The notes under the pieces: generated by a model
What the model was told of the DNA's origin: nothing
Database searches by the model: none
The model's input: the letters and a program-made list of their open reading frames with translations, nothing else
In this document: piece after piece, positions 1 to 64,000 of the stretch
How the letters are laid out: the number at the start of each line of letters is the position of its first letter
Position numbering within the stretch: position 1 is the stretch's first letter
Made by a program: the position numbers and the translations under genes
DNA from: Leptogorgia sarmentosa
Lineage: Eukaryota
NCBI GenBank assembly: GCA_964658305.1
Contig: OZ210884.1
Location: forward strand, 4,650,001 to 4,714,000
Direction: 5' to 3'
DNA: 64,000 nt

Positions 1-505
1 CGGGTTTTGAACACATTTCGTATAGAAAATACGCGACATGGAAAAAATTAACCTCTTAAAGAATAAAGAGACTAGATTTTCCAGTGTTTCGAACGTTTTT
101 TTCGGATAATCTTATTTAACTAAGGCCGAAGATTATCGTTTTCGGGTAATATTTCGTCAAATCACCCGAGCGGAGGGAGTATAAATGATATATGATACCG
201 AAAATAGACTGAAATGACCGAGCCAAGAATAGTAATATCGATATCTAGAGTTTCCGCCATGTTTGAATTGTTTGTGTGTGTTAAAATACCCGGAAAAGCA
301 CCCTATCGCGTTATAGAAATATGATCTTTTGATTGAACAATTTGAACTTGAGGTATAATATTTGAAAAATATTGTAGTACGAGGTTTTTCACAGAAAAAA
401 ATGGGCATCAACTGCATGGAAGAATGCTCTCATTAATTGACCACAACCATAAAAAATTAAATTTTATAATCAACGTTAAACTGTATGAATTACCAATCTA
501 CTTAC

Positions 506-625
506 TTATACATTCACCCTTACACAAAATTTGTCTCGGACTATTACAGTAACAACGTCTTCCCCACGTTTTGTCGACGCAATGTTGAGCACGGCCACAA
601 GAAGACGCATCACACGCAGGATCAG
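506..625 (-). CDS. EGF-like exon after the SEA domain (7 Cys); last exon seen, gene continues left of the window
   Basis: tgtag|...|gtaagt, 120 nt, phase 1-1: [40 protein letters not shown]. Not in the ORF track. Confidence 0.8.
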   Translation of the reverse strand: MILRVMRLLVAVLNIASTKRGEDVVTVIVRDKFCVRVNV

Positions 626-3600
626 CTACAAGATAAATTACATCAATGAGAAACGTGATTAAATCTTTGTTTTAATTGCTTTGCTTCAGCAATCTTTACA
701 AAGAAAAGGCAAATCTGATTTCTTCGAAATATCCAATGATCATACAGAAATGAAGCTGAAATGTCTTTTCCCGGTAATATATTATAACCATAGCGTCGTT
801 ACGCATGTGGGGAAGGTATGGTTACGAAATTTTTCAATTAATATCAAATTTGTCCAAAAGATGACCATGAAGATCGTTTGATTGGATGATATCAAGTTGA
901 ACAAAGAGACGAAGACCAATTAGGGAGCTAACAGGAGTTAATTATTATAATTTCAACTGAACGACTTGATGATAACCTCTCTTTGAATTCAAAATTAGCT
1001 TAGTGCATCACTGTAGAATGAAGTCTTACCCTGATGAACAAGGTAATTTATGACGTTTTTTACAGTCTTATTATTGCTAGTGTTACCTATGTACGACGAG
1101 CTCTTGGTATATATAAAGAAAAATCGCGTTCAAGGATTCTGGCCACAAAACGAAACGAACTGACAGTGCCTATAGCACCACGTGTACATTCAAAACAAAT
1201 TCGAAGATAGATGGAGGATATATTACATGGTGGATATTACACTCATTCAGGAATGACCCATTCTCTGCACTCAATCGTAAAATATTGCTTTCACCACTCG
1301 AAGGTAAAATTTATATCTTCGCACTGACGTATAATTTCTTTTTTATTATTACATACCAGTCGTAACACACTGACGGCAACATTAATTTTTTATCGATAAT
1401 GGTAAATTTTTCAACCAAATACCCCCATATTACCCAAATTCGAACAATACCTAGGCATCGTTTCAGTTTTTTCTTGTATTATTTTTATCTTCTCAACAAG
1501 AACATATTTTTTCGTTGGACAAAGACCAAAATTCGCTGCATTTAGACGAACGTCGTCATTTTAGCGAATTGGAGCGAAACGATCACGTGATATACATCTT
1601 CACTAGTGAAGATATGGAAAATATCTCATAGTCATTTTTTCGGGATCTAACTGTCTACTATATAATGAATGGCTTTATCCAAAATTGACTTCATTAGCTA
1701 AGAGTAGACCCGTATCACTTAAAAAAAAGGATCGCTAACAATATACCATGGAAACAACTTCGGGCGAATGGAAAACGACCGCCAGGAATTTTCTATTGAT
1801 TCAAAATCTACTCAATTATTCCAATTACTTTCAATGCTGTTTTCCTAAAAAACCTACCAAATTCAGCAAATCGCCCTGTCTTGCTATCTTCTAATAGAAC
1901 ATATTTATCCCTCAGTTTCGACTTGCTGACATTGTCTTCTGTTACAGATACCAATTTTTTTCGGAATTCCATTTCAATTTTAACGAAATCATTCCCGACT
2001 TCAATTCGTGTTAGCGCTTGTGAAAAGTACACATACAGTGAAACTGTTGTTGCGGAATTCGTTCCAGTTCCTTCGCTGAAAATACTGATTGAAAAATAAA
2101 AATCAACAATGTAATTAATACTGAGCGAAAAATTGCCGAAATGTTTAAGATAGTCGAACGGAAGACTTAATAACGTAACTCTCTAGATTAAAACATGTTT
2201 ACTGGTTCTTGTACAAACACATTAATTCCTTTCACACAAATTTTCAATGCTATATGAATTAGCCCAAGCTGAAATCATTCGCCAGTAAATTCAACAAAGA
2301 AATTTGAGTAGTAGAAGATCCATTTAAAAAAACTCATTAACAAATGCCTCCTCGAATAATGTTTTGTACAAAAAATCTTTATAAACTAATTATTTAATTA
2401 TATTACCTGAAGCTAATCAAACGTGAACCCAGGTATAGTTCTGTTAAATTCGTTTCCATGAATTGTTCATTAGTCTAAAAAGGACATAATATGAAATTAT
2501 TATTTTATTTAATTTTCAATTAACGCCCATTCCATTAGCTGTAACAGTCCTTCTTAGATGTTTCTATACAATTGAAAGACATTTTGTGTCCGGCCAAAAT
2601 ACTGTCGTCATAACAAAATGCATTCCTGGATTGGCAAAAATGGCTTCCACTTTTCATTAAATTTGCGGTACAATAGAATAGGTGAAAACTAGTTGCGTTA
2701 TAGATTAGTGTGCTACTCAAAAACTTTAAAAATGCATACTAATCAAGTCTTTCTCCCATAATCACATTGAGGGCAAAATGACTAAAACATGATCAGCTAA
2801 TGCGGAGGACATTTTCGCTCAATTCAGGAGCAAAATTACTTGGCCCTGATTGGCTATACAAATTTCAGAATGTTTTGGGTTCATTTCACGTCGAACACTT
2901 AATGGTTCCCTCGAAGTATTTTTCGTGTGTGAAATCGACAAACTGAATTAGTTTCAAGCATTTTAGTCAACATTGAAGCAAATTAATTTTATTGAATAAA
3001 CTTGTCGTTTATATAATTCGATTTGTGTTTGAATAGCTAAATTAATCTTCTCTTCGACATGATTAACAAGTAATCGCATAGGGTCGTCGTAAAATTAAAG
3101 TTTAATTTCACTGGTGTTTTCAAAGTTTCGAAATTGGACCTTGTCGCTTCGCGTCCTGGGCAATTTGAGAAACTTCGAAATCGCGCTTGAAATTGATCCT
3201 TAATTTTACTCGGCCCTGCGGTTACTGATCTCTACTAGTTATAAGAACTTACAGCGTTCTCCATCATTCGTGAACGATTCAGGAATAATTTTGACAATTC
3301 ATCACCCAGGTCGCTCTCATAATCAAGACATTCCAGTATAGTAAAACTCAGTTGGAAAACAAACGCATCTAAGAGAAAAAACAACATTAGATATAGATTT
3401 CGTTGCGATTGCTTGCGCTGCGATAAGGCATATTTCCTGCGATTTCTAGTGCGATTTTCTCCTTTTCATGTATGTGAAAGAGTAAACTAGTGTCGAATGT
3501 TCAAGTACATTCGTTATCAATCCAGTCTTCTCGCATCTATCAAAACGAGAAAATCGCAGAAAAAAGCGCTCGTATATCAACAGGCTATAATAATACATCC

Positions 3601-6600
3601 TTTTCGGAAAGCATAAGTTACGGTGCTTAACTTGGGAGGGAAGCTTAATAGTCGCTAAAACTGATCAAAAATTGCTTATTAGAAAGGAACAGAAATTTAA
3701 AGCGACTTTGGCGAAGAGTTTAAAATTTCTCATAACATATGTGGTGTTGCTACCCGCAGCAATAGGTCATTCTTGTGGTAGGTACTTATAAGACTTGGTG
3801 ATTCAGCCTCGTTTTAGAGTTATGTTTTTCAAAACGGTGTATTCAGTCTATAAAAGTTCCATTATAATCTATGCCATAATCCAGAAAAGACCCACTTCGA
3901 TAACATTAATACAAATATAGGTTGTGCATACCTTCACAAATACCAGCATTGTTAGGCCATTGACCAAACGGACAGCCACATTCATGACTTCCGTATAGAT
4001 TTCTGCAAACCCTTCCGCTTTCGCAAGAGGATTCTATGGCACATTCGTTTATGTCTAAAATGAAATCATCGTCTTAGATTCCTAATTTTCTCATTTTGCA
4101 TAAGGTACTGTCTAAGGTACTCAGCTAAAACTACCAATCACGAATTTTTATATATTGTTGTATTTGCACTCGAAAATTTTAAAACTAATGTATGTGTTCA
4201 GTAATACCGGAAAATTGATCATGACACAGGGCGTCCGCAGGGAGGGAACTGGGAGGGAAGGGGATTCCCCCAGAACAGTGAGAGGGGATTGGGAAAGAGG
4301 GAAAGCGCGGGAAGGCTGAGTTTTCTATACACTGCAAGTTAGGAAATAAATTATGTAAATGTTATGATCATTTCAGACGAAAAAGTAAAGAGTCGAGCGA
4401 CAATCTTTTATGGGATCATCAATTTTATGTAAGATGCGGCTTTGAATAAATAAGTTCGTCAGCTTTGCAGTCGACTTTCAATTTGAATGTTCTAGCATTA
4501 AGCTAAACTCACGAGTGTATGAAAGGCTGAATAATTGTATGTTAAGAATAACAATACTGTTAGATCTATATGGGCACGGAGGGGGTGGTAATCATTTTGA
4601 GAGTAAGGAATCAGTAGGAAATCAGTGGAAATTTGCATGAAACTCTACGTCTTTTGTCATTCAATGGGGTACATATACATGCTCATAAAAAAGACGAAAA
4701 TTTATGATGCAATGTACACACTACAATTATCGCAAATAAGTTTCGCCAAAATTTGAATACGGAAGGTATCAGATTTTTAGTCATTCTGTAAGAAAAATTT
4801 GAATTAAAATGTAAGTGCTTACCGGTACACGACGGGGGTTCAAATCCGGACTTACACGTATATACACATCTTCCTATTTGGTCGTGACAAACTGCATTTT
4901 CTGGGCAACCGTTTGGTAATCTGCACTCATCGATATCTGTAATGTGGAAAATAGATTAAGTCAAAATAGGTCTCTCAAAATGTTCTAACTACATCGCGCC
5001 CTGTCGAGAAAAATGAATCACAATGCAAAATGCTGCTGATTTTCAACTGCGGATGCCACAATTTCGCACATCTTTCTTTTGAGGCTATTGTTCACCCAAC
5101 AGATTGTGAAATTACAGATTTGTTCTGTACAGTAATTTTGAATCGTTGCATAGACACAGGCAATAGCGTCAAAGCATGTGGCTACCTCCAAATAGTTTTT
5201 GCTTCGAAATAAAACTGGGTAAACTGCTGAATGAGGGAATCATTAGAAATATTGAAAAATATATAAAGAATACGCGGGCTTTCTAAATTACTTTATTGTC
5301 GTGGCAACTATAAACTTCATTGAATTCTTTCCTAAGTAAAGCAATATAGCATACGTAGCCACAAAGGCAAACGGACAGAAAAGGGATTTCTGCTGTTGTG
5401 CTCTCTAATAATTCAAAAGATTGACTGATTTCAATCTTGCAAAAGTTTGAAAAATAGGTCGGTCTAATAGATTGAATTCAGATTGACAAATACTATTGCA
5501 TTCTGCAATTCGATTGAAAGAATTGCAGTCGATAAAGATGACTGAGAATCGTTTCAATCTTTGCAAAGATTTACAATTCTAAGCCAATCACATTGCTCAA
5601 ATTTCGTGCGTGCGGCAGTAGCATTCCAAGAATAAGTTTCTTTATATCGAAAATCGTTTGAAATTTGATTGCAAAGTGACTCCTTTTAGATTGATTTTTC
5701 TTTCAATGGCGCATAGGATTGATTTTCAATCGAAAGTGTTTGGTCCGTAAGAACAATCCTAAAGAGATTGTTTTAACGGATAAATTGTGAGTTTTCAATC
5801 GTTTAAATTTTGAGAGAAAAAACGACGATTAAACAATATTCCCTACCTTCACAGTTCATGCCATCTCCAGTGAAACCATCCTTACACGCACAGGTATAAG
5901 AACCTGGCGTATTAGTACATGTTGCATTGCCATGGCAAGTATGACTACCATTTTTTCCACATTCGTTAATATCTAAATATTACATGTATAATCATAAAGA
6001 GGGCAAAATTACTAGAACCTGATTGGCTATAGCTAATGAGGAGGGCATCTTTTCTTAATTCAGGGGGCAAAATTACTTGGCCCTGATTGGCTAAATTTTC
6101 AGAACGTTTTTGTATTCAGTTTTTATATCGGATTCCGACTAGCTAATGGCTTCCTCGCAGTATTTGTCGCGTGTGAAATCGACAAATTGAGTTAGTTTCA
6201 AGCAATTTGGTAAAAATTTAAACAAATTTTTTGATTTTTAAATTTATTGTATATCGTTTATTTCATTCCCCAACGATTTTAAGAGACATTAATAACTACA
6301 TAGTGCCGCTCGTATAGTGCCGAATATAAAACCAAAAGTTGACATTCAATTTCTAGCGATTTATGTGTTTGAATATATCTTATCTTCAATATGATTAACA
6401 TGTAATCGTATTGGGCCTCGTAAAATTAAGGATTAATTTCACTTGTGTTTTCAAATTTTCGAAATTATATTTTTTTAGCTGCATCCGTTAAACAAAGACC
6501 TCAACAGGTAGTACCCGTTACTTCTCAATTGAGAAGATGGGTAATGCCCACGCTAAATCGTCTAAGTAGTCTGGCCTGGTAAAATATAGCTAAATATAGC

Positions 6601-9600
6601 TGGCCGTTCTATAATCATAATTATGCATTTAGCCGAGAAAAGCTGGTCAGCAGCGAACTCGAATTAGCTAAAGTGATATCACGGCCGAGCTTAAGTGAAA
6701 CTATACGCTATTGCATGACAACAGATTTTTACTGTGGCAGTACTTTTTCCATTGGATCTGACAGAAGACAAATAAGAAATGTCGACATAAATGAATTTCA
6801 ATATAAACAAGTGTTCAAGATGCTAAGACATTTTTGAATTCGACCTTCAAGTGGAAATTGGCTACTTCACATTTCCAAACCAGTCTTAGCGAATTTAATA
6901 TCCAGTCGTACACACGACTTCAAATTATATTACTAAGAATGCGTTTCGCAGAGAGAGAAAAAATGCACGTACCCACGCAATCCGTGCCATCTCCTGAATA
7001 TCCTTCCTTACATTTGCAAATAAAGGAGCCCTCTGTATTTGTGCAATTTGCCTGGGCGTGGCAATCATTCGTTGTAGAAGAATTGCATTCATTAACATCT
7101 AAAGACAAACAAATAATACAGAATTTTATACAGAATTCGTTCTGGTATAGATATTTTCTCTAATATGAATAATTTTTGCAGGCTAATTTATCCCCAAATT
7201 TATTCCAATTCCCTAATTTATCCAATTTTCTCTATAATTTATTCCCAATAAAATGTCAATTGGTCAAGACATGACCAAGTGTTCCTACAATACATGATAT
7301 AATATGGAAAATTAATATAAATCATGCGGTCAAAAATATCAAGATTGAACAATGTGCTGCCCATATTGTTAACATTTTTTACAATGATAAACAATATTTA
7401 ACTGTGTTATAATATAATTCAATCATGGTTTCGTCTATACATTGAAACAAACTGATTATTCTTTACCGGGTTATTTCTACATATTTCACTGACCTTTGCA
7501 ATCTGTACCAGAACCACTGAATCCTCCATTACAAGTACAGATATAGGATCCAAATGTCTCCGTACACGTTGCATTGCCATGGCAATCATGCATGGGGTCA
7601 GACACATCACATTCATTCACATCTAAATAATTTCAACAACTATAAATCAAATGGCAAGCATTACATCTGATAGAATGGAGGTTTGTGATTGGACGAGAAG
7701 CCTATTTGCTACTTAAAAAATGATGTTCCCAGTACGATTTAGTGGAATCACGTGGACATCACCCACCGTATATTTTTAGCGATGCTTGTCAATTGCAAGC
7801 TTAATAATGGTTTTGAATCTTTCCATATGATAATGGTATTTTATTTTTACAGAGCATAGTAGCTTGATAATTAGAGAAAGAGATCGATCCACGAACAATT
7901 TAGGTATTATAGGGAACTTCTATAGGGAACTATTTCTGGCCGACTGTTTACACGCTGGAATTGGGAAATCCAAGCTAAAGGTCAAGAGTGGACAACACAT
8001 GCACTAACGAGAAAACAACAGGATTATCGCAATCGAATAGCAATTACGGATTATCCAAATCGTGCAATTAAATGACGACAGCAAACAGTCGAATAAACAT
8101 CACTTCACACGTCCAACAGTTTTTGCCCGAAAAAAAGTCATTATAAATTTCTTCTAAACCAAAACACCAAATACGTATGTTTCAGGTAAATATTGTAAAG
8201 TTGGTAGTACAAACTTCATACAAAAGTCAAATTTGCAGTATTTTTGGCAACGCCATGTGTGTACACGTGTAATATATCCCGGAATCGAATTGCCCTTACT
8301 GTAACAGTGAGTTCCATTTCCAGTGAATCCAGTGTTGCAATCGCATCTATATGAACCAGTCAAATTAGTACAGGCAGCGTTCTCATCACAATTACTTTCG
8401 CCATTGATACATTCGTTCTTGTCTAGAAAATATGATTGATAAGAGGTTAGAAATTGAAATTGAAATTTTATTGAACATTTATCCACGTTTTTTAGATTCA
8501 TTTTCAATTTCACGCTTTTCAATTTACAACGACACATTTTCTTTACGAGAACACAAAGTGTGTACAAGGACACGCTGTTTATTAAAACTGCTGCCAGGTG
8601 TGAGGACACACACTGAGCGTAACATCACAGACACAGTATTTGCGTCGTATCACATGTCAATCTTTCTTTGAATGCGAATATATGTAGGCTATAATTCAGG
8701 AATAGAAAACATTTTCCATGTTTATATCGAGTTATGTAAACACGAGTGCAAGTTTGGAGAACGAGAAATGTGTGGAAACACGAACTCGAAGCGCGAGGGT
8801 TTCCACACATTTCGAGTTCTCCCAAACTTGCACGAGTGTTTACATAACTCAATGTAAACATAGGAAAATGTTTTCTATTATTTTTATAAAATAACACGAT
8901 GACAAAAGGGAATAACGGAATAGCAAGAGGCAGCGGGAAATAGCAACAACACGGCTGTTAGCCAATCACGCGCGCGCAGTCTTTTTCACTTACTTCCGGT
9001 TATTTTATAATGATTATTTGTAACAACATGCTAATATGATAAATTAATTGTATTCCTGCATTCTTAGATCCAAACAGTACTAGCTACCAATTGATTTTTT
9101 ACCGGGATTCATTGGAGAAAGATTTTTAATACAGTAATATATTGCAGTAAAATTCTCCGTCTTTAAATATAATTCCTCTTCTGCATAGAGGCTATTTGAG
9201 GAAAAAATAAAGTCGTAGTTTCGTTAATTTCAAAATACCCCACCGAAATTTTTGTAGTTTTGTTTTCAACGCGCAATTATAGATGAAGGGCGATGCAAAT
9301 TATTTGCCGTACCAATGCAGTTTATTCCATTTCCTTCAAATCCTTCGTTACATGTGCAATTGTAAGAACCAACAGTATTTGTACACATGGCATAGTCGTG
9401 GCAGTCGTTTTCACCCTCACATTCGTTTATCTCTGAAACACGATAGTAAAAAAGAATTTTTCATAAACATTACATGCGTTCAGTCGCAGTTTTGGTCGCA
9501 ATTATCTCTGAGTCAATGAATGCTTATAGCTGCTATCCATAATACGAGCTGGTAAAGCATATGTCATGCATGTGAATGTTACGAAAATATGAAAAGGACG

Positions 9601-12600
9601 CGAGATTCTATGAGGATTAAATGGCTATAACTATAACTGCAATGAATATGACTGTACACGTGACTATCACACTAACTGTCTTCTAACTAACTGTATTGTC
9701 TATCTAACTGTGGCTATAACTATAATGATCGCAACAACTTTTGGTATACTATGGCCATAAGCGCTACTTAATGCATATAGGACTAAATGATCAGTAATTA
9801 GTCTAATTTACCATCACACTCTGTCCCATTTCCTGTGAATCCTTCAAAACAGGTACAGTAGTAACTTCCTGATGTGTTCGTACATGTTGCATTTCCATCA
9901 CATGGCATAACGCTTTGGCACTCATCGATATCTGAAATAACATATGTGCATGTAATGAACATTTCAATTTCTCAAAATTACCCATGATTTTAATGCAGGT
10001 GATCTAACATGCTATTTCGGTAAATGTCATGGGCATACGGTCTGCATTTTTAAGGGAAGGGGAGGGGGAGGTGGCAGAAAGATCTCACGAGGCGCCACCA
10101 TGATTGGCACCGAGCGAGAAAATGTTGAACATTTAGAACTTCTAAGTTGCCAGGAACGACGATTTGAAAATACTAACTTCACTTTCTTTGTACGCTCCCT
10201 GAGGTGAACAAACAAAGGATTGTTGATATTACTTTATTCCTCAAATTTTTGCCCGAGTTATGCTCAAAATTTGCCCGAATTTTCGGCCTTGAATATTTTT
10301 CCAGTTGGGCAGTTGCACCCCTCCCCCCCCCCCCTCCCCTCTCGCCTCGCATGCCTATGGGTTATGTAGAATTATCCGGTAATGTAGAAACTAGGTGGAT
10401 CTGCTCAGTAAGCAGGTAAAATTGAACGCCATCACGAAATATAGCTTGCGGATATCTTGATACAATTCTCAAGTAATCATATCTTCTTAAGTTTTTCAAA
10501 ACTTTGGATGTAAGGTGATATGCAGTCCATGCTTTAATATCGGATTTGAAAAATTCTGCGTTCAGATGCATTTATAGTTAAAACAGAAGCAATCTTTCTG
10601 CGTACCGATGCAGTATGTTCCATCGCCTTCAAATCCTTCGTTACATGTACAGTTGTGGGAACCAACAGTATTCGTACAGTTGGCATTCTCGTGGCAATCG
10701 TTATAACCATCACACTCGTTTATCTCTGAAACACGTAAGTAAACAAAATTTTAACAACACTTTCAAAACAGTCATGTAAGTCGGAGTGGTGCATGTACGT
10801 AATAAATCTATTGAATGCTTGTAACTGTTGGCCAAAATACGACCAGGTGGCTCTAAAATCATGCAAAAACAAAGAGATACAGTGGTTGAGTGATGAGGGG
10901 CGATATATGACAAATTAATTATCAGCAAAGAAGATGTGTAAGGCTTAAAACAAATAATCATAAATGACTATATCAGTGAAACTATATTGTATTTAACGCG
11001 TGGCTTAGCTACTGTAAGTACTGCAGCTAAAATAGTGGTTATATTGACTATTGTTATAATGGTCTCTATACTCTATCAAAATTACTCGGACCACAAGCGC
11101 TATTCATGCTAATGAGATTTATATAACATGATTGTCCATATTTAAGCTAATTTACCTGTGCATACTATCCCATTGCCACTGAATCCCTCGAGACAGGTAC
11201 AGTTGTAACTTCCTTTTGTGTTCGTACATGTTGCATTTCCACCACACGGCATTATCTCGTCGCACTCATTGATATCTAAAGTAGTACATGGAGATGTATT
11301 GACAATTTCTTCCTATATATAAAATTACGCATCGCTACCTACAGGGACCGGTTGTTCACTGGGTTAGCGCTAACCCTGGGTTACAATTTGCCGCACTGTT
11401 TTAGTTTCTGTATTTCTACACGTTCGTTTATTTCAAGATTTCACTAAACAAAACTATACTATTGATCCATAAAATATCTGTGAAAAAATATGTCCAATTA
11501 AACAAGCTTCTGGGAAATTTCCTTTGAATTTTCCGCTAACTCTAGATTAAGCTAACCAACTTTTGAACAGCTGGTCCCGTATGATCTAAATTTCTATTCA
11601 GTTTAAGTAAATAAGTCAAATCTTCGTGAATATAGGTGGAATTCATGCATCAGTATTCAGATAAAATTTCCAGAACGATTATACATTTCGATAATTCACA
11701 GAACGGCAAAGATGATCTTCCTTCTTTTCATTGTGTCTATTTAGACTGTAACTACCGAGTGAAGAATGACCTAATTATGAAAAAATATTCAAACATATAG
11801 TTTGAAACAAGCTGAATTAACCGGAATCGGCATGATTTAAAAAATTGAAGGTCGCCAATGATTCATGCTATAGGTTCAGAAAATTTGCGTCACATTCAAC
11901 ATACAAGCATGTTATATTTCACAAACCTTCACAGAACGTTTCATTTCCAGTGAAACCATAATTACACATGCACCAAAATGACCCAAACGTGTTGTTGCAA
12001 AATGCATATTTATGACAAGGAGGTGGGTCATTATTACATTCATTGATATCTGCAACAGAGATTGAGAAACATTGTCCTGACAAAAATCTACGGCAAATTA
12101 AGCCATGAATATTAAATTAACCATGATTACTGGTATCGGTGAGCTATAATTATACTGGTGATTTTTTTTATAGAGATTTGGATTAGAGTAGCAGGAGGGA
12201 GAAAGGGCGAGCGGAGAAGGAGAGGGGGGAGGGGGAGGGCGATCGAGGGGAATTAGGCGAAGGGGCAAGTTAGAATAAGGGGGAGGGCTAGGGGAAACAA
12301 CAATAGTGAAGCAGGTAAATAAAACTCAGATATTTATAGTTTAGTCGAGAAAATACGTTTAAAGTATCCTTAAGCAATAATGTTTTTACTTGTGCGGTAA
12401 ACATTTTTCATTTGAATCTCATCATCAAAATCTCTTCAAAATATCATTGTTTATTGGTGTTAGAAAACCATTTTGATTTTGAAGATGGATATTTGGCCGA
12501 AAATCTATTTTCGGCAGCTAAAAATTGAGGCGAAGACTATGCTCGTCAGCCCTTCCTGTGGGTACTCACGTCAGCCCCCCTTGTTACGGTCGTGAACGGA

Positions 12601-15600
12601 TAAGAATACGAAAAAAGAAGAAGACGGAAATGAAAACAATACTGTTTTCATTAATGATGGGTTGTATGTATGGTTAATACACGATTATTACGACGAATGT
12701 GCAACCAAAAAAGGCTTATTGCGTAAACCTACCGCCACAAGCTCTGCCATCTCCAGTCAGGCCTTCATTACAACTACAAACTGGAGTACCGGTAATATTG
12801 TTGCACGACGCATTTTGATGACATATACTGCCATCTAAACATTGCACAAACTCTAGAAAAAGGAAACGGTACAATTTAAGCGGTTATATATCCTAAATGG
12901 GCAGGGGAAAATTGCTTTTCTATATATTTGAAAGAACTTTGTTCAAAATTGCAGCTTGTCACTGCTTGTGAATGTGTTTCTGTTTTGAAATGTTTTGATC
13001 ATGATGGAACTCTCAAATTAATCGTTGTCATTTACGTGTCGCAGCCACGGTTATAGCTGACTTGGTATTGAAAATAATTTTGATTGCAAACGCTAAATTA
13101 ATGAGATCAATATATCATGAAAAACTAAACGATTGCTTATTAGTCCCTCAGAGCATTTATAATGTTTGTGAAATGCTAATGTTTGCAGGCATGGCGATGT
13201 GTTACCGCATTCAAAATAATATACTATCTTCAAAGATACGTCGTGTTCTGCTAGAAGGATTTCCTTTAAAATCAGTTTTTTTTCATTTAATTTCAAAAGA
13301 AACCTGGCAGGCTGAACATGAATAATTATATGAATAATTATACCCTCACCCCCTCCCAATCAACATCCTAGATACGCCCCAGATAGCAGGTAATAATAAT
13401 TATTATGAATGCTTTTCAACGATTTGATGCTAGCCCAAAGTTAAAAGGGCATCACCGCACCACGCAAACTGTACACAAAATGTGCATTCGATAGTTTTGT
13501 AGCAATATAATTATTTGCAAGCAGCGCTCAGACCACGATTGCTTAAAAACCTAACGACAAACATATGAGTAGTAAGATGAACGAATGAAATTCGTGAAGA
13601 AAATTTGTCTGATTAGTGATTTAAAGACTATTTCTCACCTGTGCAGTCAACGCCATCGCCAGTAAACCCTTCATTACAACGACAAATGAACGATCCAAGA
13701 TTATTTTCACAAGAGGCATTGGCGTGACAAGGGTTTCCTCCACATTCATCAATATCTATATGGTTGAATGCATAGAATAAACCAAAAGTTAAGATTATAC
13801 GACTTTCTTCAGAATGTTTCGATCTCACATCCAAAGAATCATTAATAATTCCCATGAATTATTACAAAAGAAATGAATGTTGAATTCGAATAAAGTGTAC
13901 TGGACAAGGACGACGTCCATCAGGTATAAACATATAAGGTAGAAAATGACTATATGAATAAGCTCCCACTACCCCTTCTAGTACCTTCAAATATTGCAAA
14001 TTCAGTTTTTTAAGTTCCAGGACTGTTAGATCGGTCAAATCCTGACATATCTGACAGCTTGTTCTATACACGGTCGAACTTGACTTGCTGATGTTAAACT
14101 GACTAACGTTCTCAAAAATGTCCTTGATGTTTGGTAACTTTTCGTATTCAGGAAATTAAAAATATTATCATGCAGTGAAAATAGTGATCATGAAATTCTA
14201 TTTAAATTATCAACCATTAAATAATGAAAAGTTATACCTTCGCAATAGGTGCCACTCCCTGTGAAACCCGCCATACAGTTGCATTCATAGGATCCTGGGA
14301 TATCAATACATGTCGCATTATCGTGACAAACATCATCACACTCGATTATATCTGAAATAAAAAAAATTGAAAATATCAATTTATGGCTACATTTACCTTT
14401 CAGGAAGGAATTCTCCCGAACGCAGTCAGTACGGTCTACGGAAAATGATTTCTAACGCGGTATTGCTTACTATGGAAAGAAACTAAACTAAATGTTTTGC
14501 AATGGACAAAGTATTTAAAGCGTAGCTATAGTTCAAACCTTTATTTAACAAATCAAAACAATTTATTTGTAGATGCCATCAGGGTGATGACACCAAAGTC
14601 AGTTTGTCAAAAAATGTAGCACGCAGCTAAGACAAATTAAAATAATAAAAAAATTCCAAACTGCATGGTATTTTATGGAAGGGAAGCTGAATAACGATTC
14701 ACCGCAAGACACACAAGAACAATGCACATGCATGACACTAATCTAACAATGAACCCATGCAGTTAAACTAACACACGATTTATAAAACCATGAAAGCAGT
14801 ACGGCTGTACGATGAAAAAGTTTCGTTCTAATCTTTCACGATAATTTGCATGTTTGAATTGAGTAAATGTATTTTAAGCAACAAAATAAAAAAGGAAAGG
14901 TAGGTTAAAAAAATAATACAATAGTAGCTAGCTATGTAATTCAGCGTGGCAGTTTAAATGGTGAAAAAAATTTCCTAATATAAAATATACAAGTAATAGC
15001 TACACTAGTGAGTTTTACACAAATTAGCAATTCGTGTCCATTTACCTGTGCAATTTATTCCGTCTCCAGTGAAACCATCGTAACATTTACAAATATAAGA
15101 TCCATACGTATTGTTGCAGGTTGCGTTGTCGTGGCAAATTCCTTGCATACATTCATTGATATCTTAACAAATAATTTTAAAAAAAATTTATATTTCAATA
15201 ATTATATTCTTATTATTAACTTTGAATCAAGAGAAAAATAATATTACCTATGTAGCTAATGTTTCATTCCATGGGTGTTATTCATCGCGAAAATGAACAA
15301 CGAAAGCGGCATATCAATTATTATTTTTTATTTATTTAAGTTTATCTTATAACGTCAAGCAAGCATGGTATGTGTCATTTATATTATAAAAAATAACCTG
15401 TGAAATAATAAGAATTTGTTTTCATTTCACCCAGAAAAAGAAATCTGGTTAACGAACACGAATACCTTCACAACCGACGGAATATCCATCTCCTGAAGTT
15501 CCATTCATACATTGGCAATCATACGAGCCAGCTGTATTTATGCACATCGCAGTCTCATTGCATTCGTTTTGCATGTCACATTCATTTATATCTAAATAAT

Positions 15601-18600
15601 AAAGTGAATTCCGTGTATCATTTGTGCTTGATATGTTTTTAGAAAACTTGAGAAGATATTTTTCGCTGCTAGCATTTTCATCTCCATTGTATTGTATTGC
15701 ACGATTTGCGCCTGTTTTACCTCTGATAGCGTGAACGCGTGATCTATATTATGGATGGACGTGAATTCTACTTTTGTTTACCTTCACAGATCGTTCCATT
15801 AAGAAAATATCCATCATTGCACGTGCAGTTAAAGCTATCCAGCTTGTTGGTACACATGGAAAAATCTCGACAGTATGTTCCAACACAGCATTCGTTGTAA
15901 TCTTAAACGTTGAGAGTTATAATACGTTGACAAACGTTTAGAGTAAGTGTAACTATGCTGGTTTGTGAAAATCACCTGATAAAGGGGTATGGAAATGAAA
16001 ATTAGAGAGATTGAAAAGGACTAAAAATTCTTTGAATTGTGCAGAAAACTATCGTCCAGCCACTTATAAAAACATATATTACACGATTTTCGTACCAATT
16101 ATTCTTATCATTTTGATCAACACGAGGTAAAAAATCGACAATGAAGGATGATGAATACTAAAATTTCTATGTATCTTCTATCAAGAAGACACTTTAAGAT
16201 TTCTTCTTCTATTAGAGATTGCATGGTAAAAGGCAAGATTAAAATCTTGGTAGTAGATAAACTGAATTTCATTTTTTTCGCAATCCGATGAAAGGAAAGA
16301 AAAAAGGAAGAAAATCTTGATATAACTGGATTGAAATTATACATAAATGTTGGCACATACCAAATGCAACGATTAAGTTCACTGGTCCATCATTTGTGTA
16401 AAGAACATCCACCTTCCTCCATGTGCGTTTGTGATATTTGTCAATTCTGTCATTGTCTTTATCCAAGACGTACAAATGCATATAGTCTTGAGCCAAATCA
16501 ATGTCCCCGTCATAGCTAATATTGAGGGGTTTTGTCTGCCCTGTTTCCCAGAAGGTCCTCATTAAATTGTGTGTCCCTGGAGAGCCGTCAAAATTACTCC
16601 AGTAAACGACTTTATAGTGTTCATCAACAGACAATGCTTGAGCTGAGCCATCAAAGTCAATTTCTTGCGTCACAAAGGATACGATGTCAAACAAAACAAT
16701 AGGAGGATCTGATGACCTGGCAATTACCAGCAAGCTAAAAAAATGATGAAAAGTTAATTGTCTTGGTTCTGAAAAATTAATAAAATCAGGCAACTCTGCA
16801 TGCTCCCGTCGACACCTTTAAGAGAAACCCTTTCGAAGAAGCCGTAACTAGCTCCCTAGGAGCCCTTAAGAAAGGCTTAAGGATAGATAATCTATACAAT
16901 ACCTGCTACAAGGTATAATACCACTAATAACTTATACCTACAGTGTATACCTATATACGTATTTAAATCCATCATTTTCAAAAAATACTGAAACAAAGGA
17001 GAATGTGAAACATACTCATTTTTAATGTCAACCTCCAGGTCTTTTATATCGGAAAGAGAACTGAGAGCTTGAATCAGTTGATCTTGACCACTGCTAATGT
17101 TAACTGAGTGGATATCAGAGGTGAGTCTGTTCAGGTAGTACAGAACACCACGTTTACCATCGTATGCAAAATACATAATCTTGTCATTGCTCAACAGAAC
17201 CGCTGCACCCGTGCCACTCAAACTACTACTGTATAAGTTATCATTATCACCGTTGTAGTACAACAGTTTTCGATTGTTTCTGTCGTATCCTAACACACTA
17301 TCCGTTAGAGGAATCATGACGGAAGAGTTTGAAACTATGTGTGATGATGTCGAGTAGTAAAGTATTCCTTCCTCGCAGATTTCTAAAAGAAGCATCAATT
17401 GGTTCATTTTTTACTTAATCAAAACTGTATGAAAAATTTTGAACATTTAGGCTCTCTAGCTTGCCGGGAATGACCATTTCGGAGTCCTATTCGACCTTTT
17501 TAGTTGGCTTTTTTGGGTTTACAAATGAAAGATTGGTCAATAAGGTACAATTTTAATATTTTTTTAATTCCAGCATTTTCTTTTTTTGGGGGGGGGGCAG
17601 CCCCTTGGTTCGTACGTCCCCTTTTTTAAGTTTTACCTACAAATATGGCGAGATTTCCTAAACTGACGTTTTGAGAATTAGCGTAAGGGGTCAAGATCTA
17701 ACCCCATCGTCAAATCGCAATTTAGTTGGAAGTGTTTCATATACAACATATACAGTTTATCCAGGTAGATATATGAATACAATCCCATCGTATTTCCCTA
17801 CCTGTGCAGTTGAAACCATTTCCTGTGAAACCAGAGGAGCACGTACAGGTAAATGATCCCTCACTGTCAACGCAATCTGCATTTGGATCACACGCACCTC
17901 GGTTACATTCGTTAATATCTAATAAAATAATAAAACTAATGTTAGCCTCATTCGTACGTCCAATGCAGAAATTAATATGTCTTTGACATGCCAGCATGCC
18001 TAGACAAATGCCTCAAAAGTATTTTAGAACAGAATGTGGCATTCAATTTTTTAATTAATTGAAATTTGTGTTGCTTATTTTTTAATTAACATTACTTCAA
18101 ACTTTTTTATTTTATCACGAAAATTCGTTTCGAGTTCATAGAGCTTTGAAAATACTGGGCATTACCTGTATACTTACGTATATCGAATAATTTATAAGTT
18201 AAAAGATAGCTATAGTTACGTACTTATACACTCGTCTCCACTGGGTTCAAAACCTTCATTACATTCACAGACAAAGCTTCCTGGAGTGTTGGAGCATGTA
18301 GCGTTCATATGGCAAGTGTTGTTGGAGCAACATTCGTCGATATCTAGGATTCAATAAAAAAAATTATGTTAAAATATTCGGTCAGTAAAATATTATACTC
18401 CCATCGTGTTTATTTTAACGATATAGCATTAATTCTTCGGCCTTCTTGCATGCAAATCACCATAGATCCACCATAGTATAAAACAATATTTAATGTCATT
18501 ATATATTACTACAAATAAATGATCTGATAGAATGTTAACATTGTTTGCTTACCAAAGGCGATGATCAACTCTGTAACACCGGTTGTAGTATGCAACTCCC

Positions 18601-21600
18601 AAAGTTTCACCAACGTTATTCGTGAGTAAACGTCAATGCGATTGCTGTCTTTATCCAATACATAAATATATGATCTGTCTACCACGACACAGATATCTGT
18701 ATTGTACTGGATACCGAGTTCTCTAGTCATTCCCGAAGTAACATATGTACATACGACTATAAACAGGTTATTGGGCTGGTCATAGATGACCCAGTATATT
18801 GTACCATCATCAAACACGTAAAGTGATTGACCAACACCGCGATCGTATGTGATGATTCGAACTGACGCGCTTTCGCCAAGATCATACAGCACAAGCGATA
18901 AATTGTCGGCAGATATGATAATGAGTTTGCTAAAAATGACAAAATTCATAAATTAACCCACATTGATAATAATTATTTGCTACTTCAAATTTGAGTGTGC
19001 TTGAAACTTTTTTCTCTGTAGCTATAGCTATACATATATATAGCCAGAGGATTTTGTGATCATATTCGAAATAGACATACCATGTACTGAAACTAGATGA
19101 ATTGGACTAAAACCTCACTGGATGGCTTCTCAAGTTTTAAAGTTCCGTTAGGAAACTAATGAACACTTTTTATTTACTTACTCATTTGATATATCTATGT
19201 CAAGATCTTTGATGTCGGAAAAGTGAGCCAGAACGGCAACTTCGTTATTTTCCATACTTGTCAGGTTTATCATATGAATAGTTTCCAAGGCGGTGTGTAT
19301 ATAGTATATAACATTACGACGCCCATCATAAGTAAACCGTTCAACATCATCTACATTTTCCAATAAAGTTGCAATTGTGGAACCATTCAAGCGGAGTCTT
19401 GAAAACATCTCGGTTGCATCATAGGTTACAATTTCGCGATTGTGCCTGTCGTACACAAGTTGAGTGTCTTCGGATCTCAACAGCAATTTTGGCAAACGAT
19501 CACTAGCCTTGGTGTTGTAAGAGTAGATGGCAGAATTGTTTGCATAGTAGAGAATTGGTACTTGACAAAGATCTAAAAAAGAATCAGCAAAGACACGGTT
19601 TTATTTATAGGGCTCACATTCATCACAATTTTAGTGAAAGCAAACTGTTTAGATGATCAATTAATACCGGTGATGATAATGCAAAGTAAAACAGAATGGA
19701 AGAAATAACCTGAGGATGATCTCTGGAAAAAGTGAGGAATTTTGTGAAATATAAATTTGTTAAAATGATTTTTTGAAAACTTATAACAGAAATTAATAAT
19801 TAAAAATAATTCTTTTACCTTCAAGTTCACATCTGTCGCCTAAAAAGCCGAATGGACAAGTGCATTCGAAAGATGAATCACCAACATTTCTGCATGAACC
19901 ACCATTGAAGCATGGAGCACTGGCACATGAGGTATCTTTGTTATTAATGAAAGAGAAAAATACAAATTGAATGGTAATAACAAAAACAGCTAGTTAATGC
20001 AATTGTTCAAAGCTTTTGGTGTACCCAAAAGCTACCCATAATAGAAATCACTCTTTTTGCTAATTGTATAAGGGTTAGCTACTACACCTCTAGAAATTCA
20101 ATTTAATAGCATCCGACGAACATCAACACAATGACGTGTTGTTATGAAAACTTATACTTTTGTCGTTCATGTACCATTCAATTCTCAAAGTTAGCCTTAT
20201 AGCTAACAACACATATGAAACTTTTTTTAGGGCAACTATATTTCGCTTCGGTCTGTTGTACTCTCTAGTTTGTTGGAGTTTTGAGTTTAGTTTCCTTTTG
20301 AAGAATGTTATATTTTAGTATAAAAGTTTAGAAATACTCATAAGGATGTTGTTAATCAATTTATACTAAATTTGTTACCATTGGTAATACTTAGGACGCA
20401 TATCAAAGCAGATTTAAAACCAAAATATGTGATAATTTGATTGCTGCATGAAAAGTGAACCGCAAAGATTCCCAAACACTTGCTTTTCCAACTCGATTTC
20501 TCTATTCTTTCATTTCATCAATACTGAGAATTTTGTGAAATTAACAATAAAAAATTTGCGAGCTATCAAGTCGATCGAACATAATAGCTTAAACATATAC
20601 AGTATGTCCGTTTTTCTTTGCGTGTGCTTCGAGTGAATTTAAAATGTTGGTCACTCCTATAGCAACGTAATTATAGCTGCAGCGCTGTTATACCGACCAC
20701 TGACGTGGACGTCAGTACTTTCGGCTTCTCTTTTTCGCCGCGAGATAGCGTCCCACTTATTGAAATGGAATAGTATAATCCCTAGGTGAAAACTAACTGA
20801 TAAGAAAAGGAGAGAATAAAATTTTAAAACAATCAGAATACCCTTATATAAATCGTCCGTTGGAAATTGCGCTCATACTTACTGCATTGTTGATAACGAG
20901 AATCACTCAACCAATCAATGTTCACGACTGCCGAAGCACAGGCAGTGACATACGCTTCTATAGCTTGACACAAACAAACTGGAGAATCACCACCACAGGC
21001 GCATACGTCAAATACACAACCACGGATATAATTCATTGGATTAACCTTGCTTGTACAGTAATTGAAAGGAGAAAACAGCAGAGCAGAACAATTACTTGTT
21101 GCAGTCGCATTTATCTGTGGGTTGCCCTCACATGGGTTTGTTACGTTCGTTCCATTGACAGAGTTAGGAACAAAACGTTCAGTTCTCCACGAATTTCCAA
21201 AGTCTATTGAATTGCTCACGATTTCGCCTTGGGGTGTTCTTAAATCATCGTTGCGTATTCGATTAAATGTTCCGGCCAGACCGCAAGTCTTGTTGAAATA
21301 GCGACCAAACACTGTTACTCTCACGTTGTACACATTATTCCATTCAATCCTGATACCAGCACTTTCAACCCATGTTATTCTAGTGGCAGGTGAATGTACT
21401 CTAGTGACTTTACAGAAAGATAAAAAAAGAGAAAGAAATTTAAACACGGTGAAAGTGGGAAAATCAACAGTTTTCCATGTTCACAATTTTATTTATATGA
21501 AAACAATCTAAAAACTGAACCATTTCTTGAAAAGTACATGCTTTAGCTACCCATCATAGAGAATCTGAAATTTGTGTTCAACCTTTAAATCTTCAGCCTT

Positions 21601-24600
21601 GCTTACTTACCGCCGAAGTTTTGAGGCAACGTGATCGTGTTATCATTTACATCAAGAACGATTCCACGCAGGAGTTTGATAGTTACATGTGGGAAAATCA
21701 CAGTTAGCGATAGCGTACAGGAACCCTGACCGTTAACACAAGGTGCGTTCAATTGTCTCACTTCAAATGTGTTGTCTACGCAGTCTTTAGCCAGAACATA
21801 TTCGCCTGTTCCCGTAAAGTGATAAAACGTTCCATCAAATGTGGTGTAATGTGGATCGCCACCTGCTTCACTTGTTGCTTGAACTGTTATTAACATAATA
21901 ATAGATGGAGTATGTTACAAGAATACTTGTTCCAAAAAATTACAATTATATAATCATCGTGGCGATTGAAATTTAAATTCACTACATAACAATTAGACAA
22001 CGAGGCCGAGTTGTCTATGAGCGAATAGTCATCGAGGGCGAAGGCTGAGTTGTCTAATTGTTTTAGTATACACTCTATGCCCAGAATTATTTCTATCAAG
22101 AAAATTCTTCAGAAACCTCAGCAAAACGCGAGTTTTCTACAGTAGCCATATTGTTTTCCTTTGCTTTTTCGCGAACCGTCGTCTATCAGAATGTAGCATT
22201 TGTATATAATAGACGATGGTGTAACTAATACTGAATATTGAACATTCAAATGTAAATAACATAAGCATGGTCACGGCTCGAAGACATTTCGTTATTCTTA
22301 CAGACTTCCTTACCCAAGACGCAATTTTCTCCTTCACGAGCATAATCAATCTTGCAGACACATTTAAAAATATTCTCCACTTGAACACAGTTTTCGTTCG
22401 CTCCACAATTGAGAATACTGCAATTTGTTGCTGCAAAAAATAGTGTACAATTTAATAAATGATCATTGTAGTCAATTTCCTGGACGCTGATTGGCTAAAA
22501 AGCTTCAACAGCTGTGCGAATTAAACATTAATTACACCGGTTTCGCACTCGCGGTATTTCGCCAAACACGTGTGCAATTTTTCATTAATACTTCTCGAAC
22601 CGCGTGTAATTTCCTATACTAATTTATTTTGTTAGATATAATTATGATATTATGCAGTATACAAACAATACCATCAATAAGATTGCAACTAGAAATTGCT
22701 GACACTACCAGGAAAAAAAACAAGTGGGGAAAATACAAATCCACTTTGTAGGGTTAATTGGTGCCCCAACTTTTCCACAGTTACCAAAATTGTTGAATAT
22801 TGCATAACGGAGAACGATCTAGACGGCAGTAACATGCACACAATACACCATTTTCGGCAACATTTCTGAAGTTTAGATATTCCCTCATTTCCCGCTCTGA
22901 TTTATCATACCTTCGCAGTCAAAACCATCTCCTAGAAAACCTTCGCTACAGTTACAACCAAATGAACCAATCGTATTCTCACAAGTAGCATTTTCGTGGC
23001 ATGGCGATAGCTGATCACATTCGTTAATATCTATAATAAAATATATCGATGGTTCGAAGACACATGCAGTAGCTTTTATAGAACTCCTATATAAACATGG
23101 CCAGACAAAGGGGTGAAAAGGATATTTACAAATAAATACAACTTCATTATGCCGGGCAGGGCCGCCCAGAGGGGGGAGGGGCAAAGGGGGCAATTTGCCC
23201 CTGGCCCCCGGCTTGTTGGGGCCCCCAACGAGCTTTCGCAATCGCAACTCCGACTTCAACATATCCACATGAAGCTCATGAGGGGCTGAGGGGGCCCCAA
23301 GGAAAATTTTGCCCTGGGCCCCAAAAGTTGTCTGGGCGGGCCTGATGCCGGGGAAATAAATTTCAGGTGCATGCACTCCTCGGTCATGTAAAAAAGTATG
23401 CCCACAAAGTCCAAAAAGCTTTAGAAACAACAATTTGGGGCCTTAGTTTACCTTCTACAGTAATTGTTTGAATTAAAATATCTCATTATACTGAAATGGG
23501 AAGAGATTGTCCCAAAAAAAGAGCATTGTGCAACCTAATGGTTCAACGGGGCGATTTCCACGGTGCAATTTGCAATCACATTTTCGATATTTTCTCAAAT
23601 TTGCACAACAAAAACAACAACTTCCACTTTCTTTTTTTTATATTTACCTTCACAATATGTACCATTTCCAGAAAAGCCAGAAACACACGAGCAGTTAAAA
23701 CTACCAAGTGAATTAGAACATGTAGAATTGGAATGGCAGAATGTACCAGCGCAGCATTCATCTTGATCTAAATAGGCAAAATATATCACAGTTCATTGGC
23801 GTAGCAAGGACGGGGGCTGGGGAATTAAGCCCCCAAACATTTTGCAAAGGGGCTAAGCCGCCATTAAATGGAGTAAACCAATATGGTTTAAATTAAGGAA
23901 ATAAATGTTGCTTGTGTTGTTGCGGGTCAATTTCGTGAATTTGGTGTCAAAAGGTCACCCGAATAACATATTCAGGCTCCAGTATCTGAAGGCCACGAAT
24001 TTTTATAAATTCATCACGACTTTTATTATTATAGATGGTTGAATTTAAACTTGAATTAATGTAAAAAAGTCCTAACGATTTTCCCGCCTGTTTTGGTTTT
24101 TTCAACAAAGTCGGATTTTTTTTCTAATCAGTAAACAATGATTTGACAAAGAGAGCTTATGATAAACGTCTAGGTTTTTAATATTATTACTTCGATAAGC
24201 AGATAACACAATGCGTCTGCTGCACTAATTTGCTTTCTTCGCGTAAGATGTAAAAATACATTTCAGTGGACTGACTACATTTTGGTGTCACTTGTGAAAG
24301 GAAAAATCACTGTATGTCGGCAAATATTTTAACATTTATACAAGACGTTAAACTCACCATATCCAATCACAAGATCTTGAATCGCAACATCTAACGTAAT
24401 ATTCCGTGTACGCGTTAGAGAGCTCTTGAGATATATGTCAATGCGCATACTTGAGACGTACAATACGTACAGATTGAGTTCATCAGTCTCGACTTTTATC
24501 ATCTCTGGGTAGACGATATTTAACTGCGTGGTATCTCCTTGGTAGGATGTTTTAAAAACCTCGTATTCTCCTGTATTTGATCTATAACTTGCCCAGTAGA

Positions 24601-27600
24601 TGCAATTACTATGCTCATCCACTGAAATCGACTGTGCTGCAGCTGAGCCATTGTAATTAAACTGCACGACGCTCTCATCACTTGGGTTGTAACGAATGAT
24701 TGGGGGAACGTCTGCTCTTGCTATGTAGAGATAACTATGAAATGAGGAAAGGTTTTTAAATGAGAAAAAGGGATGGGTTTTCAAACTACTTGAAATATTC
24801 AAACTCTATAAAAGTGTATTATTAATTAACCCCGAATAACTTCAGTCGCTACTTATTTAATTAATTGTGTTGTTTTAGGAACAATGATCATGTGTTTGAA
24901 CATTTTAAAACGTGTCTGAGTAGCAACATCAGTTTTTAGGCAACCATTTTTAGACAAGTTTTGGTCATTGTTTATAATTATATTGCTTCCTACGAATTCG
25001 GTATACGTACCATACAGTATTTACTATTGTTATAAAATTAAAAAGAGAAATTTCATGGTCATTGATGCAATACGGTTGAGCCAGCGAGTATTTATTGTTG
25101 GCTTTCAAGTAATAACGTTGAAACTTTCAACGTTATTAGGGGTTATTTCCGCATTTGAGCGTTACACCATCACAGCACTATTCAGTGTACTGCACGTCTA
25201 AATAAATGAATATAAATACCTATTTTTCATGTCGATATCGAGGTCCTTGACACGAGTGACAGAAGACAAGGCAGCAACTGGAGAGTTCAGATCATTGGTG
25301 ATATCATACATTTGTATTGTATCGCCCCGTTCCTCATGATAATATATCATGTTATTTTCCCCATCAACAGTGAAGAATTCTACATCAGCAATGCTTTTTG
25401 TAGCAGAATTTGAACCATCCAAATCATAACTTCTGAAATCACCAGCACTAGTATAGGAATAAAGCCGCTTGTTTGCACCGTCAAACGACAACAATGCAGC
25501 ACTTGTCTGGTTAACAAAGACTGAAGGACCTTCGGACAAATTGTACGCATTGTATGATTGGATGTTAGATTGTGTTGAGAAGAATAGATATGGTATTTGA
25601 CAACGATCTGAAAAAGTAAATAAATCATTAGTTTTGAGACAAACCAAAAGTGTAAATATTATCCCCCATTCCAGTCCCGCATATGGTTGAGTAATTCAAC
25701 GGACGTCACTTTATTTACCAACGTCTTGCAAAGAGTGTTTGCACAAAAATTGCCACTTTTCTAAAGGACCAGATCTCGCTTTATCATATTGTTAAAGTCC
25801 TTGATAAATTAATGTGTTTAAATACTGTGTGTAGTTAAACTGACATTCCGATTTTCAACATGCAGGTTATCTAATCGCAAAATAACTCGACTACAACAGC
25901 TCTCCACAATCTAAAAATTCAGCTGATACCCCGTTTCAATTTAATTCCAAGGTAATGGACCATTCTATACTATGTAGCTACTACTTAAGGAATAGAAATC
26001 ATTTTCCAAGTTTACATCGAATTACATAACTCAATGTAAACATAGGAAAATGATTTCTATTATTTTTATAAAATAACAAGATGACAAAAGCGGAATAACG
26101 AAATAGCGTGAAGCAGCGGGAAATAGCTTTGCTTACATAATCTCACATCAACACGGCTGTTGGCCAATCACACGCGTGCAGTCTTTTTCACTTACTTCCG
26201 GTTGTTTTATAAATATCTTGATAAATGTTTTTACCTAAACTTTATCTGTTACAAAATGCAGAATCCCGCTCTGTAAAATATATCTGAAAAGAATGGATGT
26301 CTACAAAAAAGAGTTACCTTCGATTTCACAGCGAGCTCCTGAGAATCTAGCAAGACATGAGCAAGAGAACGATGATGGTCCATCATTTGAGCAAGTTCCG
26401 CCGTTCAAGCATGGAATGCTAGCACATGGTGTACCTATATTAACGCAAGTAAAATGATTTATTATAGTTATCTTTCAATCGGACCAGCAAGCAATTATTT
26501 TCACACATCTTCCTCAAGGATACATGGGAAGAGAAATTGTTTCAAGTAAGTCATCAAAGAAAATACTCAATCGCTAAGGTGTAATTCCCCCTTTCATAAA
26601 CTCATACATTCCCGTACTATCAGGACGAAGATTTTCTGTATACGTATGTCACGTATCTCGTGCTCGAAACTCAAATTTGTCAAAATATAAATGTCCACTT
26701 TTTGTGTTTCCAAGTCGGCAGACTCACTTAAAAAGGTGGATGGATTCATAATTTATATATTGATATCAAAATGAAAATTAAACGATTTTGGCGGGTACGC
26801 CAATTAGCCGACACATTAGTGTAAGAAAATACATGTCATACCGCATTGTTGGAAACGAGGATCACTCAACCAGTCAATGGTTACTCCAGTTGCTGCACAA
26901 TCAATGACATAAGCATCTACTGCTTGACAGAAACAAACTGCATGATCACCACCACACCCACATACATCATATTCACAATCGTCTATATAGCGTTCTGGAG
27001 AAATCCCAGTACAGTTTTCAAAAAGTGACGTTCTTAATGCAGAACAATTCGCTACGGCTGTCGCATTTCTGTCAGCATAAGTGATACATGGGTGTACCAA
27101 ATCTGTTGCATTCTCGCAGCCAGGATCAGTTTTCCAGGAATTTCCAAAGTCCACTGCATTGTCTAAAGTTGCTCCATTTTGCGCTAAGAAGTCATCGTTA
27201 GGATTTCGATTAAATGTTCCGCACAGACCACATGTTCTGTTCAGATACCGACCAAACACCGTCACTCTCACGTTATGCACATTGTTCCATTCCACTTTGA
27301 TACCATCGCCTTGTACCCATGTTATTTGGCCGTGGCGCTCCACAGTTACACCTAGAAAAGAGGAGAGAAATTTAAAATCTATATACTGTATGTATTTTTT
27401 TAAGTAACGAATTGAATGAAATGCACTTCACTATTATGTATACGACTAGTGCCGGTTACTTTGCGACAGTGTTTTTTCACAGTACTATCACCGTTAGGAA
27501 AAGATTTAATATGTGATGATAAGCAGCATCTGAAGCCTGAGCGAAGTAATATTTTAGAATTGGAAATACTTACAGCTGTATCGCGGGTAATTAACAGTAA

Positions 27601-30600
27601 TCGGTAATTAACAGCAATTGTTGAATGTAGACACTAAATCGGCAATAAGGCCTTGTCTCCGTTCGTTTGGGGGGGGGGGGGGGGGGGGAGGGGGGGGTAC
27701 TTATTGACTTATCACTTACGAACTGTTTATTACTTTTGATTCACATTTGGTCGCTTTCTGGTCATGAATTTATTGAATTAACTAGTGCACTCAAATGTCA
27801 AAAACAATTAACAATTGCTGTCAAACATTTCGCGTTAGGCGGCTGCGAATAACTTGAAACTGCTAAATCTTATTCTATCGAAACTTGTGTCTAAATTAAT
27901 TTAAAAATTTCTTCTAGTATTTTCATTTTATTGACAAAAACATGTTTTTCTTAACAAGGAAAACTTAGCGTCGCCGCTCATACTCAAACATCGCGATTTA
28001 AAACAAATTTATTGGCGGGAAATTATCACCTGATCCATATAACGAGCGAATTAGATAAGGGAAGTATCTCGTTGTGTATATTTCGGTATTTGTTGTCTTC
28101 TGTATAGCGAAATTTAACAAATCATGGTGTTGCAAATTAGTTATGAGCACTTTATCTATATTTCACGTACCATTGTATGTTGCTGGTAGAGTTATTGCGG
28201 TGTTACCATCAAGTACAATTCCGCGAAGGAGTTCGATATTTAGATTTGGCAAGATCACTCGTAACGATTTTGTGCAGGAAGGTTCTCCATTTCCACAAGG
28301 TTCATTCACCTGCCTAATTTCAAATGTGTTGTTCACGCAGTCTTTAGCCAAAACATACTCGCATCTTCCCATGAAGTCATAATATGTGCCATCAAATGTA
28401 CGGTAATGTGGATCACCTGTTGCCTCACATGTAGCCTTGACTGTATAATAAGAAAATTATTAGCAACTTGCTGACGGAGAGCGACAATATCATAATGTAC
28501 AATTCGGCATATGTACAATTCAAAATGAGCTCAAACGATGTACAGCGATGAACCTAATTATTGCACTGTACTTCGTTAAACTGACAAAAAACAGTTTCGC
28601 GTCTCCCATTGTTAACCTCTCGGTAATAAAGCGCTCACTTTCGGAATGCTCCTCGTTGTTCATTTTAACAAATTCTGCGTTAATAAATGAAATTTCATTA
28701 ATTATGAAAGCTTTTTGTGATTGTTTTCCTAAAGGGGTAATAAAAACTGCGCATTCCCCGTGGGCAATACGGGAAAATCCTGCCCCGTCGTCAGCAGCCA
28801 ATCAGATTGCGCCATTCGGCAAAAAAATGCTTTTCATATCTTTAAAAGCAGAACATAATTTATGTATCATTTCCACAACCTGTCATTGGCTGACCGGAAT
28901 ATTCCCAATAATTTTTCTCCTAATATAATTACTTTTTATTATTAACAACTAAACCCACAGGACTTTTTTAAATATAGCACAACTACGGAATATCATATTT
29001 AAATATTGCTTACTTGGACGGCAATCAGGTTCTTCATAATCATCTTTGCAGACACACTTGAATATATCGTTCACTTGGACACACTCTTCTCGTTCTCCAC
29101 AAGAAAGAATACTACAATTTGTAGCTTAAAAGAGATATAAGGGTGATTTAGCAACCTGACAGATAATATATCCACGTTGAAGTCATATTTACATTGAAGA
29201 CAGTTTTTGCAATTACCTTCACAGTTAAATCCATCACCAATGAAACCATCGTTACAGGTGCAATTATGAGAGCCGAATAAATTTCTGCACGTAGCATTTT
29301 GGTGGCAGGGACTATCTTCCATACATTCATTCACGTCTGAAAGATGTGAAACATTATTTTAATATTGATCATGAAGAATAATACAACAGTTTTGTTTACT
29401 TTTTCACTTATGTTGATAAACAGCCCTTACGGAAAATTCACATAAGATTTGACATGTGAAATGCTAATTTCACATGTGATTTAGCCAATTTCACATGTGA
29501 AACGCTAATTTCACATGTGAAATTGCCAATTCACATGCTAAATTTTTACATGTGAAATGAAATTTTATGTGATATCTTTATTTCACATGGGAATATTTAT
29601 ATGTGAAATTAAATCACATGTGAAATCTTAAATTCACATGTGAAATTTTCATATGTGAAATTCAATCACATGTGAAATCCTTATATCTCATGTGAAAATG
29701 TCTATGTGAACTTGACAAGGTTTTAATTAGCCCTGTTATAAGAAGAAAATTAATCGCATTCGTTTCTAAATTACGATTTTTTAAGTAAAACGAAATGAAA
29801 GGGAATTTTTATTGTGTTAAGTGTTTCAAACACGAATCTTACCAATCTGACAAAAAGCATTTAAAATCGCAGATATAACACTTTCGAAAAAGAAACACAG
29901 CTGCTGATTTACGTACCTATACAGTCAGTGCCATTGTTCTCAAAACCATCATTACAAGTGCAGTTAAAACCTCCCAGATAGTCAGTGCAAATAGCGTTGT
30001 CATGGCAATACGTTCCCGAACAACATTCGTCGTCGTCTATAGCAAAAAACAACCAAAAGGGGATGGTTAGTCAACAGAATAACCAACTTCGATTCATCCA
30101 AACTTATCGATGAACATGAACGTAAAACTACGCTATCAATTAGAATTAAGATCTGAAAAGATTCTGGATATAGCTACGGGGGTATTTCGTAGTTCCGGAA
30201 TTTCAAACAAACACTCGACATAATTACACCGTGAAAATTCGAAAACTCACCATATGCGACAATTATATCACGTATTTCAGCACTGTATGTGAAATTGCTT
30301 TGCACTTCAAGCGATTCTTTTGAGATTTTGTCAATGCGATTATTTTCCGTATCCAGGACATACAAATGAAGAACGTCTGATGTCAAAATGATTGGATAAA
30401 AATAGGTTATGTTCAGGTCACTTGTTTGTCCAGTGAATAGAGTTCTCATCACCCTGTGACTGCTTCCATCGTAATTAGCCCAGTATATCGCGTCATTGTA
30501 TTGATCAATAGTGATTGATTGTCCAGCACCACCAGCCATAAGGTTCATTACGTTCCCAGTTGATGGATCGTACCGTACGACGGCAGGATCAGTCGTTTTT

Positions 30601-33600
30601 GCAATGTAGAGGTAACTGTGAAGAAGGAAAATAATTTTGATAATTTTCTCCAATCACACACAGCAACAAAAAAATTTCCTCCAAAAATGTTACAACACCA
30701 AAAAAGCAACCCTAATTTAACGAAAATCTATCGATGCTTACCCATTTCTCATGTCCACTTCCATATCTTTCATTCCTGAAACAGTTGATAGTTGTGCAAC
30801 TTCACCGTCCGTACCACTTTCGATATCGTAAACATATATCTTGTCTTGTAATTCGTGATGATAATATATCAACTGGTTTCGTCCATCAACCGCGAAAAAT
30901 TCCACATCGTCGAGATCAAACTCAGTCTGGTTTGACCCATCCAACTTATAACTAAACATTTTATCGCCGGCATAAAGATATAGCCGCTTCTTCATTCCGT
31001 CGAAAGATAACCGTGCATTATTTATGTTGTCATTCACCATGCTGGGGGTATTGGTAGATTTTAGTTTGTTATGATATAGTGTACCAGAGGATGTCGAAAA
31101 GAACACATATGGTATTTGGCAACGATCTAGAGGAAAAAACGTTATATTTTGAATGAAAAGACAAGGATAAACCCAATTATATAGCTAACACAATGAACAT
31201 TAAAGCCACAGCTCTCCTAATTTCTACGCTGTTGAACCAGATTAGCCATGTTGCTTTTTTTTCCGAAATACTTGGAAAATCAATAAAACGATACCATCAC
31301 TATTTTAAAGTTTCAAACTTACTCAACGTTTATTGCGAATCGCTTTTAGCTAACATTGCTTTTTCTTTTATTATGGATCATCGTGATTGTTATACTTTTT
31401 TTCCTTCTTTTAACACAACGATTTAGTTGTTTTAAATATAGAATTTTGGTGAAAGTTAAGATACAGTCTCGTGCATTTTTTTTATATTTTAATTTACCTT
31501 CAATTTCACATCTTTCACCCATGAATCCAGCGGGACAACTGCATTCAAATGAAGAATCAACGTTCCTACAAGTTCCACCATTGCAACATGGGGCACTTGC
31601 ACATGAGCTATCTACAATGGAGAATAACAAGGCGAGCTTAATTCATATCGACATACGTGATAAAGGGAAGCTTCAACTATGACACTAGTGTTTTGCAAGT
31701 GCCATAGCATCTTATTGCACGATTTTGAAACAATTAATCTTGACTTACTGCAGATTGCGAATTGGTCCAATTGTCTCCAATGTATTGAAACATATTGAGC
31801 ACAGTCTGCAGAATAAGCATCGAGAGCTTGACAATAACAAACGTCAGGATCGTCCTTACAAGCGCACATATCGTACACACAATTATCGTAGTATCCTCTC
31901 GCAGTGGCATTAATATGGTTAGCACATGAGTTGAAGGGAGGGCTGAATAATATAGAACAGTTGGCTTGGGCTATTGAAAGCCTGCTCGAGTTAGCCATAC
32001 ATGGATGCATTACTTCCGTCGCGTTAGCACAACTAGGATCAACTTTCCAAGAATTTCCAAATTCCACTGCATCATTAACAATTGTACCATAAGATGTCCA
32101 GAAGTCGTCGTTTTCCATTTGGTTGAAATTGCCGCATAATCCAACTGTTCGATTCACATAGCGCCCCCTGATTGTCACACGAGCATTATAAACATTGTTC
32201 CAAAACACGGTCACACCGTAGTCACTTGTTATTAAGGTATATCCATTGTTAGCTTCAGATATGTTGAAACCTTTAGAGAAAACAGCAAAGTTAAAATTAA
32301 AAAGGCAATGTAGTGTTGTAAACACAACACCGTCTTACTTACCTGGGTAACTGACTGGTAGTGGTGATGATACCTCTCCACCATTTACCAAAATCATTCC
32401 TCTACGGAGTTCGATAGAATAACTTAGGAAGATCACTGTTAACGACTTTGTGCACGAATGTAATCCACTTGCACAGGGTTCATTTTTCTGCCGCACTTCA
32501 AACATGTCGCCCACAATATCTTTGGCCAAAACATATTCGCATGTCCCCATAAAGTCATAAAGCTTTCCATCAAAAGTTGAATAATGCGGATCTCCTCGGG
32601 TATGGCAACTTCTTTCAACTAGATATAAATATAGATATAAGAGTGTCACAAATGGTATGCTTAAAAATTCAAAATGAAAAATATGAGCATTTTTACACCC
32701 ATGGAAACTTTGTGTCATTAAATGGGTTAATTTCTTATTTTGGAATTTCCAATTTTATTCAATTTCGTATTATATTTGGCACCATTTATCCCCAAGTAAC
32801 GGCGCAATGGCATTAACTTCAACTGTAATAGCACCCTGGTAACGAATTGTGAATTTCCTGAAAATCGTGTTGGGGGGGGGGGGGGGTCGTCGGTCGTCAT
32901 TCCAGGTGAGTGGGAGCTCATCACCTTTCACCTGCGCTCTTGGTTTCCGTGAGAAATCAGCATGCCAACGCAAACGTTCTTGATTGTCGACGAATATTTG
33001 AAAAGTTTGAGTAGTTTATCTGAATATTTCAATTATGATCAATTGAAATTTGAATTCCAATTAGTAAACCCACTTTAAGTCGTGGAAATGATTTTCTTAC
33101 CCAGTTCGCAGTTAGGTTCTCTGTAATCAGCTTTACAAACGCATTTGAAGATGTTACCAACTTGACCACACTCTTCGTTTTCTCCACAAGAAATAACGCT
33201 GCAGTTTGTCCCTGAAAAAATGTTATCAGTCTTACTTAATTTCTAGGAAATAACGTTTTTTCAAGATAAAAAGTTTGGATATATACAAAATACGTTTGAA
33301 GCATTTGTTATTTTTTCAGAAATTTGTATAACGTGGTTGCAGCAAAGACGAATAACTCTGGAATTTCGAGATAATCCAGAAAAAATGCGTCGACTTTCTG
33401 CATGTACATGTCGAGTTATAGGAATATTTATGTATGTAAAATGTTTAACACTCTCTTCTATTCTGTTCATGTACCATCCCACCCTCACATGCATGTATCA
33501 CCGCAAAATTCTGTGTCCCACCATCATGATTATTATCATGATCACTAAGTTAGTGCAGATAATCAACTTCATTTCTATTTTTGATATGATTTTACCTTCA

Positions 33601-36600
33601 CAAACAACACCAGTTCCATTAAAACCTTCGTTGCAATCACATTCAAACGAGCCAATTGAATTAGTACAGGTGGCATTCTGGTGACAGGGGTAGTCCTCGC
33701 ATTCATTAATATCTAAAAATAGTTTAACACAAATATTGGATTGTAGATGCAGTATTGCCTGTAGAACAGTCTTGTTTTCAAATATACCTTCTTGTTGCGT
33801 AATATCCGTTTTCAGTTCAGTGAAAATAACGCACGCATCGATAGAAAGTATAAATGTTCGAGTTGAGCAAACTTTCTTCTTCAGGCGAGAAGGAAGCATT
33901 TTATTCTTTGGCAAAACGATGTTCTGACGTAAAAATCTAGTTATTTTTTAGACGCGTATCTCTTAATGGTTGGGTTAGCTATAGCAAAATTTGTCAAAAA
34001 GCGCTGTAAAGTGAGAATTCTAAAAATTTGTATAGTAAAACATTCTCGTCCTAAGTGTATTAGCGTACCTGTACAATCTGTGCCATTGCTGGTAAAACCA
34101 TTGATGCAAGTGCAGTTGAAACCTCCAAGATAATCAGTACAGGTAGCGTTCTTGTGGCAATACGTTCCAATACAACATTCGTCGTCGTCTAGCGAAAATG
34201 AAGTAGTATATATTAAATAAAAGCAAGTATACACCTAATTGTACACCAACCTAGTTTAAGTACGAAACAGCCATTTACCAATTTCTATGTGTAAGGGTGA
34301 ATTCATAAACAAAACAAGACAAATTCATCCTAACTTTACAAGCGATTGAAACGAACAAACTCTTCTTCATATTTCGATTTTTATATTCACTTTTGTTTCA
34401 AAAAGTACGGGACGAAATTATTTTCAGAAAATACTCTTAATATATGACACTAGTCAGCAGTGAACAATTTATTACAACTGCGGCCTAAACTGGAAACTCT
34501 CGAAAGATAGCTTGATAGATATTCGTACGTAGTTCTAAAATTTTAAACAAACTCTATATTACTCACCATATGCCACAATTATGTCAAGTATATCACCTCT
34601 GTATGTGAAATTGCTTTGCACTTCAAGCGATTCTTTTGAGATTTTGTCAATGCGATTATTTTCCGTATCCAGGACATACAAATGAAGAACGTCTGATGTC
34701 AAAATGATTGGATCAAAATAGGTTATGTTCAGGTCACTTGTTTGTCCAGTGAATAGAGTTCTCATCACCCTGTGCCTGCTTCCATCGTAATTAGCCCAGT
34801 ATATCGCGTCATTGTATTGATCAATAGTAATTGATTGTCCAGCACCACCAGTCATGAGGTTCATTACGTTCCCAGTTGATGGATCGTACCGTACGACGGC
34901 AGGATCAGTCGTTTTTGTAATGTACAGGTAGCTGTGAAGAAAGAAAATAATTTCGATAATTTTCTCCCATCACAGACATCAACTAAAAAACTTCCTCCAT
35001 AAATGTTGCAACACCAAAAAAGCAACCCTATCCTTTTAAAAACAATTTCAGACGGTAATGTATTTTGAGCTAGGGTTAGGAAATATCGTTAACTTAACGA
35101 AAATCCATTTATGCTTACCCATTTCTCATGTCCACTTCCATATCTTTCACTCCTGAAACAGTTGATAGTTGTGCAACTTCACCGTCCGTACCACTTTCGA
35201 TATCGTAAACATATATCTTGTCTTGTAATTCGTGATGATAATATATCAACTGGTTTCGTCCATCAACCGCGAAAAATTCCACATCGTCGAGATCAAACTC
35301 AGTCTGGTTTGACCCATCCAACTTATAACTAAACATTTTATCGCCGGCATAAAGATATAGCCGCTTGTTTATTCCGTCGAAAGATAACAGTGCATTATTT
35401 ATGTTGTCATTCACCATGCTGGGGGTATTGTTAGATTTTAGTTTGTTATGATATAGCGTACCAGAGGATGTCGAAAAGAACACATATGGTATTTGGCAAC
35501 GATCTAGAAGAAAAAACGTTATATTTTGAATGAAAAGACAAGGATAAACCCAATTATATAGCTAACACAATGAACATTAAAGTCACAGCTCTCCTAATTT
35601 CTACGCTGTTGAACCAGATTAGCCATGTTGCTTTTTTTTCCGAAATACTTGGAAAATCAATAAAACGATACCATCACTATTTTAAAGTTTCAAACTTACT
35701 CAATGTTTATTGCGAATCGCTTTTAGCTAACATTGCTTTTTCTTTTATTATGGATCATCGTGATTGTTGTGCTTTTTTCCCTTCTTTTAATACAACGATT
35801 TAGTTGTTTTACACATAGAATTTCGCTGAAAGTTAAGATACATTCTCGTGCATTTTTCTTATATTTTAATTTACCTTCAATTTCACATCTTTCACCCATG
35901 AATCCAGCGGGACAACTGCATTCAAATGAAGAATCAACGTTCCTACAAGTTCCACCATTGCAACATGGGGCACTTGCACATGAGCTATCTACAATGGAGA
36001 ATAACAAGGCGAGCTTAATTCATATCGACATACGTCATAATGGGAAGCTTCAACTATGACACTAGTGTTTTGCAAGTGCCATAGCATCTTATTGCACGAT
36101 TTTGAAACAATTAATCTTGACTTACTGCAGATTGCGAACTGGTCCAATTGTCTCCAATGTATTGAAACATATTGAGCACAGTCTGCAGAATAAGCATCGA
36201 GAGCTTGACAATAACAAACGTCAGGATCGTCCTTACAAGCGCACATATCGTACACACAATTATCGTAGTATCCTCTCGCAGTGGCATTAATATGGCTAGC
36301 ACATGAGTTGAAAGGAGGGCTGAATAATATAGAACAGTTGGCTTGGGCTATTGAAAGCCTGCTCGAGTTAGCCATACATGGATGCATTACTTCCGTCGCG
36401 TTAGCACAACTAGGATCAACTTTCCAAGAATTTCCAAATTCCACTGCATCATTAACAATTGTACCATAAGATGTCCAGAAGTCGTCGTCTTCCATTTGGT
36501 TGAAATTGCCGCATAATCCAACTGTTCGATTCACATAGCGCCCCCTGATTGTCACACGAGCATTATAAACATTGTTCCAAAACACGGTCACACCGTAGTC

Positions 36601-39600
36601 ACTTGTTATTAAGGTATATCCATTGTTAGCTTCAGATATGTTGAAACCTTTAGAGAAAACAGCAAAGTTAAAATTAAAAAGGCAATGTAGTGTTGTAAAC
36701 ACAACACCGTCTTACTTACCTGGGTAACTGACTGGTAGTGGTGATGATACCTCTCCACCATTTACCAAAATCATTCCTCTACGGAGCTCGATAGAATAAC
36801 TTAGGAAGATCACTGTTAACGACTTTGTGCACGAATGTAATCCACTTGCACAGGGTTCATTTTTCTGCCGCACTTCAAACATGTCGCCCACAATATCTTT
36901 GGCCAAAACATATTCGCATGTCCCCATAAAGTCATAAAGCTTTCCATCAAAAGTTGAATAATGCGGATCTCCTCGGGTATGGCAACTTCTTTCAACTAGA
37001 TATAAATATAGATATAAGAGTGTCACAAATGGTATGCTTAAAAATTCAAAATGAAAAATATGAGCATTTTTACACCCATGGAAACTTTGTGTCATTAAAT
37101 GGGTTAATTTCTTATTTTGGAATTTCCAATTTTCTTCAATTTGGTATTATATTTGGCACCATTTATCTCCAAGTAACGGCGCAATGGCATTAACTTCAAC
37201 TGTAATAGCACCCTGGTACGAATTGTGAATTTCCTGAAAATCGTGTTTGGGGGGGGGGGGGGGGGGGCTCGTCGGTCATCATTCCAGGTGAGTGGGAGCT
37301 CATCACCTTTCACCAGCGCTCTTGGTTTCCGTGAGAAATCAGCATGCCAACACAAACGTTCTTGATTGTCGACGAATATTTGAAAAATTTGAGTAGTTTA
37401 TCTGAATATTTCAATTATGATCAATTGAAATTTGAATTCCAATTAGTAAACCCACTTTAAGTCGTGGAAATGATTTTCTTACCCAGTTCGCAGTTAGGTT
37501 CTCTGTAATCAGCTTTACAAACGCATTTGAAGATGTTACCAACTTGACCACACTCTTCGTTTTCTCCACAAGAAATAACGCTGCAGTTTGTCCCTGAAAA
37601 AATGTTATCAGTCTTACTTAATTTCTAGGAAATAACGTTTTTTCAAGATAAAAAGTTTGGATATATACAAAATACGTTTGAAGCATTTGTTATTTTTTCA
37701 GAAATTTGTATAACGTGGTTGCAGCAAAGACGAATAATTCTGGAATTTCGAGATAATCCAGAAAAAATGCGTCGACTTTCTGCATGTACATGTCGAGTTA
37801 TAGGAATATTTATGTATGTAAAATGTTTAACACTCTCTTCTATTCTGTTCATGTACCATCCCACCCTCACATGCATGTATCACCGCAAAATTCTGTGTCC
37901 CACCATCATGATTATTATCATGATCACTAAGTTAGTGCAGATAATCAACTTCATTTCTATTTTTGATATGATTTTACCTTCACAAACAACACCAGTTCCA
38001 TTAAAACCTTCGTTGCAATCACATTCAAAGGAGCCAATTGAATTAGTACAGGTGGCATTCTGGTGACAGGGGTAGTCCTCGCATTCATTAATATCTAAAA
38101 ATAGTTTAACACAAATATTGGATTGTAGATGCAGTATTGCCTGTAGAACAGTCTTGTTTTCAAATATACCTTCTTGTTGCGTAATATCCGTTTTCAGTTC
38201 AGTGAAAATAACGCACGCATCGATAGAAAGTATAAATGTTCGAGTTGAGCAAACTTTCTTCTTCAGACGAGAAGGAAGCATTTTATTCTTTGGCAAAACG
38301 ATGTTCTGACGTAAAAATCTAGTTATTTTTTAGACGCGTATCTCTTAATGGTTGGGTTAGCTATAGCAAAATTTGTCAAAAAGCGCTGTAAAGTGAGAAT
38401 TCTAAAAATTTGTATAGTAAAACATTCTCGTCCTAAGTGTATTAGCGTACCTGTACAATCTGTGCCATTGCTGGTAAAACCATTGATGCAAGTGCAGTTG
38501 AAACCTCCAAGATAATCAGTACAGGTAGCGTTCTTGTGGCAATACGTTCCAATACAACATTCGTCGTCGTCTAGCGAAAATGAAGTAGTATATATTAAAT
38601 AAAAGCAAGTATACACCTAATTGTACACCAACCTAGTTTAAGTACGAAACAGCCATTTACCAATTTCTATGTGTAAGGGTGAATTCATAAACAAAACAAG
38701 ACAAATTCATCCTAACTTTACAAGCGATTGAAACGAACAAACTCTTCTTCATATTTCGATTTTTATATTCACTTTTGTTTCAAAAAGTACGGGACGAAAT
38801 TATTTTCAGAAAATACTCTTAATATATGACACTAGTCAGCAGTGAACAATTTATTACAACTGCGGCCTAAACTGGAAACTCTCGAAAGATAGCTTGATAG
38901 ATATTCGTACGTAGTTCTAAAATTTTAAACAAACTCTATATTACTCACCATATGCCACAATTATGTCATGTATATCACCGCTGTATGTGAAATTGCTTTG
39001 CACTTCAAGCGATTCTTTTGAGATTTTGTCAATGCGATTATTTTCCGTATCCAGGACATACAAATGAAGAACGTCTGATGTCAAAATGATTGGATCAAAA
39101 TAGGTTATGTTCAGGTCACTTGTTTGTCCAGTGAATAGAGTTCTCATCACCCTGTGCCTGCTTCCATCGTAATTAGCCCAGTATATCGCGTCATTGTATT
39201 GATCAATAGTAATTGATTGTCCAGCACCACCAGTCATGAGGTTCATTACGTTCCCAGTTGATGGATCGTACCGTACGACGGCAGGATCAGTCGTTTTTGT
39301 AATGTACAGGTAGCTGTGAAGAAAGAAAATAATTTCGATAATTTTCTCCCATCACAGACATCAACTAAAAAACTTCCTCCATAAATGTTGCAACACCAAA
39401 AAAGCAACCCTATCCTTTTAAAAACAATTTCAGACGGTAATGTATTTTGAGCTAGGGTTAGGAAATATCGTTAACTTAACGAAAATCCATTTATGCTTAC
39501 CCATTTCTCATGTCCACTTCCATATCTTTCACTCCTGAAACAGTTGATAGTTGTGCAACTTCACCGTCCGTACCACTTTCGATATCGTAAACATATATCT

Positions 39601-42600
39601 TGTCTTGTAATTCGTGATGATAATATATCAACTGGTTTCGTCCATCAACCGCGAAAAATTCCACATCGTCGAGATCAAACTCAGTCTGGTTTGACCCATC
39701 CAACTTATAACTAAACATTTTATCGCCGGCATAAAGATATAGCCGCTTGTTTATTCCGTCGAAAGATAACAGTGCATTATTTATGTTGTCATTCACCATG
39801 CTGGGGGTATTGTTAGATTTTAGTTTGTTATGATATAGCGTACCAGAGGATGTCGAAAAGAACACATATGGTATTTGGCAACGATCTAGAAGAAAAAACG
39901 TTATATTTTGAATGAAAAGACAAGGATAAACCCAATTATATAGCTAACACAATGAACATTAAAGTCACAGCTCTCCTAATTTCTACGCTGTTGAACCAGA
40001 TTAGCCATGTTGCTTTTTTTTCCGAAATACTTGGAAAATCAATAAAACGATACCATCACTATTTTAAAGTTTCAAACTTACTCAATGTTTATTGCGAATC
40101 GCTTTTAGCTAACATTGCTTTTTCTTTTATTATGGATCATCGTGATTGTTGTGCTTTTTTCCCTTCTTTTAATACAACGATTTAGTTGTTTTACACATAG
40201 AATTTCGCTGAAAGTTAAGATACATTCTCGTGCATTTTTCTTATATTTTAATTTACCTTCAATTTCACATCTTTCACCCATGAATCCAGCGGGACAACTG
40301 CATTCAAATGAAGAATCAACGTTCCTACAAGTTCCACCATTGCAACATGGGGCACTTGCACATGAGCTATCTACAATGGAGAATAACAAGGCGAGCTTAA
40401 TTCATATCGACATACGTCATAATGGGAAGCTTCAACTATGACACTAGTGTTTTGCAAGTGCCATAGCATCTTATTGCACGATTTTGAAACAATTAATCTT
40501 GACTTACTGCAGATTGCGAACTGGTCCAATTGTCTCCAATGTATTGAAACATATTGAGCACAGTCTGCAGAATAAGCATCGAGAGCTTGACAATAACAAA
40601 CGTCAGGATCGTCCTTACAAGCGCACATATCGTACACACAATTATCGTAGTATCCTCTCGCAGTGGCATTAATATGGCTAGCACATGAGTTGAAAGGAGG
40701 GCTGAATAATATAGAACAGTTGGCTTGGGCTATTGAAAGCCTGCTCGAGTTAGCCATACATGGATGCATTACTTCCGTCGCGTTAGCACAACTAGGATCA
40801 ACTTTCCAAGAATTTCCAAATTCCACTGCATCATTAACAATTGTACCATAAGATGTCCAGAAGTCGTCGTCTTCCATTTGGTTGAAATTGCCGCATAATC
40901 CAACTGTTCGATTCACATAGCGCCCCCTGATTGTCACACGAGCATTATAAACATTGTTCCAAAACACGGTCACACCGTAGTCACTTGTTATTAAGGTATA
41001 TCCATTGTTAGCTTCAGATATGTTGAAACCTTTAGAGAAAACAGCAAAGTTAAAATTAAAAAGGCAATGTAGTGTTGTAAACACAACACCGTCTTACTTA
41101 CCTGGGTAACTGACTGGTAGTGGTGATGATACCTCTCCACCATTTACCAAAATCATTCCTCTACGGAGTTCGATAGAATAACTTAGGAAGATCACTGTTA
41201 ACGACTTTGTGCACGAATGTAATCCACTTGAACAGGGTTCATTTTTCTGCCGCACTTCAAACATGTCGCCCACAATATCTTTGGCCAAAACATATTCGCA
41301 TGTCCCCATAAAGTCATAAAGCTTTCCATCAAAAGTTGAATAATGCGGATCTCCTCGGGTATGGCAACTTCTTTCAACTAGATATAAATATAGATATAAG
41401 AGTGTCACAAATGGTATGCTTAAAAATTCAAAATGAAAAATATGAGCATTTTTACACCCATGGAAACTTTGTGTCATTAAATGGGTTAATTTCTTATTTT
41501 GGAATTTCCAATTTTCTTCAATTTGGTATTATAATTGGCACCATTTATCCCCAAGTAACGGCGCAATGGCATTATCTTTAACTGGAATAGCACCTTGGTA
41601 ACGAAATCTGAATTTCGGGAAAAATCGTGTTGGGGGGCCCGTTGGTCATAACTCCATGTGAGTGGGAGCTCATCACTTCACCTCCGCTCTTGGTTTCTCT
41701 GAGAAATCACTATACCTACACAAACGTTCTTGATTGACGGCGAATATTTGAAAAATTTGAGTAGTTTATCTGAATATTTCAATTATGATCAATTGAAATT
41801 TGAATTCCAATTAGTAAACCCACTTTAAGTCGTGGAAATGATTTTCTTACCCAGTTCGCAGTTAGGTTCTCTGTAATCAGCTTTACAAACGCATTTGAAG
41901 ATGTTACCAACTTGACCACACTCTTCGTTTTCTCCACAAGAAATAACGCTGCAGTTTGTCCCTGAAAAAATGTTATCAGTCTTACTTAATTTCTAGGAAA
42001 TAACGTTTTTTCAAGATAAAAAGTTTGGATATATACAAAATACGTTTGAAGCATTTGTTATTTTTTCAGAAATTTGTATAACGTGGTTGCAGCAAAGACG
42101 AATAACTCTGGAATTTCGAGATAATCCAGAAAAAATGCGTCGACTTTCTGCATGTACATGTCGAGTTATAGGAATATTTATGTATGTAAAATGTTTAACA
42201 CTCTCTTCTATTCTGTTCATGTACCATCCCACCCTCACATGCATGTATCACCGCAAAATTCTGTGTCCCACCATCATGATTATTATCATGATCACTAAGT
42301 TAGTGCAGATAATCAACTTCATTTCTATTTTTGATATGATTTTACCTTCACAAACAACACCAGTTCCATTAAAACCTTCGTTGCAATCACATTCAAACGA
42401 GCCAATTGAATTAGTACAGGTGGCATTCTGGTGACAGGGGTAGTCCTCGCATTCATTAATATCTAAAAATAGTTTAACACAAATATTGGATTGTAGATGC
42501 AGTATTGCCTGTAGAACAGTCTTGTTTTCAAATATACCTTCTTGTTGCGTAATATCCGTTTTCAGTTCAGTGAAAATAACGCACGCATCGATAGAAAGTA

Positions 42601-45600
42601 TAAATGTTCGAGTTGAGCAAACTTTCTTCTTCAGGCGAGAAGGAAGCATTTTATTCTTTGGCAAAACGATGTTCTGACGTAAAAATCTAGTTATTTTTTA
42701 GACGCGTATCTCTTAATGGTTGGGTTAGCTATAGCAAAATTTGTCAAAAAGCGCTGTAAAGTGAGAATTCTAAAAATTTGTATAGTAAAACATTCTCGTC
42801 CTAAGTGTATTAGCGTACCTGTACAATCTGTGCCATTGCTGGTAAAACCATTGATGCAAGTGCAGTTGAAACCTCCAAGATAATCAGTACAGGTAGCGTT
42901 CTTGTGGCAATACGTTCCAATACAACATTCGTCGTCGTCTAGCGAAAATGAAGTAGTATATATTAAATAAAAGCAAGTATACACCTAATTGTACACCAAC
43001 CTAGTTTAAGTACGAAACAGCCATTTACCAATTTCTATGTGTAAGGGTGAATTCATAAACAAAACAAGACAAATTCATCCTAACTTTACAAGCGATTGAA
43101 ACGAACAAACTCTTCTTCATATTTCGATTTTTATATTCACTTTTGTTTCAAAAAGTACGGGACGAAATTATTTTCAGAAAATACTCTTAATATATGACAC
43201 TAGTCAGCAGTGAACAATTTATTACAACTGCGGCCTAAACTGGAAACTCTCGAAAGATAGCTTGATAGATATTCGTACGTAGTTCTAAAATTTTAAACAA
43301 ACTCTATATTACTCACCATATGCCACAATTATGTCATGTATATCACCGCTGTATGTGAAATTGCTTTGCACTTCAAGCGATTCTTTTGAGATTTTGTCAA
43401 TGCGATTATTTTCCGTATCCAGGACATACAAATGAAGAACGTCTGATGTCAAAATGATTGGATCAAAATAGGTTATGTTCAGGTCACTTGTTTGTCCAGT
43501 GAATAGAGTTCTCATCACCCTGTGCCTGCTTCCATCGTAATTAGCCCAGTATATCGCGTCATTGTATTGATCAATAGTAATTGATTGTCCAGCACCACCA
43601 GTCATGAGGTTCATTACGTTCCCAGTTGATGGATCGTACCGTACGACGGCAGGATCAGTCGTTTTTGTAATGTACAGGTAGCTGTGAAGAAAGAAAATAA
43701 TTTCGATAATTTTCTCCCATCACAGACATCAACTAAAAAACTTCCTCCATAAATGTTGCAACACCAAAAAAGCAACCCTATCCTTTTAAAAACAATTTCA
43801 GACGGTAATGTATTTTGAGCTAGGGTTAGGAAATATCGTTAACTTAACGAAAATCCATTTATGCTTACCCATTTCTCATGTCCACTTCCATATCTTTCAC
43901 TCCTGAAACAGTTGATAGTTGTGCAACTTCACCGTCCGTACCACTTTCGATATCGTAAACATATATCTTGTCTTGTAATTCGTGATGATAATATATCAAC
44001 TGGTTTCGTCCATCAACCGCGAAAAATTCCACATCGTCGAGATCAAACTCAGTCTGGTTTGACCCATCCAACTTATAACTAAACATTTTATCGCCGGCAT
44101 AAAGATATAGCCGCTTGTTTATTCCGTCGAAAGATAACAGTGCATTATTTATGTTGTCATTCACCATGCTGGGGGTATTGTTAGATTTTAGTTTGTTATG
44201 ATATAGCGTACCAGAGGATGTCGAAAAGAACACATATGGTATTTGGCAACGATCTAGAAGAAAAAACGTTATATTTTGAATGAAAAGACAAGGATAAACC
44301 CAATTATATAGCTAACACAATGAACATTAAAGTCACAGCTCTCCTAATTTCTACGCTGTTGAACCAGATTAGCCATGTTGCTTTTTTTTCCGAAATACTT
44401 GGAAAATCAATAAAACGATACCATCACTATTTTAAAGTTTCAAACTTACTCAATGTTTATTGCGAATCGCTTTTAGCTAACATTGCTTTTTCTTTTATTA
44501 TGGATCATCGTGATTGTTGTGCTTTTTTCCCTTCTTTTAATACAACGATTTAGTTGTTTTACACATAGAATTTCGCTGAAAGTTAAGATACATTCTCGTG
44601 CATTTTTCTTATATTTTAATTTACCTTCAATTTCACATCTTTCACCCATGAATCCAGCGGGACAACTGCATTCAAATGAAGAATCAACGTTCCTACAAGT
44701 TCCACCATTGCAACATGGGGCACTTGCACATGAGCTATCTACAATGGAGAATAACAAGGCGAGCTTAATTCATATCGACATACGTCATAATGGGAAGCTT
44801 CAACTATGACACTAGTGTTTTGCAAGTGCCATAGCATCTTATTGCACGATTTTGAAACAATTAATCTTGACTTACTGCAGATTGCGAACTGGTCCAATTG
44901 TCTCCAATGTATTGAAACATATTGAGCACAGTCTGCAGAATAAGCATCGAGAGCTTGACAATAACAAACGTCAGGATCGTCTTCACAAGCGCACATATCG
45001 TACACACAATTATCGTAGTATCCTCTCGCAGTGGCATTAATATGGCTAGCACATGAGTTGAAAGGAGGGCTGAATAATATAGAACAGTTGGCTTGGGCTA
45101 TTGAAAGCCTGCTCGAGTTAGCCATACATGGATGCATTACTTCCGTCGCGTTAGCACAACTAGGATCAACTTTCCAAGAATTTCCAAATTCCACTGCATC
45201 ATTAACAATTGTACCATAAGATGTCCAGAAGTCGTCGTCTTCCATTTGGTTGAAATTGCCGCATAATCCAACTGTTCGATTCACATAGCGCCCCCTGATT
45301 GTCACACGAGCATTATAAACATTGTTCCAAAACACGGTCACACCGTAGTCACTTGTTATTAAGGTATATCCATTGTTAGCTTCAGATATGTTGAAACCTT
45401 TAGAGAAAACAGCAAAGTTAAAATTAAAAAGGCAATGTAGTGTTGTAAACACAACACCGTCTTACTTACCTGGGTAACTGACTGGTAGTGGTGATGATAC
45501 CTCTCCACCATTTACCAAAATCATTCCTCTACGGAGCTCGATAGAATAACTTAGGAAGATCACTGTTAACGACTTTGTGCACGAATGTAATCCACTTGCA

Positions 45601-48600
45601 CAGGGTTCATTTTTCTGCCGCACTTCAAACATGTCGCCCACAATATCTTTGGCCAAAACATATTCGCATGTCCCCATAAAGTCATAAAGCTTTCCATCAA
45701 AAGTTGAATAATGCGGATCTCCTCGGGTATGGCAACTTCTTTCAACTAGATATAAATATAGATATAAGAGTGTCACAAATGGTATGCTTAAAAATTCAAA
45801 ATGAAAAATATGAGCATTTTTACACCCATGGAAACTTTGTGTCATTAAATGGGTTAATTTCTTATTTTGGAATTTCCAATTTTCTTCAATTTGGTATTAT
45901 ATTTGGCACCATTTATCTCCAAGTAACGGCGCAATGGCATTAACTTCAACTGTAATAGCACCCTGGTACGAATTGTGAATTTCCTGAAAATCGTGTTTGG
46001 GGGGGGGGGGGGGGGGGCTCGTCGGTCATCATTCCAGGTGAGTGGGAGCTCATCACCTTTCACCTGCGCTCTTGGTTTCCGTGAGAAATCAGCATGCCAA
46101 CACAAACGTTCTTGATTGTCGACGAATATTTGAAAAATTTGAGTAGTTTATCTGAATATTTCAATTATGATCAATTGAAATTTGAATTCCAATTAGTAAA
46201 CCCACTTTAAGTCGTGGAAATGATTTTCTTACCCAGTTCGCAGTTAGGTTCTCTGTAATCAGCTTTACAAACGCATTTGAAGATGTTACCAACTTGACCA
46301 CACTCTTCGTTTTCTCCACAAGAAATAACGCTGCAGTTTGTCCCTGAAAAAATGTTATCAGTCTTACTTAATTTCTAGGAAATAACGTTTTTTCAAGATA
46401 AAAAGTTTGGATATATACAAAATACGTTTGAAGCATTTGTTATTTTTTCAGAAATTTGTATAACGTGGTTGCAGCAAAGACGAATAATTCTGGAATTTCG
46501 AGATAATCCAGAAAAAATGCGTCGACTTTCTGCATGTACATGTCGAGTTATAGGAATATTTATGTATGTAAAATGTTTAACACTCTCTTCTATTCTGTTC
46601 ATGTACCATCCCACCCTCACATGCATGTATCACCGCAAAATTCTGTGTCCCACCATCATGATTATTATCATGATCACTAAGTTAGTGCAGATAATCAACT
46701 TCATTTCTATTTTTGATATGATTTTACCTTCACAAACAACACCAGTTCCATTAAAACCTTCGTTGCAATCACATTCAAAGGAGCCAATTGAATTAGTACA
46801 GGTGGCATTCTGGTGACAGGGGTAGTCCTCGCATTCATTAATATCTAAAAATAGTTTAACACAAATATTGGATTGTAGATGCAGTATTGCCTGTAGAACA
46901 GTCTTGTTTTCAAATATACCTTCTTGTTGCGTAATATCCGTTTTCAGTTCAGTGAAAATAACGCACGCATCGATAGAAAGTATAAATGTTCCAGTTGAGC
47001 AAACTTTCTTCTTCAGACGAGAAGGAAGCATTTTATTCTTTGGCAAAACGATGTTCTGACGTAAAAATCTAGTTATTTTTTAGACGCGTATCTCTTAATG
47101 GTTGGGTTAGCTATAGCAAAATTTGTCAAAAAGCGCTGTAAAGTGAGAATTCTAAAAATTTGTATAGTAAAACATTCTCGTCCTAAGTGTATTAGCGTAC
47201 CTGTACAATCTGTGCCATTGCTGGTAAAACCATTGATGCAAGTGCAGTTGAAACCTCCAAGATAATCAGTACAGGTAGCGTTCTTGTGGCAATACGTTCC
47301 AATACAACATTCGTCGTCGTCTAGCGAAAATGAAGTAGTATATATTAAATAAAAGCAAGTATACACCTAATTGTACACCAACCTAGTTTAAGTACGAAAC
47401 AGCCATTTACCAATTTCTATGTGTAAGGGTGAATTCATAAACAAAACAAGACAAATTCATCCTAACTTTACAAGCGATTGAAACGAACAAACTCTTCTTC
47501 ATATTTCGATTTTTATATTCACTTTTGTTTCAAAAAGTACGGGACGAAATTATTTTCAGAAAATACTCTTAATATATGACACTAGTCAGCAGTGAACAAT
47601 TTATTACAACTGCGGCCTAAACTGGAAACTCTCGAAAGATAGCTTGATAGATATTCGTACGTAGTTCTAAAATTTTAAACAAACTCTATATTACTCACCA
47701 TATGCCACAATTATGTCATGTATATCACCGCTGTATGTGAAATTGCTTTGCACTTCAAGCGATTCTTTTGAGATTTTGTCAATGCGATTATTTTCCGTAT
47801 CCAGGACATACAAATGAAGAACGTCTGATGTCAAAATGATTGGATCAAAATAGGTTATGTTCAGGTCACTTGTTTGTCCAGTGAATAGAGTTCTCATCAC
47901 CCTGTGCCTGCTTCCATCGTAATTAGCCCAGTATATCGCGTCATTGTATTGATCAATAGTAATTGATTGTCCAGCACCACCAGTCATGAGGTTCATTACG
48001 TTCCCAGTTGATAGATCGTACCGTACGACGGCAGGATCAGTCGTTTTTGTAATGTACAGGTAGCTGTGAAGAAAGAAAATAATTTCGATAATTTTCTCCC
48101 ATCACAGACATCAACTAAAAAACTTCCTCCATAAATGTTGCAACACCAAAAAAGCAACCCTATCCTTTTAAAAACAATTTCAGACGGTAATGTATTTTGA
48201 GCTAGGGTTAGGAAATATCGTTAACTTAACGAAAATCCATTTATGCTTACCCATTTCTCATGTCCACTTCCATATCTTTCACTCCTGAAACAGTTGATAG
48301 TTGTGCAACTTCACCGTCCGTACCACTTTCGATATCGTAAACATATATCTTGTCTTGTAATTCGTGATGATAATATATCAACTGGTTTCGTCCATCAACC
48401 GCGAAAAATTCCACATCGTCGAGATCAAACTCAGTCTGGTTTGACCCATCCAACTTATAACTAAACATTTTATCGCCGGCATAAAGATATAGCCGCTTGT
48501 TTATTCCGTCGAAAGATAACAGTGCATTATTTATGTTGTCATTCACCATGCTGGGGGTATTGTTAGATTTTAGTTTGTTATGATATAGCGTACCAGAGGA

Positions 48601-51600
48601 TGTCGAAAAGAACACATATGGTATTTGGCAACGATCTAGAAGAAAAAACGTTATATTTTGAATGAAAAGACAAGGATAAACCCAATTATATAGCTAACAC
48701 AATGAACATTAAAGTCACAGCTCTCCTAATTTCTACGCTGTTGAACCAGATTAGCCATGTTGCTTTTTTTTCCGAAATACTTGGAAAATCAATAAAACGA
48801 TACCATCACTATTTTAAAGTTTCAAACTTACTCAATGTTTATTGCGAATCGCTTTTAGCTAACATTGCTTTTTCTTTTATTATGGATCATCGTGATTGTT
48901 GTGCTTTTTTCCCTTCTTTTAATACAACGATTTAGTTGTTTTACACATAGAATTTCGCTGAAAGTTAAGATACATTCTCGTGCATTTTTCTTATATTTTA
49001 ATTTACCTTCAATTTCACATCTTTCACCCATGAATCCAGCGGGACAACTGCATTCAAATGAAGAATCAACGTTCCTACAAGTTCCACCATTGCAACATGG
49101 GGCACTTGCACATGAGCTATCTACAATGGAGAATAACAAGGCGAGCTTAATTCATATCGACATACGTCATAATGGGAAGCTTCAACTATGACACTAGTGT
49201 TTTGCAAGTGCCATAGCATCTTATTGCACGATTTTGAAACAATTAATCTTGACTTACTGCAGATTGCGAACTGGTCCAATTGTCTCCAATGTATTGAAAC
49301 ATATTGAGCACAGTCTGCAGAATAAGCATCGAGAGCTTGACAATAACAAACGTCAGGATCGTCCTTACAAGCGCACATATCGTACACACAATTATCGTAG
49401 TATCCTCTCGCAGTGGCATTAATATGGCTAGCACATGAGTTGAAAGGAGGGCTGAATAATATAGAACAGTTGGCTTGGGCTATTGAAAGCCTGCTCGAGT
49501 TAGCCATACATGGATGCATTACTTCCGTCGCGTTAGCACAACTAGGATCAACTTTCCAAGAATTTCCAAATTCCACTGCATCATCAACAATTGTACCATA
49601 AGATGTCCAGAAGTCGTCGTCTTCCATTTGGTTGAAATTGCCGCATAATCCAACTGTTCGATTCACATAGCGCCCCCTGATTGTCACACGAGCATTATAA
49701 ACATTGTTCCAAAACACGGTCACACCGTAGTCACTTGTTATTAAGGTATATCCATTGTTAGCTTCAGATATGTTGAAACCTTTAGAGAAAACAGCAAAGT
49801 TAAAATTAAAAAGGCAATGTAGTGTTGTAAACACAACACCGTCTTACTTACCTGGGTAACTGACTGGTAGTGGTGATGATACCTCTCCACCATTTACCAA
49901 AATCATTCCTCTACGGAGTTCGATAGAATAACTTAGGAAGATCACTGTTAACGACTTTGTGCACGAATGTAATCCACTTGCACAGGGTTCATTTTTCTGC
50001 CGCACTTCAAACATGTCGCCCACAATATCTTTGGCCAAAACATATTCGCATGTCCCCATAAAGTCATAAAGCTTTCCATCAAAAGTTGAATAATGCGGAT
50101 CTCCTCGGGTATGGCAACTTCTTTCAACTAGATATAAATATAGATATAAGAGTGTCACAAATGGTATGCTTAAAAATTCAAAATGAAAAATATGAGCATT
50201 TTTACACCCATGGAAACTTTGTGTCATTAAATGGGTTAATTTCTTATTTTGGAATTTCCAATTTTCTTCAATTTGGTATTATAATTGGCACCATTTATCC
50301 CCAAGTAACGGCGCAATGGCATTATCTTTAACTGGAATAGCACCTTGGTAACGAAATCTGAATTTCGGGAAAAATCGTGTTGGGGGGCCCGTTGGTCATA
50401 ACTCCATGTGAGTGGGAGCTCATCACTTCACCTCCGCTCTTGGTTTCTCTGAGAAATCACTATACCTACACAAACGTTCTTGATTGACGGCGAATATTTG
50501 AAAAATTTGAGTAGTTTATCTGAATATTTCAATTATGATCAATTGAAATTTGAATTCCAATTAGTAAACCCACTTTAAGTCGTGGAAATGATTTTCTTAC
50601 CCAGTTCGCAGTTAGGTTCTCTGTAATCAGCTTTACAAACGCATTTGAAGATGTTACCAACTTGACCACACTCTTCGTTTTCTCCACAAGAAATAACGCT
50701 GCAGTTTGTCCCTGAAAAAATGTTATCAGTCTTACTTAATTTCTAGGAAATAACGTTTTTTCAAGATAAAAAGTTTGGATATATACAAAATACGTTTGAA
50801 GCATTTGTTATTTTTTCAGAAATTTGTATAACGTGGTTGCAGCAAAGACGAATAATTCTGGAATTTCGAGATAATCCAGAAAAAATGCGTCGACTTTCTG
50901 CATGTACATGTCGAGTTATAGGAATATTTATGTATGTAAAATGTTTAACACTCTCTTCTATTCTGTTCATGTACCATCCCACCCTCACATGCATGTATCA
51001 CCGCAAAATTCTGTGTCCCACCATCATGATTATTATCATGATCACTAAGTTAGTGCAGATAATCAACTTCATTTCTATTTTTGATATGATTTTACCTTCA
51101 CAAACAACACCAGTTCCATTAAAACCTTCGTTGCAATCACATTCAAACGAGCCAATTGAATTAGTACAGGTGGCATTCTGGTGACAGGGGTAGTCCTCGC
51201 ATTCATTAATATCTAAAAATAGTTTAACACAAATATTGGATTGTAGATGCAGTATTGCCTGTAGAACAGTCTTGTTTTCAAATATACCTTCTTGTTGCGT
51301 AATATCCGTTTTCAGTTCAGTGAAAATAACGCACGCATCGATAGAAAGTATAAATGTTCGAGTTGAGCAAACTTTCTTCTTCAGGCGAGAAGGAAGCATT
51401 TTATTCTTTGGCAAAACGATGTTCTGACGTAAAAATCTAGTTATTTTTTAGACGCGTATCTCTTAATGGTTGGGTTAGCTATAGCAAAATTTGTCAAAAA
51501 GCGCTGTAAAGTGAGAATTCTAAAAATTTGTATAGTAAAACATTCTCGTCCTAAGTGTATTAGCGTACCTGTACAATCTGTGCCATTGCTGGTAAAACCA

Positions 51601-54600
51601 TTGATGCAAGTGCAGTTGAAACCTCCAAGATAATCAGTACAGGTAGCGTTCTTGTGGCAATACGTTCCAATACAACATTCGTCGTCGTCTAGCGAAAATG
51701 AAGTAGTATATATTAAATAAAAGCAAGTATACACCTAATTGTACACCAACCTAGTTTAAGTACGAAACAGCCATTTACCAATTTCTATGTGTAAGGGTGA
51801 ATTCATAAACAAAACAAGACAAATTCATCCTAACTTTACAAGCGATTGAAACGAACAAACTCTTCTTCATATTTCGATTTTTATATTCACTTTTGTTTCA
51901 AAAAGTACGGGACGAAATTATTTTCAGAAAATACTCTTAATATATGACACTAGTCAGCAGTGAACAATTTATTACAACTGCGGCCTAAACTGGAAACTCT
52001 CGAAAGATAGCTTGATAGATATTCGTACGTAGTTCTAAAATTTTAAACAAACTCTATATTACTCACCATATGCCACAATTATGTCATGTATATCACCGCT
52101 GTATGTGAAATTGCTTTGCACTTCAAGCGATTCTTTTGAGATTTTGTCAATGCGATTATTTTCCGTATCCAGGACATACAAATGAAGAACGTCTGATGTC
52201 AAAATGATTGGATCAAAATAGGTTATGTTCAGGTCACTTGTTTGTCCAGTGAATAGAGTTCTCATCACCCTGTGCCTGCTTCCATCGTAATTAGCCCAGT
52301 ATATCGCGTCATTGTATTGATCAATAGTAATTGATTGTCCAGCACCACCAGTCATGAGGTTCATTACGTTCCCAGTTGATGGATCGTACCGTACGACGGC
52401 AGGATCAGTCGTTTTTGTAATGTACAGGTAGCTGTGAAGAAAGAAAATAATTTCGATAATTTTCTCCCATCACAGACATCAACTAAAAAACTTCCTCCAT
52501 AAATGTTGCAACACCAAAAAAGCAACCCTATCCTTTTAAAAACAATTTCAGACGGTAATGTATTTTGAGCTAGGGTTAGGAAATATCGTTAACTTAACGA
52601 AAATCCATTTATGCTTACCCATTTCTCATGTCCACTTCCATATCTTTCACTCCTGAAACAGTTGATAGTTGTGCAACTTCACCGTCCGTACCACTTTCGA
52701 TATCGTAAACATATATCTTGTCTTGTAATTCGTGATGATAATATATCAACTGGTTTCGTCCATCAACCGCGAAAAATTCCACATCGTCGAGATCAAACTC
52801 AGTCTGGTTTGACCCATCCAACTTATAACTAAACATTTTATCGCCGGCATAAAGATATAGCCGCTTGTTTATTCCGTCGAAAGATAACAGTGCATTATTT
52901 ATGTTGTCATTCACCATGCTGGGGGTATTGTTAGATTTTAGTTTGTTATGATATAGCGTACCAGAGGATGTCGAAAAGAACACATATGGTATTTGGCAAC
53001 GATCTAGAAGAAAAAACGTTATATTTTGAATGAAAAGACAAGGATAAACCCAATTATATAGCTAACACAATGAACATTAAAGTCACAGCTCTCCTAATTT
53101 CAACGCTGTTGAACCAGATTAGCCATGTTGCTTTTTTTTCCGAAATACTTGGAAAATCAATAAAACGATACCATCACTATTTTAAAGTTTCAAACTTACT
53201 CAATGTTTATTGCGAATCGCTTTTAGCTAACATTGCTTTTTCTTTTATTATGGATCATCGTGATTGTTGTGCTTTTTTCCCTTCTTTTAATACAACGATT
53301 TAGTTGTTTTACACATAGAATTTCGCTGAAAGTTAAGATACATTCTCGTGCATTTTTCTTATATTTTAATTTACCTTCAATTTCACATCTTTCACCCATG
53401 AATCCAGCGGGACAACTGCATTCAAATGAAGAATCAACGTTCCTACAAGTTCCACCATTGCAACATGGGGCACTTGCACATGAGCTATCTACAATGGAGA
53501 ATAACAAGGCGAGCTTAATTCATATCGACATACGTCATAATGGGAAGCTTCAACTATGACACTAGTGTTTTGCAAGTGCCATAGCATCTTATTGCACGAT
53601 TTTGAAACAATTAATCTTGACTTACTGCAGATTGCGAACTGGTCCAATTGTCTCCAATGTATTGAAACATATTGAGCACAGTCTGCAGAATAAGCATCGA
53701 GAGCTTGACAATAACAAACGTCAGGATCGTCTTCACAAGCGCACATATCGTACACACAATTATCGTAGTATCCTCTCGCAGTGGCATTAATATGGCTAGC
53801 ACATGAGTTGAAAGGAGGGCTGAATAATATAGAACAGTTGGCTTGGGCTATTGAAAGCCTGCTCGAGTTAGCCATACATGGATGCATTACTTCCGTCGCG
53901 TTAGCACAACTAGGATCAACTTTCCAAGAATTTCCAAATTCCACTGCATCATTAACAATTGTACCATAAGATGTCCAGAAGTCGTCGTTTTCCATTTCGT
54001 TGAAATTGCCGCATAATCCAACAGTTCGATTCACATAGCGCCCCCTGATTGTCACACGAGCATTATAAACATTGTTCCAAAACACGGTCACACCGTAGTC
54101 ACTTGTTATTAAGGTATATCCATTGTTAGCTTCAGATATGTTGAAACCTTTAGAGAAAACAGCAAAGTTAAAATTAAAAAGGCAATGTAGTGTTGTAAAC
54201 ACAACACCGTCTTACTTACCTGGGTAACTGACTGGTAGTGGTGATGATACCTCTCCACCATTTACCAAAATCATTCCTCTACGGAGTTCGATAGAATAAC
54301 TTAGGAAGATCACTGTTAACGACTTTGTGCACGAATGTAATCCACTTGCACAGGGTTCATTTTTCTGCCGCACTTCAAACATGTCGCCCACAATATCTTT
54401 GGCCAAAACATATTCGCATGTCCCCATAAAGTCATAAAGCTTTCCATCAAAAGTTGAATAATGCGGATCTCCTCGGGTATGGCAACTTCTTTCAACTAGA
54501 TATAAATATAGATATAAGAGTGTCACAAATGGTATGCTTAAAAATTCAAAATGAAAAATATGAGCATTTTTACACCCATGGAAACTTTGTGTCATTAAAT

Positions 54601-57600
54601 GGGTTAATTTCTTATTTTGGAATTTCCAATTTTCTTCAATTTGGTATTATATTTGGCACCATTTATCCCCAAGTAACGGCGCAATGGCATTAACTTCAAC
54701 TGTAATAGCACCCTGGTACGAATTGTGAATTTCCTGAAAATCGTGTTTGGGGGGGGGGGGGGGGGGCTCGTCGGTCATCATTCCAGGTGAGTGGGAGCTC
54801 ATCACCTTTCACCTGCGCTCTTGGTTTCCGTGAGAAATCAGCATGCCAACACAAACGTTCTTGATTGTCGACGAATATTTGAAAAGTTTGAGTAGTTTAT
54901 CTGAATATTTCAATTAGGATCAATTGAAATTTGAATTCCAATTAGTAAACCCACTTTAAGTCGTGGAAATGATTTTCTTACCCAGTTCGCAGTTAGGTTC
55001 TCTGTAATCAGCTTTACAAACGCATTTGAAGATGTTACCAACTTGACCACACTCTTCGTTTTCTCCACAAGAAATAACGCTGCAGTTTGTCCCTGAAAAA
55101 ATGTTATCAGTCTTACTTAATTTCTAGGAAATAACGTTTTTTCAAGATAAAAAGTTTGGATATATACAAAATACGTTTGAAGCATTTGTTATTTTTTCAG
55201 AAATTTGTATAACGTGGTTGCAGCAAAGACGAATAATTCTGGAATTTCGAGATAATCCAGAAAAAATGCGTCGACTTTCTGCATGTACATGTCGAGTTAT
55301 AGGAATATTTATGTATGTAAAATGTTTAACACTCTCTTCTATTCTGTTCATGTACCATCCCACCCTCACATGCATGTATCACCGCAAAATTCTGTGTCCC
55401 ACCATCATGATTATTATCATGATCACTAAGTTAGTGCAGATAATCAACTTCATTTCTATTTTTGATATGATTTTACCTTCACAAACAACACCAGTTCCAT
55501 TAAAACCTTCGTTGCAATCACATTCAAACGAGCCAATTGAATTAGTACAGGTGGCATTCTGGTGACAGGGGTAGTCCTCGCATTCATTAATATCTAAAAA
55601 TAGTTTAACACAAATATTGGATTGTAGATGCAGTATTGCCTGTAGAACAGTCTTGTTTTCAAATATACCTTCTTGTTGCGTAATATCCGTTTTCAGTTCA
55701 GTGAAAATAACGCACGCATCGATAGAAAGTATAAATGTTCGAGTTGAGCAAACTTTCTTCTTCAGACGAGAAGGAAGCATTTTATTCTTTGGCAAAACGA
55801 TATTCTGACGTAAAAATCTAGTTATTTTTTAGACGCGTATCTCTTAATGGTTGGGTTAGCTATAGCAAAATTTGTCAAAAAGCGCTGTAAAGTGAGAATT
55901 CTAAAAATTTGTATAGTAAAACATTCTCGTCCTAAGTGTATTAGCGTACCTGTACAATCTGTGCCATTGCTGGTAAAACCATTGATGCAAGTGCAGTTGA
56001 AACCTCCAAGATAATCAGTACAGGTAGCGTTCTTGTGGCAATACGTTCCAATACAACATTCGTCGTCGTCTAGCGAAAATGAAGTAGTATATATTAAATA
56101 AAAGCAAGTATACACCTAATTGTACACCAACCTAGTTTAAGTACGAAACAGCCATTTACCAATTTCTATGTGTAAGGGTGAATTCATAAACAAAACAAGA
56201 CAAATTCATCCTAACTTTACAAGCGATTGAAACGAACAAACTCTTCTTCATATTTCGATTTTTATATTCACTTTTGTTTCAAAAAGTACGGGACGAAATT
56301 ATTTTCAGAAAATACTCTTAATATATGACACTAGTCAGCAGTGAACAATTTATTACAACTGCGGCCTAAACTGGAAACTCTCGAAAGATAGCTTGATAGA
56401 TATTCGTACGTAGTTCTAAAATTTTAAACAAACTCTATATTACTCACCATATGCCACAATTATGTCATGTATATCACCGCTGTATGTGAAATTGCTTTGC
56501 ACTTCAAGCGATTCTTTTGAGATTTTGTCAATGCGATTATTTTCCGTATCCAGGACATACAAATGAAGAACGTCTGATGTCAAAATGATTGGATCGAAAT
56601 AGGTTATGTTCAGGTCACTTGTTTGTCCAGTGAATAGAGTTCTCATCACCCTGTGCCTGCTTCCATCGTAATTAGCCCAGTATATCGCGTCATTGTATTG
56701 ATCAATAGTAATTGATTGTCCAGCACCACCAGTCATGAGGTTCATTACGTTCCCAGTTGATGGATCGTACCGTACGACGGCAGGATCAGTCGTTTTTGTA
56801 ATGTACAGGTAGCTGTGAAGAAAAAAAATAATTTCGATAATTTTCTCCCATCACAGACATCAACTAAAAAACTTCCTCCATAAATGTTGCAACACCAAAA
56901 AAGCAACCCTATCCTTTTAAAAACAATTTCAGACGGTAATGTATTTTGAGCTAGGGTTAGGAAATATCGTTAACTTAACGAAAATCCATTTATGCTTACC
57001 CATTTCTCATGTCCACTTCCATATCTTTCACTCCTGAAACAGTTGATAGTTGTGCAACTTCACCGTCCGTACCACTTTCGATATCGTAAACATATATCTT
57101 GTCTTGTAATTCGTGATGATAATATATCAACTGGTTTCGTCCATCAACCGCGAAAGATTCCACATCGTCGAGATCAAACTCAGTCTGGTTTGACCCATCC
57201 AACTTATAACTAAACATTTTATCGCCGGCATAAAGATATAGCCGCTTGTTTATTCCGTCGAAAGATAACAGTGCATTATTTATGTTGTCATTCACCATGC
57301 TGGGGGTATTGTTAGATTTTAGTTTGTTATGATATAGCGTACCAGAGGATGTCGAAAAGAACACATATGGTATTTGGCAACGATCTAGAAGAAAAAACGT
57401 TATATTTTGAATGAAAAGACAAGGATAAACCCAATTATATAGCTAACACAATGAACATTAAAGTCACAGCTCTCCTAATTTCTACGCTGTTGAACCAGAT
57501 TAGCCATGTTGCTTTTTTTTCCGAAATACTTGGAAAATCAATAAAACGATACCATCACTATTTTAAAGTTTCAAACTTACTCAATGTTTATTGCGAATCG

Positions 57601-60600
57601 CTTTTAGCTAACATTGCTTTTTCTTTTATTATGGATTATCGTGATTGTTGTGCTTTTTTCCCTTCTTTTAATACAACGATTTAGTTGTTTTACACATAGA
57701 ATTTCGCTGAAAGTTAAGATACATTCTCGTGCATTTTTCTTATATTTTAATTTACCTTCAATTTCACATCTTTCACCCATGAATCCAGCGGGACAACTGC
57801 ATTCAAATGAAGAATCAACGTTCCTACAAGTTCCACCATTGCAACATGGGGCACTTGCACATGAGCTATCTACAATGGAGAATAACAAGGCGAGCTTAAT
57901 TCATATCGACATACGTCATAATGGGAAGCTTAAACTATGACACTAGTGTTTTGCAAGTGCCATAGCATCTTATTGCACGATTTTGAAACAATTAATCTTG
58001 ACTTACTGCAGATTGCGAACTGGTCCAATTGTCTCCAATGTATTGAAACATATTGAGCACAGTCTGCAGAATAAGCATCGAGAGCTTGACAATAACAAAC
58101 GTCAGGATCGTCTTCACAAGCGCACATATCGTACACACAATTATCGTAGTATCCTCTCGCAGTGGCATTAATATGGCTAGCACATGAGTTGAAAGGAGGG
58201 CTGAATAATATAGAACAGTTGGCTTGGGCTATTGAAAGCCTGCTCGAGTTAGCCATACATGGATGCATTACTTCCGTCGCGTTAGCACAACTAGGATCAA
58301 CTTTCCAAGAATTTCCAAATTCCACTGCATCATTAACAATTGTACCATAAGATGTCCAGAAGTCGTCGTCTTCCATTTGGTTGAAATTGCCGCATAATCC
58401 AACTGTTCGATTCACATAGCGCCCCCTGATTGTCACACGAGCATTATAAACATTGTTCCAAAACACGGTCACACCGTAGTCACTTGTTATTAAGGTATAT
58501 CCATTGTTAGCTTCAGATATGTTGAAACCTTTAGAGAAAACAGCAAAGTTAAAATTAAAAAGGCAATGTAGTGTTGTAAACACAACACCGTCTTACTTAC
58601 CTGGGTAACTGACTGGTAGTGGTGATGATACCTCTCCACCATTTACCAAAATCATTCCTCTACGGAGTTCGATAGAATAACTTAGGAAGATCACTGTTAA
58701 CGACTTTGTGCACGAATGTAATCCACTTGCACAGGGTTCATTTTTCTGCCGCACTTCAAACATGTCGCCCACAATATCTTTGGCCAAAACATATTCGCAT
58801 GTCCCCATAAAGTCATAAAGCTTTCCATCAAAAGTTGAATAATGCGGATCTCCTCGGGTATGGCAACTTCTTTCAACTAGATATAAATATAGATATAAGA
58901 GTGTCACAAATGGTATGCTTAAAAATTCAAAATGAAAAATATGAGCATTTTTACACCCATGGAAACTTTGTGTCATTAAATGGGTTAATTTCTTATTTTG
59001 GAATTTCCAATTTTCTTCAATTTGGTATTATAATTGGCACCATTTATCCCCAAGTAACGGCGCAATGGCATTATCTTTAACTGGAATAGCACCTTGGTAA
59101 CGAAATCTGAATTTCGGGAAAAATCGTGTTGGGGGGCCCGTTGGTCATAACTCCATGTGAGTGGGAGCTCATCACTTCACCTCCGCTCTTGGTTTCTCTG
59201 AGAAATCACTATACCTACACAAACGTTCTTGATTGACGGCGAATATTTGAAAAATTTGAGTAGTTTATCTGAATATTTCAATTATGATCAATTGAAATTT
59301 GAATTCCAATTAGTAAACCCACTTTAAGTCGTGGAAATGATTTTCTTACCCAGTTCGCAGTTAGGTTCTCTGTAATCCGCCTTACAAACGCATTTGAAGA
59401 TATTACCAATTTGACCACACTCTTCGTTTTCTCCACAAGAAATAACGCTGCAGTTTGTAGCTGAAAATATTTTATGTTGTTTTTAACCTGCTGCTCAAAA
59501 CTTATTGTAGTTCCCGTTAAAAAATAATATTTTAATTATTCACGAAATTCGGCCAAATATGATTGCAATTTCAAGAGGAAAGCAGTTACGACTGGCATGT
59601 CGTGTCAGGAAAATAAAGGTATTAGAAATATTAAGCAGGCTCTTCTATTCTATTCGTCGCGCGACTGGCGAAAAATTGTTTCAACGACTATTATTTTTCT
59701 TTTTATCAGGTTTATGGTTTTTGCTATGATTTTACCTTCACAAACAACACCAGTTCCATTAAAACCTTCATTACATTGACATTCAAACGAACCAATTGTA
59801 TCAGTACAGGTAGCATTCTGGTCGCAGGGATTGTTCTTGCATTCATTGACATCTGAAATGGTTGAATATATATTTTGTACGTGAGGAGATTGCAATATTG
59901 GACTCTCAAAGCTACAATAAATATTTAAATCGTCTTAATTTGAAATAAATTTACAGAGTTAACCGGAGAAAAACCTTTCAAATTGTTTTGTAGCAACTGT
60001 TGTTTTTTTTTTTCAATTTAGACCATGTGCATGCACTCAATTTGCATTATGAATGCAACGGTACAGGAAACCGTGGCGAATCATGTGCGGTAACTTGTGG
60101 AGTGAATATTCATATTTTATAGTAGTAAATGAGTATCTTTAGTTATAAATGAATTTTATCTTTATTAACTTCCGACAACTGATTTCGAAAGAATTTATAC
60201 CGACTGAACCTGGACTGAGGAAATCATCTCAGGAAGCAAAAAAGTCGTTTGGTCAGTGCTATAATAGCGAAGTAGAAAATGTTATTCAAAAAAGATGTCC
60301 ACTGTTTTGAACAAGGTAGTACAGATAAATTTCCTTGTAATTATCCAAAATGAACGTTGACGTCAAAAGTGCATGGTGAATTGTTTTTGTTGAACTTTCA
60401 CTTCTGGTTTTGTTCATTATTTATTCACCAAATATTATGCAAGGTAAGTCGAAAAGTTAATAAATAGTTCGTTTAATTTGCAAGGTTTCGGATAGTTTAA
60501 TATCCGTTATGAAGATCTAATCAGATCTGTTATTGGAATGTTATTTTTCAATGCAGCATCGCCCCCTATGAAATTTTGCAACAAATTGTGGAATATTTTG

Positions 60601-63535
60601 CCAGTCGTTGATATTTATTTTTCGCAACAAAAGTACCTATGCAGTCTGTGCCATTGCTAGTAAAACCATCATTACAAGAGCAGTTGAAACCTCCCAGATA
60701 ATCAGTACAGGTGGCGTTCTTGTGGCAATACGTTCCAAAACAACATTCGTCCTTATCTAGAAAAGAACATAATGGTGTAAAATGACGGAAAGTTGTGCTG
60801 TTAGATTGGTAAGGTGTTTTTAATGCCAGTCAAAATTTTGTGTCTACAAAGTGGATAGTTGAAAGACTTTTCATGGCTGTAAAGTCGCTGCGACGTCAAA
60901 CGCAGATAAATATTTAATTCACGTGCGCTTTTTGCGCTCCGTTTTGATTAGTTTTGAAGAAAGAAAACACCGCAAAAAAGAAAAGTTATGGATAACTTGT
61001 TCATTTTACCACGCTTATTAGCAAGGAACGATGTTTAATTTATTGTAATGTACCATAACATGCCCAGATATATCCAGTTTCTGTGACAGAAATGCCATGG
61101 CTACACGTACAGGCAGAACTTGTTGCGTCATCAAATCAAATAAAAAAACACATAATCAAAAACAATTAACCTTACAGTTAGCAAAAGAAATGGCTGATCG
61201 GGTCCTAACTCTTGATGTTTTTGATGTAGTTGCAATAATTTCGACTAGATGCTGTATAAAATTATATTATTGATACCCAAAACATCCGATCTAATTATGG
61301 AGATTATTGTGTATTTTGAGCAAATCAATGTATTGTAATTATCATTTGTATTTCTGAGAGTGTTTTCATGTCCTGCTATCCACAGTAATTAACTACACAA
61401 TGAAAATAATTATAGTTTGGAAATGTTTTTTGGCTGAGTGGGTACTTGCACTGATGATCATGCATGATGAACCTAAGACGTGGGCTTTGCATTCGAGAAC
61501 AAACCAAACGTGGCTAGTCCTTCTCGTCGTACGTGTAGCCGTGACAATTTTCAACCTCGTTCCCAGGCTCTCTCCTCATAAAGAGCGTCAGAGCAAATAC
61601 CCTGGGAACGAGATTGGACAAATTTTTGTGCTACCGCATGTAGCTACCATGTAAATACTGAATATATCTTGAACATATTATCGTACATATAAATGAAAAC
61701 ATCGTTTCTTATATAAGCTTGAAAAAAAAATGAACAAACTCGGCTATCCATAACTTTTCGTTTTTTGCGTTGTCCTCTTTCATCAAAACAAATATAAAAT
61801 GGAAGCGTAAAAGCGCACTCGAATTAAGTTCATCCGCGTTTGATCTAACAAATTAATTTATTCTCCCTGCATAACGCGCCAGAATTATAAGAAATGGCCA
61901 TTATGAGTACAATAACAAAAATTATAGGTAAACATGAAAAGATCTCACTTAAGAAGATTGCAGCGCTTTTAAAATATTCCGACTAACCATAAAAGTTCTT
62001 AGTAACTAGCTTACCAAATGCAATAATCATATCTTGAATTGAACCACTGTGTGTGAAATTTCCTTGATTTCGAAGCGATTCCTTTGAGAATTTTTCAATG
62101 CGGTTATTCATTGTATCCAAGACGTAAAAATTAAAAACATCTGAAGTTAATTTGATTGAGTCAGAATATGTTTTGTTCAGGTCAGTTGTTGGTCCTTCGA
62201 ATGATGTTCGCATCACCCTGTGACTGCTTCCATCGTAATTAACCCAGTAGATAACGTTATTGAATTGATCGATTGAAATTGATTGTGCAGCACCATCAGA
62301 CATGAACTCCGTTATGGATTGAGTTGATGGATTGTAGCGCACGATGGTTGGATCACTTGTCTTCGCAATATAGAGGTACCTGTGAAAAAAACAACATTTC
62401 TTCACAATTTTCCTTCCACGCACATTTCATGAGGGCATGCGCATTTTACCGTATGCATTGTGAGCATCATGTAGAAATTAGTGAGAAAAGATGCTTATGA
62501 GAAAAGAGCGTATCGCGCTTTAAAACAATGGGGCAAAACTTTCAATTCAACTGCTTTCAATTCCCAAAGTAATTTAATTCGAAAATACCATAAAAACAGT
62601 AACTATTTTTACAAAGGAATAATTTGCAAAATCAGAGAAAGGTTCAAGAAAGTCCAAGACAAGACATATTATTAACGAAAATTTTCTAGATCGTATTTTA
62701 GTTTGTTTGAATGAATCGAAAGTACGGTTACCCGGAATCGTCGGCATATAGTTATGTAAACATCGGTATTCAGTTTATTTCTAGCTTATACCAGGCCCTC
62801 GATATTGTGACACACATTGTGCTATTTTGAAGAACCTGTTTAGCTTTATTTTAACATTTTCCCCCGAAACTCAAACTTTGGTGAAGGTGGCCTGCATTCA
62901 ACGTTCCATAAACTTTCATCAACAATGCAGTAAAATTTGCTAGTCACAAAATTGCATGTAAATTTGGTCTGATTGCGCATGCCCGATCATATCAAAGCTA
63001 GTATATAAGACAATTAAGCGATATACGAACCGACGACGAGAATTTTGCTGCTGTACGACACAATTCATGCACCCACAAATTGACTCAATGCGGGAAAATT
63101 AAATGATACACAATTACTGCAACAAAATTTTAAGCATAATGATTTACCCGTTTCTCGTGTCAACTTCTAAATCCCTTACACCAGCAACCGCTGACGCACC
63201 AGGGACTTCATTGTCTTCACCGCTAGTGATATTGTAAACAAATAACTTTTGTGAGAATTCGTGATAATAATATATCAAGTTGTTGCGACCATCCACAGCG
63301 AAAACTTCAACATCGTTGATGTTAAAGTCAGTAGAATTTGAGCCATCCAAATCATAACTTGTCATCTTTTCAGTGTCAGTATCATAAAGATAAAGACGTT
63401 TGTTTATATTATCAACTGACAATGAGGCACTCGCGCGGTTGTCGACAATCGTTCGGACACTTGAAGCTTCTTCTGTGTCGTATGCTGATGTCCCGGATGA
63501 TGTGGAGAAGAACAAATATGGAACTTGGCAGCTGT
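506..63535 (-). CDS. Partial giant multi-exon extracellular glycoprotein: 11 YWTD-like propellers, 9 VWD-C8, 56 EGF, 1 SEA-like domain (~7,500 aa in window; start and stop lie outside the window)
   Basis: 100 exons bounded by AG/GT with compatible phases (mostly 1-1) that join into one stop-free frame; domain consensus motifs recognised by eye. No transcript evidence available. Confidence 0.88.
1030..1086 (-). CDS. Putative short linker exon
   Basis: catag|...|gtaag, 57 nt, phase 1-1, open: [19 protein letters not shown]; weak polypyrimidine tract and no domain motif. Confidence 0.5.
1858..3368 (-). CDS. SEA-like domain in three exons (3253-3368, 2407-2474, 1858-2075)
   Basis: Phases 1-0, 0-2, 2-1 join in frame: [81 protein letters not shown]...; resembles the SEA pattern F.lsf.i...y..dL.d..S..F. 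An alternative in-frame acceptor exists at 2084. Confidence 0.72.
2770..3230. repeat. Dispersed intronic repeat family 1, copy 1, ending in an imperfect ~160 bp hairpin (3070-3230)
   Basis: Shares gcaaaattacttggccctgattggcta, gtgtgaaatcgacaaa and gattaaca.gtaatcg..cgtaaaattaa with 6001-6465; arms gtaatcgca..gtaaaattaa / ttaattttac..tgcggttac. Confidence 0.7.
3932..4054 (-). CDS. cbEGF exon (stalk EGF 17)
   Basis: [41 protein letters not shown], phase 1-1. Confidence 0.88.
4823..4936 (-). CDS. cbEGF exon with displaced Cys4 (stalk EGF 16)
   Basis: [38 protein letters not shown], phase 1-1. Confidence 0.82.
5847..5972 (-). CDS. cbEGF exon (stalk EGF 15)
   Basis: [42 protein letters not shown]. 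Confidence 0.9.
6001..6465. repeat. Dispersed intronic repeat family 1, copy 2 (truncated within the hairpin)
   Basis: Colinear similarity to 2770-3135. Confidence 0.7.
6973..7098 (-). CDS. cbEGF exon (stalk EGF 14)
   Basis: [46 protein letters not shown] bounded. Confidence 0.9.
7494..7622 (-). CDS. cbEGF exon (stalk EGF 13)
   Basis: [43 protein letters not shown]. Confidence 0.9.
8300..8422 (-). CDS. cbEGF exon (stalk EGF 12)
   Basis: [41 protein letters not shown]. Confidence 0.9.
8698..9010. mobile_element. Palindromic non-autonomous repeat family 2, copy 1 (hairpin 8701-8879 plus tail)
   Basis: Arms aatagaaaacattttcc..gagttatgtaaacacgagtgcaagtttggagaac..tgtgtggaaac / gtttccacaca..gttctcccaaacttgcacgagtgtttacataactc..ggaaaatgttttctatt; second copy at ~26.0 kb. 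Confidence 0.75.
9313..9432 (-). CDS. cbEGF exon (stalk EGF 11)
   Basis: [40 protein letters not shown]. Confidence 0.9.
9812..9931 (-). CDS. cbEGF exon (stalk EGF 10)
   Basis: [40 protein letters not shown]. Confidence 0.9.
10028..10359. mobile_element. Degenerate hAT-like MITE
   Basis: Termini catgggcatacg / cgcatgcctatg, G-rich and C-rich subterminal tracts, imperfect flanking duplication gtaaatgt / ggttatgt. Confidence 0.55.
10606..10725 (-). CDS. cbEGF exon (stalk EGF 9)
   Basis: [40 protein letters not shown]. Confidence 0.9.
11156..11275 (-). CDS. cbEGF exon (stalk EGF 8)
   Basis: [40 protein letters not shown]. Confidence 0.9.
11344..11578. mobile_element. MITE-like element with terminal inverted repeats
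   Basis: gggaccggttgttca ... tgaacagctggtccc, with inner ggttagc..taa / ttaagctaacc; target duplication not clear. Confidence 0.6.
11927..12049 (-). CDS. cbEGF exon (stalk EGF 7)
   Basis: [41 protein letters not shown]. Confidence 0.88.
12733..12852 (-). CDS. EGF exon lacking the N-terminal Ca-binding consensus (stalk EGF 6)
   Basis: [40 protein letters not shown], phase 1-1. Confidence 0.85.
13639..13755 (-). CDS. cbEGF exon (stalk EGF 5)
   Basis: [39 protein letters not shown]. Confidence 0.9.
14238..14351 (-). CDS. cbEGF exon (stalk EGF 4)
   Basis: [38 protein letters not shown]. Confidence 0.9.
15046..15162 (-). CDS. cbEGF exon (stalk EGF 3)
   Basis: [39 protein letters not shown]. 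Confidence 0.9.
15466..15591 (-). CDS. cbEGF exon (stalk EGF 2)
   Basis: [42 protein letters not shown]. Confidence 0.88.
15782..15901 (-). CDS. Post-propeller EGF exon with extra Cys (ECC) (stalk EGF 1)
   Basis: [40 protein letters not shown]. Confidence 0.88.
16361..17382 (-). CDS. Beta-propeller 11 (exons 17016-17382, 16361-16734)
   Basis: Phases 1-2 and 2-1, 247 aa; blade motifs [44 protein letters not shown] resemble degenerate YWTD/LDLR class B repeats. Confidence 0.82.
17802..18343 (-). CDS. Two EGF exons (18224-18343 DIDECC..., 17802-17918 xINEC...) linking propellers 10 and 11
   Basis: [40 protein letters not shown] and [38 protein letters not shown]. Confidence 0.88.
18553..19572 (-). 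CDS. Beta-propeller 10 (exons 19182-19572, 18553-18929)
   Basis: Starts [39 protein letters not shown]; same 1-2/2-1 exon split as the other propellers. Confidence 0.82.
19819..25607 (-). CDS. Module 9 (divergent): propeller-EGF-cbEGF-EGF-VWD-C8-EGF
   Basis: Exons 25220-25607, 24358-24734, 23648-23767, 22911-23030, 22314-22430, 21611-21883, 20883-21407, 19819-19935; [24 protein letters not shown]8 cysteine pattern. Confidence 0.88.
23157..23344. mobile_element. hAT-family MITE, 188 bp, with a perfect 8-bp target-site duplication
   Basis: TIRs cagggccgcccaga / tctgggcgggcctg (1 mismatch); atgccggg at 23149-23156 and 23345-23352; GC-rich against AT-rich intron. Confidence 0.9.
25988..26211. 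mobile_element. Family 2, copy 2, with the hairpin centre deleted
   Basis: Matches 8698-8735 joined to 8840-9010 (tacataactcaatgtaaacataggaaaatg...agtctttttcacttacttccggtt). Confidence 0.75.
26318..31126 (-). CDS. Module 8: array-type propeller plus divergent EGFs-VWD-C8-EGF
   Basis: Exons 30742-31126, 30251-30615, 29917-30036, 29217-29336, 29014-29124, 28171-28440, 26842-27351, 26318-26434; [18 protein letters not shown]. Confidence 0.88.
29435..29710. repeat. Minisatellite of the palindromic unit tttCACATGTGaaa (~18-21 bp spacing)
   Basis: More than ten exact or degenerate cacatgtga copies in ~275 bp. Confidence 0.85.
31498..35503 (-). CDS. Module 7 (array unit, 670 aa)
   Basis: Exons 35119-35503, 34567-34931, 34069-34188, 33596-33712, 33101-33211, 32343-32618, 31749-32270, 31498-31611 (sum 2010 nt). 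Confidence 0.88.
35875..39885 (-). CDS. Module 6 (array unit)
   Basis: Exons 39501-39885, 38949-39313, 38451-38570, 37978-38094, 37483-37593, 36720-36995, 36126-36647, 35875-35988 (by offset from module 7). Confidence 0.86.
40257..44253 (-). CDS. Module 5 (array unit)
   Basis: Exons 43869-44253, 43317-43681, 42819-42938, 42346-42462, 41851-41961, 41102-41377, 40508-41029, 40257-40370. Confidence 0.86.
44625..48635 (-). CDS. Module 4 (array unit)
   Basis: Exons 48251-48635, 47699-48063, 47201-47320, 46728-46844, 46233-46343, 45470-45745, 44876-45397, 44625-44738. Confidence 0.86.
49007..53003 (-). CDS. Module 3 (array unit)
   Basis: Exons 52619-53003, 52067-52431, 51569-51688, 51096-51212, 50601-50711, 49852-50127, 49258-49779, 49007-49120. 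Confidence 0.86.
53375..57384 (-). CDS. Module 2 (array unit)
   Basis: Exons 57000-57384, 56448-56812, 55950-56069, 55477-55593, 54982-55092, 54220-54495, 53626-54147, 53375-53488. Confidence 0.86.
57756..63535 (-). CDS. Module 1: divergent propeller and EGFs plus array-type EGF-VWD-C8-EGF
   Basis: Exons 63148-63535, 62015-62379, 60637-60756, 59736-59852, 59350-59460, 58601-58876, 58007-58528, 57756-57869; the rightmost exon begins at an AG acceptor, so the gene continues right of the window. Confidence 0.87.
60896..61843. mobile_element. Non-autonomous DNA-transposon-like element with ~110 bp imperfect inverted repeats
   Basis: 60896-61007 tcaaacgcagat..gtgcgctttt..gcaaaaaagaaaagttatggata..ttgttcatttt is the approximate reverse complement of 61727-61843; no transposase ORF; true ends and TSD not resolved. 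Confidence 0.7.
61552..61616. mobile_element. Short palindromic element nested inside the larger element
   Basis: caacctcgttcccagg ... cctgggaacgagattg; flanks gacaatttt / gacaaattt resemble a 9-bp duplication. Confidence 0.7.
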
Positions 63536-64000
63536 CTAAAGAATCAGAAATTTGAACAGGAAATTCATTGATTATATACCTAATTTAGATTTCTCGAAAT
63601 ACGGAAACTTTTACTGCAGTTGAATATTCTAAAAGATATATTTTTCCGTGAATAATATATTTCTCAGAAATCATTTTGAACATGTCAGTGTAGTGAATAT
63701 TAGATGTATGTAGCAAATAATTTTCTAATGATCCGTTCAATGTTTTTCACAGCTGTCATTTTTGCATGCATGGAACACTGCCTTAATTTGCTTGTTTAAG
63801 AGCAATAAACAAGCCAAATTTCGACTTTCTAGAGTGCAGGTTTTTCTAGAACTGCACGGTATATCGATTATACAATTTTATTACTGTCATGACAGTATTA
63901 AGGTATTATAGAATATTAGCTAGCTACAGTGTAATGAACTTAATGAAGGTATTATAATTATAGGGATTAAAATTTAACAGCTGAAAACCGCAAAAAATTT

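Follow-up and report, generated by a model that had tools for sequence, protein, structure and literature searches.

A giant octocoral gene segment that alternates propeller-EGF blocks with VWD-C8 units, and its putative stalk-proximal break point

We describe here a gene segment of Leptogorgia sarmentosa whose 99 exons encode 7,480 residues of a giant protein built from propellers, EGF domains and VWD-C8 units. Its new feature is the presence in one protein of nine VWDs with the GDPH motif, of which the one nearest to a stalk of EGF domains lacks both of the tether cysteines. The protein is not an LRP, an FCGBP or a gel mucin, and is apparently an undescribed octocoral domain shuffle of known parts. 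We give an even chance to a reading in which one octocoral-type gene encodes a giant membrane-anchored surface filament that can be shed at the ninth VWD.

Results

The window, by which we mean the entire 64,000-nucleotide stretch of DNA analysed, has 36% G+C, and its six-frame translation places EGF, VWD and propeller-like frames on the minus strand only. Splicing by coordinates from 63535 to 506 on that strand yields 22,443 nt of coding sequence with no stop codons, interrupted by 98 small introns (72-1258 nt), all of which are GT-AG; both ends of the gene lie outside the window, and its last exon within the window starts at 625. Splice sites were picked by consensus and phase, and several boundaries, including those at 19935, 17016, 15901, 15162, 3368 and 2474, were placed with the aid of the read tables, so that transcript agreement at these positions is not independent. 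The frame is not a product of chance, because of its length, the matching splice phases at 98 introns and the RNA-like joints. The initial annotation proposed one spliced frame of about 7,500 residues with 11 propellers, nine VWD-C8 units, 56 EGF domains and a SEA-like domain, and our local profiles return identical counts, with two exons for each propeller, one for each EGF domain and three for the SEA-like domain. The order is (propeller-EGF3-VWD-C8-EGF) x9, propeller, EGF2, propeller, EGF17, SEA-like and EGF, and is laid out along the minus strand as follows.

506..63535, minus strand: gene segment of 99 exons, 7,480 residues
59736..63535, minus strand: propeller 1 (exons 63535-63148 and 62379-62015) and two EGF exons (60756-60637 and 59852-59736)
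30245..59475, minus strand: tandem array, about 6.6 copies of EGF-VWD-C8-EGF-propeller-EGF-EGF, with VWDs 1-7 and propellers 2-8
26318..30036, minus strand: three EGF domains, VWD8-C8 (28440-28171 and 27351-26842) and an EGF domain; full set of VWD cysteines, CGLC intact
22314..25607, minus strand: propeller 9 (25607-25220 and 24734-24358) and three EGF domains
20883..21883, minus strand: VWD9-C8 (21883-21611 and 21407-20883); GDPH kept, two disulfide pairs lost
21849..21872, minus strand: GDPH of VWD9 (21860-21849); Ser (21872-21870) replaces the tethering Cys; break predicted at residues 5740/5741
21274..21285, minus strand: CGLC changed to CGLA, by which the second Cys of the tether is lost too
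16361..19935, minus strand: EGF domain, propeller 10 (19572-19182 and 18929-18553), two EGF domains and propeller 11 (17382-17016 and 16734-16361)
3932..15901, minus strand: stalk of 17 single-exon EGF domains, mostly of calcium-binding type
1858..3368, minus strand: SEA-like domain (3368-3253, 2474-2407 and 2084-1858) without the canonical GSVVV; weak family match
506..625, minus strand: last EGF-like exon in the window, with seven Cys

The 7,480-residue peptide has a mass of about 828 kDa, a pI of 4.4, 191 N-glycosylation sequons and 514 cysteines. Each of the 56 EGF exons has six or seven cysteines, and 32 of them are of the calcium-binding type. A domain check of the spliced exons had been called for, and Pfam searches of 28 representative exons confirm VWD, C8 and EGF: VWD and C8 score above the curated cut-off in all three distinct units, and EGF families match seven of the eight EGF exons run, the exception being the last exon (507-623). 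The SEA assignment is weak: only the first of the three SEA exons matches (E 1e-4), and its 22.7 bits fall short of the 26.4 cut-off. Among the 28 exons there was no match to TIL, LDLa or Ldl_recept_b, and eight relatives gave none to TIL or LDLa either; the LDLa motif was not found anywhere in the 7,480 residues, although the unseen N-terminus could still contain some. The highest Ser+Thr content over the whole peptide is 24% per 100 residues, with 3% Pro, so that there is no PTS region and the protein is not a hydrated mucin brush; the initial annotation was thus right in finding neither LDLa nor TIL nor PTS. There is no transmembrane stretch within the 7,480 residues (best hydropathy 1.67) and Rfam returned no matches, and a scan for hidden exons in the introns outside the middle array copies gave one candidate that is not Cys-rich.

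Six sequencing runs, none with a recorded kind, cover 16.2-26.1 kb of the window. Three of these (X4, X5 and X6) are samples of one study, and we read them as transcripts because GT-AG joints show in their contigs. Among the 30 joints listed, all 24 CT..AC joints of X4-X6 fall on predicted introns; five of the others are non-splice joints of X1, which has no spliced joints among those listed, and one, flanked by seven other letters, is the VWD intron of an array copy. The comparison covers the window below 36 kb and uses short-read contigs, none of which spans the whole frame. A 3,870 nt contig of X5 runs from the end of propeller 9 through three EGF domains, VWD9-C8, an EGF domain, propeller 10, two EGF domains and propeller 11 into the stalk, a 2,643 nt contig of X4 covers 19182-25607 and beyond, and the VWD9-EGF-propeller 10 junctions are spliced in X4, X5 and X6. 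All eight junction types of the array unit are touched when joints, replaced letters and loose ends are combined. One gene is favoured over several separate transcription units, with spliced contigs crossing the propeller-VWD-stalk boundaries.

Two thirds of the protein length is recent duplication. The array unit has eight exons and 670 residues, repeats with a period of 4,368-4,382 nt, and is 98-99.5% identical between copies, introns included; propeller 1 and its two EGF exons have diverged from the array copies (61% identity). The six full copies differ pairwise at 3-13 positions per 2,010 exon bases, and no two are alike. Within the introns, copies of equal parity show 1-6 differences, against 27-32 when an odd copy is compared with an even one, and this split suggests that an 8.75-kb dimer was repeated three times. 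The variable codons, nine synonymous and 11 non-synonymous, are too few for a selection test. Because seven of the VWD units are near-identical array copies, the VWD-C8 units reduce to three distinct types and the propellers to five. In the intron after the third EGF domain, odd and even copies alternate throughout 37600-59475 with about 28 differences and a poly-C run. We also note that in all seven array copies (57869-57756 down to 31611-31498) the EGF domain that follows C8 carries one additional Cys (PCCNGG) that seems to be unpaired, at a position occupied by Tyr, Phe or Leu in the VWD8 and VWD9 units and in relatives; this spare Cys could permit inter-chain cross-links. An RGD in the seven array VWDs was rejected as an integrin site, as it overlaps GDPH and is absent from VWD8, VWD9 and three homologue VWDs.

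GDPH is present in all nine VWDs, and in all nine units an EGF domain begins within three residues of C8. The tether cysteines are kept in eight of the nine VWDs and are missing only in VWD9. An alignment of seven VWDs, four from the window and three from homologues with the five near-identical array copies left out, shows three Cys pairs that co-vary without exception: columns 6/140 and 28/178 are lost together in VWD9 only, and VWD8 and VWD9 alone have the pair of columns 36/137. The column 6 Cys lies five residues before the Asp of GDPH, as C472 lies before D477 in FCGBP; VWD9 lacks both this Cys and its partner, the second Cys of CGLC, together with a second pair. The three homologue VWDs all keep their tether cysteines. 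CGLA is not an assembly error, since the exon is identical in X4 and X5 with no differences. A search with the CGLA exon found no counterpart of VWD9 elsewhere (two matches among 147 candidates, neither alike), and the loss may therefore reflect relaxed constraint in one lineage.

An exact YWTD occurs in none of the 11 propellers; neither this nor the near-identical tandem array is mentioned in the initial annotation. Pfam Ldl_recept_b misses the propellers of the window exons and of eight relatives alike. A profile of the first propeller half finds LRP4, LRP6 and LRP2 among the PDB entries, with E values from 1e-16 to 1e-8 (15 of 19 matches), whereas the second-half profile is weak (best PknD 0.003, LRP6 0.17). 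In the Atlas, a relative's propeller is grouped with Ldl_recept_b clusters (19 of the 30 in the top set, score 0.90). The Paramuricea clavata propeller P0009, modelled from a 19-row alignment, reaches a pLDDT of 89.9 (a single-sequence attempt reached 33, so that the fold is an alignment-based model), and its listed Foldseek matches are LRP2/4/6, ApoER2 and LDLR only, at 14-20% identity. P0009 is 65% identical to the propeller 11 region, and this fold evidence thus concerns a relative's propeller and not one from the window. The LRP-type propellers of the initial annotation accordingly find their matches in the LDL-receptor family by all three routes, and a predicted LRP-type six-bladed fold that has lost the YWTD motif is supported.

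All 11 propellers start with a Cys, and an extra Cys is found in each of the 11 EGF domains directly after them, compared with none of the 45 others; the same ECC occurs in eight of the nine relatives checked. From this one-to-one pairing we infer that each propeller would be clamped by an extra disulfide to the EGF domain that follows.

The close named relatives found for this protein are octocoral, and all of those described here are automatic gene models. The second-half propeller profile recovered 10 proteins among 7,996 candidates of 220-2,000 residues: five from P. clavata, three from Dendronephthya gigantea, one ENA frame that is almost identical to the window and one weak bacterial match. 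The first-half profile gave 640 matches at E<=0.001 against 1.84 billion representatives, and the 10 of these looked up by name comprised six octocoral proteins, one weak frog match and three without a name. VWD was found by local profile in none of the best 150 of the 640, of which about 47, counted by eye, are single-exon frames below 200 residues that could not show one. CAB4021860.1 of P. clavata contains one full unit (C8-EGF-propeller-EGF3-VWD-C8) and is 61% identical over 797 residues. XP_028406465.1 of D. gigantea has the order VWD-C8-EGF-propeller-EGF2-VWD-C8-EGF3, after which come a hydrophobic helix, of hydropathy 3.3, and a tail bearing eight motifs of the YxxL type, and XP_028413545.1 has a signal peptide, propeller, three EGF domains, a transmembrane helix and a tail with four such motifs; one relative's tail has an NPxY. 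XP_028394541.1 has a signal-peptide-like start and contains no more than the module of propellers 10 and 11 and the stalk, and its model ends without a transmembrane helix. The LDLa-free propeller-EGF scaffold belongs to a wider octocoral family that is multi-copy in D. gigantea. Two D. gigantea proteins (P0007 and P0052) have cytoplasmic tails with paired YxxL motifs, which we take to resemble ITAM/ITIM, hinting at a family of octocoral signalling receptors.

A tree of 21 propellers, from which five near-identical copies of the array and two P. clavata isoforms in which one half is doubled were omitted, groups propellers 10 and 11 each with counterparts in both other species (100/100 and 95/98) and places the VWD-associated propellers in a clade (100/100) that includes two P0001 propellers with no VWD in their partial model. 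Together with the stand-alone module XP_028394541.1, this suggests an older propeller-stalk module to which the VWD array was added. The propeller-VWD architecture is likely restricted to octocorals, in searches by name that were based on sequence rather than architecture and covered proteins of up to 2,000 residues; the initial annotation's view that it is lineage-specific is thus borne out by octocoral matches, and falls short of proof as to restriction.

At the left edge, the SEA-like domain lacks the GSVVV self-cleavage motif of SEA-type membrane mucins, and this region obtained a top Atlas score of 0.83 and nothing relevant in the PDB. Contigs of X4 and X6 continue past 506 for 181-198 nt into exon sequence that is absent from the window, and the 23 letters common to both extensions read ARTFRGT in frame, which we take to resemble the first strand of a SEA domain. 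Searches for the C-terminus gave none among 38 candidates at E<=0.1 with the third SEA exon, none in metagenome contigs with the 23-nt motif, and 323 pattern matches, none confirmed, in metagenome contigs with the SEA exon. Some RNA-like contigs diverge strongly from the window over 1858-3368 and 506-625, where their depth is roughly double, and point to a paralogue or a divergent allele whose C-terminus is similar; the extension past 506 may thus not be exclusive to the giant gene.

Discussion

The nature of the domains suggests a plausible sequence of events at the cell surface. The product would be a giant secreted-pathway extracellular glycoprotein, N-glycosylated at many of its 191 sequons, and held by a type I membrane anchor that we place beyond the left edge of the window from the position of the SEA-like domain and the transmembrane helices of relatives. 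Asp-Pro self-cleavage would occur at the GDPH motifs, as in FCGBP and MUC4. After cleavage VWD1-8 would stay tethered by disulfides, as in FCGBP, while VWD9, next to the stalk, would be held non-covalently only, as in MUC4, and force or a chemical change could free an outer part of about 5,740 residues there; VWD9-C8 would remain on the cell with two propellers and the stalk. The likely role would be a sheddable glycocalyx, or a mucus-anchoring or adhesion layer, in which propellers and VWDs offer many candidate binding sites. Two D. gigantea relatives, XP_028406465.1 and XP_028413545.1, end in a hydrophobic helix and tail, in favour of an anchored filament, whereas no such helix is present in the model of XP_028394541.1, the D. 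gigantea protein that best corresponds to the stalk module.

The prediction for VWD9 draws on what is reported for related domains. In FCGBP, the C472-C611 bond is predicted by a model to be the sole covalent link after GDPH cleavage (available text of PMC8267560), and MUC4 is cut at GDPH into subunits that associate non-covalently (available text of PMC6853952). According to the available text of PMC10880436, cleavage stabilises VWD-C8 without TIL, domains without the tether bond could in principle fragment upon cleavage, recombinant MUC2 D4 is not cleaved, so that GDPH is not always cut, and no purpose is known for GDPH cleavage in VWD domains. By analogy, VWD9 is a predicted MUC4-like non-covalent break point. 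Against release, a beta-strand buried in the VWD sandwich, as in MUC4, may hold tightly without a disulfide.

One alternative, which we regard as unlikely, is a matrix or mucus scaffold secreted without an anchor in the membrane, comparable to FCGBP or fibrillin, in which spare cysteines would form cross-links. No transmembrane stretch occurs in the window, the abundance of EGF domains, over half of the calcium-binding type, recalls fibrillin, FCGBP ranks first in the PDB for a relative's VWD region, and the unpaired Cys after C8 is present in every array copy. However, a membrane-proximal region is indicated by the C-terminal SEA-EGF arrangement and by the further exon that starts like a SEA strand, a transmembrane helix and tail occur in two relatives, and a protein of this kind is named neither in Table 1 of the available text of PMC7853314, which lists 102 skeleton and sclerite proteins of Corallium rubrum, nor in 11 of its 13 supplements by term search. 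A skeletal-matrix role was also considered and rejected: the C. rubrum LRP4-like protein CR_7 starts unrelated over the 400 residues visible, and the GDPH matches in the same 11 supplements fall in unrelated proteins.

It is equally doubtful that the protein is primarily an uptake or immune-signalling receptor, in which propellers and VWD-C8 units would bind particles or microbes, the stalk would raise them above the cell surface, and a tyrosine-motif tail would signal or endocytose as in LRP2. The LRP-type fold, the YxxL-rich tails of relatives with their one NPxY, and the multi-copy nature of the family in D. gigantea suit this proposal, but the LDLa repeats that are the main ligand-binding parts of LRPs are missing, seven near-identical units suit length or avidity better than ligand diversity, and the tail of the giant gene itself lies outside the window. 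A receptor is compatible with an anchored, sheddable filament, and the two readings are not exclusive.

We think it very improbable that the size is partly an artefact, through over-expansion of the array in assembly or through separate transcripts for the VWD array and the propeller-stalk module: the small number of differences between array copies, the want of a contig across the whole frame in a comparison that stops at 36 kb, and the signal-peptide-like N-terminus of the D. gigantea counterpart of the last two propellers and stalk would fit, but every copy pair differs, the odd/even alternation is regular, the junctions from VWD9 to propeller 10 are spliced in all three runs, contig depth is higher over the array than beside it, as if copies collapse (a weak point, depth not being copy number), and the architecture stands even with a single array copy.

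Comparison with known systems places the giant protein between several families. As in FCGBP, VWD-C8 units with GDPH are repeated many times in tandem, a Cys precedes the Asp by five residues, and there are recent near-identical internal repeats; FCGBP is also the top PDB match of the D. gigantea relative P0006 (E 6e-133). FCGBP differs in that its VWD-C8-TIL(-E) units stand behind FCGBP_N, at an end that in the giant protein lies right of the window, are all tethered and are secreted, whereas in the giant protein EGF domains follow straight after C8, propellers alternate with the VWDs, one VWD is untethered and there is no TIL match. In its available text, the survey of VWD proteins in PMC4948705 found no proteins with FCGBP_N and VWD in Cnidaria, and the propeller-VWD combination is absent from it, a point on which its supplements may bear. 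MUC4 and the cnidarian mucin4-like and SUSD2-like proteins likewise have a GDPH VWD followed by EGF domains towards a membrane anchor, MUC4 has non-covalent subunits as predicted for VWD9, and some sea-anemone mucin4-like proteins add a C-terminal SEA (available text of PMC9080433). Unlike these, the giant protein has no visible NIDO, AMOP or PTS, its VWDs being preceded by three EGF domains and a propeller rather than by NIDO-AMOP, and it has propellers and nine VWDs with C8 instead of one.

LRP1, LRP2, LRP4 and LRP6 share with it the six-bladed propeller followed by EGF, in agreement with the profile and fold matches, but the giant protein has no LDLa and no exact YWTD, and has an extra propeller-EGF Cys pair, VWD-C8 and a SEA-like domain. 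Gel-forming mucins and VWF differ in their PTS and their 3+1 VWD-C8-TIL layout, neither of which is present here. The pro-EGF precursor, cueball and nidogen G3 combine LDLa-free propellers with EGF repeats, have no VWD and are far shorter; of these, pro-EGF shares a type I membrane topology with the small D. gigantea relatives. The suggestion that VWD-C8 takes the place of the LRP ligand-binding clusters thus holds as a positional analogy only, the LDLa-free scaffold being nearer in plan to pro-EGF than to LRP1/2, with VWD-C8 added.

We found no description of the propeller-VWD architecture, nor any characterised family with the same propeller-EGF3-VWD-C8-EGF repeat, in a literature search that left most subscription journals outside. 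It is not described in the available texts of PMC9080433, PMC12549020 and PMC9117669; the last has a protein that combines VWD with EGF repeats, which we liken by its description, and in that text neither propellers nor repeated VWD-C8 are described. The initial annotation recognised this architecture in no named protein, which agrees with that search; auto-annotated fragments of P. clavata and D. gigantea nonetheless carry it. The octocoral models CAB4021860.1, CAB4021859.1, XP_028406465.1 and P0006 (IgGFc-binding-like) have the same unit, and are partial or short, misnamed (SCO-spondin, VWF-like) and uncharacterised.

A wider proposition, which we hold to be improbable as a whole, is that octocorals have a surface-receptor family built on a YWTD-less, disulfide-clamped LRP propeller, one member of which became a filament of tunable length, with copy number set through the 4.4-kb array. 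This member would combine FCGBP-type tethered GDPHs with a single MUC4-type untethered GDPH at the junction with the older module, would shed a self-cross-linking ectodomain of >600 kDa as a PTS-free mucus or adhesive scaffold, and would thereby unmask a signalling stump.

Eight tethered and one untethered GDPH in the same protein offer an internal control that separates cleavage for stability from cleavage for release. The gene also marks an uncharacterised octocoral family that is scattered under wrong names (fibrillin-like, SCO-spondin, LRP4, IgGFc-binding) and that may bear on surface mucus, adhesion or self-recognition in soft corals. This is tempered by the fact that every domain is known, that cnidarians often shuffle such domains, and that so much of the length is recent duplication.

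Several smaller features of the locus deserve mention. The intron after VWD9-C8 contains, at 20660-20783 on the minus strand, an AG followed by an in-phase frame that includes RRKR and ends at a stop; it is a possible alternative last exon for a secreted form, and has no RNA cover in three runs. Within the stalk (9313-11275), the EGF pairs 11275/10725 and 9931/9432 are a local two-exon duplication with 77-85% DNA identity. Short intronic repeats at 8701-9010, 26022-26212, 2758-2984, 5988-6228 and 60896-61843, some with inverted arms and very high depth in X1, are likely small non-autonomous transposons, and a further intron contains an array of palindromic TCACATGTGA units at 29434-29713.

Follow-up and report, generated by a model that had tools for sequence, protein, structure and literature searches.

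A VWD-C8 module lacking its GDPH disulfide tether between the VWD array and EGF/SEA stalk of a giant octocoral protein: a candidate non-covalent joint

Gene architecture

The window, a 64,000-nucleotide stretch of Leptogorgia sarmentosa DNA, holds one minus-strand gene of 99 exons, which encodes at least ~7,480 amino acids and is open at both window ends (Table 1). The gene includes nine VWD-C8 modules, each with EGF and likely propeller sequence after the C8, and the N-terminus of the protein lies beyond the window. A GDPH motif is present in all nine VWDs, as a first-pass annotation of this DNA had reported: the six-frame scan returned nine motifs, on the minus strand only (58853, 54472, 50104, 45722, 41354, 36972, 32595, 28417 and 21860), against a mean of 0.1 in shuffled windows (20 shuffles). 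Over a 16-residue segment, seven of the motifs are of one form, one is a variant and that of the last module, module 9, is distinct. The six full units of the array are ~99% identical in DNA (6 pairs compared, assembly sequence only). The propeller call is based on a weak Pfam match to an upstream copy and on weak Atlas matches, with one propeller-exon Atlas search falling below the recognition threshold.

Module 9 lies where the VWD array gives way to a stalk of EGF and SEA type; the earlier description of this stalk agrees with the spliced SEA-like domain that follows the EGF run, albeit at a Pfam score below the cutoff. Loose contig ends continue beyond the last in-window exon for 181 letters in X7 and 254 in X8. 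As the transcript runs off position 1, the description of module 9 as the most C-terminal VWD holds within the window. The window contains no transmembrane segment, and so not the membrane anchor of the earlier interpretation, nor does it contain a PTS domain. In the translated protein up to its last ~620 residues, no furin-type RxK/RR site was found.

Table 1. Features of the gene in the window, in order of transcription.
Feature	Position	Strand	Support and remarks
Seven-unit array, ~4.37 kb and 670 aa per unit (VWD-C8, EGF, likely beta-propeller, three EGF)	29014..58876	-	Retains the tether; lacks the C34/C130 pair
Module 8 VWD-C8, two exons	26842..28440	-	59.5% identity to module 9; full set of 18 Cys; serves as a natural control
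6-Cys EGF-like exon directly upstream of module 9	22314..22430	-	Spliced; no spare Cys
Module 9 exon A: first VWD half, with strand 1 and GDPH	21611..21883	-	Pfam VWD 1.1e-15; both splice junctions in X7/X8 contigs
C4>S (AGT), pre-GDPH tether Cys replaced	21870..21872	-	Alignment; same in X7 and X1 contigs
GDPH of module 9, predicted Asp-Pro self-cleavage site	21849..21860	-	Sequence
C26>G (GGC), GxCEY Cys replaced (FCGBP C4097 equivalent, G+18)	21804..21806	-	Alignment
Module 9 exon B: second VWD half and intact 10-Cys C8	20883..21407	-	Pfam VWD 6.8e-9, C8 2.6e-16; spliced
C135>A (GCC), last Cys of CGLC, the tether partner	21274..21276	-	Alignment; Cys in 88/90 family rows
VWD-C8 linker, 11 residues: fourth Cys lost, 3-residue insertion	21160..21192	-	Low-confidence loop in model
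C>S at 173 (TCT), beside the 3-residue insertion	21160..21162	-	Alignment
Stalk after module 9: EGF, two likely beta-propellers, 19 further EGF exons	3932..19935	-	Many junctions in X7-X10 contigs
SEA-like domain, three exons	1858..3368	-	Pfam SEA E=7e-5, below cutoff; exons present in contigs
Final in-window exon, EGF-like	506..625	-	Transcript runs on past window

Module 9 and its missing cysteines

Module 9 is a VWD-C8 domain, the core of a D assembly, with both components above the curated Pfam cutoffs: the two exons score 58.8 and 36.7 bits for VWD (cutoff 22.9), and the C8 scores 60.1 bits (cutoff 23.7). The span first noted, 20883-21883, comprises two exons, 21883-21611 and 21407-20883. 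The C8 part of exon B was modelled at a pLDDT of ~85-96 with a fold matching mucin (MUC2), VWF and FCGBP D assemblies, the model covering exon B rather than the spliced module; for exon A, FCGBP is the top PDB sequence match.

Alignment of the nine spliced VWD-C8 units shows that module 9 is without exactly four cysteines, which make up two known pairs, the strand-1 tether pair and a second pair (offsets G+168 and G+176 were confirmed on the FCGBP homologue P0011). As the first-pass annotation had described, module 9 is alone among the nine in having lost both. The pairing rule it assumed agrees with the literature, in which the pre-GDPH Cys and the last Cys of CGLC form the single bond between the cleavage fragments (PMC8267560 section 8). 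Another pair, C34/C130, is present in modules 8 and 9 but has been lost from modules 1-7. The G, D, P and H of module 9 are all intact, as are the C8 cysteines and two other VWD pairs; the motif is perfectly kept in a module that diverges from the array modules at 54% of its residues and from module 8 at 40%. A cut at this motif would expose a Pro-His-Tyr-Thr-Thr terminus, unlike those of modules 1-8. At G+15, where FCGBP has Q4094, module 9 has Thr, a residue found in 2 of 455 other segments (Gln in 263, Met in 142); the FCGBP mutants Q4094A/E were cleaved only partially.

The 14 cysteines left in module 9 and the 6 in the preceding EGF can all be paired internally, leaving no local replacement for the tether. 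From sequence, then, module 9 is predicted to have no local covalent bridge across GD/PH, as in a MUC4-like mechanism, and if cut the protein would hold there non-covalently only, which is what had been proposed. Spare cysteines lie far upstream, one per array unit and one in the module 8 propeller, and a long-range or inter-chain disulfide bridge through one of these is possible.

The VWD-C8 unit has two known scissile positions, the GD/PH bond and an Arg in the VWD-C8 linker, and in module 9 this linker is lengthened by an insertion. The linker Arg of module 9 stands at the position of the trypsin-sensitive R4247 of FCGBP, where the second pair bridges the protease-sensitive Arg between VWD and C8 (PMC10880436).

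Support for the sequence

Contigs from runs X7 and X8 join exons A and B at GT-AG junctions. X7 has 0 differences over both exons; X8 has one in exon A and X4 has 19, all of these at unlisted positions. The unspliced contig 5 of X1, from a different study, has 17, none of which falls in the four codons. X7 and X8 come from a single study. None of the runs is recorded as RNA, and the status of X7-X10 as transcripts is taken solely from the absence of introns in their contigs. CGLAG and the 3-residue insertion recur in P0098, a database protein of 98% identity. An assembly or base-call error at the four codons is ruled out by the spliced contigs, the independent DNA contig and P0098. A skipped exon or pseudo-exon is likewise ruled out, both exons being spliced in X7 and X8 and the reading frame being open from module 8 through the window end, and an alternative exon B acceptor was rejected as the contigs use 21407.

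Relatives and cysteine evolution

The tether Cys is kept in 88 of 90 family rows, and the two exceptions are module 9. P0251, the sister of module 9 by sequence rather than by gene position, keeps all cysteines including the tether, as does the last VWD of P0003, a membrane-anchored relative with a transmembrane segment and a Tyr-rich tail, in the case of the tether. On these alignments the tether loss of module 9 is lineage-specific, contrary to the expectation that orthologues would lose the pair in their last VWD. Retention of the cysteines by orthologues is the outcome that the first-pass annotation had itself named beforehand as refuting.

The closest architectures come from octocoral proteins of Dendronephthya gigantea (P0001, P0003 and P0056) and Paramuricea clavata (P0004 and P0057), with species names as given by the sources and automated protein names. 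These five share the module order and have exon-level similarity of 43-56% to exon B, but all keep GLCG, the pre-GDPH Cys is present in each of the four whose GDPH site is complete, and no SEA domain occurs in these fragments. The literature searched, which covers few subscription papers, holds no functional study of these relatives and no description of the present protein. A single-sequence fold of P0056 reached a pLDDT of 35. In a metagenome scan 15 loci were found, none above 45% identity and none giving genomic context for P0251 or close relatives.

Pairwise Cys loss is routine in this family: Cys at 130 is present in only 9 of 90 rows, and the fourth Cys is lost in three other octocoral-like rows (P0057, P0300 and P0304). 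In an alignment-based tally at aligned columns, both tether cysteines are kept in 434 of 455 distinct GDPH segments; absence of both is rare, at 8 of 455, one of them a doubtful VWD; elsewhere, tether-less GDPH domains are the first, an internal or the last one of their protein. The second GDPH domain of P0002 (Apostichopus japonicus, putative FCGBP-like) is missing the same four cysteines (AHIFGDPH, GTGEY, CGLAG and no linker Cys), but is internal, with at least two VWDs after it, and keeps Gln at G+15. Module 9 is faster-evolving than P0251 with 5 of 6 outgroups, which are not independent (with P0240, p=0.62). Of the conserved columns, it deviates at 6 of 33 in the VWD and 5 of 30 in the C8; together these fit a general relaxation. 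The tree is a quick search with SH-aLRT support only, from which P0307 was left out as short and P0232 for lacking the anchor motif, though the Cys is present by eye.

Interpretation

In FCGBP, strand 1 shares a sheet with strands 2, 3 and 14, probably as an inner strand, and the termini newly formed by cleavage make many hydrogen bonds. Cleavage there requires the Asp and His. It affects every GDPH site of the protein and happens at neutral pH, soon after entry into the ER. As a maturation step it raises domain stability (PMC10880436). The FCGBP authors regard the joint as mechanically weak, one short sheet apart from the disulfide. Like the coral protein, FCGBP has many tandem GDPH VWD-C8 units, each bridged by one disulfide; every one of its VWDs keeps the tether Cys, unlike module 9, and it has TIL, E and FCGBP_N domains, whereas in the coral protein EGF and propeller follow the C8.

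The nearest functional parallel is MUC4, or rat sialomucin complex (ASGP-1/ASGP-2), in which a GDPH VWD precedes an EGF-bearing C-terminal part and the subunits cut at GDPH are described as non-covalently associated (PMC8616066); the large N-terminal part is reported to be secreted after cleavage (PMC6696261). MUC4 differs in having a single VWD without C8, together with NIDO, AMOP and PTS mucin domains and no SEA, as against nine VWD-C8 modules, propellers, many EGFs and a SEA-like domain in the coral protein, and its cleavage has been ascribed to a protease. Module 9 falls outside the MUC4/SUSD2 (AMOP-VWD) group, with an EGF exon spliced directly to it and a C8 present, and the resemblance to MUC4 would be convergent. 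SEA-type mucins (MUC1 and MUC17) also have a self-cleaved non-covalent joint, for which a force-release function has been proposed (PMC13643018), and a SEA domain near the C-terminus; the SEA-like domain inside the window, however, is without the G-S-V/I-V-V cleavage motif, and the candidate joint lies in a VWD at least ~1,740 residues from the end.

Our preferred reading, held tentatively, is that module 9 is a lineage-specific, MUC4-like non-covalent joint, probably cut as the protein matures and separable only by force or proteolysis. By analogy with FCGBP, MUC4 and RGM, the Asp-Pro bond would be cleaved along the secretory pathway and strand 1 would remain part of its sheet. Self-cleavage of module 9 during maturation is likely on this analysis, although in SUSD2 removal of the inter-fragment Cys blocked cleavage. 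The cut module would then join at least 5,740 N-terminal residues to at least 1,740 C-terminal ones by one beta-strand alone. The two halves would stay together at rest, and the joint would be the weakest point of the chain, since the eight upstream cuts would each be disulfide-bridged. Shear or a protease, rather than pH, would part it, and as the second lost pair spans the linker Arg in FCGBP, a cut there in module 9 would also be unbridged. Any release role would be a recent acquisition, given that the loss is lineage-specific, and it may have arisen as a by-product, not through selection.

A less probable but serious alternative is tolerated drift, in which a relaxed, divergent copy lost one Cys of each pair and then its partner through selection against free thiols, and the domain is uncut or partly cut with no functionally important joint. 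The routine pairwise losses, the changes reaching into the C8, the rare Thr at G+15, the same four-Cys loss in an internal sea cucumber VWD and the varied positions of other tether-less domains all fit this account, as do the exon B variants, three of six among those listed (a small subset) being residue-changing. It sits less easily with a perfectly kept GDPH amid such divergence, with the intact C8 and other VWD pairs and with the absence of tether loss in the other 88 family rows.

Quite unlikely, in our estimate, is a constitutive split in which strand 1 leaves soon after the cut, the VWD/propeller chain is secreted to mucus or matrix and the EGF/SEA part is retained. Secretion of the N-terminal part of MUC4 and the published view that tether-less cleavage could fragment a protein (PMC10880436 discussion) speak for it, and the loss of two of five VWD disulfides should lower stability; the hydrogen-bonded termini, the stability gained by FCGBP on cleavage, the shared sheet and the persisting association of the MUC4 subunits speak against it.

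The first-pass model, in which acidification triggers both the cut at a previously intact site and the release of a giant ectodomain, is very unlikely and nothing points to such a trigger: Thr at G+15 could make cleavage conditional by slowing it, but FCGBP and SUSD2 are both cleaved in the ER (FCGBP at neutral pH), MUC4 cleavage is listed as pH-independent in a comparison table, MUC2 acid cleavage belongs to intracellular maturation and not shedding, cleavage alone leaves strand 1 in place, the loss is not conserved in relatives and the window holds no anchor. Overall, the earlier interpretation is partly supported.

Significance

Tether-less GDPH domains and the shedding idea are already in print (PMC10880436 discussion, which describes what GDPH cleavage in VWDs is for as unknown), as is the non-covalent GDPH heterodimer of MUC4; the case of module 9 adds a variant. 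The mechanism class is known either way, and the surprise is accordingly limited. Modules 8 and 9, neighbours of 59.5% identity of which only module 8 has the tether, make a simple natural comparison for strand-1 retention and release force.

The boldest form of the proposal, which we consider unlikely, is that an octocoral lineage recently made the last VWD of a surface protein of more than 7,000 residues into a programmed break point with both scissile positions unbridged, so that eight or more disulfide-stitched VWD/propeller modules would be sloughed as one piece from the EGF/SEA stalk, a convergent MUC4-type shedding in a cnidarian. If release is not real, module 9 would be one more tolerated Cys-pair loss in a fast-evolving repeat protein; if it is, the joint would let a soft coral shed or replace a giant surface coat.

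Gene and domain architecture

Module 9, the last VWD-C8 unit in the window, belongs to one very large minus-strand animal gene, whose GT-AG exon model comprises 99 exons in the window, encodes about 7,480 residues and runs off both window ends. Among named proteins, those most closely related come from the octocorals Dendronephthya gigantea and Paramuricea clavata, which points to an octocoral-like cnidarian as the source. Units in the gene run in the order VWD-C8, EGF, likely beta-propeller (two exons) and three EGFs, and propellers of this sort may be labelled 'LDL-receptor-like'. Seven near-identical 4.37 kb units (DNA identity about 99% across six compared pairs) form an array, to which modules 8 and 9 show 50% and 46% identity, respectively, versus 59.5% to each other. 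Module 9 is followed by an EGF, two propellers, 19 further EGFs, a SEA-like domain and one EGF; no transmembrane segment lies within the 64-kb window. All introns from 23768 to 18224 are spliced out in contigs of sequencing runs X7 and X8, and X7-X10 contigs contain many splice junctions of the 3' part of the gene and extend beyond the final in-window exon (position 506).

The six full repeat units are similar across introns as well: six pairs differ at 15-36 of ~4,370 bases, a sign of recent expansion or of concerted evolution, the copy number being that of the assembly. In every array unit the post-C8 EGF has a seventh Cys (APCCNGG), for a total of 43 Cys per unit; this position is Leu in module 8 and Phe in module 9. 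The seven spare array thiols could act as chain cross-linkers. Between-run differences cluster at the C-terminal end, and these clusters may represent divergent alleles or a close paralogue.

Coordinates of features in the window
Feature	Position	Strand
Six full repeat units, ~99% identity	58876-32619	minus
Seventh-Cys EGF	57869-57756	minus
Seventh-Cys EGF	53488-53375	minus
Seventh-Cys EGF	49120-49007	minus
Seventh-Cys EGF	44738-44625	minus
Seventh-Cys EGF	40370-40257	minus
Seventh-Cys EGF	35988-35875	minus
Seventh-Cys EGF	31611-31498	minus
Module 8 propeller, one extra Cys, partner not evident	24734-24358	minus
Introns flanking EGF before module 9: high-copy interspersed repeats, very high DNA-run depth	~21980-22190, ~22460-22625	
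Difference cluster, SEA exon	3316-3330	
Difference cluster, last EGF exon	573-583	

Cysteine loss in module 9

The loss of the tether, the disulfide between the Cys before GDPH (alignment position 4) and the last Cys of CGLC (position 135), is real, rare and lineage-specific in module 9. GDPH is present in 9/9 modules, and module 9 alone lacks Cys at positions 4, 26, 135 and 173, which bears out the first-pass annotation that it keeps GDPH without the tether pair and a second pair. In FCGBP, the pair matching positions 4/135 bridges the two cleavage products (PMC8267560), and C4097 and C4255 are the counterparts of positions 26 and 173 (PMC10880436), with offsets verified on the FCGBP homologue P0011. 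The four codons are genuine, since the X7 contig has 0 differences over both exons and all 17 of the unspliced X1 contig fall elsewhere; assembly error is thus ruled out. The 98% identical database copy, P0098, has CGLAG and the linker as in module 9. The remaining Cys (14 in module 9, 6 in the preceding EGF) are all able to pair internally.

Across 455 distinct GDPH segments from 227 fetched proteins, both tether Cys are kept in 434 and absent at the aligned columns in 8, including one doubtful VWD. These eight occupy first, internal and last positions alike; sea cucumber P0002 has the identical four-Cys loss, but in an internal domain. For exon B (second VWD half plus C8), the tether partner Cys is found in 88/90 family rows, the exceptions being module 9 and its database copy. 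Of 84 search hits, 82 are among the rows, joined by five segments from longer proteins and three modules of the window; P0306 was omitted as distant and P0232 for want of the anchor motif, although inspection shows the Cys there. Module 9's sister in a quick tree, P0251 (SH-aLRT 91; 10 rare residues in common, next best 7), retains CGLCG and the linker Cys over exon B, and the last VWD of P0003, a membrane-anchored relative, still has the tether. On present evidence the loss is therefore lineage-specific, a result of the kind that the first-pass annotation had counted as refuting its reading.

In P0003, the Dendronephthya family member, a transmembrane segment is combined with a cytoplasmic tail in which Tyr-x-x-Leu-like motifs abound, which hints that proteins of this family act as signalling or endocytic receptors. 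Six FCGBP-like proteins (P0024, P0026, P0030, P0033, P0070, P0005; five named turtle/tortoise) carry CGLAG in the last GDPH domain. The pre-GDPH Cys, now apparently unpaired, is kept in five and gone in tortoise P0005, possibly a snapshot of stepwise tether loss.

Cys loss in pairs is ordinary within this family: modules 1-7 lack the C34/C130 pair, position 130 is Cys in only 9/90 exon-B rows, and three other rows have lost the linker Cys. Module 9 has changed at 6/33 conserved VWD columns (others: mean 1.4, maximum 4) and 5/30 conserved C8 columns, and evolves faster than P0251 with 5/6 outgroups. Judged from sequence, this divergence fits relaxed constraint or a changed role alike.

Predicted cleavage and the probable non-covalent joint

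By analogy, module 9 is likely a MUC4-like non-covalent joint. Its GD/PH is predicted to be cut during maturation, which would leave at least 5,740 N-terminal residues joined to at least 1,740 C-terminal ones by strand 1 alone, presumably an inner strand of its sheet, while each of the eight upstream cuts would remain disulfide-bridged. The joint would be stable at rest and part under shear or proteolysis, the likeliest working given the FCGBP, MUC4 and SEA-mucin precedents. According to published work, FCGBP is cleaved in the ER at neutral pH, its joint being mechanically weak, disulfide aside (PMC8267560); cleavage stabilises the domain, with the new termini hydrogen-bonded in place (PMC10880436). 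MUC4, the known non-covalent case, remains a heterodimer (PMC8616066), even though secretion of its N-terminal part is reported (PMC6696261), and SEA-type mucins are a model for a force-released joint (PMC13643018).

A candidate second scissile position was overlooked earlier. When FCGBP D10 is mutated so that it stays uncleaved, trypsin cuts at R4247, directly after the last VWD strand, and C4097-C4255 holds the pieces together (PMC10880436). Module 9 has Arg at the aligned position, a three-residue linker insertion predicted as a low-confidence loop, and no equivalent of that disulfide, which together add to the case for proteolytic parting.

Counting against cleavage are Thr at G+15 from the GDPH Gly (Thr in 2/455 segments), where the equivalent FCGBP Q4094A/E cleaves only partially (PMC10880436), and SUSD2, in which loss of the inter-fragment Cys blocked cleavage (PMC6696261). 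Upstream, each array unit and the propeller of module 8 have one spare Cys, and alternative bridges through these are conceivable in principle. A selected shedding role is improbable. The earlier interpretation thus stands in part: the joint is likely non-covalent if cut, whereas the loss is not conserved in relatives and pH-triggered shedding is very unlikely, given neutral-pH cutting in the ER, stabilising cleavage and the lasting MUC4 heterodimer.

PMC10880436 already notes the existence of GDPH domains without the disulfide and their potential to fragment, and MUC4 is the working example of an untethered GDPH joint; the class of mechanism is known. A literature search on GDPH in octocorals and cnidaria found nothing relevant; octocoral skeletal-proteome supplements may list this protein. 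The novelty lies in the context: this cnidarian protein has multiple VWDs, with tethered GDPH sites and a single untethered one bordering the stalk. The ten codons that follow the last in-window exon faintly resemble the opening strand of a further SEA domain, which, if it carries G-S-V-V-V beyond the window, would provide a second non-covalent joint closer to the membrane.
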